NCBI GenBank assembly: GCA_046563655.1
Contig: CM102288.1
Span: 6,448,001 to 6,512,000, forward strand
Source of the DNA: Yuukianura sp. NJ FZ-2021
Taxonomy: Eukaryota
Reading direction: 5' to 3'
DNA length: 64,000 nucleotides
Positions 1-64,000 of the stretch are shown here, in pieces. The position numbers and the translations under genes were made by a program. The first letter of the stretch is position 1. Each line of letters begins with the position of its first letter. Below the pieces are notes generated by a model. That model did not search any database, was not told where the DNA came from, and was given only the letters and a program-made list of their open reading frames with translations.

Positions 1-1903
1 TTCGCTACATTCACAAAGTTATACATCGTTCACTAATTTAAGTGTAATTTATGTAACTTATGTAATTTATGTAACTTGTGTAATTTATGGAATGATGTCA
101 CGTAGCTTACAATTTGAGTAGTCGAATGACGTCTTCCCTGGGCAGGACGCCGTGAAACCAGGGTTCTTGAGCCACTGCAGGGACCAAACTCCCTTTGGAA
201 CTGCCTGGAGCAGCCTTTCCTAAGCTAACATTCGTGGAACTGGAACAATTCGGTTTGTTGGATTCTAAGTTTCCGTCAAAGGACGCTGACTTTCTGCCCA
301 ATGTCGCCGCTTGTCTCAGAAAAGTTGCAAATCTCTGCTTTGGTTTCCTCAAAGAAAGTTCACTCCCCACAGAAAGAGAAGAAAGAGCATCCAGTTGAAC
401 AGAACTTCCGCCTTCCACAAGCGGTGTCAAAAACGATTTCAAGCTTCGGATACGATCAATGTCACACTTGAACACCAAAATGTCAAAGGCTTTGAGGTCT
501 TCCACTCTAAAATAAAACATAACATTACATAAATTACATAAACCCTTACATAAGTTACATAAATCCACGCTATTGAAGTTTCCCTCCACTCACAGTTCAT
601 GACCTTTGTATTTGTTTCTGTCGCTCTGCTTTTCTTTCAATTCCGCCTCGGCAGAGGTCAAACGCTTTCCAGCGTCTGTCAGTTTCTTGCGAAGGAATGC
701 AATTGTCCCCGGCTCCACAACGACGCTATTCTGTGCGACGGGCTGACTTGAAATTCGCGCCGGTTCGAATTTGAAATCCATCGGAACCAATGGCGGACTT
801 CTACAACACAAATCAAAAATGCAAAAAAAAATCCAAAAATGATAACTTTTTTTAAAGTTTGCTATGTACTTGTTCCGCTCCACCAAAGATTCAAATTCCT
901 TTTGAAATTCGAATTCTTTGAGTTTGAATCGAGCTTCCTTCGGAATAAGTACAGAGTTGTTGAGAATGTCGTCCAGAATGAGCTTCCACTGCTTGAGCTG
1001 CTTCTCGCACCAATTCTGCTCAATTTGAAGTAAACTTGGAAGCAGAATGGTGCGAAAGTCGCGGTCAAACATCTTCGCTTCTTGAATCAGCAGCAAGTAC
1101 TCTGCATGGCTTATGGTAAGCCGCGTTTTCATCCTCAAAAATTTATCACGCACTTCATCCGATTTCTTTCCGTTCTGATTTGGATGCACTGAAAAAAAAT
1201 AATAAAGAGTGTAAAAAAAGGAAGCGAAAGATGACAATTTCCTGGAGGTTATGTAAATAAGGCTTACATAAATTATGTAATTACATACAAATGTGTAATG
1301 ACATATAAACATTAGTTATCAAGAAATGACTTACCTTTTGAGCAGTGTTCTTCAAACTTGGTTCTGGAAGACTCATACATGTTGAACAGTTTGAAATACT
1401 CGGCTTTCTGCTTCCCAATGGAATCTACAAACTAAATTCCAGTCATTACTCATTCATTTCTCCCATGTTAGAAACATTTTTTAAAAAAGTGAGTGGCTGA
1501 CCTGGTTCAAAGTTCCGCGGATTCTACTGTACTCATCTTGTGCCGATTTGAGCAGAATCTTCTTCTGACTCACCAATTCATTTAGCTCTACTAAAGTATT
1601 CTCCTCCAGGATTCTCACACTTCTATTCCAGCCACTTGTCGCAGTCTCCATTTCTTGTAAAAGATGAATAGTTTCTTTGGAAATGACACTTTCCTCTAAT
1701 TCTGCAGTTGAAGTGACCACTTTAAGGGCTGAACTGGTCGCAGTCGTCATTCCACTTGAGTGGTTCTTCTCCAGTCGGATTTGGACAGTTAGCAACTTCT
1801 TCAGCGCTTCCAGCACCTTCACTTCACTTTCCAGCCGAAACATGATTGCTTTGTGTCCTCCTTCAGACTGCAAGCTCTGAGCAAAACTTAAATTGAAACT
1901 CAT
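1..1903 (-). CDS. FER: FER/FES (Fps85D-like) non-receptor tyrosine kinase, 5' part (F-BAR plus start of SH2); continues beyond the left edge
   Basis: N-terminal FAQSLQSEGGHKAI resembles the FCH start. Helical F-BAR exons (AEYLLLIQEA..FRTILLPSLL) and the SH2 start EPWFHGVLPREDV are present, separated by GT-AG introns. Confidence 0.8.
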
Positions 1904-3363
1904 TTTGAATTAGAGGAGAACAATTGATAAGATAAGACTTTCCAAATTGGTTATAAAAAGATGAGTAGCCAAAAGAGAAAGTAGACTCATTTGTTTATGC
2001 TTTCCGGTTTAAAAAAACACCGACTGAGCCAGTGTAAGACTGCATCCCATGTTCCAAGTGTAGTGTTTTTTAGTATCGGCGGGTGTGGTTGTAGGATACC
2101 CGGGTATTACTTCCTTAACACCGACCGGATTGGCACTGAAGACACTAAAAAGCAAAAAAAAAGTTTAAAAATAAATCGACCAGGAATGCGAGCCAAGAAG
2201 CAACTCGGCGTTAAAAAAATGTTTCGTTTTTCTCGCTGTTAATTACCTCGAGCGGAACTGACGTTCACCCAGCACAGCAGTACACATGTTCTTCCGGTTT
2301 TGTCCCGCTCCCGGGTATTTTGGAGTTCCAGGACTCCACTCCAGCAGTTGCCAGTTACCGTTCGGATTGTCACTAATCACGGACATAGGCCTACAACAAT
2401 GATTCAATTAGTGATTTTAGTTAATTGATAAAGAAAATGGCTGCCAAGGATTGTCGTAACAAATGGCGCGAAATGAAGAACAAAGAAAATCAAGTGCTAT
2501 TTAGGGTCTGACTAAATCTCTACATCGTCAGAATTTCCGTACTGCGTATTAGATTTATATTGGCTTAATTCAGCCTTCTGGCATAGACTGACATTTCTTC
2601 GTCTTGGGTTGAATTAAGCCAGAGGTAAAATTTTTGTTATCACACTGAGTAACCACCTTTACAATAATTGGAATCAATTACCAAATTAATAACAATGGCG
2701 TAAACTAAAAGAAACAACCCAAATCATAAATTGAATGTAACATCTTTGTGTAACTGTTTGCCGGTTTCAATAGAGTACAATTGAAGGTTGCAGTGATTAT
2801 ATGTTGAGTGTACTCCAACATCATATTAATATTTAGATGTCTCGGGTTAGCAAAAAGTTTAACTACTGTCATTGTAGTTTTTGCAGTGTAGCCACTTTTC
2901 ATCTAAAATCAATGGCTACAATATACGGCTACTTTTGTTGCCACTTTAGGTTGGATTTTTTAAATTTCAAAAGACTACAAATGATACCACTAAGTTTAGT
3001 CGTCTACAATGCTACAACAAGATGGTCGGAGTGACTACACTTTGAATGTAATTTTACTATAGTTAATCCTTACTGCACCCATATCGTGTAGTTCTACTTA
3101 TAAGACAATGGAATTTACGTATTCACTGGGGAATTAGTACACAGTTTTTGTTTGTTTTACGAACATCAGTACACTTTACACTGCGAAGTTAACTGAACCA
3201 GTAAGTACTAGACCACAAAATTGTCGAGAAAGTGGAGGGGCACTGCTAAACAAAGAAAATCTCGGCCACCTATCAATCAAACACCTTAAAATGACATAGA
3301 CATTCACTCTCGTCGGATAAACACAAGTTGGACACTGGTTCGCAGTACTTTTTAAGGTGAGTC

Positions 3364-3371
3364 TATCGATA
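3364..3371. promoter_or_regulatory. DRE motif TATCGATA upstream of RAB40
   Basis: Exact DREF-binding palindrome about 270 nt upstream of the ATG, near a putative 5'UTR exon. Confidence 0.4.
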
Positions 3372-3639
3372 GGACATAGAAAACAGTTGAGACAATTTCT
3401 ACCACGTTCCAATCCAGAATATAACGTTTTTATCGTTTTCAAGTATAACGTTTTCGTATCGTTTTCATACTTGTCCACTTTGTGTGACATTATCAAGGTC
3501 AGCTGTTGTTTAATATTGGAAGAACATAAACTAGAATTGGTTGGATTGGAGGAGTCTAAATGTAAAAGAAAATGAATGTAAATCAGAAATTTAACAGTGT
3601 CGTACTAATTACGTTTCTTTGATTAATTTGAATTTCAGG

Positions 3640-4732
<1,093 letters not shown>

Positions 4733-5461
4733 AGATTCCTCCTCCTCCGACTAAATACACCCCCTCTCCTCCTCCGGAATTTAAAAGAAGGCGGTTTTAC
4801 ACAAACGTTACTTGTAAGCCCTGAGTTTGACCCAACGTTGACCTTTAGCTTCGAAATGACCAATACCTCTATTTTTAAAATGAACTCATTTATTAGTTTG
4901 CTTTACGTAGTTATTAAGTCATTCAGTTTAAAACATTTGTCAAAACCAATTGCGTAAACAGATTATCCTAGACATAGCAAAATAAAACCGAACAATCGTT
5001 TTTAACTTTATAAAGTACTTGCATTATCTAACTTACATGATGTAGACGAAGTTTTCAGTGAATCACGGCCTATCGACTTTTTAAACTCATACAATTTTTA
5101 ACACAATTATATTATCGCAGCGAGTACTAAATTAGATCGGTCTACAAAAAAAAACTAACACAATCGTTTCTTAAACGTAAAAAAAACGTTTTTGAAAGGA
5201 AATTTTGGAAGGTGTTTTAGATAGTGACAGAATCTCTTTTGAAGGTCAAGGTCAACCTGACCGTGCTGTTTTCGTTCCGTGTTTTGCACCAAAAACGAAC
5301 ATGGATGCGGCAAGTTTAAAACGAGATTAAAAGTATTTTATTCGTAATACGTTGGAGTTTAGTTGAAACTGTGATTCGTAGTTGTGTTGAGTCAGTTGGA
5401 TGTAAAAGGTCATGGGTCACGTGCTGGGTCAAATGCAAAAGTAAACCAGAGTCCACACTTC

Positions 5462-6437
5462 TCATCTGAATTCGTAGATCTGAATGCTCTTCTCATGCAT
5501 ATGCGTCAGGTTTAGAGACTGGAACCTAAAACAACAACATTATTTACTGGGCAGTACTTTCCAGTACTTTGGCAGTATTTTCCAGTATGTTGGCTTACAT
5601 TTCTGAGGTTCTGTGGTAGTAGTATCCGTCAATAGAGGCATCTGCTTTGGTGAAACAAATGTAGTAGAACCCAGCAAAGGAGGCTCCAGTGATGTCCTTG
5701 ATTGTGTGGTCTGGAACCAGAAAGTGTTCCTTCCAGCGCATAAAAACGAAGTCTGACTTGCGAAGATCTTCAAAGTCAAAGGCATCGCTATTGAATGTCT
5801 TTGCATAGTGGAGTTGAAACGCTTTGAACTTGCTCCAGTGCTTCTTGTCCACTTCCTCATCAGCGTCCCACTTCCGAGTCAGGAACGGATGTTTCCTCCC
5901 GATTATTTCTCCATCGAAAAACGTTGTTAGCGTAGGGTACTCCTCCGTTAGCCCTTTGATCTTCAAGTACCCACAGACATAGCCGTTGTCCTCGTCCACA
6001 TTCTGAAACAAACACAAAGCCAGTCACAAACGTTTTTCTCTTAATGTCAAAGGTCAAACCTAACTCAAAACTTTTGGTACTAAATGGCAACTATTCCTCA
6101 TTTCATTCCGTTGTGACCTCCTTCCAAACTTTTCGCTGACTTTACATGAAACGAACGTTTTTCAATGTCTGTATGACCTGCATGACCTTGAACTATGCTA
6201 TGTATGACCTGGTTAAGCCAAGTAAACTTGATTCAGTAATAAAATGTCAGATTAATCGATTAATTGAGTTGTAAAGTGTGGGAGTACCTGTAGGATGACT
6301 TCTACGTCGTAGCAATTGCCTTTGGACTTTTGAGAGCCAGTGAACCTCGATCCATTGTATAATAGAGAAGGGATGACCCCTGGTTGCTTGGAGTTGGCAG
6401 GCGGAGGGGGCGATATAACAGAGGACTTGACAGGCAT
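5462..6437 (-). CDS. GID4: GID4/C17orf39, Pro/N-degron receptor of the GID/CTLH E3 ligase (3 coding exons)
   Basis: [72 protein letters not shown]-terminal YEFR*. Confidence 0.95.
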
Positions 6438-7369
6438 AGTCAGATCTGCACCTAGAAGTACCCCCAACCAGGAAACGATTAGCCAATACTTCAATTACTG
6501 CGTTGTTAATTGAATTGGAAAGATTAATGGTACTTACGACAAATGTAGAAGTGCTGTGCTGCTTAGCTAACAAATTCACACGATCCAAAGGTCAACTGAA
6601 AGTAATTGACCCAGCAAACAACGTTCCTTGTATAGGAAAATTTTCAAAGTACTTGTAATTTCAAAAGTTTCAAGGAGCTCAAGGACAGTCTGTGACACGC
6701 ACTCGCATTTGCGGCACAGTCGCAATAGAAATCGCAAATCAACTGCGTAAGTGCAATGACAGTGGGTGCCATTGGTCGTTTAGAAGAAACGTAATAATTA
6801 ATAAATTATTAATAACTATTAATAGTATTCATATTTATATTATTTATAATATGTTAATAATTAATAATACTAAACAATAATTTAAAACTATAGAGATTAG
6901 TATTTTGAGAGTAGTAATTAGTTACAGGAACAAGGAACGAGGAAGAGGAATTTTCCATTTTTAGTTGAAATTCCGCAGCATGTTGAGATAACAATAACCT
7001 CCGATGTCATTTCTCCAAAAACACAACTGGCACAGACTGCCATACAATTTCCACTAATCCTCGGAATTTGTGATATGTCTGCCCACTATTGCAATTCGCA
7101 TCGCAGCTCACGACGCAATTGAGCTAATCGTTATTATTCGTTTTATATGCATAAGCAACTGAAAGTAACTTGCAGTTACGGTTTAAAAATAACAAATTGA
7201 ATTTTATTGGTAATATTAGGAATCAAACCCACAAAGAAAGAGGGCAAGACGAAAAAATATAAGATGGGTTCCTCCACTGGTATGATTAATTTGCGATTAA
7301 GGTTGAAGGCGTGTTAGTTTAGTAATTGACCAGAGGAGTTAGAGGCCCTTAAGGAATTCTCTAAGGGCC

Positions 7370-9977
7370 TTAGAGAAGAGGCAAACGTTCAAGGCGTCCA
7401 TGCACTCTGAAGCGATAAATGCAAGTGAAGGCCACATTCCCATGGTTAGACAGGATCTTGAGCTCCACAAACGGAAACAAAGTGTCACTCTCATTCTGCA
7501 AAGAGAACAAAATGTTCAAGAAAGTTTACTCTTTTAGATTAAGTTAATTGCTCAAATTAAACCAACTTAACTAATGACAATAGTTTGTATTAGATTTGGA
7601 TTTACCTGAACGGGGTAATACTGCAGCGGCTGACCATTATCGAGGTACTCGTACGTTCCGAACACAAACTCATTCTCAACATCCGTGTAATCAAGGTGTC
7701 CCTGCAAAAAAAAAATCAATCCAACTTTCGTATTTCACCAAAAAATCGACCAATTCCACTCTCATAGTCAAAAATTTGACTTTTAGTCAAAAATTACTTT
7801 GACTTTTAGTCAAAATCAACACATCAAAGGAAAACTTACGACAACTTGAAACTTTCTGGGTGCACTTTCGATGTGTCCATGTGGTGACAGTACTTTTGGA
7901 AGATGCTCCATCGTGAATCCAGTCACAACACTTGGACCCACCAGTTTTATCACCACAAATCCCTCTACACCGTCAAACGACCAACAGTCACCAGGCATCG
8001 TCCCGCCCTATAATACATTTCAAAATTTTACAAAAACATTTTAAAAAGTCACGTTTTATTTTCAAAATCTACAATTTTTGAGTATTACCTGAATGACTTT
8101 GCGTGGACTGTTGCTAGGATACCAAATGGGGACGTTCCAGATGAGTAGTTGTGATCCGACATACGAAGATTTCTTGGTGCATCGTGTGCTGACGATAGCT
8201 CCTCCTCCAGATTCCAGTGCTAAATCTGCTCGTCCAGTTTTGTCTGCGTCGTACTGCGCAATTGCAGCACGAATCTTTCCATCCACATCAATGTCACCGA
8301 TAGCACCAGAAAATACTGAATGTTCCGAGTTGTATTGTACAATAGCTGCCAGAATTCGGGCATCGATGTCGGTATCGGAAAAAGAATCGGCACGAACTTT
8401 TCTATCGGCATCGTAGCGAGCAAAGGCAGCACGAATCCGTGCGTCCACTTCAGCATCAGTCACGAACTCCGTTTTACCGATTTTATCTGCGTCATATCTT
8501 GCAAAAGCAGCTTGAATCTTGGCGTCGACTTCCGAATTTGTTAGAATATCGGTTCGTACCGGTTTGTCAGCGTCGTACCGACTAAGGGCCGCTCGGATCA
8601 TCCGATCCACATCAACATCTGTCAGAGAATTAGGCAGTCCTGCTTTGTCAGCGTCGTATCTACTTAGAGCCGCCAAAATCCTTGCGTCCACATCAGCCTC
8701 CGTCAGAGAATCCGCTCGTTCAGCTTTTTCGGCATGAATTGCTGCTGTAATCTTCGCATCAATAATAGTTTCTGTCAATGGTTTCGGCAATTCTGCCTTT
8801 ACAGCATCAATTGCAGCTCGAATTTTTGCATCCACATCGCCTTCCGTCAGAGAATCTGTCAATTCAGCTTTTTGGGCAGCAATTGCTGCTCGAATCTTTG
8901 CATCTAGAGCAGCGTCGGTCAGAAAGTGAGACCGATCCGATTTGTGGGCAATGATTGCTGCGTAGATCTTGGCGTCAATGGCATCTTCTGTCAGGGAGTT
9001 CGCATGACCAACTTTGGCAGCGTTGACTGCTGCTCGAATCTTCGCATCCAGAGCAGCGTCGGTAAGAAGGTTTGACCAGTCAGGTTTAGCAGCATTGATT
9101 GCTGCTAGAATCTTCGCATCGAGATCGATACCGGAATCGGAATCAGACGGAAGCGGAACACTGAATTTCTGAGAATTCAATTCGCTTTCTTTGGCACTTA
9201 AAAACTTCGCAGAAGCAACGTCATGGACGACATCTGACTTGATCTCTCTCGGTAAGGCTTCGTTATTCACGGGTTGCTCTGCTGTCAGCTGATCTTGAGG
9301 ATTAGACAGCTCCTCTCCCATCAACAGCGAACCTAAAACAAAGTTATATCAAAAGTACTATAAAATACTACTAAAATGTACTATAAAATGGACTATGAAA
9401 TGTGAAACTTACCTAAAAAGTATAGGAGAACCGGAAGAGTGAGAACACAGACGAATCCTGCGACTGCTCTCCAGTTAGTTTTGCGTGTTGTACTGGGATA
9501 AGCTCCTTGTCTGACGAGTGCTCGCGAAGCAATTGGAGTCGCCTGACAATGATGGTGAGGTACAGTGGTTCTACTTCTGGATGTGACATTTAGCAACCAT
9601 TTTTCAAAAACGAATGACTGGACAATGGCCCAGTAGATCCAGACTAGGACACTGGAGAAGGCCCTTCTAAGTCCCCCTTGGACGTTGTTCCGACGAGGGG
9701 AGTTGACATGGTCGTCGTCGTCATCTGTCTCTGAGAAGTGGGACAGTCTGTGTCTGGCTACCGTTGTGCCTCTTAGGTGGATATCCGTGGAGTCGCTGTC
9801 ACTTCCAGAGGAGTAAGTGGCACTCAGTTGACCTTTTCCGTTGTTTAGAACTCTCCTGACATGACTTCTGGTTGTTCTCCGGTTGAATGTTGTTGTGTGT
9901 TCCCAGTTGCCCTCATGGGACTTCATCTGATGCAACTCCGTTGCCCCTCCTCCGTTTGGACTGTGACGAGACAGCAT
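7370..9977 (-). CDS. SUN-domain inner nuclear membrane protein (klaroid/SUN1/2-like) with an internal repeat array
   Basis: Two hydrophobic segments, DLALESGGGAIVSTRCT, NSPRKVIQ, PGDCWSFDG, FTMEHLPK..IESAPRKF, ELKILSNHGN..TCIYRFRVHG. Confidence 0.93.
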
Positions 9978-10741
9978 TTGGGTTAATTGATTACTCTCTT
10001 TGAACTAACTGTGATGAACATTTAGGTTAATCAAAGCAATTGAACACTGCAAAAGTTAAGACTTTCTAACACTTCAAAAATGAAAACAGTAATTTTACAA
10101 AGTTATTTTTACTTTTCGAGGCAAATGGTAAACATGAAAGAGCTATACTAATCAACTGAAAAGCGTTAACTTAAACTAATCCTCTGATTTATCACAAATT
10201 TTCTATTCTGCATTAAATTTAGAATTCTGGTTGAAGCACACCAGAGTTGCATCTGTTGTAATCGCAATATGTCACATGTAACCGCCGAAGAAGTATAGCC
10301 ATATTTGTAACCAGAGTGCTGACAACTGATGTGGTGCAATGTCTACGTCAACCCAATCGTTTTTTTCCTGTGTTTTCAGAGTTGTCAGAGATTTAGTGTC
10401 CCCTGCTTGGGCTGATACACTTGGAATTTCAAATGCAGTGGAGATTCATATGCCTCGTTGCTTTCATCGAGTTCGCACGTTTTCCTCCACATGTTACATT
10501 TCCCTTGCCTTGAGGTTGGGTTTAGTGAGCTGACGATTTGGAAACGTTTTCAGAATCATTTTATAACGTCCATCTGTGAGTCCTTGTCCACAGACGTGAG
10601 TTTGAGGTAATTTGAACAAAACCAATCAGGTTAACGTCAACCGCTCACGGTTAAAACTGGTGGAAAAACAAAGAAAAAAGGCAAGACTAATAATCGTTTA
10701 TTAATCGTTTCTGTTTTGCGCAGAGTTTTTTTCCGGTCGCG

Positions 10742-13700
10742 ATGGAGGTGAAGAAAGTGATGGCAGCTCTGGCAGACTGGGAGTCCGTGGATGTAAGAAA
10801 CAATATTTCTAGGTCAAAGAAAAACCGAAAACAGTTTAAGATTCTTAATTTTAATTAAACCGTTTTTAATTGATGAATTTAGGACTCGACGTTGCTGAAA
10901 CTCGTTCAGCAATTGCAGAAGAACTCAGAGTCCATCGACGAAAAGTTCAACCCCCTCATTCAGCAAATTCTTGTACGTTTTGGTTTTACTCACGTCAACG
11001 AAACGTTTTACACACGACAAAGACACGTTTTTTAGTGAAAACTGATTGTAATTGTTATTTTCCTTTCAGTTGGGGAACTGGTACCTGCGATCAGATGGAG
11101 TGATACGGCAAGTAGAACGTTTCATATCTGAACTGATCGTACTTCGACCCGCTTTCGCTGGAACTGCAATTTTCAGTTTCGTCTCCAAGTTCTGTCTATC
11201 TGATAAGAACATTTCGACGAATTCTGTGAGTGTAGACTCCATTTCTCCTACTGAACAAAAAGTATTCGGCATTTGTCACAGGAACCTTAAGAGGATATTC
11301 GCCTCCTTTCCGAAGTAAGCAGCCACTCCAGTTTTATCAACTCCAATTACAAAAATTTATGAAAAGTTTCAGTTTTTTTGAAGAAAATTATGAAAAAAAA
11401 AGTTCAAATACTATGATTGGACACTTCTTAACGAAATTGTTTATATTTTTAGGAAGGAGGAGAACGGCGTTAAATCGTTATCACACGCTTACCCTTACAT
11501 GGGTAAAAGTCCGCATATCCACTACTGCTACGTCCACAATCTCCTTAGGTGTATAGACTATCTACCCCAAGGCAGAGGGCAAATCATACAAGTTCTCATT
11601 CACAAGTAACTAACTAAAATTACCTAAATAGGGTCTGACTAATCCTCTGAATTAAGAGGATTCCGAAAGGAAATTCAGATTCAGATGGTCTGATGGTTGC
11701 AAAAAAAAATCTGAGGATTCAGTTGATTAGTCAGGCCCAACTAAATATAAGTAACTGATGATTATAATTAACTATATTATAATCAGGGTTCGAAGGCTGT
11801 AACTTACGTCCTGTAACTTACGTACGTAAGTTACGTAATTTTCAGAGGGGTTGTTTGTAATTTTCGAAATTTTCATTCTTTTGAATTTTACGCGGGAGGG
11901 AGACAGCGTAGGAGTCAGGGGAGCGGGAGAAGTCCAAAATAACAAAAGAGCAGTGATTTAGATGATTATTTTTTCGGTTTTTTCTCGAGCAGACTGCTCG
12001 AGAAATACCAGGATATTCTTCGAGCAGTCTGTTCGAGAAATACCAGGATAATTCTCGAGCAGTCTGCTCGAGGAATACCAGGATATTTTTCGAGCAGTCT
12101 GCTCGAAAAATACCAGGATATTCTTGGAGCAGTCTGCTCGAAAAATACCAGGATAATTCTCGAGCAGTCTGCTCGAGAAATACCAGGATATTCTTCGAGC
12201 AGTCTGCTCGGGAAATACCAGAATATTCTTCGAGCAGTCTGCTCGAGAAATACCAGGATATTCTTCGAGCAGTCTGCTCGAGAAATAGTTTAGGTTAGGT
12301 TAGGTGAGGTTAGGATTGGTTAGGCTAGGTTAGGTTAGGAAATTTGAAAAAAATCGGTGGTAGTACACGATAGTAAAATTATTCCACATATTTTTACTTC
12401 TAAATATTTTTTAAGATTCAGAAACAAACATATTTTCGAAAAAAAAATTAAGTTAGTGTTGCATGAATAATAACTTCAGAAACAATAAGTTACTTTAAAC
12501 TAACTAAGAAATATTTACTCTTTTAAACTGATCGGTAAAGTTTGAGTGGGAGGTGGAACATGCCGACATGCGACACCAAAAAAAGGACGGTGTAAGAGGT
12601 GATGAGATTGGAGTAATCATAAGCGAGCCTGAGGAAGAGTTAGATGTGATGGCAATGGAATAATTAGTGTTATGTTTCTCGAACTATTTGTGTTAATTGC
12701 GTTAAGTGTGTTAGTTTAGTCTTAAAAATAAAATAGTAGTAAATATTGTCTACCGCAGTATATTTCTATCATGCCTTGGTTTGATTTTTAACGCAATTAG
12801 ATAGTAGATATTAATAGTTTATGGTTTGGGGATGGGAGTGGGATGCAGGCGGCTTGTTTTGAAAATTACAATCTTACGTAGATTACGTAAGTTACGATAA
12901 TTACGTAAGTTACGTAGTTTTCGGCAAAAATACCGTAATTTTCGAACCCTGATTATAATTAACTATAACTTTAACCTTAACATGTTCTGTTTTGTAGATT
13001 GGCGCGGATCGATGTGAACATTCCGCGAGACGACATTGTCGCCGCCTGCTCTTCCTCTCCCGGAAGTGACGACGACATTTTCGACATGAACCTGGATTCT
13101 GAAGTACCCCCTAATCCCTTGATTGACACTTTGGATCTGTGTCTTAACATGCTTTTTGACTACGTGGACAGAGCGAGTCGTCGGGTAAAAACGGAAGAAG
13201 AGGAAGACGATGGGAGATGGTGGGACAGTGAAGCTGGGTGGGACCAGTTCACAGACTGGATGCTGGACACTTTCGAGACAGAGATCCTGCCCTCATTTGG
13301 ACTCAACAATGTTCCTTTCCTCTACTTCTATCTTTGCTCCCTCCATCCTCCTTTTCTGTCCAGATTCATGGACTTCCTCTGGACCAAAGCCACGAATGTC
13401 AACACTTCGCATGTCATCAGGATCCAAGCCATGGCCTACTTGTCAGGAATCCTCGCCAGAGCCACCTTCGTCTCTATCAAGTAATCCATTAATCATTAAT
13501 TCGCATCAAGTAATCGACTAATCACTACTTAAGTGATTTTATACCTAGCTTTGTTTTGCAGAGTGGTGAAAAGCTGGTTGACGAGGATGTGTGACTGGAG
13601 TAACCACTATGCCAGTCAACGGTCCAAAACTGTCCATTGGTCATGTGTCAACGTTCAAATGCATGGTCCATTCTACGCCGTTTGCCAAGCCGTTCTCTAC

Positions 13701-14278
13701 GTCTTTGCTTTCAGAAACAAGGAACTCATCACCAGCCGAAAGTGTAAGCGTTTTTAAAAAAAAATGAAATTTTGAATTCCGAGTTTTCAAAAATCTTACC
13801 AATTGTTTTAGGTGGTGCATTTACAAGGTCTCTTGACCTGGGACGCCTCCTGACCTGCGAATTGAATCCACTGAAGGCCTGTCAGAAGGAAATTGCGTTG
13901 ACTTTTGTCGACGCAGCGCACCACCACCAAATCTCGTACTGCGGGACAGTTATGGAGCGTAACGCAGTGGTCAAGATCCCCACCGTGTCACAGACTTCAG
14001 TCCAATCACAATCTGCTGAGCCCTTGGCCTCTGCCCAGCTCGAGGCCTTCTTCCCCTTTGACCCTCTCCTTCTTCCCCGCTGCAGGGAGTGGGTTCAAGG
14101 GATCCACTTGGCCTACGAACCCTACGAGGGCGAAGGGCCCTCCACACGGAGACTTAAGGCCCCTGTGGACGAGGATTCCATCGAAATGGAGCTCGGCAGC
14201 TTCTCAGAGTACGACAGAAGTGGGAGGAGCCTGCGATCGCAACTGAAACAGAGCGTGGATATGGGCCTAATGGACTGA
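10742..14278 (+). CDS. RRN3: RNA polymerase I initiation factor RRN3/TIF-IA (multi-exon; start approximate)
   Basis: RIDVNIPRDDI, FETEILP..VPFLYFYLCS, AMAYLSGILARATFV, HGPFYAVCQAVLYVFAFR, LNPLKAC, LEAFFPFDP. Confidence 0.93.
11631..11738. mobile_element. Small MITE-like element in an RRN3 intron
   Basis: Terminal inverted repeats GGGTCTGACTAATC / GATTAGTCAGGCCC (13/14 match). Related half-sites occur near 2503 and 18300. No clear TSD. Confidence 0.5.
11984..12287. repeat. 35-bp tandem repeat, about 9 copies, with palindromic core CTCGAGCAG-T-CTGCTCGAG
   Basis: Unit TCGAGCAGTCTGCTCGAGAAATACCAGGATATTCT read directly; no unique spacers. Confidence 0.95.
12290..12339 (+). repeat. Degenerate (TTAGG)n arthropod-telomere-like tract
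   Basis: ttaggttaggttaggtgaggttaggattggttaggctaggttaggttagg. Confidence 0.85.
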
Positions 14279-14408
14279 CAAGCGGAATAAACTTTCGGAT
14301 TTTTAACTTGTTTTATATTGATTATATTTATTTAACATAGATATAATATTTAATTAACATATGTATAATATTTAGTTGGCATATGCATTTAAATGTAGCT
14401 GAAATGTG

Positions 14409-16211
14409 TTAGTGAGTGGATTCTTTTGGGAAAATGTGGCTCAATTCCGTGTTCCAGTTTTCATTCCAGCGAAGAGCCTGGAACGCTTTCAGATTGTGGC
14501 GGAAGAGATCGTTTCGGCGGTTGGGAGTGGACGACACTTGGAACCACTGCTGGAGGTACTGGCTCAGGTCATCGCTTGTTTTAAAAATTAGTCCGTTCTC
14601 TTCATGTCGAACCAACTCAGAAATACTGACATCAGAATTCAAAATTTTCAAAGAGATTTCAAAATTTTGAACTTTGGAATTTAAAATTTCAAAGTTACCA
14701 TTTGAAGTGAATGGCAGCTACGGGCAGTCCGCATCCAAACATGTCGACCACTTTCATGGGCAAATCCAGTCCACTGGAGGAAGTGTGAAGCGACACACCA
14801 AGGTCAGCACACGCTTGGAAAAAAGTATTGAATTTCGGTATTTGAAAAATTTTGAAAGAAAGTTGAAAAAAGTTTGAAGAGGATGGTTGGATATGGATAG
14901 TTACCGAGTAGTTTTGGATAGTTGTCGTGTGACAACCAAGGGAGGTAGATGTGTACGTGTTTGAAGGCAAGAGAATCAATTAGAGTGGAGTAGTAACTCT
15001 TGTTCGGTCCTTTTCCAGTGATGAACACAATCAAGTCACTCAGACCGTGACCTTTGACCTCGGACAGCTTCACTTCAGCCTCATACGCTGAAAAAATATC
15101 GAGAACAGAAAAAAATTATCCGTATTCTGAGGATTCCCAAAAAAGCAGAAACGACGGTCATAAATTCCAGTCTATCTGTAAAAAAAAGTTTTAAAATTGG
15201 CTTACTTTGGAGAGCGTTGAGCAAAATATCAAAGTCTTCGTCTTCTGTCCAACTCGTGCAGGAAATGAGTATGCCTGGTCGTCCAGATCCAAGTGCCTTT
15301 CCATCCAGGATTGAAGCGATCACGGGATACTCGTTGCTAAGTTCCGTCAGAAATGTCAACCTTTCATGCTCTGTCAACGACTTGAAAATAGCTGGCGGTC
15401 TGTCGTACAGGGTGACAGCACTGAAACAACCAAGAATCATGTTATTCGCTCTGAGTGAAATTGATGAAAATGAATTAATCGATTAATGACTTATACTCAC
15501 TTAATCCCAAGTCGATAGTTGAGATCTTGTGCCATGGCTTTGGTGACAGTGATGCTGTAGTCTGCTTTTGCTCCGAAGAAGTTTTCGAATCCTTCGGCCA
15601 GTCTCACAATTAGGCTTTGACGGGATGTTTTGAGTGCCAGTGCCAGTATGGAAAATCCGTAGTTGTGCCAATCAACGACGAATGGGCACTTGTAAACTCT
15701 GGACATGAGCCAACAGACACTCAAAGTGGGAATAGCTGGAGGATTCTGGACAAGGATGAAGTCTGGATGGAATCCATTGGATATGGAAGACCAAACAAAG
15801 GCCCAACTCAGCACAATCGTCAGCCAAACGAACTTGAGCAGCAACGACAGCGACGTTGGAAGTTCTGAAAAACATCGAACACAAAAATATAAGATTAGAA
15901 ATAGTTACTCCCTCCATTTTTTTTTATTTGCGTTTTTCATTGTGGAATTCAAGTCATATACCTTGGACGAGTGCTGGGGGTTCCCTGATTGGTCGGATGA
16001 ATATTCTTGGATTGTGAGTGAGGTTATTTGGGACATCGGTTCCTTGGTAGCCGATTATCTGGACAAAGTAGCCGTTGTTGGTGAGTGACAAGGCATGATA
16101 CCTCATGCGTGGGCTACGTCCAATGTCACCCAGAACTACGACGTACACAAACTTACGACGCAGATTCTGCTCGCGGTCATGACCAGTGACGACGTTGGAG
16201 GTGTCTTCCAT
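14409..16211 (-). CDS. ALG1: Chitobiosyldiphosphodolichol beta-mannosyltransferase ALG1 (multi-exon)
   Basis: [82 protein letters not shown]. Confidence 0.97.
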
Positions 16212-16525
16212 ATTGCGTCTGCGTTAAACCGTCGATTGTTTAATTTCCAGATCCAGGTTTACACTGAAAACAAAACAAATAAATAAGGGTTGCAGTAAGC
16301 CAAATTGAGTCAATTGTAACCACGTTGTGTAGCTACACAGACGGTGACTGTTAACACTAGTTATTTTGAAATTCTTGTCTATTAAAGCTAATCAAGTCTA
16401 TCCTGGTTACTACTCGCTAACTATAAGTGTAACTTCCTCACATTGGAAAAAAAAAGAGTCCAACATACGACAAGAAATCCCATGGACCCAGAAATAAAAT
16501 AATTTAAATTTCAGGACGCTAGGTG

Positions 16526-16892
16526 AAAAATTAGAGTATAATTTAAGCAAAATTCCAAATTTCAAAAAGCTAGAAAATAAAATGGAAAATTAGAGTATAA
16601 TTTAAGCAAAATTCCAAATTTCAAAAAGCTAGAAATTAAAATGGAAAATTAGAGTATAATATAAGCAAAATTCCAAAATTCAAGAAGCTAGAAATTTCAA
16701 CGGAAAATTAGAGTATAATATAAGCAAAGTTCCAAAATTCAAGAAGCTAGAAATTTAAACGGAAAATTAGAGTATAATTTAAGCAAAATTCTAAATTTCA
16801 AAAAGCTAAAAATTTAGGTGGAAAATTAAAGTATAATATAAGGAAAATTCCAAATTTCAAAAAGCTAGAAATTTAAATGGAAAATTAAAGCA
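16526..16892. repeat. AT-rich ~59-bp minisatellite, about 6 copies, between divergent ALG1 and ALG6
   Basis: Repeating AAAATTAGAGTATAATWTAAGCAAAATTCCAAATTTCAAAAAGCTAGAAATT...GG. Confidence 0.93.
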
Positions 16893-17082
16893 TAGTACAA
16901 GTAGTACAATAGTTAGACTTCCGCCTCACTCCAACCAATACTTTTGAATCGGCTGATTCCGTGGAATAGTCAACCCAGTGCGGTTGTTATTGTTCCACGT
17001 TGCTTGGAAACGAGAGTTGTTGCAGCTGTAGTGTTGACCCGATGACAGGTTGAGGTGAGTGACTGCTGGAACAATTAGTCCC

Positions 17083-19013
17083 ATGGCTTTGGTCAACTCT
17101 ACCGTCACTGGCCACCTCGCCACTGCACTTTCCTGTCTCCTTGTGGGATTCGTCCTAAGATGGAGTGTGACCCAGTTCCCGTACTCTGGCCAGGGAAATC
17201 CCCCCAATTTCGGAGACTACGAAGCACAACGACATTGGATGGAAATCACCACGCAAATCCCCATTCAGTAAGTCAAACGTCGTCATTTCGTCACAATGGA
17301 CCATGTCATGGTCAGTCGTTACACAAAGTTATCAAAACAAGAGGCATTGGTTTGTGATTAATAATCACTGATTATTTGCAGGTACTGGTATGTGGATGTG
17401 CCGGGGAATAACCTCAACTACTGGGGCCTGGACTACCCGCCTTTGTCAGCCTATCATAGCTACGGTCTCGGAGTGTTTTTCTGGAACATCATGCCGGAAT
17501 CAGTCCAACTCCGAACCAGCCGAGGATTCGAAAGTCCGCAACACAAGTTCTGGATGCGACTGACGGTTTTGCTCAGCGACATTCTCGTGCCGGCACTCCT
17601 CTTCTTTTTCTTCTTTATTCCCACTGCCAATGCGTCTCAAGTCATAACGACCAGATGGGTTTCAGGTGAAAATTAAACTTATTATTAGAGTTTATAAGTT
17701 GTAATTATTATAAAATTATTAATTAATATTAACTTTGAGTTAATTGACAGGTCTGGTTGGTGTGATGGCTCCTGCGTTCATTCTAGTGGACTACGCCCAC
17801 TTTCAGTACAACTGTGTCTCCCTTGGTCTCACCGTCCTCGCCATTGGATTTGTGGCCCTGGAGCAAATGTCCATCGGAGCTCTGTTATTTACGTTGGCTG
17901 TCAATCACAAACAAATGTCTTTGTACCACGCTCTGCCCTTCTTTGTCCAAATGGTGGCTGCTACAGTTTTTAAAAAACGGAGGATCCTGACTGTCTTTCG
18001 AGTGGCTCTCGTCATCTTATCCACAATGGGATTGTTGTGGCTCCCATTTGGAGATGCTTGGACAGACGTTCTGCACAGGATCTTTCCTGTCAAGAGAGGA
18101 GTTTATGAGGACAAGGTGGGCTCATTCTGGTACGTTCTGGACAGATTTTTGCATTTGAAAGAAAGAGTGTCTGATTCTGACATGACAAGGCTATGCACGT
18201 TCACTTCAATCCTCATCGTCATTCCTTCTCTCTTTCGTCACTTCAACGTCATCGTCAACAAGGTAAGTTTCAGTTTGAAATTTTGAAATTCTGATTCAGA
18301 GGATTAGTCAGACCGAGAATTATCAAGCTAGTAATGATTTTTTTTTCTGATTTTTTTTTCCAGAAAACGAAGTCGGATGAATCTCTGAAGACGTTTTTGT
18401 TGAGCCTGTTGAACACTTCGCTTTTACTTTTCCTTTTTTCGTACCATGTTCATGAAAAGTCAATCATGCTGCCTGGACTGCCTGCTGTTCTGCTGTTGCC
18501 CTGGTACCCTCTGCAGTCACTCTGGTTCACTACGGTGTCATCTCTGTCACTCTACCCGCTCTTTTTGCAAGAAGGATCTCAGTTGGCACTGCTCGCTCTT
18601 ACAGCAATTTATGTCCTCACGGCCACCCAACTCACCGATTTCGCAAAATACAGCAAATGGATCAAGTAAGTTTTGTGTTTCTGAGAAATGTTGCTTCTTA
18701 CAAAAAAAAACTGAAAATACTTAATTGATGTTTGGATTTTTTTTTCTTATTGTGTATGAAATTGTGATTTACAACTTTTTGTTTGTTTTTTTTTTTTTAC
18801 CGTAGATTGTCGTTCGTGGGATCAGTTCTGTCGTACTTGTCGCTCATCGCTGGACTTCACTTCATTCCTCCTCCTAATCACCTACCGCATCTCTACCAAT
18901 CGGGAATTGCAATTGTTTCGTTCTTACACTACGCTGCCTTCTGCATCCATTTCCACCTCCTCATCTTCGACACAAATACAGCACAGCCAGTCGGCAACAA
19001 AAAAGGCAACTAG
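17083..19013 (+). CDS. ALG6: Dol-P-Glc:Man9GlcNAc2-PP-Dol alpha-1,3-glucosyltransferase ALG6 (multi-exon)
   Basis: YSGQGNPPNFGDYEAQRHWMEIT, YWGLDYPPLSAYHS, DYAHFQYN, KQMSLYHALPFF, RIFPVKRGVYEDKV, FSYHVHEKSI, C-terminal KKGN (KKxx). Confidence 0.97.
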
Positions 19014-19611
19014 AAAAAGCACCCGAATGCCTGCCTCACATTCAGAACAAGGCGATAAGGAACTTAACTGCCCCGAATTCTGATTAGAAGTCACTGTGAT
19101 GGTTACCTTTGGGTCCAACAACTTTTAATTCGACGTGTGTCATGTGATACTTTAGTTTGTCATTAGTTTATGTTTCTAGAATAAAACAAAATCTGCACCA
19201 TTCATCATTTTTTAGGTAAAATCTATTATTTGATTACGTATTTTCATTTTTACATTTATAAGAATCAATGTATGCATTTGCTTTTTTGAGTCGCAGTTGT
19301 CAGTGAATTGGCACGATTGTGTTGTTCTGTTTTTTCAGTGAATTAGTTAACCGCGGCATTTGATCTGTAAGTTTCTGCTTTTTCAGAGGATTAGTTTGTA
19401 GCAACTTTGTTTTGTTGCAAATCCGCTTGTGGAATTCGGTTTTGAAAGTTGGCGCTTCACTCCACGTGATCTCCCTATAGAAAGATCCCTGCAGTGGTAT
19501 ACCGCCCTTCATCACAGTCTTCTCTCACGCCGCATGGTTGGATTGGATCTAAGCAGGAGTTGAGTCGATAAATCGGTGTCAATTTTCATCTAATTAATCG
19601 TCCAAAACTAA

Positions 19612-20379
<768 letters not shown>

Positions 20380-20676
20380 ATATTCTGAGGCACTCCAATT
20401 TTAAAAGCTAAGTTAATTACTCGGAGAAAAATAAACAGTTTCGGCTGGAAGGGAGTGTCTTGTGTCCATTTTTATTACAACTTCCAATTCTAACATTTTG
20501 GAAGGTGTCTAAAGTACTAATACTAATTTGAGATCCTTTAGTTCATAAATTGAAGAAAGTAACATTCAATTAACGTCATCTCATTCTCACCAGTAATCTA
20601 ATAGCAGTTTAATTTGATTACTTTCACTTTGAACTTAACATTAGACTAGTATGGATTCGTTGTAGCTTGAGCTTTG

Positions 20677-21037
20677 TTAGATGTTGAATCCTAGTTTCTT
20701 CATGCACTCTCGATGCGCTTCTATCAACGCTGTACAGTTTTCCTCTCCATTCTCCACAATGCTAAAAAGTAAATTAAACATGTTCATTTACTAAAACAGC
20801 GATGATGTGTGCGTTAATTAAGTTAGAACTTAATTACCAGGCATCTCTGACTCGTTTGGTTTCAGGACAAGCACAACAGGGTTTGCAAGGTTTCTTCTCT
20901 GATGAGTCCGAGTTCTTCTTCGCATCTTCAGTGGTAGTTGTTGACCTTATAAAACAAAATAAAATTAAGCATTTCATCTATATTAAGCCAGGAATTGGAG
21001 TTTATACTAAGCGTATGACTTGTCCTTACCCCAGCAT
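20677..21037 (-). CDS. COX17: Cytochrome c oxidase copper chaperone COX17 (3 small exons, missed by the ORF track)
   Basis: Spliced translation [65 protein letters not shown]. Confidence 0.95.
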
Positions 21038-21207
21038 TATTCCACAGGTACCGGTGCAGTGCAAATCAATCGTTTTTTAGCACAGCACAACTAAACTTCC
21101 AAAAGTACTCTGCTTGTACATGTACTCCTCAGCTGTTAAAATTAACAATTTTAAATTCAAAGTTCAAATTACAGAATTCCCGCATTTAAAAATATTTTGT
21201 AGGGGCC

Positions 21208-23302
21208 ACTGTGGAGGCTGGACACAGCAATGTCACCCACTTTATAGCATGACGGCATTCAGACACAAATTAAATAAACAGAACTAACAAATTAATTAAA
21301 CTAATGATCAAACAATTCGCAGCTTTCTTTAGAGATGCATTTTAATTAAAAGCATTTAATTTTGAGTTGATTCTGTATTACTGCCTTAAATATTTTGTGT
21401 TCTTATTTTCAAAAATGTCCACATGCGAAGGCGAGAAAGAGTAACGAAGAGCTAGCAGTTTGTTGAGCCCAATTTTTTTTCCGGAATTTAAAATTATGCA
21501 ATTGGCGCCAATTCTTCAGCAAGCGTCCTGCCTTCCTTATGAGCATCAAACTTAACTGACTTTGATGGGAGAAAGTTATTTGGTCAATTGGAAAGTTGTG
21601 CAAACCTAATTGATCTTTAACGATTAATTTGAAGCTGAAATGGGGGCTAAAAAGCTCGAAACAATTTTCACTAGTGTACTTCTGGTCACTTCACCAGAAG
21701 ATACACTCACTTCAACATCAATGTCTTGTTTTCGCTTAAAAACTGCATTATCAAAACTGGAACCAAAACTACAAAGAAAGTAGTGAAAACAATTGAGAGA
21801 AAGTGGAATTAGAAAGATTTTGAAGTTTGGCTTTGATTAAACAAACGAGCATGCAAGTAGAACTTGCGTTTTTAGAGTAGACGAAGCCAAAACTGAAAAT
21901 AAAGTGAAGTCAACTCAAACAGAGTCTCCCTGTTCTCACGAACTTTTTCCGTTTTTACACTCAAAAAATTGAAACGTTACTTACGTAATGGTGTCGGAAA
22001 AGCATCGAAAATAACTTTTTACAAAAGAAAATTGTTGCAACTGCCAAGAAACAACAATTTCAGCATTAATTGGCCTTTCGTGCCCTATTTTCTGTAAAAT
22101 AATTTTAAAAATGCATTTTTTTAAACTTTCATAAGAAGAGGACAAAGAAAGTTTGGAAAAAAGAAGCAGAAAAAGTGGAAACAAAAAGTTTTTAGAACTT
22201 TTACTTAGATTTGAGATGGGAAACTGCATGGAGAAACCGTGAGATTAGTCTACAAAAACCAAAATAAAATTGAACTGGAGTGAACTCCAATAGATTCTGC
22301 CTGTTCTGAGGAACTTTCTCCGTTTTTCCACACAAAATGTTTGTTTTTTGGGGGTTTGGAGTTGGGATGGTCCCTGCATGTATTTTTTCCATTGCCACCC
22401 ACTCCCTCCCCCACCATCCAACTCCAAAATAGTAAAACACAGCTTCATCCTACTCCTTTCGTCTCGCATATAAAAGGGAAGCACAACAAATTTTTCTCAT
22501 TCACTTTTCTGATCTCGTATGAGAGAGGAAGGCAGAGGAAACACAGTTTCCTTATGTAAACAAACATCGTCTGCTTCTTCTTCACTTATTTTTAATTGCC
22601 ATCTCTAATTAACTCTTCTTTTAGTAATTAATCGATTGAAACGATTCAAAAAATAAATTTTGAATTTGCGAAAAGATGTTTTGGGGGTTTGGAGTTGGGA
22701 TGGTCCCCACATACATTTGTGCCATTGCCACCTCACGCACTCCCCCAACATCCAACTCCAAAAGTGTAAAATTCTGCCTGATTCTACTCCTTGAAGAGTA
22801 GGATTGAGGTGATTTTGGTTTGTGTCTCCTTTTATATAAGACCAAGACGAGTGCCAAGTAGATTCAAGTGCGGACCTCCGATGTAACAAAAATCCTCCGC
22901 AACTTGGTTTCAGTGATTTTGTCTCAAGTTCAGAGTTTCATTTGAGGCTAATTCTCAGAAAACAAGGGAAACTGCTGACTTCTTATCGCAGCATTAGACA
23001 CTGTTGTCTTTGAACTTGAGACAAAAGTCCGCCAAATTTTTTGAAAAATTCAAAAGCTAAAATCAAAACAAAATAAGGAAGCGCAGACGAGAAGTTAATT
23101 GGCAGTTACTAATTAGTCCGATCGAATCGTGATTAATTTCTGGAGTAGAGTGAGTACCAGAGTCAAAGGTAAACTAAACCAACGTAACCGTCAGCTGTGT
23201 TTATTGCTTTATCTAACGGTATCGTTCCTTACATTGATTAATCGATTAATGTAACCGGTCATTGTTTTGTTCTTTAGTTGCAGATTGCAGATATCAATCA
23301 GA
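21208..23302 (+). repeat. Copy A of a ~2.1-kb inverted duplication (TE-like body plus promoter/5'UTR exon/intron of MRPL12)
   Basis: Reverse complement aligns by eye with 50247-53263; the ORF-track peptides in the two copies are near-identical. Confidence 0.92.
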
Positions 23303-23312
23303 AGTTGGAGAC

Positions 23313-24125
23313 ATGGATTTGATGGTTCGTCAACTGGGGAGAATGGGGAAATGGAGTGGTCCATTTCGATCACGACTGCCTGGACGTCAAAGTCAACGTT
23401 CCACAGTGGCTTACTTTAATGGGATGTTCTTCTCCACGTCCAGAAATGAGGCCCAATTGGAGAGTCCTCTTGTTGTATCCACTGCTGTGGGCCATGACAA
23501 AGTCTATCAAGGGAAGATAGTGAAATTAGTGGATGAGATATCTCAGTTGACGTTGCTTGAAGTTGGTGATTTGAATGAGTTACTGAAAAAGAGACTCAAC
23601 ATACCGGATACACCGATGATGACTGGAATGATGATGGCAGCTGGCGCAGCACAGAATCAACCGAAGGAGGCGAGGAAAACGATTTCAACTCGAAACGAAT
23701 TCCCCCTTTTTCCCTCCCTGTTTTCCTTCTCTTTTTTCTCACAAACCGTTTTTTCTACGTATGTAATAACAATATAGTAATGCTGTTTTTCACTTACAGG
23801 AGGCGGAGGAGGTTGCTCCAGTCAGAGTTCAGACTCAATTTACCGTTAAACTGCTCAAGTACGACGAAACCAAGAAGGTTGCTCTCATCAAAGAAGTCAA
23901 AGCTCTTTTGGAAGGCATGAACCTTGTCCAGGTATCTCACAAAATGACACTTGCAAGACTGGCAACTCAATTTTAATTTCTTACGCTACTTGTTTAATGG
24001 TTTTTCAGGCCAAGAAGTTCGTGGAATCGTCTCCTACCACAGTGAAAGCAGATATTCCCAAGGAGGATGCTGAGAAACTGGCAGCAGCTCTCACTGCAGC
24101 TGGAGCCACTTGTGAAGTCATCTAG
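23313..24125 (+). CDS. MRPL12: Mitochondrial ribosomal protein L12 (bL12m), 3 coding exons
   Basis: KIVKLVDEISQLTLLEVGDLNELLKKRLNIPD, FTVKLLKYDETKKVALIKEVKALLEGMNLVQAKKFVES. Confidence 0.96.
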
Positions 24126-25447
24126 AACCTCTGTTCAAGTTTTACTGGAATTCAGAATTCAGTCATCCTAAAATTACTATAGAAATTGCTAGACTTTTAT
24201 ACTAAAACTATTCACACTTTATTCGTTTCCAGATAAAGGCACAATCTTGAACCTTCACTTTAGTTTTTTTTTCAAAGTTAGTAGTTGAAATTGTAAGAAA
24301 TAAGTTAAGTTAGTTTTCGAAAATGGAAGGTCATTTTGAACTGAAATGTAAATAATTTATTGCCCCTTTGACCGTAACCCTTAAAACGTATCGTATGAGA
24401 AGAGACATTTTGAATTGATCTCTTAGACACTTAAGAACAATGGACCCACTGAGTTATGTTCACAATGGTTGATCCTTATCCCTCAGCAGAGATACATGAA
24501 AAAATACAACTTTTATCTTAAGGTTGTTCTATCGACTATCCAATTCCAAGGCTTATCGAATATGAAAGGGCCCTTTGCAGTGGACGTGGAAGACACTTAA
24601 GCCTGAGGATCTCAGTTACAAAAATAAGGGAGAGAAGGTACTTAACTAGGATTAACTAATTAGCACTCCAATTGGTCCTTGACTCCAACTTATCCTAACG
24701 AATCTTGATTGTCAGCACAAGTACTCACAGTATTTGAATCTTCGCTTGATTTGGATTCTGGAAGACTGGAATTGTTGAGGATTGAGCCTTCAAATTATCG
24801 ATAACTTAAAATTAAGTACAAACTAATTAATACAAAAATATTCTCTATGAGGTTGGACTAGGATTCTGCAACTTCCCTCACTTGACATGCTAATTCCTAT
24901 TGGTAAAAAACTTAAGAGGTCAGAGGTCACAGCACTCTTCAAAATTACATCTTTTAGACATCATCTTCATTTTTACACAAGAGAAACTTACAAAGTAATT
25001 CCAAATGGATGTTACTTTTGTCAGAAAAGCTAAGATGATTGTTCCGTTTGAGTGATTGGAAAAATAGGAAAATGTGAATGGGTTTATTCACTTCGAGTGG
25101 CCACACCCCTCCCGCAGGCCATCCCAACAACCAGACCACTCCAATTTCCATTTCCTCAAACCACAATTGCAGCAGACTCACAACTTATTTGCTCACTCTA
25201 CTTCTGCACATGCGGAAAATACAGTTCTCGACCAAGTGACCTGACCTCTGACCTCGGTCTATGTACAACCACTGCTCTGAGGCAGCATTGACTCCTTAGT
25301 TGCATTGAAGTAGTTGAGAGGAGGACAGCGCTGCTGTTCAAGTGGAAAGCGGAGGAAGGGGGCTGGAATGAAACGGAGGGCAGTGGCAGACGCTGCTATA
25401 ACGCTTCACAGACGTTTAAGCGATTCGGTGGTCGCTTCAAAGACGCT

Positions 25448-27841
25448 TCAGCGATTCGGTGCTGAAGTGGTTGAAGCGAAGCCTTTAGGAGGGGGGAGCT
25501 GAGAAGAGGATGGCGTCCTTGGGGTCATTCTCTTCTTCTTCCGTGGCTGCTGCTGCCAGATCCTCCAGGAACCTAAACAAACAATTCAATAATTAAACAT
25601 AACAATTTAACTTATTTAAATACTTCAATATATTTAAATAAAGTTGGTTACTTGTATGGTTTCTCCTCTCCTCGCATGTTGCAAATGACATTGGTCAGAG
25701 CCATGATGTAGTGCTTGGCCAGTGTCAGAGTTTCAATCTTGGACAACTTCCTCTGCATAGTTACATGCGGAATCACTTCACGCAGTTGCTGAAACAAACA
25801 AAAACATCATTTTCAATTTCAAATTAATTGTGAAACTTCTTTCTTTAGAAGTATGCCCTAAATTAGAAAATATTTCTGTTTCATCTTTTGTAGAACTAGG
25901 AACTAGTAGTTCGGCCAACTAAGTTGGCGTCATTCCGTCAACAACCTAAATTCTGCTTAAATGGATGTGGGTGACATTGAGGTAAAAATTTAAAATTAAA
26001 AGTGTAATTAACTGCGCCTGTGGAGATGGAAATGAAGCGGATCTGAGTTTTGGTTCTATTTTTTGGCAAGTGAATATTTTGTGCATTAGGAAATTTGCAA
26101 TTTGCTTTGGATTAGAATTTACAATGGGGTTTTTTACACAATGACGACAGACAGACAAGTGGTTGTGTGGAGAACTCACTGCGTCATCCAGCCCCTCTTA
26201 AAATTTACTAAAGTTGACATTTCAGTTGGCGAAATTAGCACAATTTACAACAATTTCCAAAGTTTATAATCGAACTTTTTAAATAAGGATTTCCACTTTG
26301 GATTTTGGAATATTTTCAAAAAATGAGCGCCATGGAACTTATGCCGGGTATTTTTCGGATTTCGTTTTTTTTTTTCAGGTGCGTTAGTTAGCTATAGCTG
26401 GTGTCCAAGTAGGAGATTAGCTTAATCAGTCTGTGGGCCACACTTGGCCATGTCAATTGGAACCGCAGAGTGGAAGGAGTGTGAGTTAATTACAATTAAT
26501 CACCCGCAATTAGCACAATCCACCCCAGTCAACAGTCAGGATGTGGTCAAACCCCATTGGATTAACACCAACCAATCACAATCGCTTTTACTCTCACACA
26601 ACTTCTTAACATTACGCCAATTCAATGCACAAATTCTATACCAACGTCTTTTTAACGCATCGCACTACCGTCAATTTGTACTGGCGTCATATAGAAAACG
26701 TATTAGATACCGTGAATTTCACCGTTTCGAGCTTTTTACATGAAAAGTTTATGAGAAAAACTTATGTGATGCGAACTGCGGCAAACATTTAAGAGAAACG
26801 ATTCATGAAGTTGTGAAAACGTAAACGAAAACGTTTTACCAACGACACAGATTTACTCTTGAAAACGTTTCAGAAACGACACTGCGTTACTCGGAAACGT
26901 TTCCGAAACGAGCTTACTTCTGTGAAAACTTCTCAAAAGCGTTTTCCGTGTTCAGTTTAGGAAATGTTCTAAATTCTGAGAATTTCAAGTTTTAAAAAGC
27001 AGAAGGACATTGAATTTGTTGACATTGTTTAGATTGGTGTGTTGAATTGTGCAGTTGTGCCAGTTGACTTTCAGTTTTAGTTGAGATAAAGCCAGTGTTT
27101 AAAAATACTGCACAGATTATCTCCAAACAAAGGAATTAATCAGTATCTCCTATGGAAAATCATCCACAGAAGGAAGTAACGATGATAGTGATTTTGCAAA
27201 CTACTCCAGCCTAAATCCAACACCACTTTCCAACACTTACATAACTACACAATTAGTTAACTTATTTAATTAATTAACTTAATTAAATTTAAACTCACTT
27301 GGAAGGCATCGTTGAGACTGTGCATCCTTTGTCTTTCTCTCTCGTTGGATTCAAGTCTTCGCATGTTTCTCTCTCGCGCAGAAGTGGGGGACTTCCTCTT
27401 CCTTCCCCCGTCCACACTCCCCCCGGGGGACTGTCTCCCACTCAGCTGACCTCCACTTGACCCAGCTCCCGAAGAACTGGACCCACCACCTCCTGTTTTC
27501 CCACTTGTCCCACCAGACCCACTCCGGTGGGGCTGGTTGTAGGCGGACGAAGTGGTGGAGGTGGAACTGGATCCCACGTTGTCGTCACTCGTCTCCCCAC
27601 CATCGTCCAGTTCATATTCATCCAGCTCGGCTTCTTCCGCAGCCCCCATCAGAATGTCCTCGTCAAAGACCAAATCTATGTCGTCTGGATCTGGAAGGTG
27701 CGACAACGGGTCCAATAAAACGTTGTGCGACTTCTTGCGACTTTGTCGTCCTCCGGGCGTAGTCTGACCTCTGACCCCCCGTTCTGATTCACTTTCTGCC
27801 CGACTCGTCCGGGTTCCACGTCGAGAACACTCCACCAACAT
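25448..27841 (-). CDS. dimm: bHLH transcription factor dimmed/Mist1 (BHLHA15), 3 coding exons; probable 5'UTR exons near 36.8-37.5 kb
   Basis: [62 protein letters not shown]. Confidence 0.9.
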
Positions 27842-28020
27842 GCCCTAAAAGTCAAAACAAAACTAAATTTAGTTCATTTAACTTTGGTTCTTATTATCTT
27901 ATTCTTACTTTTCAATTTCACTTAACTCTGCTTCTTAATTTTACTTTTGACTTTTCAATTTGACTTGTCAATTATTTCTGTTTTCCCTTTTGGAAATTTT
28001 GAAATTTTGACAAGGAATTT

Positions 28021-31000
28021 TGTAAAATGCCTAGGTCCTCCTCGGTCAAAGGTCACTTTTCGTTTACGTCGGAACCTAACGTTTGACTTTTACTAACTTG
28101 AAAAAGCTATCAGAATGGCCCTAATCAAGTCAGTGGTATTGAATATGTTCATATTTAACCAATTTATTTACCAATTAAAACAAGTAATAATTATCAGGAA
28201 AAACCAACTTCTCTTCTCTCCCCCTTCTTCTTAACAACTCTAAAAATACCCAAAACAGTAACGGTTGAAAAATGCCAACTTTGAATGAACCGCCAACATC
28301 TCAAATCAAACGAATACTTACAGAGTTTCAAAAATGTTCTTAAAATTAGTCAAGAAATTAATAACATAACTTAAATAATTTTAACGTATTTTAACACAAC
28401 TCCCACCTTTCTTTTGTGAGACCTTAACAAAAGAAACCAAACATAGCCAAACACTTTAACTCTAGTATTAACAATCAAAATTCGAAATCAAAATTAGCCC
28501 TAAACTTCACCAAAACGTACTGGCTTTCGAACCTGTCGACCACATCGTGTCTCCTTCACTACACCGTCAGTTTCAGCATTTAAAATCGGTGTAGACGTCT
28601 TCGTCACTGAATTCTTCATCTTGATCTTCTTCTCGAGCGTATCCACTCCAGGATCTTCTTGGCGAAACTCCAGTGGATAAAGTCGCTGTAGCGGCCTCAC
28701 CAGGAATCCGTTCTCGCACTTCAGTTTTGCGACTCGATGTATCCCATCATGTCCAGGCATCAATTCCATGATACGACCCATGGGCCAAAGGATCCTCTTC
28801 TGATTTTCGTGTCCGATCAGAACACAATCTCCGACTCGAAACTCACGAACTGTTCCCTTTGTCTTCTTTTGGATCAGTAGACTGAGGTATTCCTTGCGAA
28901 ATCGTTCCCTCAGCTCCTGCAGCATAACGTCGAGTCGTTTCTTTCTGTTTCCCAAGGTGTCCACTTTCACGAACTTTGATTCTGGCACATCACTGTATGG
29001 TAAATTGTGCAAAAACATCGCTGGTGTCAGTGGAACGAGATCTTCGGGATCTTCTGTAACGTAGGTCAAGGGTCGGTTGTTCATTGTCGCTTCGACTTCA
29101 CAAAGACAAGTTTCTAGTTGAATGTACGACAATTTTCCGAATCCCAGCATCCTTTTCAAAAGATCCTTGAGCGTCCGAATCAGACGCTCCCACCAACCTC
29201 CCCACCAAGGTGCAGCCGGAGGGTTGAACTTCCAAAGGATTCTCATGTGCTTCGTTCTTTTCTCAACTTCTTTCCAGTTGATCGTTTTGAAGAGGTTGTC
29301 CGCGCCGTGGAAATTGGTTCCGTTGTCACTATAGACAATGGCTGGCCTCCGCTTCCGTTTTGAAAACCTGATGAATGACAAAAGAAAATCATCAGTTGAA
29401 AGTGATTCTACTAATTCCAAATGAACCGCTCGGAATACGGCACAAGTGTAGATCACTATCCACACTTTCTTCTTGCACTGGAGTACTAAAGGGCCGGCCA
29501 AATCCACCCCTGTGACCTCAAAGGCCCCCACATCTTTGACACGGTCTTCTGGCAGTGGTGCACAGGGAACTGTTGAACTTTTAGCAGTAAATCTCTGGCA
29601 CGTAACACACTTCTTGAGCTGTTTCTTCACAACCAGTCTCCCCTTCAGAATCCAGAATCGTTCTCTCAGTGAGCAAAGGACAAATTGAGCACCAGCATGA
29701 CAGTTAAAAATATGCTCATCACGAATCAGTAAGTCCACAAGTGGGTGATTGCTGGGAACAACAATTGGAATTTTAAATTCCTCATTGTCTTGACGTCGTG
29801 TAATTTTTGTCGTCACTCGGAAGAGTCCGTCAAGACACTTTCCCACTCTCACTCCACTTAGTACTGTTGTCTCAGCCGGAAATACTTCCACTTGCACTAA
29901 CTTCCAAATCCTGAGTTCAGCATTGCAAATTTCAGAAGTTGTCAGTGTCGTTCCTCCATCACTGGAAGTCTTCCTCGTTTTGCCAATGAACCGAAGAACA
30001 AACGCCAAAATACGAAGATTACCAATGTATGAATTCTTTCGAACGTACCACAAAGGAGTAGGCAAGTTACAGTTCAATGCTGTCACAACACTCTTCTTCC
30101 TTTCACGTCCGATCTCTTCTTCGTTTGCTTTCGGTTCAGAATTCGGCCATTCAGCTTCATCTAATTTCAACCATGATGGTCCCTCCCACCATTTCAACTC
30201 CAGGTATTTTTCTGGATTGATTCCTCTTGAGGGAAGGTCGGCAGGATTTAAGTGGCCAGGAACATGTCTCCACTTCCCATCGTCCGTCAATTTCACTATC
30301 TCCTTAACTCGATTGCCGACAAACGTTCCCCAGTCATCACTACGCCGAATCCAAGATAAGGCCGTGGTGGAGTCACTCCAGAAAGTCACTGGCACTTTTT
30401 CCAGTTCCAGAGCTTTTCTGACAGTTGAAAGGAGCCGAGCCGCAATCGAACATCCTAGTAGTTCTAGTCGAGGGATAGTTGACTTCTTTAGAGGTGCCAC
30501 ACGAGATTTTGATTGAATCAGCTGAACTGACACTTCCGAGTCCGTCTTCACTCTCAGAAAAACCACTGCACTGTACGCGACTTTACTGGCATCCGAAAAT
30601 ACATGGAGTTGAAATTGCCCATTGTTCTCAGCCGCTCCAGTACACTTTCTCGGAATTCTGAAAAGTGTCAATAAAGGAAGTACATTAGTCCACCAATTAA
30701 CAAACTCATTCTTCATTTCTCCAGTGATCTCATCTTCCCACTGCCGATTCTCTACCCATGACTTCTGTAAAAGAAGTTTCGGCGGAAGTAACACTGGACT
30801 CAAAAAACCTAACGGATCATAGATTTGCTGTAGTTTGGACAAAATAACTCTCTTCGTTATCTTCTCTGGCAAATCACCAGTCAGTGGAGCACAAAACAAC
30901 GAGTCCTGACACTTGTCCCACTTCAACCCAAGGACGTTAGTCACTTTATCTTCCGTGTCGTCACCAGTGTTCTCCCATTGGCGTAGGTCCATTTTTGCTT

Positions 31001-34000
31001 CATCTAACAGCCGTGTAGCGACTTGTTTGAACTTCACTAAATCACTGAAAGAATCCAAGGAAAGGACACAGTTATCCACATAAAGAGAATTTCGCAACAT
31101 TTTCACAACTTCTGGAAATTCCTTTTCGTTTTGCTCTAAATGATGACTGATGACTGCTCCCAGAAGGAACGGCGAGCAATTCATCCCAAAAACCACACGA
31201 TTATGCTGAAATGTCATCATTTTCTTACAGTCCTCATTCTCCCACCACAAAAACCGAACACAATCACGTTCTTCCTTTTGGATTTCAATCATAAGGAAAG
31301 CCTTACGAATGTCGGCGATTACCCCGATCTTCTTCATGCGAAATCTCATGAGTATTGAAGGGATCACTTCTAGTAAGTTCGGGCCCTTCTCCAAACACTC
31401 ATTCAAAGACGGAGCTCTCCCGACCTTGCATGATGCATCGAATACCGGTCGGATGGGTGTCGTTTTACTCTCCAGTTTTAGAACTGCTCGATGCGGTAAG
31501 TAGTGACACTTCCTCTTCTCATCGTCAGCTTCTTCTGAGGCAATTCTTGAAATGATTCCTTCCGTCTCCCATGCTTTGAAAATGGAATCATAATCTTCAA
31601 ACTTGTTCAAAGATTTCAATTTTCGGGTGGTCGACTCCAAACGTTTTTCTGCTACCAGTCGATTTGTTGGAATCGTCATCTCTCTATCCACCCATGGTAG
31701 GCAGACAGAGTAGCGCCCGTCTTCATTCTTCTTCACAGTTTGTAAGAAATGATCATAAGCCAAACTTGCTCGTTCTTCTTGTGTCTTGACTTCAATGGGA
31801 TCACGAATACCGAGAGTTTCTAATTTCCACAATTCAGTGACAGACGAACTTGAAACAGTCATTGTCAGCACTGTCATACCAATCTGCTCTTCGGAAATTT
31901 CAATTTGTCTCTCCTGTCCCATTAAGCACCATCCAAATCGTGTCTCAGTGGCGGTCAGTCCTGTCGACAGTTGCACTATGTTCCCGGTCAAGAGACTTCC
32001 TAAGACATCTGCACCAATGAGAACTTCAATTTGGGATGGATTGCCTTCTTCTGAATCGTTGATTTGAATTCCCCTTCTCTTCAACTGTGATTTCCAAAAT
32101 CCTTGAGTCAGTCGGGGAACCACACCACAAATCTGTTCATGATCCATCACCAAAAGTTCACTGGAAAAAGAACAAGATAAGTTTTCCAAAATAACTGAAT
32201 ACAACTCGTGAGCCACATCTCTAATTTTACCACCACCAAACACGACATGGTTAACTTTGAGGCTCTTCACTGAAATCAAACCAAGTTCCTCAGCTGTTCG
32301 TTTCAGAATGTAAGACTTTTGAGATCCACAGTCCAACAGGACTCTAACTTTCTTCCATTTCTTGTTGGCAGGATTCTTGACTTTAAGAATTAAAGTACGA
32401 AGAATAACTTCACTGGAACAGCTCAAATTTGTTTGTGTACTGGGTGTACTTTCGGTATTCGGTTTCACTTCCGTTGCCTTCTCCCCTCCATAACACATCA
32501 CTGCCCAATGTCGTTTACCACATGCTGAACACTTCACTTTTGAATGACATTTTGCTGAAAGATGACCACTTCTGAGGCATATGAAACATGCACCCTTTAA
32601 CTTCAGCCTCTTTCTTTTGTCTTCAGTGCTCATCTTCATGGCTTTAAAACAGTCTTGACTGTTATGCCCCTTGTCACAGAAAATGCATGAATTTGACCCA
32701 CTAAACAAACCAGCAGCAGTGGGGGTATCTTCCTCCTCCGCTTCTTTCTTTCGCTGAGATCGTTTTTCAGTTGCACCTTGGAATCCCGTTTTAGCCAGTT
32801 TTCTCTGCTCCTCATTTTCAACTTCCACTTTGAGGAAGTCCAGAAGAAAATCAAGCTCCGACTTCGGTGGATTCTCGGTACTACCGTCTTTGCCAAAATT
32901 CGTGCTTCTCTGCCATGCCACGAGGATGTCTTCGGGTAAGCTTGATTCGACCATCGGGTAAAGAAAAATGACCATCTGCTCCACTGTCACTCCCAAACTT
33001 TCCAAAGAACGGAGATGTGACTCAAGTCGGTCGTAATGAGTGGAGAGTGCTACTTTATCTCTACCCCGACTTGTAAGAATCATCGAAATTAACTCCCGTA
33101 CATAAACTTGCTTTAAAAGCTTCTCGTTGCCGAATCTTCGTTTCAAAGCATCACGAGCCTTGGTGTAGTTTTCGGCAGAATGTGGAAAACTGGAGACTAA
33201 TTCAGCAGCTCTGGTCCCCTTCACCATACAGTGATCTAAGAACTGAAACTTGTCAGCGTCATGAACATCTTCACGACTGTCAATTCGCTCAAAATGAGCC
33301 CACCAGCCCAACCAGTCCTTTAGTTCACCAGAGAATTTCTTGAGATCCACTTTTGGTAACTTGATCTCCACTTGATTCGAAATAGAACTTCGTCCACCAA
33401 TGCTATGATGAGAACCAGCAACTTGGATAGGCAGCACTGGTGGCTCTAAGAATTCACCCACGCGAGCTCTCATTTCACTCACACTCATTGAGTACTGCTG
33501 AGTCATTGCCGATTCGTGTTCCAAAGTCTCAGTCGAAACGTTTTCATCATCCAGTAACTTGTCGTTGATGGATTCATCAAGTTCATTGAGCCTCTTCACG
33601 TGAGCATCTAGTACATCAGCTGAGGCTTTGATGTGAATTCGATTAGGATTTTCCTTCTTCAATTCCAAGTCCATCGCCGCGATTAACTTGGTCACTGCTC
33701 CCCGAACAATTGCTCGTTCCCTCTTCCGCTTGTCCATTTCAGATCACCGAAAATTGCCACAGAAAGGGACCAATTTAGCTTCAGTGATTGACAATTGAAT
33801 TGGGACGATTCTCACCTGGTTTTGTCCTCGTCCGGTGAGGACAAACCACTAAGCAAGCAGTTGTTTTATCGTGATGAAATCCAAGTAAGTCCAAATCCTC
33901 AGGGTCAGTTCAGATCATCAATACCGGTTCCTTGTTTCAAAGTAGAATACCAGATCAATACCAATTGCCAAACTTGACAGTGGAACGATTCTCACCTGGT

Positions 34001-34491
34001 TAAGTCCTCGTCCGGTGAGGACTAACCACTACGCAATCAGTTGATAGTAGTTGATGAGTCGACAGTGTTCCAATGCCCGTACGTCAGTTTAGGTCCGGCC
34101 AGGGTCACCAATTAATGTAAAATGCCTAGGTCCTCCTCGGTCAAAGGTCACTTTTCGTTTACGTCGGAACCTAACGTTTGACTTTTACTAACTTGAAAAA
34201 GCTATCAGAATGGCCCTAATCAAGTCAGTGGTATTGAATATGTTCATATTTAACCAATTTATTTACCAATTAAAACAAGTAATAATTATCAGGAAAAACC
34301 AACTTCTCTTCTCTCCCCCTTCTTCTTAACAACTCTAAAAATACCCAAAACAGTAACGGTTGAAAAATGCCAACTTTGAATGAACCGCCAACATCTCAAA
34401 TCAAACGAATACTTACAGAGTTTCAAAAATGTTCTTAAAATTAGTCAAGAAATTAATAACATAACTTAAATAATTTTAACGTATTTTAACA
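28021..34491 (-). mobile_element. Full-length BEL/Pao LTR retrotransposon
   Basis: 376-bp LTRs (28021-28396 and 34116-34491; TG...CA) that look identical, 5-bp TSD AATTT, PBS TGGTGACCC just inside the 5' LTR, purine-rich PPT before the 3' LTR, one intact ORF. Confidence 0.97.
28500..33737 (-). CDS. BEL/Pao Gag-Pol polyprotein (Gag with Cys/His knuckles, aspartic protease, RT, RNase H, integrase)
   Basis: 1745 aa: CIFCDKGH and CFICLRSGH knuckles, LLDCGS protease, YLPHRAV/ADIRKAF/YVDN RT, LHVFSDAS RNase H, GVDLAGP/SDNGTNF/PWWGGWWER integrase. Confidence 0.97.
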   Translation of the reverse strand: MDKRKRERAIVRGAVTKLIAAMDLELKKENPNRIHIKASADVLDAHVKRLNELDESINDKLLDDENVSTETLEHESAMTQQYSMSVSEMRARVGEFLEPPVLPIQVAGSHHSIGGRSSISNQVEIKLPKVDLKKFSGELKDWLGWWAHFERIDSREDVHDADKFQFLDHCMVKGTRAAELVSSFPHSAENYTKARDALKRRFGNEKLLKQVYVRELISMILTSRGRDKVALSTHYDRLESHLRSLESLGVTVEQMVIFLYPMVESSLPEDILVAWQRSTNFGKDGSTENPPKSELDFLLDFLKVEVENEEQRKLAKTGFQGATEKRSQRKKEAEEEDTPTAAGLFSGSNSCIFCDKGHNSQDCFKAMKMSTEDKRKRLKLKGACFICLRSGHLSAKCHSKVKCSACGKRHWAVMCYGGEKATEVKPNTESTPSTQTNLSCSSEVILRTLILKVKNPANKKWKKVRVLLDCGSQKSYILKRTAEELGLISVKSLKVNHVVFGGGKIRDVAHELYSVILENLSCSFSSELLVMDHEQICGVVPRLTQGFWKSQLKRRGIQINDSEEGNPSQIEVLIGADVLGSLLTGNIVQLSTGLTATETRFGWCLMGQERQIEISEEQIGMTVLTMTVSSSSVTELWKLETLGIRDPIEVKTQEERASLAYDHFLQTVKKNEDGRYSVCLPWVDREMTIPTNRLVAEKRLESTTRKLKSLNKFEDYDSIFKAWETEGIISRIASEEADDEKRKCHYLPHRAVLKLESKTTPIRPVFDASCKVGRAPSLNECLEKGPNLLEVIPSILMRFRMKKIGVIADIRKAFLMIEIQKEERDCVRFLWWENEDCKKMMTFQHNRVVFGMNCSPFLLGAVISHHLEQNEKEFPEVVKMLRNSLYVDNCVLSLDSFSDLVKFKQVATRLLDEAKMDLRQWENTGDDTEDKVTNVLGLKWDKCQDSLFCAPLTGDLPEKITKRVILSKLQQIYDPLGFLSPVLLPPKLLLQKSWVENRQWEDEITGEMKNEFVNWWTNVLPLLTLFRIPRKCTGAAENNGQFQLHVFSDASKVAYSAVVFLRVKTDSEVSVQLIQSKSRVAPLKKSTIPRLELLGCSIAARLLSTVRKALELEKVPVTFWSDSTTALSWIRRSDDWGTFVGNRVKEIVKLTDDGKWRHVPGHLNPADLPSRGINPEKYLELKWWEGPSWLKLDEAEWPNSEPKANEEEIGRERKKSVVTALNCNLPTPLWYVRKNSYIGNLRILAFVLRFIGKTRKTSSDGGTTLTTSEICNAELRIWKLVQVEVFPAETTVLSGVRVGKCLDGLFRVTTKITRRQDNEEFKIPIVVPSNHPLVDLLIRDEHIFNCHAGAQFVLCSLRERFWILKGRLVVKKQLKKCVTCQRFTAKSSTVPCAPLPEDRVKDVGAFEVTGVDLAGPLVLQCKKKVWIVIYTCAVFRAVHLELVESLSTDDFLLSFIRFSKRKRRPAIVYSDNGTNFHGADNLFKTINWKEVEKRTKHMRILWKFNPPAAPWWGGWWERLIRTLKDLLKRMLGFGKLSYIQLETCLCEVEATMNNRPLTYVTEDPEDLVPLTPAMFLHNLPYSDVPESKFVKVDTLGNRKKRLDVMLQELRERFRKEYLSLLIQKKTKGTVREFRVGDCVLIGHENQKRILWPMGRIMELMPGHDGIHRVAKLKCENGFLVRPLQRLYPLEFRQEDPGVDTLEKKIKMKNSVTKTSTPILNAETDGVVKETRCGRQVRKPVRFGEV

Positions 34492-35199
34492 AATTTAATG
34501 CATTGTTCTTATTAAGTTTCCATTGTGCTCAGCTTTTCACTTTTGCTCTCCTTCCCACAAAACAAGAGGTATTGTTAAAAGGTCAACTAAAAGTTCAACT
34601 CTAAAATCCGAAAATCCATTAGGCTAACTTGCTTAACCTTAACTACCCTAATCATCTTTATAGTTTGAGGGAGTGAGATGCTCTACTTGACATAAAAAGT
34701 TAATAGAAAAGCAGAAGTTGGGATTAGGGACAGAGTGTTTAAATTCCTGTGCAGAATTGGGGAGATGATCAAATGGTGAAGATTATGAGGGGAGGTTGCT
34801 CAAATTGCAAATTGTGGATTGCCAATTCCCCCAAGGGGGGATTCCTTTCTGCAAGGTGAGAAAGGTTGTAATTTGTGTGTCTCGTTCTTCCACTTTTGAA
34901 ATGCAAGTTTTCTCTGGTGATTGGAAATCTTCTCACCCAATCCACTTTGGATTAAAAATATATTTAAATTTTATTTATATAAAGTTGTGCTGTAGAAATG
35001 GAACAAAGTTAAGATTTCACTTGGAGTGCCAATGGTAGTTCCGTTATAAGAGATTCTAATGGGGGCACAATTCATGCTCAACCAACCATCCCTTCGGTCC
35101 CTTCATTTTTGCACAATCTCACAACCATTTTCAAAATAACAATCACAACATTCCCCCGAGCCATTCTAAATCTATTCAAAATCCTTCACATCTCAACCT

Positions 35200-35420
35200 A
35201 GAAAACTAATAGTTACTCCCTCCACATAAATCTTAGGATTTCAGAATCAGAAAATTAAATAGTTACTCTCTCCAACACCGAAAATCTATTCAAAATCTTA
35301 GGATTTCACAAATCTCAAGTTCAGAAAACTAATAGTTACTCCCTCCAACGTTCAAAATCTTAGAATTTCAGAAGCATCAGGCTTAAGGAAGTAATAGTTA
35401 CTCCCTCCAATATCCCAAAC
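35200..35420. repeat. Degenerate ~50-70-bp tandem repeat, each unit containing TAGTTACTCYCTCC
   Basis: Four copies of AATAGTTACTCYCTCCA interleaved with AAATCTTAGRATTTCA. Confidence 0.7.
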
Positions 35421-38400
35421 TTTTCAAAAAATAAAAATAGACGATGCCTAAAAATGGAAAGTAAAAAAAGTAGTAATAAATATTTTCCGAACTGATTTCC
35501 GTAATTTCAAAATGTTTTCAAAATGTTGAGAGTGTGTGAAAAGGTATTTTGAAAATGGATCCTATTTGAGGGAATTGTAAGGGCCCTTAAGTGCTTTCCA
35601 TTTCAATGGAGACAATTGAGGAGTCTGTGGGGCAGGTGCCAAGGGTCTAGGAAGTGACTAACAATTTCCATGTAACCTAAAGTGTAGGGACTTAATTGTT
35701 GTTCCAATTTAGTTGATGTGCAATTAAGTTTGCAACAGGAGCGGAATCCCAATTAAGGAAGGAGTTAAACCATCAGTGAAAATAAGTGACACACATAAAA
35801 CATTGTTTTCGTGGGGAAGGAGTTTCCGACGAATTCTGGGGAACAGTGGGCCTCGACTTGCCCTGTAAGCACGACTCGCATAAAAAAGATGGATCCTAAC
35901 CTACTTTTGACATTGTATTTTTGCATGTACATTGTTGGGGAGTTTTAGAATTTAGTATTGGATTCCGTTACAAGGCCACTGGCACCATCCATCAATACTT
36001 TTACCAAGTAATTAATCACCACACTTTATGGGGCTTAGTCCATTGTTCATTTCATCCACCAATAAACGAAGCCGCTTTCATTGCTGCTTACTTGCCGCTA
36101 ACTGCTTCATCTACCGCTTACTTACCGCTAACTGCTTCACGAAACTGCTTATTTCATGCATACTTATGCTAAAACGAAACTTTCAAACTGATCATGCTTT
36201 GATAAGCGACTGAAGTTCGGGAAAACCTGAGTTTAGGTAGTTAAAAACCGTAACACTGACCGGCACAAAACCGGCTGAACGAAAGTAAAACGTTTTACAT
36301 TCAAAATCCCGAAACCTTGAGCGGCAAGTGAAACTCGTGACCAAAACGTCAGTTTTTTCAGTCGTTTCGCATTCCGCCAGCAGAGGCAACTATTCCTCTG
36401 GACATTCGGATAAAGTAAAAAAGTAGAGTCAGCAATTACCTGAAGAGCGTTCAAAGGCATCAGAAAGTGTTTAGGAGTCGTGTAATCTCGTAGTTTTGAA
36501 AAGAGATGCAAGTGTTGCAGAAAGTTGTGTTGAATGGATGCACAAGTTGACCTCAACCTCTGGATCTGGCTGTGACCTCGGAGGCTAATCTGGAGAGTTG
36601 GTGCACACGCAGCATCACAATTCCTGTTTTTACAAAGAACCTTAATGAATTTCCATGTTAATCACACTGTTCAAAGAACACTTCAATTATCACCCATCCA
36701 GAAACTCCAAAAACTCAAACTCAGCTCATGGAAAACCCACTTTCCAAGAGCCCAATCTTCAAAATGAAGTCAAATTTTGGAAATCCTGGAGAGTGTAAAT
36801 CCTGTTCTCAACTGAGGTCAAAACTGTACCTGCACCGTTCCTTTTTCGACACAAATTCTCCGAAACTTTGCTTGTGAGGTCCCTTCTCGGTGAATTGCGG
36901 ACGTCGCAGATCGCAGACCAACCGGAACAGACTGCTGCTTGCTTCTTCTGAGTCCACCGACCTCCACTGTTCCTGGAACTGAATTTAGTAGTGAATTGTC
37001 AATTAGTTGTCAATTGCGAAGTGTTTTGAGTAAAAGTGAGAGCTACTGTGGTTGTGATGAGGAGCAGACACGGACTGACAGCCTCCTCTCTCCTGTTCCC
37101 CACTTGCCCCCTCTTCACAACCAAAGTGTTTCTGTTGTCAAATCCAGAATAACTGCAGACACTTTCTCTGGAACCACATCAACCACACACTTTATCATTA
37201 CCAGCTCACAATTACTCTTAAATTAAATACAAACAATGGAACTTACCAGAGAGTTAGTTGTAGAATAGAGGTGTGAGGATGAAACAATTAGGATTATCCG
37301 AGAGATGCAGATTCAATTGATCCAAGGACATCAACTCCACTTCCAGCACCAACACTTCCCTCGGCCACTCACCTCTCGCAACTCCTCTCCTCCGGCATCT
37401 TCGTCTTTTCCACCCAAAAATTAGTATTCCAACCACAACTCAAAACAATCAACTGGACAACTCAGGTACAAACTACAAAGAATTCACAGTTGTGCGAATT
37501 CGGCTCCTGAATCCCGTTTCTGCTCTATCTCCGATTTCCCAGGTTTAGGCTCTCCCGACGCTCCACAAATCAAAAGGGTTTTCTAATTCTAAGAATTACG
37601 GATTAACTATGATTAAATTTAATCGCACTAAACTGCGACTTTTAAATTGTGACTTGCGAATGTTTAGAGTGGAAATGTAAGGAAATTCTTTGCGTTGGTT
37701 AAGTTCGCAATAGACTGAAGACGTGAATGGGATCTGCACAAGCCCTGAGGCTAAAAACTGATTCACATCTCAACGCATAGTTCAACAAACACTTACTCAA
37801 ACGGAACACCAAAACTAGCGGCGCAAAATACTTGCAAAGTGTCACTGACCGCTGGGAAGCAGGGTCAGGTCAAACCTCAGAACGATCAGATCTTCCTTAC
37901 ATGATCTTATAAGTTGCTACTAAAACAAGACGAATATGTGAGCATAATGAGAGCTGAGGGGGAGGTGTGAAATTGGTGGAGACTAATTAGTTTGTTTGCC
38001 TCCATGTCCCGTTAATTCCACTTAATTCTTAAGCACTTCCTCTCAGTTGACGTAAGGCTAACCACACTATTTAAAATCCCAACTTAAACTTCAACTCACA
38101 ACCAACCTCAAGTTCCATTCAAATCTTCAAAAACATGCACAGGGTCAAAGGTCAACTCTAGTTGACTCAACACTTTCTGGAAACAAGCTCCCATAAATCT
38201 AAATGTTAAAATTTAATAAAAGTTAAAGATGACCTTGAAATTAAACTGCGCTGACTAATACACGGTATAAACTGCGATTTGTGAGGAAACGTAAAAGGAC
38301 CAAACGGCCTACCGAAAAATGGGGCGACCAGTCTAGACTGTACCAAAAAATTTTGAAATGAATTCGTATTCGTAGTTTATAGTTACTCCCGCCATCTTCA

Positions 38401-41400
38401 CTTTCAAAATTCTATGTTCGCATTTAAAAATTAATTTTTGAAATTTTGAAAGTAAAAACAGTTTGAATGGATCGTTTAAGTTATGGAGTGACCTCTTCTG
38501 GTTCGTAATGAGGTTGTGCAAGGTCACTTGTGTCACCAAATGGAAACTCCCATTTGAAAAGATGTTCCAACATCCTGCGACACAAGGACGCCCAAATGCT
38601 AACTGTCATTGTGCCACAATGTGGAATCCCAACAATGGACCAGTTTCTGGAATTTAACAATGGATTATGGATTGCTCCATTTCAAAACATGCCCACTGAC
38701 CTCATTCCACAACTGTCAAATCCACCCACAACACAAAAGTCACAACTCACTTCCTGGAAAACTCTTACTAATTAAATTATTCCCAACTAAAACTAATTCT
38801 CAACATCCATTTCAACTTAATTTAAGACGAATTTAAGAATAACTCTGGAATTCCTGCGAATTCCGAGAATTAGTCGGATGCTTATGCAGAAACTAATGCA
38901 GAGTGACCTTTCGATGACCTTCCCTCATTTCCAAGAAATACGCGCAGTTTAATTTTAATTTAGCCGGAAAAAAACACGGCAGATCTGTGCAGAAAACTCA
39001 TTTTCAAAAGAGCGTATTTTTATATTTTTACACTCAAAATCTGTTTTGTCTATTTCTGCTCAAATCCGCTCCTATTTTTTCATGGTTTTGCAGAATTTGC
39101 ACAGAAACAAAAAGAAGTCAAAATAGGACCTCTCTTCACGCACACTTCCCACAAACACCATTCTAAAAAGCCAAAAAAATTAGTGAATGAATGAAAAGAC
39201 CAGTTTCATTTCTCATCTGCACCAATTTCAAACTTTGCGTCTCCATCTATGCATTTCGAGAATTTTGCAGATTCAAAATTTTTCCAATTTCGCAAAAATT
39301 GCCGAGGGAGGGCGCATTGTTTCTCAAGTCAAAAACACCAGTAGCAGTTGCAGTACCCGAACGTTAAATGAATTTTAAAAACCCATTTTTAAATTTTAAA
39401 ATTAAAAAAAAAAAGACGGACTAATCGCCTGAATTCCGATTTCGCAGGTATCGTTTTTCTTTTATAATTGAAACACCGTGTTTAGACAAACCGAAAATGG
39501 AGTTTTTGTCGCAGACTGTCTATAACATTCCAAATTCTACACGAATTGTTGAAAATTGCCAAAGAATATTTTTGAGTGTGCGTGGTTTTTAGGAAAAAAG
39601 TGTAATTTTGAGTAGACTTTGTTGAAATCAGTTGAGTAAATGAAGCAGAACTGGATAGTCCTGAGGTGTGACATTTTATGAGAGCGTGAATACTGGGCAA
39701 TTGTTCCCAATTTCACAAATTCTCTGCGGTTTCTTTTTCAAACATTCCAGCCTCCCAGAGCGGAAAAACTGAACGTTTGGAGGGAAACAATGTCGGGCGG
39801 TCATTGGCTTGTTCAGAGTTGAAATTCTTTTAAGTCAATGCTAAAAAGTTGAGTTTGGTAGCGTATTGATTTGTGTTTGGCCATGGATTAATTGGAAGTC
39901 CTTTGAAATTAGTGTTTTTGGCCATCGGACAGGGCGTGGTCACTTCCCCCGAGGTGCCCAACAACCAGTTCCCCATTTCATAAACTTCCAATTAATCTGC
40001 AGATACCGCAAACAACAACTCACTTTTAACTACCAATAACAATTACAGCTACAACCGTCTAATTAACCTAAATTTAACTTTTACTTTAAATCATAACAGC
40101 GCTAAATTTTTCAAAACGAATGTTTCAAATTGAGCCGGTGACCTCTGCCGTGTTCGGGTACCGTAAAATTTCTAGGGAGCAAACGTTGACATTTTGAAAT
40201 AAATGGCGGGCTCTATTAAGCGCGGGGATCAAAGGTAAAATTTAGCCGGGGATTAAAAGTTGATTGGTGGTTATTTGTAGTTTTACGGTAACGAGAGGAG
40301 GCGTGCCGATATTTTATTGCTCAAAATCGCGATGGACAGGATAAGGAGTGCGGATTCCATCGTTAGCCTCTACTTTCATTTCCTTCAATCCTGCATGACC
40401 TCCAAATGACCTTTCACCTCTCAGCTCCACAACTTACACAACTTCTTACACAGCAATAGTTCACAAAATCTATAAAAACTTTTTCAAATCTCCAAAACTT
40501 TTGTAAAATTCACTAAAAATTCCATTTGCAGAATTCAAAGTTTAACAAAAGAAAAGAAGTCGGCACTGGAAATAAAAGCTCTACAATGAATGTTTTTCAG
40601 TTGGGATTTCTGCAATTATTTGAATCTTTTAAAATCTGAAGTTGATGTTAAATTTAATTAGGAAGTTGTAATTACTTTGAATCATAGTTGAAGATGCAGG
40701 TTGTGGAGGGGGATGCTGAGGAGGATTGTTGAAGCATGCAGTTTTGGGTAACAAAGTGTGGAGCAGCATTTGAACAATTCCGCCCGTTCCATTCCAATTT
40801 CAGTTACAATTGCTCTCGCTTCCAAGCAACTCGGCTCATCACCGGTCTCCAACTTTGTTACACTTTGCAATTTCTGCCAAATTCAATTTCAATTTCCGTT
40901 TTTACGTTTTCCGGTTCAAAATCAAACACATCCCGGTCGGATTCCAAAAACCGGGTAACAGACTGAAGCGTTTTTCGTGGTGTAGAACGTGTAACTGCTT
41001 CACAGAGAACTTTCAGTTTCAGAAACCGGAGGGAGTAACTAACTTTAATTTGGAGAAAAAGTCCAGTTTCTGGGAATAGTTACTCCCTCCAGCTTCTCAA
41101 TTTTTAACTTGCAGTTTTGGAAAATTTCAAAATAGCAAATTTTAAAGTTAGGGAAAAAAGTAAAATTTAGGAACTTTATTTGACATTTGGAGTCAAACGT
41201 TGACCTTTGGCGGTAGTTGTGAGTGCGGTCTCAGTCTTAACCGATGCTTAGCATTGATAAGTTAAGTTAGTCAAAAAACCAAAAACTTTGAGTAATTAGC
41301 CACTTGTAGCGTCGGATCAAAAATTAATTGTCCGAATCAATCACTCATCTTCATCTAACTTTTTCGCGCCTAATAAGCCTAACCCCAGGGAAATGCGGGG

Positions 41401-42323
41401 TCACAAGGTCACTCGTGCGGGATTTCACAGGTAAGTGACCTCTCTGTACCATTAATTGAGTAATGATCACATTTAATTGGCCACTTGCAGTCTCATCACG
41501 TGGTTACAGCTCTAATAAGACAGTCTAATTACATTTCAAAGTAATTCCATAATTACTTTTCAAAGTAATTTCATAATTACTTCTCAAAGTAATTACTTTG
41601 AAGAGTGAATTACACGTACTAGAGGCTATTAATCCCATCAACTGTACAGGAAACAACGGTTTGTAAAGGGGTCAGGCGGGAACCTGGGCAGCCTCACCAG
41701 CGGATAGCCAAATTCCCAGCACCAGCGAACTCTGCAGTGAGTGACAAAATGGTTATCCATAAAATGATTGGTGGACGGTTGGAGATGACTTTTAGGGTCT
41801 TGGTGGCTCAGTGGGTCAACAATCCACTTCCTACTGGCCTGCCAAGTCCCAAGAGGTCGCCCAACAAAACATCACCTTGCACTCAACCATCAAAGGTCAA
41901 ATGCGAGGTCAAAGGTCAAGTGACAAGTGGGATTTCGGATCGGCGCATGGCACAGACCGCCAAAATGGTGCAATGCCCTTGGAAATTCCACATTGCCACT
42001 TCAAACTTCAGAAACTCAAGTCATTCGAACTTTTTAAAAATGTGGGCAGAAGTGTACCTCTGACTGTTATTTCCATTGTTAAAAATAATATTATTAATAT
42101 TAATAATATTAATTTGGAAGTAAGTTTAAAACCACAACAAATCCCAACAGAGTGAGGATCCATTGAACCTCCAGAAGATTCCAGAGATCTCTTCTCCCTT
42201 TACTAACACTCTTACCTCCACTCTTAACACTTACAACTTAAGTCACTCCTCTATGATACTTCCCAAGTATTCATCACAGACACAGCAGCATCCAGCATTC
42301 TTCCACTTCCACACTCTCAATCC

Positions 42324-45281
42324 TCAGTTCCAAGCCGCCGGCTCTGCAAAAACTTGCTTGATCACCAGTTTCTCCGCCCTGTCAAACAAAAACACAAGTT
42401 AGTTTTCGGAATTAAACAATAAAAAAACTGTTTTCTTTCAATTTGTAGTGAAGATTGTGATGAATTTTAAAGTGGATTTGAATTTGAATTTGCCTCACTC
42501 TGTTTTTGGTCTCTTCTTGAGCTGTTCCCTGGGCGGGGAGCTGTCGCCGCAGACGAGTTTTCTGAAAATGTCGCCAGGTCGTTCTGGAAGAGTGTCGCCG
42601 AGCAGCGGTCGCTTCTTCTCCTCCTTGACAAGTTTTTGGTAAGCAGCAAAGGTGAGTACGCGATAGCCAGCACTGCACTCGATGTTGTCCATCACGAGGG
42701 AACTCTGGTCCTTGTCATTCAAAGACACAAACAGAGAACTGTTGTTTCTCCAGTACGTCTGCACATTACCTACAATTCAAACAAACCACAAATACAAATT
42801 TCAAAGGTTTCACTTTAAGTTACTCATAATTTCAAAAACTATTTTGAAAGTAGCAAAAACTTCAAAAAGAAAAGGAGAGTGTTTTTTTTTTACCAAATGG
42901 GTTGAATATTTGGAGAATACTTTGCTGAGTGGCATCCTTCGGACACGTCACGTAAAACACATGAGCTCGACTCGGCGTCACTAAAAACAAAACCAAACAC
43001 TTTTCTCTTTTTTTCGTTTCATTTTTTTTTAACTTCAACTTTTTTTTTCGAAGGAACTGAAGAAGCGGTGACTTACAATCTCTTCCGGAAATGTTGAGGT
43101 ACGAAATGTCAGCCATTCGCATCAAGTACAATCTAATGATTCATCGGAAAGAGAAATTTCTTAAAATTTTAGAAAAACAATACAATGGTAGCTGGAAATG
43201 TTAGTTTTTTGAAAAAGATAAGAACTTGCTTGTTGAGGAATGGGAGTGTGAGTGGGGAATCGGGCAGAACTCGCTTCTGCGGCGGATGCTGCAACGAGCC
43301 CAGATACTGCAACAACCCAATGAAGCAACACCCAGTTGTAAACGCATCAAATCCTGCAAAAGTTGTCACAAACCACTTTGTTCAACATGTTAAAACGTTA
43401 AACGTACTTAAAATTGTTAAAATGTCTTTAAAAAGATTATTCGTTTACCTGCTTCGTGTTTCTTGTTGTCTCTCAACTCGTAGCTACTTGTTCGGGAAGT
43501 ACTTATTCCTAAAAAACGAAACAAATTTTAGCTTCAGCCGACGTTTTCAAAACGTTCTTGTAAAAAAGTTGTTTTTGCTTGGAAAGTTGGCTTTACTTGG
43601 AAGTTTGAACGGTGGTTGCTGGATTCTTTTGGCCAGATCGAAGAGTCCCCGCGACTGGATGAGTTCTCGAAATGGTCCAGCGGATGCCATGTGCTTCGTG
43701 TCAACTAAATTTGGAAAACTGCTCTGCACAATCTCTTTGAACTCGGCCAAAGTATGCGGCAACTCATCAATAAATTGATGGATTGTATGAGCTACATCCA
43801 GCAGCATATTGTGTCCAACCACATATTTCGCCTAAAAATACAAAAAATCAGTTTTTCTCAAAAATGCTTTCAAGTTTTTCTTAAAAACGTACCGATTGGC
43901 TTATTTTCCTGATGACTTTGGAGAATCCAACATTTTGAGAAATCGTTTCGTGGTCCTTTTGAAGTTTCTCGGCCTCTCTGAGAGCTTGTGCCATTTTGCC
44001 CAATTTCACAATGCGCAGAACACGGTTTTTGGGGTTCCCTCGATTAGCTGGAGGTTTTAAACTTCCTTCACTCACTTCCTGTGCAGTGGATGTCTTTCCA
44101 TCAGAAATGTCATCCGACATTGCTTCAGAGGCAGCTTTTGAGGACTCCTCTTCGCTTTCATCGTCTGCATCGGAGACTGCGACCATTTCAAAGTAGAGGT
44201 CGTTGCTATAAGCTGGCTTGATGTTGTGGAACACGAGTTTTCGTTGGAAGGGCGTTAGGTGCAGTAGAGTCATCTCCTGAGCTCCACTCTTCCGAAACTT
44301 CTGAATCTTGTGACTGAAAATACACAAATTCATGTTTTCAGAACGAGTAAAATTAAGTTAGTTCAGTGACAACCTAGATAGTTTAAGTTTTTAGTCTAAT
44401 GTTTGGGATTAACTTTGCGAGGTATGTCACTTTTTGTGCTCCTCACCGAAGACATTACTTTGTGAGTTGAAGAAACTTCTTCATGTTTTCGGGAACTGGA
44501 ATCGGACTGGAATTGTCTTCGGCGGTTGCGTTGTTACGTTGCTCAATGTCTTCCGACATGAGCGTTTCATTCCCAAAAGTTAGGTAAGGGATTCCTGCAA
44601 TAATCAAATTCGCATTCAATATAACAAGATCTGGCTATAGATAAAGAATTGACGGGTAATCAGCAGGAACATAGATGAGGTTAAATGCTGAGATAAAAAT
44701 AGATAAGATAGGATAAATTGGAAGTTGAGGATAAAGGAAGAGTGAAGATAGATAAGGATAAGGATAACGATGCAGATGAGGATAAGGACATAATTTGTTT
44801 TAAATTCTAAAATTGAATGTCGAAGTACCTTCATAGATGAGTTTGTTGAAATCGAATCCGAATGCAGCCAAAAACTCGAGCGATGAACTCTCACAGAGAA
44901 AACGGACGTTGGGACTTTTCTTGGTGAGTTGTCTGGGGTAAGTGTAGAAGTTGAATGCTTCATGAGTGAATTCGTCCTTGACCTTATCGTAGAAGAAGGA
45001 GCAGAGTCCGAACTGGATCACGAGGAAACTAGTGGCAGAGTTCCTCACTGACAAGTATCGATCCTCCAACGACTCAAAGCAATTCTCCTTCTCATCCGAC
45101 ACTTTGAGTCCCGAGTACTCGCAGTCGATGGCCAGAAACAAGGCACGATCAATACTCGCTTCGATCTGAGGCAGTAGCTCCGCAAAATCTAAAAACGATA
45201 GAAGAACGTTTAAGCATGTCTGCAAACCGAAAAATTTTACCACCAAACATGATCCGACTTACTTTTTTCGGTTACTTCCAT
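42324..45281 (-). CDS. PARN: Poly(A)-specific ribonuclease PARN (multi-exon)
   Basis: MEVTEKN|FAELLPQI..FLAIDCEYSGL, FLVIQFGLC, FDFNKLIYEGIPYL, VGHNMLLDV, FPNLVDTKHMAS, HEAGFDAFTTG, C-terminal FAEPAAW. Confidence 0.93.
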
Positions 45282-46538
45282 TTTAGTCGCTCCATACGAT
45301 CATTAACCACTCATTGAAACGTACTCCGAAACCGGAGATTCCTGTACATCCAGAAATCGTTCAATTTTCGAAATTTTCAAACCAAAATCAACACAACTAT
45401 CTGAAAAAAATCATTTTCAAAAAAGAACTGCGAATGAAAGCAATAACAGCTGAAAAATGGGGTGTCACTAAATAGCAGAATTAGCTGATTTCGTCGTACT
45501 AAACACTCGACTTCAGTCTGCGACCTAGGCTTATACATGAGCATCATTGTTGTCATTTTCTTTGAGGATTAATAATTAGAACTCAAACTCTTACGGTTAA
45601 AATTACAGATTTGAAAAAAACTAAAGCAAATTGTTGTTGAAAATGTATTTGGACTTTGTTATAATTGGTATTATTCTTGTTGGCCTTAAACCTGGAACTC
45701 GTACTATATTAAATTGCACATAAGGCCGTGACTGCCAAAATGAGATGATAGGGTAATTTCTGTGTTTTCCGTGGATTAGGTATCACCTTGCTACGCAAAT
45801 TGCGGATGACTTACACAACAATCACTCCAATTGTAACCACAACTTGCACCAAAGGGTCCAGCTACAATCACTCTTGTTGCCACCAAGAAGTTACAACAAA
45901 TAAATTCCATTCAATTGGTTGTGACAATTCTTTACGGTAGCGTCGAAACCACTAAGGTTACAGTTACAGGCGTGAGTATTGCCCCTGAGAGTTACAATTA
46001 GTTAGCGCTAGTTTACTCCTCCTTTTTTGCGAAATTGGTTGAACTAAGGAATAACTGTTCTTAATGCATTCCGAAAGTTTACTCACTTCCACTATGTTTT
46101 ATGGCTACAGTTGATGGCTATACATGAGTGGCAACCAATGTATAATGTGATGTAACCAAATTAAATTCAGGTGGCTACTAAAGTTGCAACACAATGTAGC
46201 CACCAATTGCATTTGCAGTCCATTACAAATTTCGTTATTCGGTTACAATGACTACCGAGAAACATTACTCCAACCTCATTTTCCGAACTGTTTTGATTTT
46301 GGATTTGAATTCAAAGTGACAAGGTAGTTTTTACCTTAAATCAATCAATTAATTAACGAAAAGCGACGTTCCTGTGTTGATTGGCTTGTTGTAAAGTGAG
46401 GAGTCATTGAGTAAGTTCAGTTATGTAAGTATTTTACAATTTACAATATGACTACTTTATTCTTGTTTTGATATGGTTTTAGAACTTATGAGCTGTTTGT
46501 CATTTGATCATTTTTGTTTAGTCAATTCAATTAACATA

Positions 46539-48668
46539 ATGAAGTCCAAACCTCCGACAAAGAAGGCCAAGTTGGACGTTCCTGCTGTTCCCTCTGCCTC
46601 ACCCGCCACCGCCCCACATTCAACCGAAGGTAATTTCAATACTCACATTCACAAGTTTCTTCAACTCCTGATCTAACCGAATCATTAGTCACAAGATAAC
46701 GAAGGAAATTGAAATTTTAAACACATTTGACTAATCTTTGTGTTACTTTTACAGGAAAACCAAAAGCCAAGATTCTGAGTGCCATAAAAGAAGCATCAGC
46801 ATCCAAAGCCACCAGTGGTGGAAGTATTCCAGCATCAGCAGAAGCAGCTTCTACTAAATCAAAAACTACTGGAAGCATACTGCCCAGTCCAACTGCTATT
46901 CCTCCCGTCCGCCTCTCCTTCCCCACCCTCGCTGTGCCTGAAGTGCCCAAGGAATTCCAGCGTATCTCTGGCTCAGTTAAAACTGATGGAACAGAACCTC
47001 CTTTCCTTTCTATTGAGGAAATTGAAGCAATCCAACATGAACTGGAGACTCTTTGGTCTTCCCTGGCTGTCCGCTCCAGAACAATCAAAACGGAGTCTGA
47101 CATTCTGGAATCTGTATTGGGTGGACAGGGGAGGGAGGAACCCTCGTTTCTCTCTTGGGTGAGCACTATGATCCACATCACCAGGAGAAAATCAACACAG
47201 TCAAAAGCATCATTGAGTCTGGCCATGGAACCAGAACGACTGTGTCGGCTGCTGCTAAGTTAGTCCTGGGCACAGAGCCTGTGAAAGCCCTTCTGCCAAC
47301 TCCTCCGGCGTCAATCGTCGTTGGATCCAGTCGAAAGTCAAACAATTCTGCTGCTGCTGCCACCAGTGCTTCTGTTCCCAGTCCAACAATTTCTGCCTCG
47401 GGGAGGTCAGTTCAGTTTTCTTAATACTAAAAGTTATGTTAACTATTTGTAATTATTATGTAATTATTACAGTATGTTTTATCTCTACTTTATGTTATTA
47501 ACTTTATTCTTACTTTTTAGGCAGCCAAAGAAGAAACTGAAGGCTGAGTTGGGAGATAAGTCGAAGCTTGGAGGAATTAAACCACCGAGATCTGAGCAGA
47601 ACCGAAGTCACTTGGTTTCCATGGGTAGGCGATCCGTATTTTAAGCGTTACTTACATTATGTTACTTACATTATGTACATTACTTGTTTTAGATGAGTCT
47701 TTTCTTCGTCTTGAGGCTCCTAACCAGTTCTGGGAGTTTGCTGACTCGTACTGCCGAGATATTCGTCCTGATGATATTGCACTGCTTGAGGCCGAGGTTG
47801 CTGAGTTCAGGGAAATTCCTGACTCAACTTTCAGCGTTCCGCCACTCGGGAAACACTTCAGTGGAATCGAGAACAAGAACGTAGATGCTTCTGTGCGGTA
47901 AGGAACTGTTTCACTTCAATTCAAATCGGAAATTAAAATTAACCGATTCTATTTTTACTTTTTTAGAGCTCGAGACGAACGAGAGAAAAGTGGGAGAGAT
48001 GTGGTTGGACCGCTGACTCAGCGATTGGTTACGGCGTTGGTGGAAGACCGTGTTTCTCAGTTCAGCTTCCAGTCGAGGAACGGCGGCGGTGGAAGAGAAG
48101 AGCTCAACGGCGGTCTGATTCCTCGACCTGGACTCGTCAAAGCCCTCGGATTGGATGTCACTGGACCCGGAACGCAGATCACTTTAGAAAGTAGACTCAA
48201 AATGGTATTGGCTGAACAAGGATACTTGCTTGGAGATGAGGCAAATGACGACCCCTTTAATCCTGATAATGGAGACGAAGTACTGGCGGAAATCAAAAGA
48301 ACGTTTGCCACTCTCCGCAAACTGCACAAGCACAATCTAGATAAACTGGAGAAACTGGATATTGCGGCCAAGGTACGCAGTGATTCTCATTCCTTTTAAA
48401 ACAAGAGCGAGTTTAAGAATTCTTTCGGTTCAAAAAAAGTTATTTTGTTTTTAAATTTCAGACCGAGTTGGCACGACTTCCGCACAAGAAGGAGCTGGAG
48501 AAGGCTGACAAGGACATCATAGCAGCGTATCGAGCAATCACTGCCTGCAGAATCAAAAGAAAACCAATCACTCAGAAGGAGAGAAGCATCGCCACCAAAG
48601 CACTCCAGTTCCGTCAACACACAATCGACAAACTAAACTCCGCAACTCCAACGGAACCGACCAACTAA
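46539..48668 (+). CDS. TADA3: Transcriptional adapter 3 (Ada3, SAGA/ATAC); one frame discontinuity near 47130
   Basis: IEAIQHELETL, APNQFWEFADSYCRDI, VPPLGKHFS, GPLTQRLVTALVED, DEVLAEIKR, RIKRKPITQKER. Confidence 0.85.
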
Positions 48669-48948
48669 CTAATTCAACTTTTACACTCACTCTGACTAAT
48701 ATCCAGAATAATCACAACAGAGTAACATTCACGTAAGCATGCAACAGTTATCTGAGCATGTCATTTTTACATAACTTACATAATCTCAGTTAACTTTTAG
48801 TAGCTGGAACTAGGAACTTGGATCGATCCACCTGAACATAGGGTCGCAAGCTAAATTTATGTTTATGATTTTATGTACAAAATGTCTAGGGTTTTAGGCT
48901 AATTTTAGTTTTTAATAAAAAGTCATTGAGTCAAGGACTTCTGCGGAT

Positions 48949-50231
48949 TTAGAAACCATGCGCCCTTTCCATTCCCTGGCCAACACTTTCCCTGCTCTCC
49001 TTGATCTCCAGATAGGCATTGAGAGACAGCTCAAGTTCCGTCCTTCGAATGGAGTCCAACTGAATGTAACTTCTAAGTTTATCCACGTCATCCCTCGACG
49101 AATTCAGGATTTCCTTGGACTTGCATTCAGGAAACATCAGAGCAAACAGATTCACGAGAGGAACTGCATCCGACTGAATCCTAACAAAACAAATCCGTTT
49201 TTAGCAACGGTTGATTCGCTACTAAATTTTTGAACTTTGTTGAATTCTTACCTCTCATGTTGAATGTTAAAAATGAGGAGGTTGTCCATCTTCCGTTTCC
49301 GAGTTAGGTAAAAGACCAGCGGGCCATAGTGCCGAGTGGACTTGAGATAGTCGTAGTCACTCATTTCGTCTATGTGCTCATAAGTAGCTTCCACTACTGA
49401 AATGTATTGGGGGTCATCTGGGTCAAACTGTACACAGGCTCTGTCCAGAACAAACTCGTACGTGTTGTCGTCTTCAGAAGCTCTATCCAGCACTGCTTTC
49501 AAAACTTCCGGTTGGGAGAACATTTTGGGTACTGTGAGTTCCCTTCCCGCTTCAGTAGGAAAGTAAATGTTGTTCAACTTCATGCGTAATCTCCGATTAG
49601 CAAATTTTAGAGTTCCGTCCAACTCTCTCGTCACCATCAGCCTTTCCTAGAGAAAAATAAATCATTATTTTACTTTCACGTTTGAAAAACGTTTTGTTAC
49701 AAAAACTGGGTTTTTATGCTGACTCTGTTGGTACAGTTGAGAGAGATGTCCGTAAAGACAAACGCAGAGGGATCGTGACCTTGAATTCTCGGGTCAAACG
49801 ATAGAATCCGTTCGTCGTCTTTGGCAGGCGGAAGTACTGGAGGCATTTGGAGTAAGTAATCTGCTCTTTCCTCAGTTTGTTCAACGGCTTCTTCTAAATC
49901 TTTGACAGTCATGAAGCTGATCCTGGGTTCTTTCAGTTTCTGTCCAATCTTCCGATTTCTAAAAATTCTGCTGTAGTCTCTTCCTGTCAACTCCTTCAAC
50001 AGTTTCTGTACATCGGGCCGAAGAAAGGCTTCCAACCTCCCGTAGTCCTTCTCAGGGTCTCCTGATGTAGTCATTCCGACTGATGTCCCTAAATTCAGTT
50101 AACAAATTAGTTAATCACTCTTCAGTTTTAATATCAATGTAAATTTAATCCTAACTTTTCGGAAGGAACAACTGCAGTCTGGAATTGAGGGTTGTTCCTA
50201 TGGCTCTTCTCAGTCCATATCGTAACATCAT
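48949..50231 (-). CDS. MRPS22: Mitochondrial ribosomal protein S22 (mS22), multi-exon
   Basis: FLRPDVQKLLKELTG, LLQMPPVL, FVFTDIS, RELDGTLKFA, YEFVLDRACVQFDPDDP, LKSTRHYGPLVFYL. Confidence 0.93.
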
Positions 50232-50246
50232 CCTACCAGTCCCTGG

Positions 50247-53200
50247 TCTGATTGATATCTGCAATTAAGGAACAAAACATAGACCGGTTACATTAATTGA
50301 TTAATCACACAACACTAAAGTAGGGTACCCTTAAATAGACCAACCCAGAGAGCTAACGATGAAGTTGGTTTAGCTTACCTTGGACCGTCGTACTCACTCT
50401 ACTCTCGAAATTAATCACGATTAGGACTAATTAGTACTTCAATTAAACTTCGTCTACGCTTCCTTATGTCTTAACCAAACTTGTCTTCTTGTTAACTTTG
50501 TTTTGATTTTAGCTTTTCAATTTTTGAATAGATTTGGCGGACTTTTGTCTCAAGTTCAAGTCACAATTTGTCTAATGCTCAGATAAGAAGTCAGCAGTTT
50601 CTCTTGTTTTCGGAGAATTAGCCTCCAATGAAACTCTGAACTTGAGACAAAATCCCTGAAACCAAGTTGCGGAGGATTTTTGTTACCCTGGAGCCGAGAG
50701 CTGTGCCTCCTGGTTAGATTAGGCAATAGCTTAATCTACTCCTAAGCAAAAGAAAAACCGGGTTTCATTTGGAGATCATACTCCAAAAATAGATTAAGCT
50801 AATTTTTAGTTTAGCTTTAATCCCATTTTCGGTTCAAATACGGAGCGCGGCGGACAGTGTTCCCAATGGGAACTTGCTCCTAACTGTGAGTTCAAAACCT
50901 GCAGCACATATAATTTTTTTTATTTTGTCAGAACGTGCCTACTCATATAATACTGCCTTGGTCAAAGGTCAAGCCAAATTCGGTTGATCAAATATTAACT
51001 GCATAAAGTGGTTTCCTTAAGAAAACACTCACAATATGCATAACACAAGACCATGCGTGACCCAGCTGAGGTCAACATGTCACCATTAGATCTTACATTG
51101 AATTGAACAACGAATTAAAGCTGACAAGCATTAAAACACTCACTCTAGATGTCAAGAGGGGTCATTTACAGTTGACCTGAGCTTTGACCTTGCCGAGGTC
51201 AAAGGTCAGGTCGCGGGAATATGTATCGTACATGAGAGAGGTTATCTACTTAATCGAAACAAGTTTGTTATGTGTCATTTTTCAGGTCAAGGCCATCAAA
51301 TTTGAAGCAAAACGAACTTTTTTTGCATTAACCCAAAAGATAAAACTGCTCCGGAGTGGTTTTTGTTTCAGCATCAAAATCTGGTTAGATTAGGAAGGTG
51401 TGATCTCTGAAACTCTTAATCGGTATTAATTTTCTGGGTGATCACATCCTAACCAGACTTACGATTATCTCAAGATTAGAGATAATCGGAAAAATTCCGA
51501 TTAGTGGTTTCGGTGTGCTCGCCCTTTTTTCTTAATCGGGAAATAAATTCCGATTATCCAGGCACAGCTCTCGGCTCCTGGAGGTCCGCACTTGAATTTA
51601 GTTGGCACTCGTCTTGGTCTCATATAAAAGGAGACGCAAACCAAAATCATCTCAATCCTACTCTTCAAGGAGTAGAATTAGGCAGAATTTTACTCTTTTG
51701 GAGTTGGATGTTGGGGGAGTGCGTGAGGTGACAATGGCACAAATGCATGGGGGGACCATCTCAACTCCAATCCCCCCAACATCTTTTCACAAATTCAAAA
51801 TTTATTTTTTGAATCATTTCAATCGATTAATTACTAAAAGAAGAGTTAATTAGAGATGGCAGTTAAAAAGAAGTGAAGAAGAAGCAGACGATGTTTGTTT
51901 ACATAAGGAAACTGTGTTTCCTCTACCTTCCTCTCTCATACGAGATCAGAAAAGTGAATGATAAAAATTTGTTGAGCTTCCCTTTTATATGCGAGACGAA
52001 AGGAGTAGGATGAAGCTGTGTTTTACTCTTTTGGAGTTGGATGGTGGGGGAGGGAGTGGGTGGCAATGGAAAAAATGCATTGGGGACCATCCCAACTCCA
52101 AACCCCCAAAAAACAAATATTTTGTGAGGAAAAACGGAGAAAGTTCTACAAAACAAGCAGAATCCATTGGAGTTCACTCCGCTTCAATTTTATTTTGGCT
52201 TTGTAGACTAACCTCACGTCTTCTCCATGCAGTTTCACTTCTCAAATCTAAGTAAAAGTTCTGAAAACTTTTTGTTTCCACTTTTTCTGCTTTTTTTTTC
52301 CAAACTTTCTTTGTCCTTTTCTTATGAAATTTTAAAAAAATGCATTTTTAGTGTTATTTAACCGAAACACGGCTGAAAAAGCCAATTAATGCTGAAACTG
52401 TTGTTTTTTGGCAGTTGTAACAATTTTCTTATGTAAAAAGTAATTTGCGATGCTCTTAAGACATTATTACGTAAGGAAAGTTTCAATTTTTTGAGTGTAA
52501 AAACGGAAAAAGTTCGTGAGAACAGGGAGACTCTGTGTGAGTTGACTCCACTTTATTTTCAGTTTTGGTTTCGTCCACTCTAAAAACGCAAGTTCTACTT
52601 CCATGTTCGGTTGTTTAATCAAAGTCAAAGTTCAAAATCTTTCCAATTCTGCTTTCTCTCAATTGTTTTCACTACTTTCTTTGTGGTTTTGGTTCTAGTT
52701 TTGAAAATGGAGTTTTTTAAGCGAATACAAGGAATTAATGTTGAAGTCAGTGTTTCATCTAATGAAGTGACCAGAAATACACTTGTGAAAATTGTTTCAG
52801 CCCTTTTAGTCGCCATTTCAGCTTCAAATTAATCGTTAAAGGGCAAGTGGTTTGCACAACTTTCCAATTGACGAAATAACTTTCTCCGTTGAAACTCAGA
52901 AGTTAGTTTGATGCTCATAAGGAAGCCATGACGCTTGTCGAAGCATTGGCGCCAATTGCATACTTTTGAATTCCAGTAAAATATTTGGGCTCTACACACA
53001 GCTTCTTTCTCTTCACCCTATTTTACCTTCGCATGTGGGCACTTTTAAAATTACAAAAAACAAAAAAACTAATACGTTAGGCACAAGCAATTTCCTCGAA
53101 GTTAGTTTCGTTGAGAATAATTTTTTTAAAGAATTGTGTTAATTGTTTTACAGTTATCTTTAATTAATTTGTTTGTCCTGTTAATTTAATTTGTGCTTGG

Positions 53201-53263
53201 ATGCCCGTAGGCTCTGCTGCCATCCAGTGGGTAACAGTAGTGTGTGTGTGTAGCCTCCACAGT
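50247..53263 (-). repeat. Copy B of the inverted duplication (includes promoter/5'UTR exon/intron of MRPS22), interrupted by an 887-bp MITE
   Basis: Reverse-complement homology to 21208-23302 along its length except 50691-51577. Confidence 0.92.
50691..51577. mobile_element. MITE, probably PIF/Harbinger-type
   Basis: Perfect 18-bp TIR GAGCCGAGAGCTGTGCCT/AGGCACAGCTCTCGGCTC and CTG duplication within a CCTGG site. It is absent from paralogous copy A (empty site near 22880). Confidence 0.85.
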
Positions 53264-53472
53264 TGCTTCAAATCAAAATTCTTTTGCAAGATTTAATTTT
53301 AGCTAATTAACTAATCAATTAACTGACATTAACTAATTGGTTAGACGAAGTTATTGAATTTGAGCAGTTAATTGAAGTTTTAATTGGGCTGTACACATTA
53401 ATTTGCAAAAAGTTCAGACTCAGAGTATGACAACATTTCATTTATAATTTAGTTGAATTTGGGGATGTGTTA

Positions 53473-55374
53473 CTATTCTGAATCTGTCTGTGTGAGTAAT
53501 TGGGTTTGGAGGAATTCCACTGACTTTGTTAGTTCTTCAATCTTCTGTCCATAGCGCTGCGTCAGAGCGCTTAAGCGTCTTTTGTACTCTGCCTCCTTCC
53601 CCAGAATCGCTGCCTGCATTTCACGAGTGTTCCGCTCACGCTCTGCTCGGGTTGCCATTGCATTCATCCGCGTCTCTTGAATCAGCTCACGCAGTTTCTA
53701 AAAACAAAAAGTCAACGCGTTTAATTTCCATTTCAGTCTACTTTTTAAATTTTTCTAAATCAGCGGTAGATGCAACTCTTGTGACCTGGTTGTTCCCATC
53801 CAGCGTCTTGTACAGCTTTTCAGTCTCTTCGGCATGCATAGTAGCCACTCGCTTTTTATCTTCCTCCATTTCTGCTATTCGCATCCGCAGTACTTCAACC
53901 TCACTGTGGAACTGTCCATTTGCTTCGTTTGTCACTTCGTTTGCAGCAGTCAGTTCGTCGTCACCACTGGCAGTTCCTACCTCAACTTGTGTCTTTTTCA
54001 GCTCAGCCAACTTCAGTTGCAATGTTGCATTTGTATTCTAAAACAAAGAAAAAGGGATTACTTCCTCATGCATAGTACTAGATGTGAGAATATGATGAGT
54101 ATAAAAAGTATTTCTCACTTGGATTGATTTGATTTGTTCCTTGAGCAATTCGACTTGATGTCTGTGTTGGGCTTCCAGTAGTTCGTTTTGAGCTTCACTT
54201 TTTTCGGTGACCTGCTTGAGCTGATCAGCGTGTTTCTCCAGGTCACGGGCTCTCTCTCGTTCTGCTTCCGCTTGAACTAGAATCAGTTGAGCCTGGAGTT
54301 GATTTTCATGGTCACGCTGCAACTTGGCTTCTTTGTCCATCAAGTGACTGACCAGTTCCTGGTGGGCTTCTGCCTGTCGCCGACTCTCCTCCAGCACATC
54401 GTCGTACCACTCCAGAAAGTGTTTCGTAGCAGCCTCAAACTCCACCAGTTTCTGTCTGTATGCCGACTTGATCTGGAGTACTTCCTTCTTGTTGTCGTCC
54501 AGTGCCTGCGTCAGCTTCTCTGTGTAGGCAGTTCTTAGCTTGGAATGGACTTTGTCCAGTTGGAGGTTGAATACTTGCTGGATCCAGGCAGAATACTTCC
54601 CACTGAAGTCCTTCTCCCCATCCTCCACAATTTCAAGCACATTCGTGTCCAGCATGGCTTTCAACGAATCACTTCCTTTGATCATTGAGGACATACTGGG
54701 CAATTGCGTTGGAGAAGTAGCTGGAAATTGGCCGGAAGGGAGACGACTGGGTGATGGCGGTGGAATGCTGAAGTGAGGGGGCACCAATTTCCGCATTGTC
54801 ACTTCATTCTGGTTCGAATCCCGCTCAGGCACATCTAAAAAAAAGAATTAGCAGAAAGTTTTTTAAATTCTTGTTAGTTTTCGAAAATCTTTGAAAATAA
54901 GTCAGGGGAAGTGATGGATTTCCAGCCTGTTTGATTCCTGACTCCTAAACTAATGTGTTTTCTACGCTTTTGACACCTTGTCACGCGAACAGGAAACAGT
55001 TTCCATGGATATCGTAAAGTGACAACAAGAATGAAGGGACTAAAAAGATTATAAAGACTAAAAAAGTGTGTACACTCACTGTATCTGGAGAAAGCTGGAA
55101 CACTCTGAGCTCTGTTTGAGGTGGGAAGTGAGGAATATTTTTCAGCTGGAGAGTCTTGAGTTTTGACATGAAGCGATTGACCTCGGGCGGCGGTTCTTAG
55201 AAATGCTTCTTCTGAGAAGCTGATTGGTTGATTTTGGTCACAAGTCACATGAGGCTGTGTCACTGGATGGATGACACTGAGGGGTCTGTCGCTTGGACGA
55301 CGCACAGTTCCAGTCGATCGACTCACAGGAATGCGTGAAGGTTTGCTCCATTTCGAGTTATCTGCAACTTTCAT
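53473..55374 (-). CDS. Uncharacterised coiled-coil protein (multi-exon; start approximate)
   Basis: Consecutive minus-strand ORFs joined by GT-AG introns. Ser/Pro-rich N-terminus with SRIP (SxIP-like) and long E/K/Q/L-rich helices; no family recognised. Confidence 0.7.
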
Positions 55375-56060
55375 TTGTCGGGGAGCCTAAAATCATCAAG
55401 CAATTCAAAATTTAAGAAAATCTAAAAATTCTTTACTTATATGGAATTTTGATTCTCAACTCACCTGATTTTCTTCTGTTTTTGACGATGGACTTTCGTA
55501 TCCAGAGTCTTCTTGGTGATTGGTTGTGGTTTGGGGGGAATTTGCAGCAGAAAAGTTGCGAGGGCAGCACGTTTCCCATGTCTCCAGCGAAAGTCCAGAC
55601 AATTGACGCAGAATTTTGTCCTGGGAAGCCATTCTCTGTCAATTTCAAAGTTTCAAAATACAAAAAATTTCAATTTGAACAAATTTCGGATTTTGGGAAA
55701 CGGAACTTACCTCGTTTGACTTGATAGTGTCATGTTTGAGGGTGAGCTGAGCGTGAAATTACCATGGCAACGAGTCTCAAAACTTTCCACCCCAAGTGTA
55801 GGGGATGAAACGGTTGTCATCGTTCCGCTAACACACGCTCTCTCCACTCTGAAAAAAATATCACACCCCACTTGCTGAAAACACAAAAACGAACATTAAA
55901 AGTCCCGACCATTTTTTGAAAATATCCGCGCCTAAATTTATTCATCGAACGTCGTCTTGAACAGCAGTCAATTAAACGCTTAGACGACCGAGGTTAGCGT
56001 AGAAGTAGAAAACAAATTGAAAATGCCTGGCCATGTTGGTGGGGCCAAATTATGGCGGGG

Positions 56061-59000
56061 TCACATGGCGGAATGCGTTTTGTAGACCACTTTGTCCTTG
56101 TTTCTTCTGGAAGGAGGGTTCGTGAGGTGGTCAGGATAACTGCGAGATCGAGGAGTCAGTCTGTCATGCACTTCGGATTTGGCCAAACACGACTTGATTT
56201 CGGAAGCATCCGGACGAGAGTTGGGGTCATGCGAAACCATGTCCTGGATCAACTCAAACTGAAATTACAAAAAAAAAAGAAACTATTTCAAAAAAGAAGA
56301 TTTTGAATTTTCATTTGCTTTTGACTTTGTGTTTTGTAACCTGTTCGGGGTGTGACTTGATGAAATGGTGTGGGAACTTCATTTGTCGAAGTTTGTGCAG
56401 TTCCGTGTGTTTCTCCATGTCAGTGGACAGCGGAACCAACAATTCAAAGAAAATCAAACCAAGACTGAAAATGTCCACTTTATGGTCGTACGCCTTTCGC
56501 TGAGCCTGAAATTTTCAAAAAAACAGAATCAAAAATGTATATTTTTTTAAAAGTTTTTTGAATTTTACTTTTTAAAAACCTGAGTTACCTGTTCCGGTGC
56601 CATGTAAAGCTGAGTGCCGACCTGGCCCGTCAGTTTGTTGTTTGGTTTCGCCAACTCCGATTCCACTTCAGCTTCAATCCTCCCACCACCGTTATCCACT
56701 GCCAAAGTGGTGGCCAATCCAAAGTCACCGATCTTCACAGTCATCTGGGCATCAGGAGAACTTCCACCCGCCAAAAAATATTCCCCGGCTGAATTCAAAT
56801 GAATAAAACGAAATTAATATAATAAAATGCATAAAATTAGAATAATTGATAACTAACCTTCAAATCTCTGTGGATGACTCCATTTCCATGAATGTACTCC
56901 ACTGCTTCCACCAACTGCAAAAACATTCCCATCACTTCCGGAAGGCGTCTGGTGTGCTCAGTGCGTAACCAGTCTTGGAGAGTCCTCTTTTGGCACAGTT
57001 CCTGCTGAATGTACAAGTACATGAGGCAGCTTCCGGGATTGGAACCACCTTCACTCTCACTGCACTCCTCTCCAGTGGGATCAGTGGAAGACGGAATGTC
57101 CAGCAGCGTCGGTCGCTGGAAGAACTTGCTCTCTTCACTCAAAAGTGGAACAGGAAGAGGAGCTTTAGTGGGTTTTGCATCTGACCAATCAGAATCCTCC
57201 TCCTCCTCTTCGCTGATCCTCTCTCGGCAGATTTTGACTTCTGATCCCACAGAATACGAACCCTCCCGACCACTCTCCGTTTCGAACACGATGAATGAAT
57301 CTTCTTCCGGAGTGTCCACCATCCGAATCTCAGAATGCTCTTTCCGCTTAAACCCATTTGAGGTCAAGAAGAGATCAGAAGAAGGAATGTTATCACAGGT
57401 AGGACTTGGAGTATTGAGTGTACTGCAAAATAAAATAAGTTCTTTACAATATCTAAATATGTTTTAAAAATATATACAGTTTGTCCTTACAATGCATTCC
57501 AGAGGGGATCGTTCTTCTCGAGCCACCCAGTGGGTGGATGCTCAATCCATGCGTTGAAATATCTCACAATGTTCTTGTGGTCCAGTCTCGCCAACGCCTT
57601 CACTTCCCGCATCACACGGTCTCTAGACTTCTCCCTGAAAAAATAGAAAAATCAATTCAAAAACTATAAAATTTTAAAAAATTCTGTTTAGTTTCTGAAA
57701 AAGTGACCTGTTGGGGAGCGTAATTCTCTTGACGGCATAACTCCTGTCGTCTATCTTCTTCTTCGCTTCAAACACAGTTCCAAAGGCTCCTTTCCCAATG
57801 TACTGCACTGGCTCAAATTCCTTCCTGCAAAATTAGTGTTCAGATTCAAAACTATATAAGTTTATGCAATTTTAGATTAAGGTAAGTTTGTTAAAATTGT
57901 AAAAAGTTACTTTTGTAAATTGTAAATTATAGAAACTGTGGTTCTTACAAGTACTGAGACACGAAGGGGACAGACTGGTCGTCACTGTGGCTGGAAACAG
58001 CTGATGAGGTGGACACAGTTCTGAGTCTGAGTTGGGTGCTGTCAGGAGATACTACTTCAAGTGTACTGTTCGAAGCAGAAGGTTCCAAAGACGGCGGAGG
58101 TGCTGGGAGAGCCAGTTGCTAACAAAAATAGTTTACAAACTTCAGTTTTTGACACATATTAATAAGAAATACTGGTAATGCTGACAGTGTCTCACTTGTT
58201 GCTCTCTGTTTCTGCGGAGGAACAAGTTCACTTGGTGAATGACTTCAGCAATTGTTCTCCTCCGAGTCAAGTAGACCACAGGACGGAGCAGAATGATATT
58301 CATGATGATCCCAGTTAGCAAACTGATCCCCAGAATTTCCTTCCTGCAACAAAAATGAACAACTTTTCAAAAATTGTATTCAAATTAAGAATATCTTAGC
58401 TTTGAAATGAAGAGGATTGAATCATTTACCACCAAAACCAGAATGTTGCTACTGCCATGATGACAGTTGCATCCACGACAGAATCCTCCTCCTCTTCATT
58501 ATTCACTTCTTCAATGTCCTCATCTTCTTCAAAAGAACGAGGAGGTTCTATTTCGAGGAGTGGTGATGGAGCAGCAGTTAGCACAGCTTCTCTTTCGTAA
58601 ACAAAAAATGGAGCAGAATACAAGGGAGAAAGAGCTCTGCTGTCTCCATTCGGATCAACTACACTCGCCGACATTGTTCCTACACAAAAAAAAAATGAAG
58701 GTCACAATGTCATAACTGGGCTAAAACTGTAAGATATTAGTCTACAAGTGCATAAAAGTTGTTAAAAGTAGGAACATACTTGTGGTGGATGGTTTCCAAG
58801 AGATTTGAAGCGGGAGATTTGAAGGTCCGAGATGACTTTGACTGTTGTTGGCCTCTTCGAGTGCCATGAGTCCCAATAGTTTCTTTGCAGTTGTCGCACT
58901 CTCCTGCACATACAACTGCTGCCGATGCATTCCGACGTAGAGACTCGGAGGATCATCAACAAGTCCATGTGAAGTGATGGGATCCAGCACTTCCAGATTA

Positions 59001-60315
59001 GAGTCTTCCAAAGTCCACGCCTGCGAAATCGGACTCTCAAACTGAAACAAACAAAAAACGTCAACTCATTTCATACTCAAAATTCAAAATTGAAAATCTA
59101 CAACGCTCTCTGTAAATTGTGACTTACCTTGTGTTTCCAGAGAACTTGCTTGTGTTCATCTGTGCCAAAGACCACACCTTCTGGAATGATCATTTTGTAT
59201 CTGTGAATCTGTTCCTGTTCTGCATCCCGTTCCTTGGTTCCTTCATAACATCCTTCTACTCCCGCCAGTGCTAATTCATGCGTTCCAACACTAAAGTTCC
59301 ATCGCTCAGTTCCAGTAAGAGAGTCAATTGCTCTCACAGTTTGAAGTGTTTTCTTTATAACCAGCACAATTCCAGAAGAGTTCTCGGAAGTAGTTACTTG
59401 TGGAGCCTCTGCTGTAGTGGGACTCACACAGCCACCCATTCCGCACTCGTATCGAACTATGCCCGATTCCACGTCAACTCCAAAAGTACGAAACTCCTTT
59501 CCTCCTAAAAACAAAATTTAAATTCCACAATCAAAATACTTGGAATAAGAATTGATCATAGCAAAAAGTCAAAGGTCAACCTGTGATGACGACGTCCTGT
59601 GCCAATTTGAATGATCTTCTGAGCAGAGAATCTGCGTTCATTGGCATCGCTTCCAGATTTATTCCGTCGTACTTGTACAGCCCTCCGGTCAACGATGGAA
59701 TCAACTTGATTAACTTCCCGCGTTCACTCAACTAAAACGTACAAAAAACGTTTTTGTTAGCTCAGGAGGTCAACATCAACAACATTTCTTTTAAGTTGGA
59801 TAAGTTACCTGTAGTGAGGAAATGGTGGAGGAGAAGAAGTGACCGGTACAGACTGACCAGAGGATCTTTCCAAAAGAGTCGAGCAGAGACACGCGACCAT
59901 CCAATGTCGCCACAACGATATGTCGCCCTGTTCCAGACAAAACGACTTCCTCCGAGGATCCATTTTGTCCTGGAGCAGAAGATGGGCTGAAGTGCTTTTC
60001 GAAAGTAGATCTCTTCACTTGTTTCCTGCCACCGCAAAACGGAAGTTGGTCCAGCACAGGAGAAGAAGCATCCTCTGACGAATCTGTCTCCACACTCTTG
60101 TCGCCTCCGAGTTCATCCTCCACTGAATCCTGTCCCATGGTCTTCATAATGCCAGAGTCAATGTCCAAACGGGATATGTGTGGTGTCCTTGTGTCATCTG
60201 GTGGGGTGACTGTAGACACAGGGGAAACTTTAGACAAAAGAAAGAGAGATGAGCATCCGTATATCAAGAATAGCAGTGTGAGATGAATTCTTCTCCAGCG
60301 TCTAAGCCAAAACAT
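56061..60315 (-). CDS. EIF2AK3: eIF2-alpha kinase PERK/PEK (multi-exon)
   Basis: Signal peptide, luminal [14 protein letters not shown] / [16 protein letters not shown] segment after [23 protein letters not shown], kinase insert, [34 protein letters not shown]. Confidence 0.95.
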
Positions 60316-60653
60316 AACTAAATCGTCTCCTTCCAGTAAAAATCAAGAAGCACTGTGACACTGGATGTGGCCGCGGCTGGGCGAAAGGAGTAAATTCGAC
60401 ATTCATGCGAGAATGAAGTCAAGGTAAGGGCCACTGTCCGCAACACTTGACCCTTGACCGATTAGCCTTACCGATAAATTAATTAATTTAATTGTAGTAG
60501 TAGTAAAATGAATTCGTTTAGTTACTCCCTTCACTTCAAATACTCAACTGACAGCTGGTGGTGTGATCTTTTGTTTGGGATTTGTCGGGCGACTAAACCT
60601 CTGAGTCCTCTGAATATGAATCTCGCGCGAATTTGGATTTTGGCTGTTCTGTA

Positions 60654-61764
60654 TGAGGGGAGATCGACTGCTTTTCAACGCGATTTGCTGCAAGCTTTTT
60701 TTTTTAAAAAACACAATTAAATTTCCTTGCAGAAAATCAGAACGAACATTTTCTGCAAGTTTTTTTCTTGCAGAAATCGAGACGTTGTTATAAGAAGCTT
60801 GCGGAAATTCGAGGAGCTGTTATAAAAAGCTTGCGAAGAATCGAGCCGCTGTTATAGGAAACTTGCGGAGAATCGAGACGTTGTTATAAATTATAATTCA
60901 CTTTTAAGATTTTACTACAGCTGAATTTTCCCAAGTTAGAATTCCTCGAAAAGTAAACGTAAAAGTTATATTTTGTCAAAAATTTTTGTCACGTCAAACA
61001 GTTAGAGAACAGGTCAATTTTTGACGAGACCAACATTTCAATACGGTAGAGTACGCGTGAATCCTCGGCAAGGCAAATATATCCAAAAGTTGAATTTTAG
61101 CTGAATTTTTCAAAATTCCAATTTCTCAAAAAGTAAGTGTATAAGTGAATTTTTAAAAATTTGGTCACGTCAAAAAGTTAGAGAACAGGTCAATTTTTCA
61201 CGAGACCAACATTTCAAGACAATAGAGTACGCGTGAATCCTCGGCAAGGCAAATATATCCAAAAGTTGAATTTCAGCTGAATTTTTCAAAATTCCAATTT
61301 CTCAAAAAGTAAGTGTACAAATGAATTTTTAAAAATTTGGTCACGTCAAAAAGATAGAGAACAGGTCAATTTTTCACGAGACCAACATTTCAAGACGGTA
61401 GAGTACGCGTGAATCCTCGGCAAGGCAAATACATCCAAAACTTGAATTTCAGCTGAATTTTTCAAAATTCCAATTCCTCAAATTTTTCGCATGTTTCTTA
61501 TAACAACGTCTCGATTTCCCGCAATCTTTTTATAACAACGCATCGATTTTCCGCAAGCTTTTTATGACAACATCTGGATTTTCCGCATGTTTCTTATAAC
61601 AACGGCTGGATTTTGCGCAAACTTCTTATAACAACGCCTCCGTTCTCTGCAAGAAAAAAGCTTGCAGAAAATGTTCGTCCCTATTTTCTGCAAGGAATTT
61701 TTGCTTGTGTTTTTTAAAAAAATCTTGCAGCAAATCGTATTGAAAAGCAGTCGATCTCCCCTCA
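60654..61764. mobile_element. Tc1/mariner-type MITE with long TIRs and internal tandem repeats
   Basis: TA|TGAGGGGAGATCGACTGCTTTTCAA...TTGAAAAGCAGTCGATCTCCCCTCA|TA. Imperfect inverted arms of about 230 bp contain ~31-bp subrepeats. Confidence 0.88.
60918..61482. repeat. ~176-bp tandem repeat, about 3 copies, inside the MITE
   Basis: Recurring AGCTGAATTTT...GAGAACAGGTCAATTTTT...TAGAGTACGCGTGAATCCTCGGCAAGGCAAAT. Confidence 0.92.
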
Positions 61765-62947
61765 TAGTTCTGAAGTTCAAAAAAAGCTGCGATTTATAGA
61801 AAGTTAGGTTGATGAGATGCGATGCGATCAATATAATCGATGGAAAACGTATAAATTTACGTCCAAAACGTTCGAAGTTTAAAAAATTTCGAGATTCAAG
61901 GCATTCGAAACGATTTCCAAGGCTTGAATCGCAAATCGCAAAACAATCGCAGAGACAAATTCGCGGTTCGGAGGTTTTGAGAATTCCGAGCTTTAGTAAC
62001 ACCAAGTTTTCGAGATGACTCATTCTCAGATGAGGCGATCTCCCTCCACTACGTATAAAATGCGTAGGTACATTATGTGCGGTTGACGTCAATTAAAACC
62101 GCGATTCCAGTGGTTTACAAACGAATTGAAGGGCACCGTTAACTATACTTTACGTTGGATATGCAACTAATTACGTAATTAATTAGTTAATTACGTGATT
62201 AATTGTTGCAAATAGCATGAAAAGTGTTTTATTTTTTATGTAAACATATGTAATAAGAAAGATGCGTCTGTCTGTGTCGAATTTTTGAAGGTGCGAATCT
62301 CGACGTGTCTCCCTCTCTTTTATTCACAGGATTATCCTCCCTTGTCATTGGTCATTGGCTCAAGGCGCAACTTTCCATTTCTTTGAACCGCAGGGAGTAA
62401 CTACACTCTTCAAATTCTTCCTTACTTTTACTCTTGCGTCAGCTGTAAGCAGTTAACTAACTAGGTTCTAAGTTAAATTATTTAGTAGGAGTTACCTGGC
62501 ACTCAAAACACTTCGTCAATGGCGATTCTGGACGACGTTCTTTTGATTGGGTCAGAAAAGGGCTTATAAACGTTACGACACAATCAACTTCTCTCCAGTA
62601 AGGCTTTCAATGTTCAATGGTCCATTTAACTTAACTAATTAGTAATTAACAGATTAGCCTAACTCACTATGCATTCGTACACTAATTGAGGCAGTAGTTG
62701 AACTTATTAACGACAACAAAACGTTTCCTGGATCTGGATCCACGTCTAGAGATCCATTAGCCCCTTATGTCTTACCTCCTCCCGGGATATGCTATGCTCA
62801 TGTTGCCGGAACTTCTGGAAAGTTCTCTTATCGTTTTCTAGTGGCGCCAAAAGTTTGAATTTACAAATCAGCTGTTTCGAACTTAAATTAATTACTAATT
62901 GACTTGTGTTTTTGTTAATTGCAGAAAGGAGGGAATTCGATAGAGAG

Positions 62948-64000
62948 ATGCAAATTCTACGGTTTCTGCACAGGGGGAGAGTTTTCCAGTTTCCAGTCGT
63001 AGAAAAAAGTATCCTGGCTAAACTGCGCAAGTCCACTGGCTACTCTTTCTCCAAGTGCAAGGAAGCTCTCCAGAAACATGAAAACGATCTAAAACAAGTA
63101 ATCTCTTCAATTAACTTTCCAAAGTAATTAGTTAATTCACTAATTTTAGTAAACTAAACTCACTTTTTGATTGTTTAGGCTGAACAGTGGCTCAAAGCCC
63201 AGGCTCAAGCACACGGTTGGGAGAAGGCGACGAAACTGCAAGGAAGATCCACAGTGCAGGGCCTCGTCTCCATTTTATCTACTCCATCCGACACGGTCAT
63301 CCTGGAGGTCAACTGTGAAACTGACTTTGTTGCAAGGAACAAACGATTCCAAGGGCTCGTCCAGAAAATCACTCAAGGATGCTACCAGTTCACCACCGAA
63401 CAACATTCTGGAGCAATCTTAACCAAGGTACAAAACTTCCTAACAAACTCTTACTAAACTGATGATTCAATTAACTTATAGGATGCTAAACATGACTATT
63501 TTTTATAGCTTCCGTTGACTGGTGATGAGATTGGGAACCTTCCCCTTGGGGAGCGGCCAATCAAGGACGAAGTTGCTTTGGGAATTGGTGACCTTGGAGA
63601 GAACATCAAAACTCGGAGAGGAGTTTGTGTGCACACGGATGGTTCAGTTCTGCTAGCTGGCTACACTCACCCAACACCGGAGGCGCCACTGGGCCAGGAA
63701 ACTGTTCAGTTTGGGAAATACGGAGCAGTCGTCGCTCTGCGTCCAACGGGAGGGGTTTTGAACGACGCTTCCAAGAAATCACTCAGTCTCATCGGTCGGC
63801 AACTCTGTCAACACATCGTGGGTAAGTTCACTTTTCAAAATTTACATTTGCTAAAAAGTATATATGACTTAAAATGTGATCATTTCAGGTATGAATCCAA
63901 AGGAAATTGGTTCTCTAGATGACCCGCCTCCGAAAAGACCTGAAGCGGAGCCAGATCGGCATGAATCGACAGTTGCAGAAACAGGAACTTCTGGAATTGA
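62948..64000 (+). CDS. TSFM: Mitochondrial elongation factor Ts (partial; continues beyond the right edge)
   Basis: LAKLRKSTGYSFSKCKEAL, AEQWLKAQAQAHGWEKATKLQGR, ILEVNCETDFVARN, LGENIKTRR, GRQLCQHIVGMNP. Confidence 0.96.

Follow-up and report, generated by a model that had tools for sequence, protein, structure and literature searches.

Diverged inverted copies of one upstream module precede the mitoribosomal genes bL12m and mS22 in a hexapod genome

In the window (the whole 64,000-nucleotide stretch of Yuukianura sp. DNA that we analysed), the unrelated mitoribosomal genes bL12m (MRPL12) and mS22 (MRPS22) are each preceded by one of two diverged, inverted copies of a single module. Given this shared upstream DNA, one gene probably borrowed the promoter of the other, and the best explanation overall, which we hold with about even confidence, is an old and local partial duplication in inverted orientation, which placed one gene's upstream region before the other gene. 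As a structural observation the case is well documented, and it comes from a hexapod lineage that has been sampled poorly. The interpretation offered in the original prediction is, as a whole, partly supported.

Two inverted copies and their neighbouring genes

Inverted homology between a left (L) and a right (R) copy was recovered by all three of the methods used, namely repeat search, blastn and MAFFT. Positions 21393-22879 of L aligned with 53065-51580 of R at 90% identity over 1493 columns, and 22883-23285 with 50686-50257 at 79.6% over 437 columns; weaker homology extended beyond these main blocks to approximately 21208 in L and 53263 in R. The copies comprise the following parts:

21208 to 23302, + strand: L, the left copy of the duplicated module (repeat search, blastn, MAFFT, divergence alignment)
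50497 to 53263, − strand: repeat-element part of R, interrupted by an insertion at 50687-51581 (blastn, MAFFT)
50687 to 51581, no strand assigned: MITE-like insertion found in R only, 895 bp, with 22-nt terminal inverted repeats that are 95% complementary
50468 to 50496, − strand: 29 nt found in R only, between the A-rich end of the repeat and the two-copy segment (alignment)
50247 to 50467, − strand: two-copy segment of R (motif comparison, alignment and DNA contigs X1 rec 4 and X4 rec 26)

R is longer than L because of the MITE-like insertion, and it does not include the part homologous to 20983-21168 next to L. The motif GTGATTAATTTCNNGAGTAGAGTGAGTAC is common to both copies and has exactly two occurrences in the window, at 23129-23157 (+) and 50390-50418 (−), and none of 100 shuffled sequences contained any match to it. 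Self-blast of the whole 64-kb window found no third copy of the module. The outer flanks of L and R showed no homology to each other (alignment score 24, against 22.5 +/- 2.6 in shuffles), and a search for direct repeats of at least 8 nt at the R boundaries revealed neither a target-site duplication nor junction microhomology.

The genes flanking the copies and lying within the block between them are:

20041 to 20377, + strand: last two coding exons of uS8/RPS15A, a cytosolic ribosomal protein (a 55-aa exon matches 40S ribosomal protein S15a chains, E 2e-31)
23313 to 24125, + strand: bL12m coding region, three coding exons (Ribosomal_L12_N, PF16320, E 9e-13)
42477 to 45281, − strand: PARN-like CAF1-family ribonuclease gene (CAF1, E 3e-37), collinear with positions 3-2397 of the relative contig L001
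46539 to 48668, + strand: Ada3-like gene (Ada3 domain), between the PARN-like gene and mS22, with a 5'UTR intron of its own and an approximate 3' limit
48946 to 50231, − strand: mS22 coding region (MRP-S22, PF10245, E 2e-44 and 7e-28), with ATGs at 50231 and 50228
53473 to 57463, − strand: kinase/coiled-coil gene upstream of R (Pkinase domain), of which the last exon and stop were read

RPS15A, whose stop codon occupies 20375-20377, is the gene upstream of L. The bL12m protein has an L7/L12 dimerisation domain, a C-terminal domain, a mitochondrial-type N-terminal extension and a length of about 200 aa, and it is similar in length and C-terminus to springtail bL12m (199 aa). The mS22 protein is 63-64% identical to mS22 of other hexapods, and springtails are the closest named relatives of both proteins. 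These domain matches agree with the original identification of the genes as MRPL12 and MRPS22. The original prediction had also described 21208-23302 (+) and 53263-50247 (−) as diverged inverted copies whose homology passes a TE-like body into gene-proximal DNA, and the alignments bear out a true duplication of this extent. The end of the homology, placed by that prediction 10-16 nt before each ATG, lies at 23302 in L, 10 nt before the bL12m ATG (23313), and at 50247 in R, 15 nt before the first mS22 ATG (50231).

Copy number and divergence along the module

Most of the module belongs to a dispersed repeat, in which we distinguish:

20963 to 23072, + strand: left-hand representative of an interspersed repeat that is non-coding, present in many copies and A-rich in its 3' tail (contig depth)
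22346 to 22458 and 22679 to 22792, + strand: two 114-nt hairpin-forming sub-repeats inside it, forming an 84% direct repeat

The 3' limit of the repeat, 23072, is the point at which other genomic copies diverge, and its 5' limit is uncertain. The repeat body has no ORF of at least 110 aa beyond chance. A possible target-site duplication of 12 nt (20951 and 23065) is a weak candidate, since the element's own tail overlaps 8 of these positions.

Copy number was approximated from DNA contigs of four runs (X1-X4) from two organisms (A and B) at a likeness of at least 80%; contig depth is not copy number, copies below 80% likeness fall outside the comparison, and counts refer to the contigs listed. 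Summed contig depth over 21340-23072 was 7-100 times that of the flanks in all four runs (400-5400 against about 55 in X1), with the hairpin sub-repeats as the highest-copy part (X1 depth peak 5415 against about 55). Behind 23072, 5-8 contigs per run continued into unlike sequence (X2, X3 and X4, among the contigs listed). One organism B contig of high depth (X4 rec 25; 81.7 against about 5) matches 20983-21168 and 21459-22379 and joins these two parts, at a spacing of 281 versus 290 nt.

The low-copy parts of the module are only 23073-23302 and approximately 21170-21390. In both organisms, among the contigs listed and at a likeness of at least 80%, 23073-23302 occurs only at the two loci described here: the contigs spanning 23125-23302 are those of L (X1 rec 5, X3 rec 19 and X4 rec 27) and, in each organism, a single one of R type (X1 rec 4 and X4 rec 26). 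The bin 23212-23445 has a depth of 1.3-1.5 times the flank, the value predicted if its first 91 nt are present exactly twice. The original prediction had proposed that two genomic copies would indicate a duplication and many copies a promoter-carrying transposable element; approximated on the contigs, this check found a multi-copy body and a two-copy 23073-23302, and on that reasoning the latter segment points to duplication and away from a promoter-carrying element. The duplication is also present in organism B (X4 rec 26 and 27) and is therefore older than the A/B split (approximately 1-3% divergence).

Divergence between the copies is uneven. K is 0.46 in the distal part (21208-21392) and 0.05-0.11 over 21701-23072, the multi-copy centre; it is approximately 0.15 in and around predicted exon 1 and 0.41, near saturation, in the interior of the predicted intron, and the predicted intron 3' end with the start of exon 2 is about 90% identical. 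Two islands of low divergence (K approximately 0.1-0.15) stand out, one around predicted exon 1 and its donor, the other around the predicted branch point and acceptor. Within the two-copy part the differences are clustered, the observed variance being reached by 36 of 5000 shuffles; a test on the longest identical run gave no significance (1393 of 5000 shuffles), and constraint is thus indicated by a single statistic. As in the concerted evolution of inverted repeats and dispersed repeat families, the repeat is least diverged at its centre and far more so towards the edges. Here, unlike in those systems, the low-divergence zone coincides with the multi-copy zone, and therefore other family members, rather than L and R, may be the partners in conversion.

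A predicted leader intron

Splice signals in the two-copy segment suggest a short leader at each locus:

23073 to 23168, + strand: two-copy promoter-proximal segment and predicted non-coding exon 1 of bL12m (contigs, divergence)
23169 to 23290, + strand: predicted leader intron of L, from sequence only, with donor AAG/GTAAAC and tandem acceptors ending at 23283 and 23290
23291 to 23302, + strand: start of predicted exon 2 of L, ATATCAATCAGA, the last 12 shared bases and the end of the homology
50379, 50378 to 50259 and 50258 to 50247, − strand: predicted R leader, with exon 1 reaching to 50379, followed by the intron and the exon 2 start (sequence comparison)

The predicted donor GT lies at 23169 in L and 50378 in R (GTAAAC and GTAAGC, respectively). 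Both copies keep AAG/GTAA and a T-rich tract with a CAG acceptor, delimiting a predicted intron of 115-122 nt, and ATATCAATCAGA is identical between them at 12 of 12 positions; a reading of both loci therefore confirmed the shared donor, intron 3' block and exon start of the original prediction. The acceptor of L carries a 7-nt tandem duplication (ATTGCAG) found in L only. These signals are ordinary for the genome: compared by eye, the donor of the RPS15A intron is also GTAAAC, and the Ada3-like gene has a comparable leader intron ending 18 nt before its ATG. A sequence scan found no ATG in either predicted leader. From the splice signals and the typical length we predict a spliced leader intron in both genes, and on this reading transcription of bL12m and mS22 would start inside the shared exon.

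The competing account that survives best, although we consider it unlikely, is a real duplication with no leader intron, in which the block upstream of ATATCAATCAGA would be the core promoter, transcription would start near the end of the homology, and the exon 1/donor island would be an upstream regulatory element. An end of homology 10-15 nt from both ATGs would be equally expected if the copy stopped where transcription begins, the 3' conserved island of 68 nt exceeds what a branch point, pyrimidine tract and AG need, and mS22 in the relative contig has no evident acceptor just upstream of its ATG. Nevertheless, the succession of an island, 66 nt near saturation, and a conserved T-rich tract with CAG is the pattern of an intron. 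Retention of AAG/GTAA and a strong acceptor by both copies, the resemblance of the predicted intron to neighbouring introns in length and signals, and the tandem duplication of the acceptor itself in L likewise argue for splicing.

Origin of the duplication and direction of transfer

In the partial duplication that we favour, the copied unit would combine two pieces: 1.85 kb from the 3' side of an interspersed repeat already resident there, and the unique 230 nt next to it. These 230 nt would hold a proximal promoter, exon 1 (short and non-coding), a leader intron of approximately 120 nt and the 12 nt with which exon 2 begins. The R module would most likely be the working promoter and leader of mS22, because it fills the whole space between the 3' end of the kinase gene and the mS22 ATG, and bL12m would use the sister copy. 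The kinase gene stop codon lies approximately 210 nt from the outer end of R, which leaves little room for another mS22 promoter. Later, the multi-copy centres would have been homogenised by gene conversion, between the copies and/or with other family members, while the unique parts would have diverged, signals in use excepted.

The recipient was probably mS22, as suggested by two weak lines of evidence, one from a single organism B contig and one from a single distant relative. First, family sequence of the element still continues on the L side upstream of the L/R boundary (X4 rec 25), and R stops at this boundary. Second, in L001, mS22 lies head-to-head with a PARN-like gene (ATGs at 2535 and 3433), and no module is detectable upstream of mS22 in this one relative contig. 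In the window, unlike in L001, mS22 is inverted relative to the PARN-like gene, with the Ada3-like gene in between; the 5' flank of mS22 has therefore been rearranged in one lineage, and the arrangement in L001, a short contig from a distant relative, may itself be derived. The N-terminus of mS22 reads MLRYGIRRA in L001 and MMLRYGLRRA in the window. A 25-nt match between the region upstream of mS22 in L001 and 21073-21097 of the window could indicate that the L flank once belonged to mS22. With mS22 as recipient, its ancestral promoter, possibly shared head-to-head with the PARN-like gene, would have been lost by rearrangement and replaced by the copy. An essential mitoribosomal gene would tolerate few replacement promoters, one from the same regulon among them, which would explain why both genes are mitoribosomal.

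We offer a fuller joint reading tentatively and think it improbable in its entirety: a mitoribosomal gene would have lost its own bidirectional promoter through a rearrangement and been rescued in the same event by a templated copy of a second mitoribosomal gene's promoter-leader cassette, 27 kb distant. Shared constraint and partial concerted evolution would have followed, leaving both subunits hard-wired to one regulatory sequence, with a 27-kb block that recombination could flip harmlessly for both genes.

It is also possible, if doubtful, that the copies are a by-product of an inversion of the 27-kb block by staggered breaks (the isochromatid/chromatid model; Ranz et al. 2007), in which the segment between the cuts is filled in and left at both ends of the inverted block. 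Under such an event bL12m would be the recipient instead: the repeat runs on unbroken across the left outer junction, and mS22 would therefore have been the original owner at the left locus. The geometry fits exactly, with inverted copies at both block ends and gene-proximal ends inward, and the 25-nt match to L001 would suit an old mS22 flank at L. In the parts of the published accounts consulted, inversion-breakpoint duplications span 46 bp to approximately 1.9 kb, with a mean identity of 88%, in D. yakuba (Ranz et al. 2007, PMC1885836) and 1-7.1 kb in D. mojavensis (Guillen and Ruiz 2012, PMC3355041). The 2.1-kb module is near this range, and as described there it consists of diverged inverted copies of kilobase size and approximately 80-90% identity at block ends, with breakpoints near gene starts and promoter changes possible. 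However, reverting the block gives the order mS22, Ada3, PARN-like and not the head-to-head pair of L001, and therefore at least one more rearrangement is needed; moreover, the old promoter of bL12m would have to sit within approximately 210 nt of the kinase gene stop. The duplicated DNA is mostly repeat and, to that extent, apparently not ancestrally unique as in the Drosophila cases, and the block, unlike in those cases, is known here in one orientation. The apparent supply of a promoter and leader to another gene of the same complex is not described in the consulted parts of either report. The geometric part of the original proposal of a staggered-break inversion holds; the inversion itself is a candidate that would not, alone, predict the mS22 neighbourhood in the one short contig L001.

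Non-LTR retroelements can carry flanking DNA along with them, a process known as 3' transduction, and it is improbable, though conceivable, that a repeat of putative non-LTR type lying upstream of one gene was transcribed or copied beyond its 3' terminus and then integrated, with its 5' part missing, before the other gene. In favour are the element's A-rich 3' tail, its lack of an ORF and the stem-loop that it carries close to the 3' end. R is 5'-truncated relative to L and has the L flank directly behind the end of the element, as a transduced 3' flank of the donor locus would be, and a candidate target-site duplication surrounds L. Unlike in such transductions, there is no poly(A) or A-rich run after ATATCAATCAGA at either locus and no target-site duplication at R, and the predicted intron is retained. 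The position of R, 15 nt before an ATG and approximately 210 nt after a stop, beside a gene inverted relative to L001, points to rearrangement instead.

That the whole module, including the 230 nt, is a promoter-carrying transposable element inserted independently before both genes is very improbable and is disfavoured: most of the module is multi-copy, but the contigs listed for the four runs place the 230 nt at two loci only, with 5-8 other copies per run ending at 23072, and two independent, correctly oriented insertions 10-15 nt from mitoribosomal ATGs would be an extreme coincidence.

The favoured event resembles known cases in which a partial (segmental) duplication captures a promoter or 5' exon, or in which a promoter is replaced at a rearrangement breakpoint, in that an upstream region is gained at the DNA level, the intron is retained and the donor copy is still in place. 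It differs in that donor and recipient have no sequence relationship and yet are members of one regulon (large and small mitoribosomal subunits), and in that the junction lies in the 5'UTR, so that no chimeric protein results. The nuclear genes of both mitoribosomal subunits need co-expression, which here may be achieved through common descent of a promoter, a directly testable proposition. If both genes start in the shared segment, this would be a clean natural case of regulatory rewiring by promoter and leader copying, joining unrelated genes of one complex, with the duplication dated and the signals in use visibly constrained. It would also show an essential gene surviving a breakpoint 15 nt from its start codon, and the built-in inverted repeat could invert 27 kb. 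The block concerned also contains a retrotransposon:

28021 to 34491, − strand: BEL/Pao LTR retrotransposon (Peptidase_A17, RVT_1 and integrase domains)

Its 376-bp LTRs are 100% identical, and it has an open frame of 1747 aa.

Inverted copies of one segment ahead of bL12m and mS22

Pfam matches identify the genes downstream of the left (L) and right (R) module copies as the mitoribosomal genes bL12m (MRPL12) and mS22 (MRPS22), and for both proteins the best named relatives come from springtails (63-76% identity). The window thus probably derives from a springtail-like hexapod, one to which none of the named proteins recovered by these searches is closely related. The original prediction held that a single promoter/leader module heads both genes as inverted copies, and this observation was confirmed by seed extension (arms I1-I17), blastn, global MAFFT alignment, and reading of the sequence. 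Positions 21393-22879 of L align to 53065-51580 of R at 90% identity over 1493 columns, and 22883-23285 to 50686-50257 at 79.6% identity over 437 columns; the longest perfect runs are 57, 54, and 52 nt, and fainter patches of homology extend outward to approximately 21208 and 53263. The outer flanks (L 20440-21207 vs R 54040-53264) show no homology (score 24 vs 22.5 +/- 2.6 in shuffles, with a positive control at 86), and self-blast of the whole window detected no third copy. Features in and around the copies are as follows.

20377: stop codon of a cytosolic uS8/RPS15A gene upstream of L (sequence reading, protein match)
21208-23302 (+): L, with homology ending 10 nt ahead of the bL12m ATG (23313)
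Between L and R: 27-kb block with a BEL/Pao element, a PARN-like CAF1 nuclease gene (-), and an Ada3-like gene (+) (Pfam)
53263-50247 (-): R, with homology ending 15 nt ahead of 50231, the first of two mS22 ATGs (50231, 50228)
50496-50468: 29 nt extra in R, at the exact junction of the repeat's A-rich end with the unique part
50687-51581: insertion in R only, 895 bp, MITE-like, with 22-nt terminal inverted repeats
~53472: stop of the last exon of a kinase/coiled-coil gene upstream of R (Pfam, sequence reading)

The extra 0.9 kb of R is this separate MITE-like insertion, located ~310 nt before the donor predicted for the mS22 leader. Both copies have a GT donor (23169 in L, 50378 in R), a conserved intron 3' block, and ATATCAATCAGA, all identified by sequence reading, and a 29-nt word across the exon proposed to be shared has exactly two occurrences in the window and none in shuffles. 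At the acceptor of L, a 7-nt tandem duplication of ATTGCAG (23277-23290) places a second candidate acceptor 7 nt from the first in the predicted 5'UTR. No ORFs beyond chance were found inside the module, and the only target-site duplication candidate was a weak one of 12 nt at L, with none at R. Rfam gave 0 matches at gathering thresholds across the whole window, indicating that the shared segment is not a known RNA gene. A protein search found no relative of the bL12m N-terminus closer than 60% identity, so its start codon is backed by length only; that of mS22 is also confirmed by L001, a metagenome contig from a relative, on which the mS22 N-terminus reads MLRYGIRRA.

Copy number and divergence

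Genome-wide copy number was approximated by aligning DNA contigs of four public runs, three from one sample of organism A (X1-X3) and one from organism B (X4), to positions 19000-26000 at >= 80% likeness, with L as reference and the threshold chosen so that R-type and other copies also align. Depths summed over contigs should not be read as copy numbers, the pieces listed are only some of those present, and copies below 80% likeness stay invisible; on this scale X1 gave ~55 in the flanks, 400-700 across 21340-22275, 5415 and 2368 at two hairpin sub-repeats, then 1074 and 521 up to 23211, and 79 in 23212-23445, a pattern repeated in the other three runs. Among the pieces listed, as many as 26 different contigs cover a position in the body, and in X2, X3, and X4 five to eight contigs lose the match at 23072, beyond which their sequence is unlike (agreement ~0.5). 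High depth together with this divergence behind 23072 indicates that the body is a dispersed repeat family with its 3' end at 23072. The hairpin-forming sub-repeats of 114 nt within the element (22346-22458 and 22679-22792) have the highest contig depth by far, ~40-100x that of the flanks, and possibly represent a small MITE family of their own, nested in the element.

The gene-proximal part behaved differently from the body. Positions 23125-23302 were covered only by L contigs (X1 record 5, with 0 differences; X3 record 19; X4 record 27) plus, in each organism, a single contig with the R signature (X1 record 4, X4 record 26), in which 52 nt are replaced by 74 and 30 differences fall in 178 nt. 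Depth in the bin 23212-23445 was 1.3-1.5x that of the flanks, the value expected of a bin whose first 91 nt have exactly two copies. The original prediction had proposed that two copies would imply a segmental duplication and many copies a promoter-carrying element; by that measure, in these contigs at >= 80% likeness, the body is a repeat, whereas the gene-proximal part counts as a duplication present twice. Organism B carries both copies, and the duplication is therefore older than the split between A and B, which differ by ~1-3% in the unique flanks (X4 records 23, 24, 27, 28).

Jukes-Cantor divergence (K) of R from L, segment by segment (L coordinates)
21208-21392, low-copy distal part: 0.46
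21393-21700: 0.21
21701-22275: 0.11
22276-22879: 0.05-0.07
22880-23072: 0.10
23073-23168: 0.15
23169-23234, predicted intron interior: 0.41

The two low-copy, presumably unconstrained stretches agree at K ~0.4-0.46 and so date the duplication as old, at more than 10x the A/B divergence. The zone of low K is the multi-copy zone, and this calls for later homogenisation, either of L with R or by other family members. Within the two-copy part (23073-23302) differences are clustered, the observed variance being reached in 36 of 5000 column shuffles, and the longest-run statistic is unremarkable (1393 of 5000). The conserved islands are, first, predicted exon 1 with its donor and, second, the branch, pyrimidine, and acceptor region; the intron 3' end and exon-2 start are ~90% identical once the 7-nt duplication is aligned properly.

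Origin of the duplication

On L001 the mS22 exon is 75% identical to that of the window, and mS22 stands head-to-head with a PARN-like gene, the ATGs ~0.9 kb apart. The orientation of mS22 with respect to the PARN-like gene is reversed in the window, where the Ada3-like gene separates the two, and comparison of the two orders indicates that one lineage had a breakpoint between the mS22 ATG and its upstream neighbour. Upstream of mS22, L001 has no detectable homologue of the module, and its PARN-like/mS22 intergenic region showed no convincing homology to the module, the PARN/Ada3 spacer, or the outer flank of R. One short match, of borderline weight and the only top match that is not low-complexity, joins this intergenic region (L001 2770-2797) to the left repeat element, in its upstream part (window 21073-21097), with 25/25 nt identical and one 3-nt gap; possible readings are a regulatory word under conservation, a fragment of some shared repeat, or a chance match. 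In the window, the PARN-like gene is itself head-to-head with the Ada3-like gene, with ~1.26 kb between them (45281-46539), the place of Ada3 being taken by mS22 in L001.

The element of L runs on upstream past the L/R boundary into family sequence, to which the outer flank of R has no homology, suggesting that R is a truncated copy and that the outer junction of L is old. One organism-B contig (X4 record 25) joins 20983-21168 to 21459-22379 with a spacing of 281 vs 290 nt. The continuity of L and the arrangement on L001 are two weak lines of evidence that R is the derived copy. Only ~210 nt separate the kinase stop codon from the outer end of R, and this shortage of DNA, together with the truncation of R and the L001 arrangement, suggests that the promoter mS22 once had is gone and that the gene now relies on the copied module. 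On this reading the transfer would have run from bL12m to mS22.

A possible alternative is a staggered-break inversion, a model set out in PMC1885836 and PMC3355041, under which the continuity of the outer junction of L would instead mean that the left locus first belonged to mS22 and that bL12m received the module. This model fits the geometry, but it does not by itself yield the L001 arrangement and leaves almost no room for an old bL12m promoter. Transduction of the 230 nt by the repeat element is possible given the A-rich tail and the 5'-truncated second copy, although there is no poly(A) end and no target-site duplication at R. The contig copy numbers speak against two insertions of a cassette carried by the element. 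Independent repeat insertions at the two loci were rejected, as L and R have in common not only an internal stretch of low copy number (21208-21392) but also the unique 3' flank.

The original prediction that one gene copied the promoter and leader of the other thus holds in part: what stands is a duplication, real and old, that left two copies of a promoter-proximal segment with a predicted leader ahead of two mitoribosomal genes, carried with a piece of dispersed repeat, as confirmed at the level of sequence. This kind of event, a partial or breakpoint-associated duplication supplying a promoter, is already known. Literature listings on promoter duplication and mitochondrial ribosomal proteins gave no paper describing such a pairing of subunit genes from a single complex, and of the 8 papers listed out of 21 that name MRPL12, MRPS22, and promoter none treated a shared promoter.

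Predicted leader and neighbouring features

Judged from the sequence, the splice signals of the predicted leader are ordinary for this genome: the GTAAAC donor is also used by an RPS15A intron, and a leader intron is also present in the Ada3-like gene, where it ends 18 nt ahead of the ATG. Neither predicted leader contains an ATG. An unlikely but not negligible variant is that the 3' island would be a core promoter, with transcription starting where the homology ends.

The first coding intron of bL12m (23669/23670) has no in-phase GT donor, and the sole in-phase option, GAG/GCGAGG, suggests a GC-AG intron. Within the 27-kb block, the BEL/Pao LTR retrotransposon (28021-34491, minus strand) carries 376-bp LTRs of 100% identity together with an unbroken frame of 1747 aa (Pao peptidase, RT, integrase), and it looks like an apparently intact, very recent insertion. 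Self-blast also revealed three blocks of short tandem and inverted repeats, at 11976-12287, 16524-16901, and 60652-61636.
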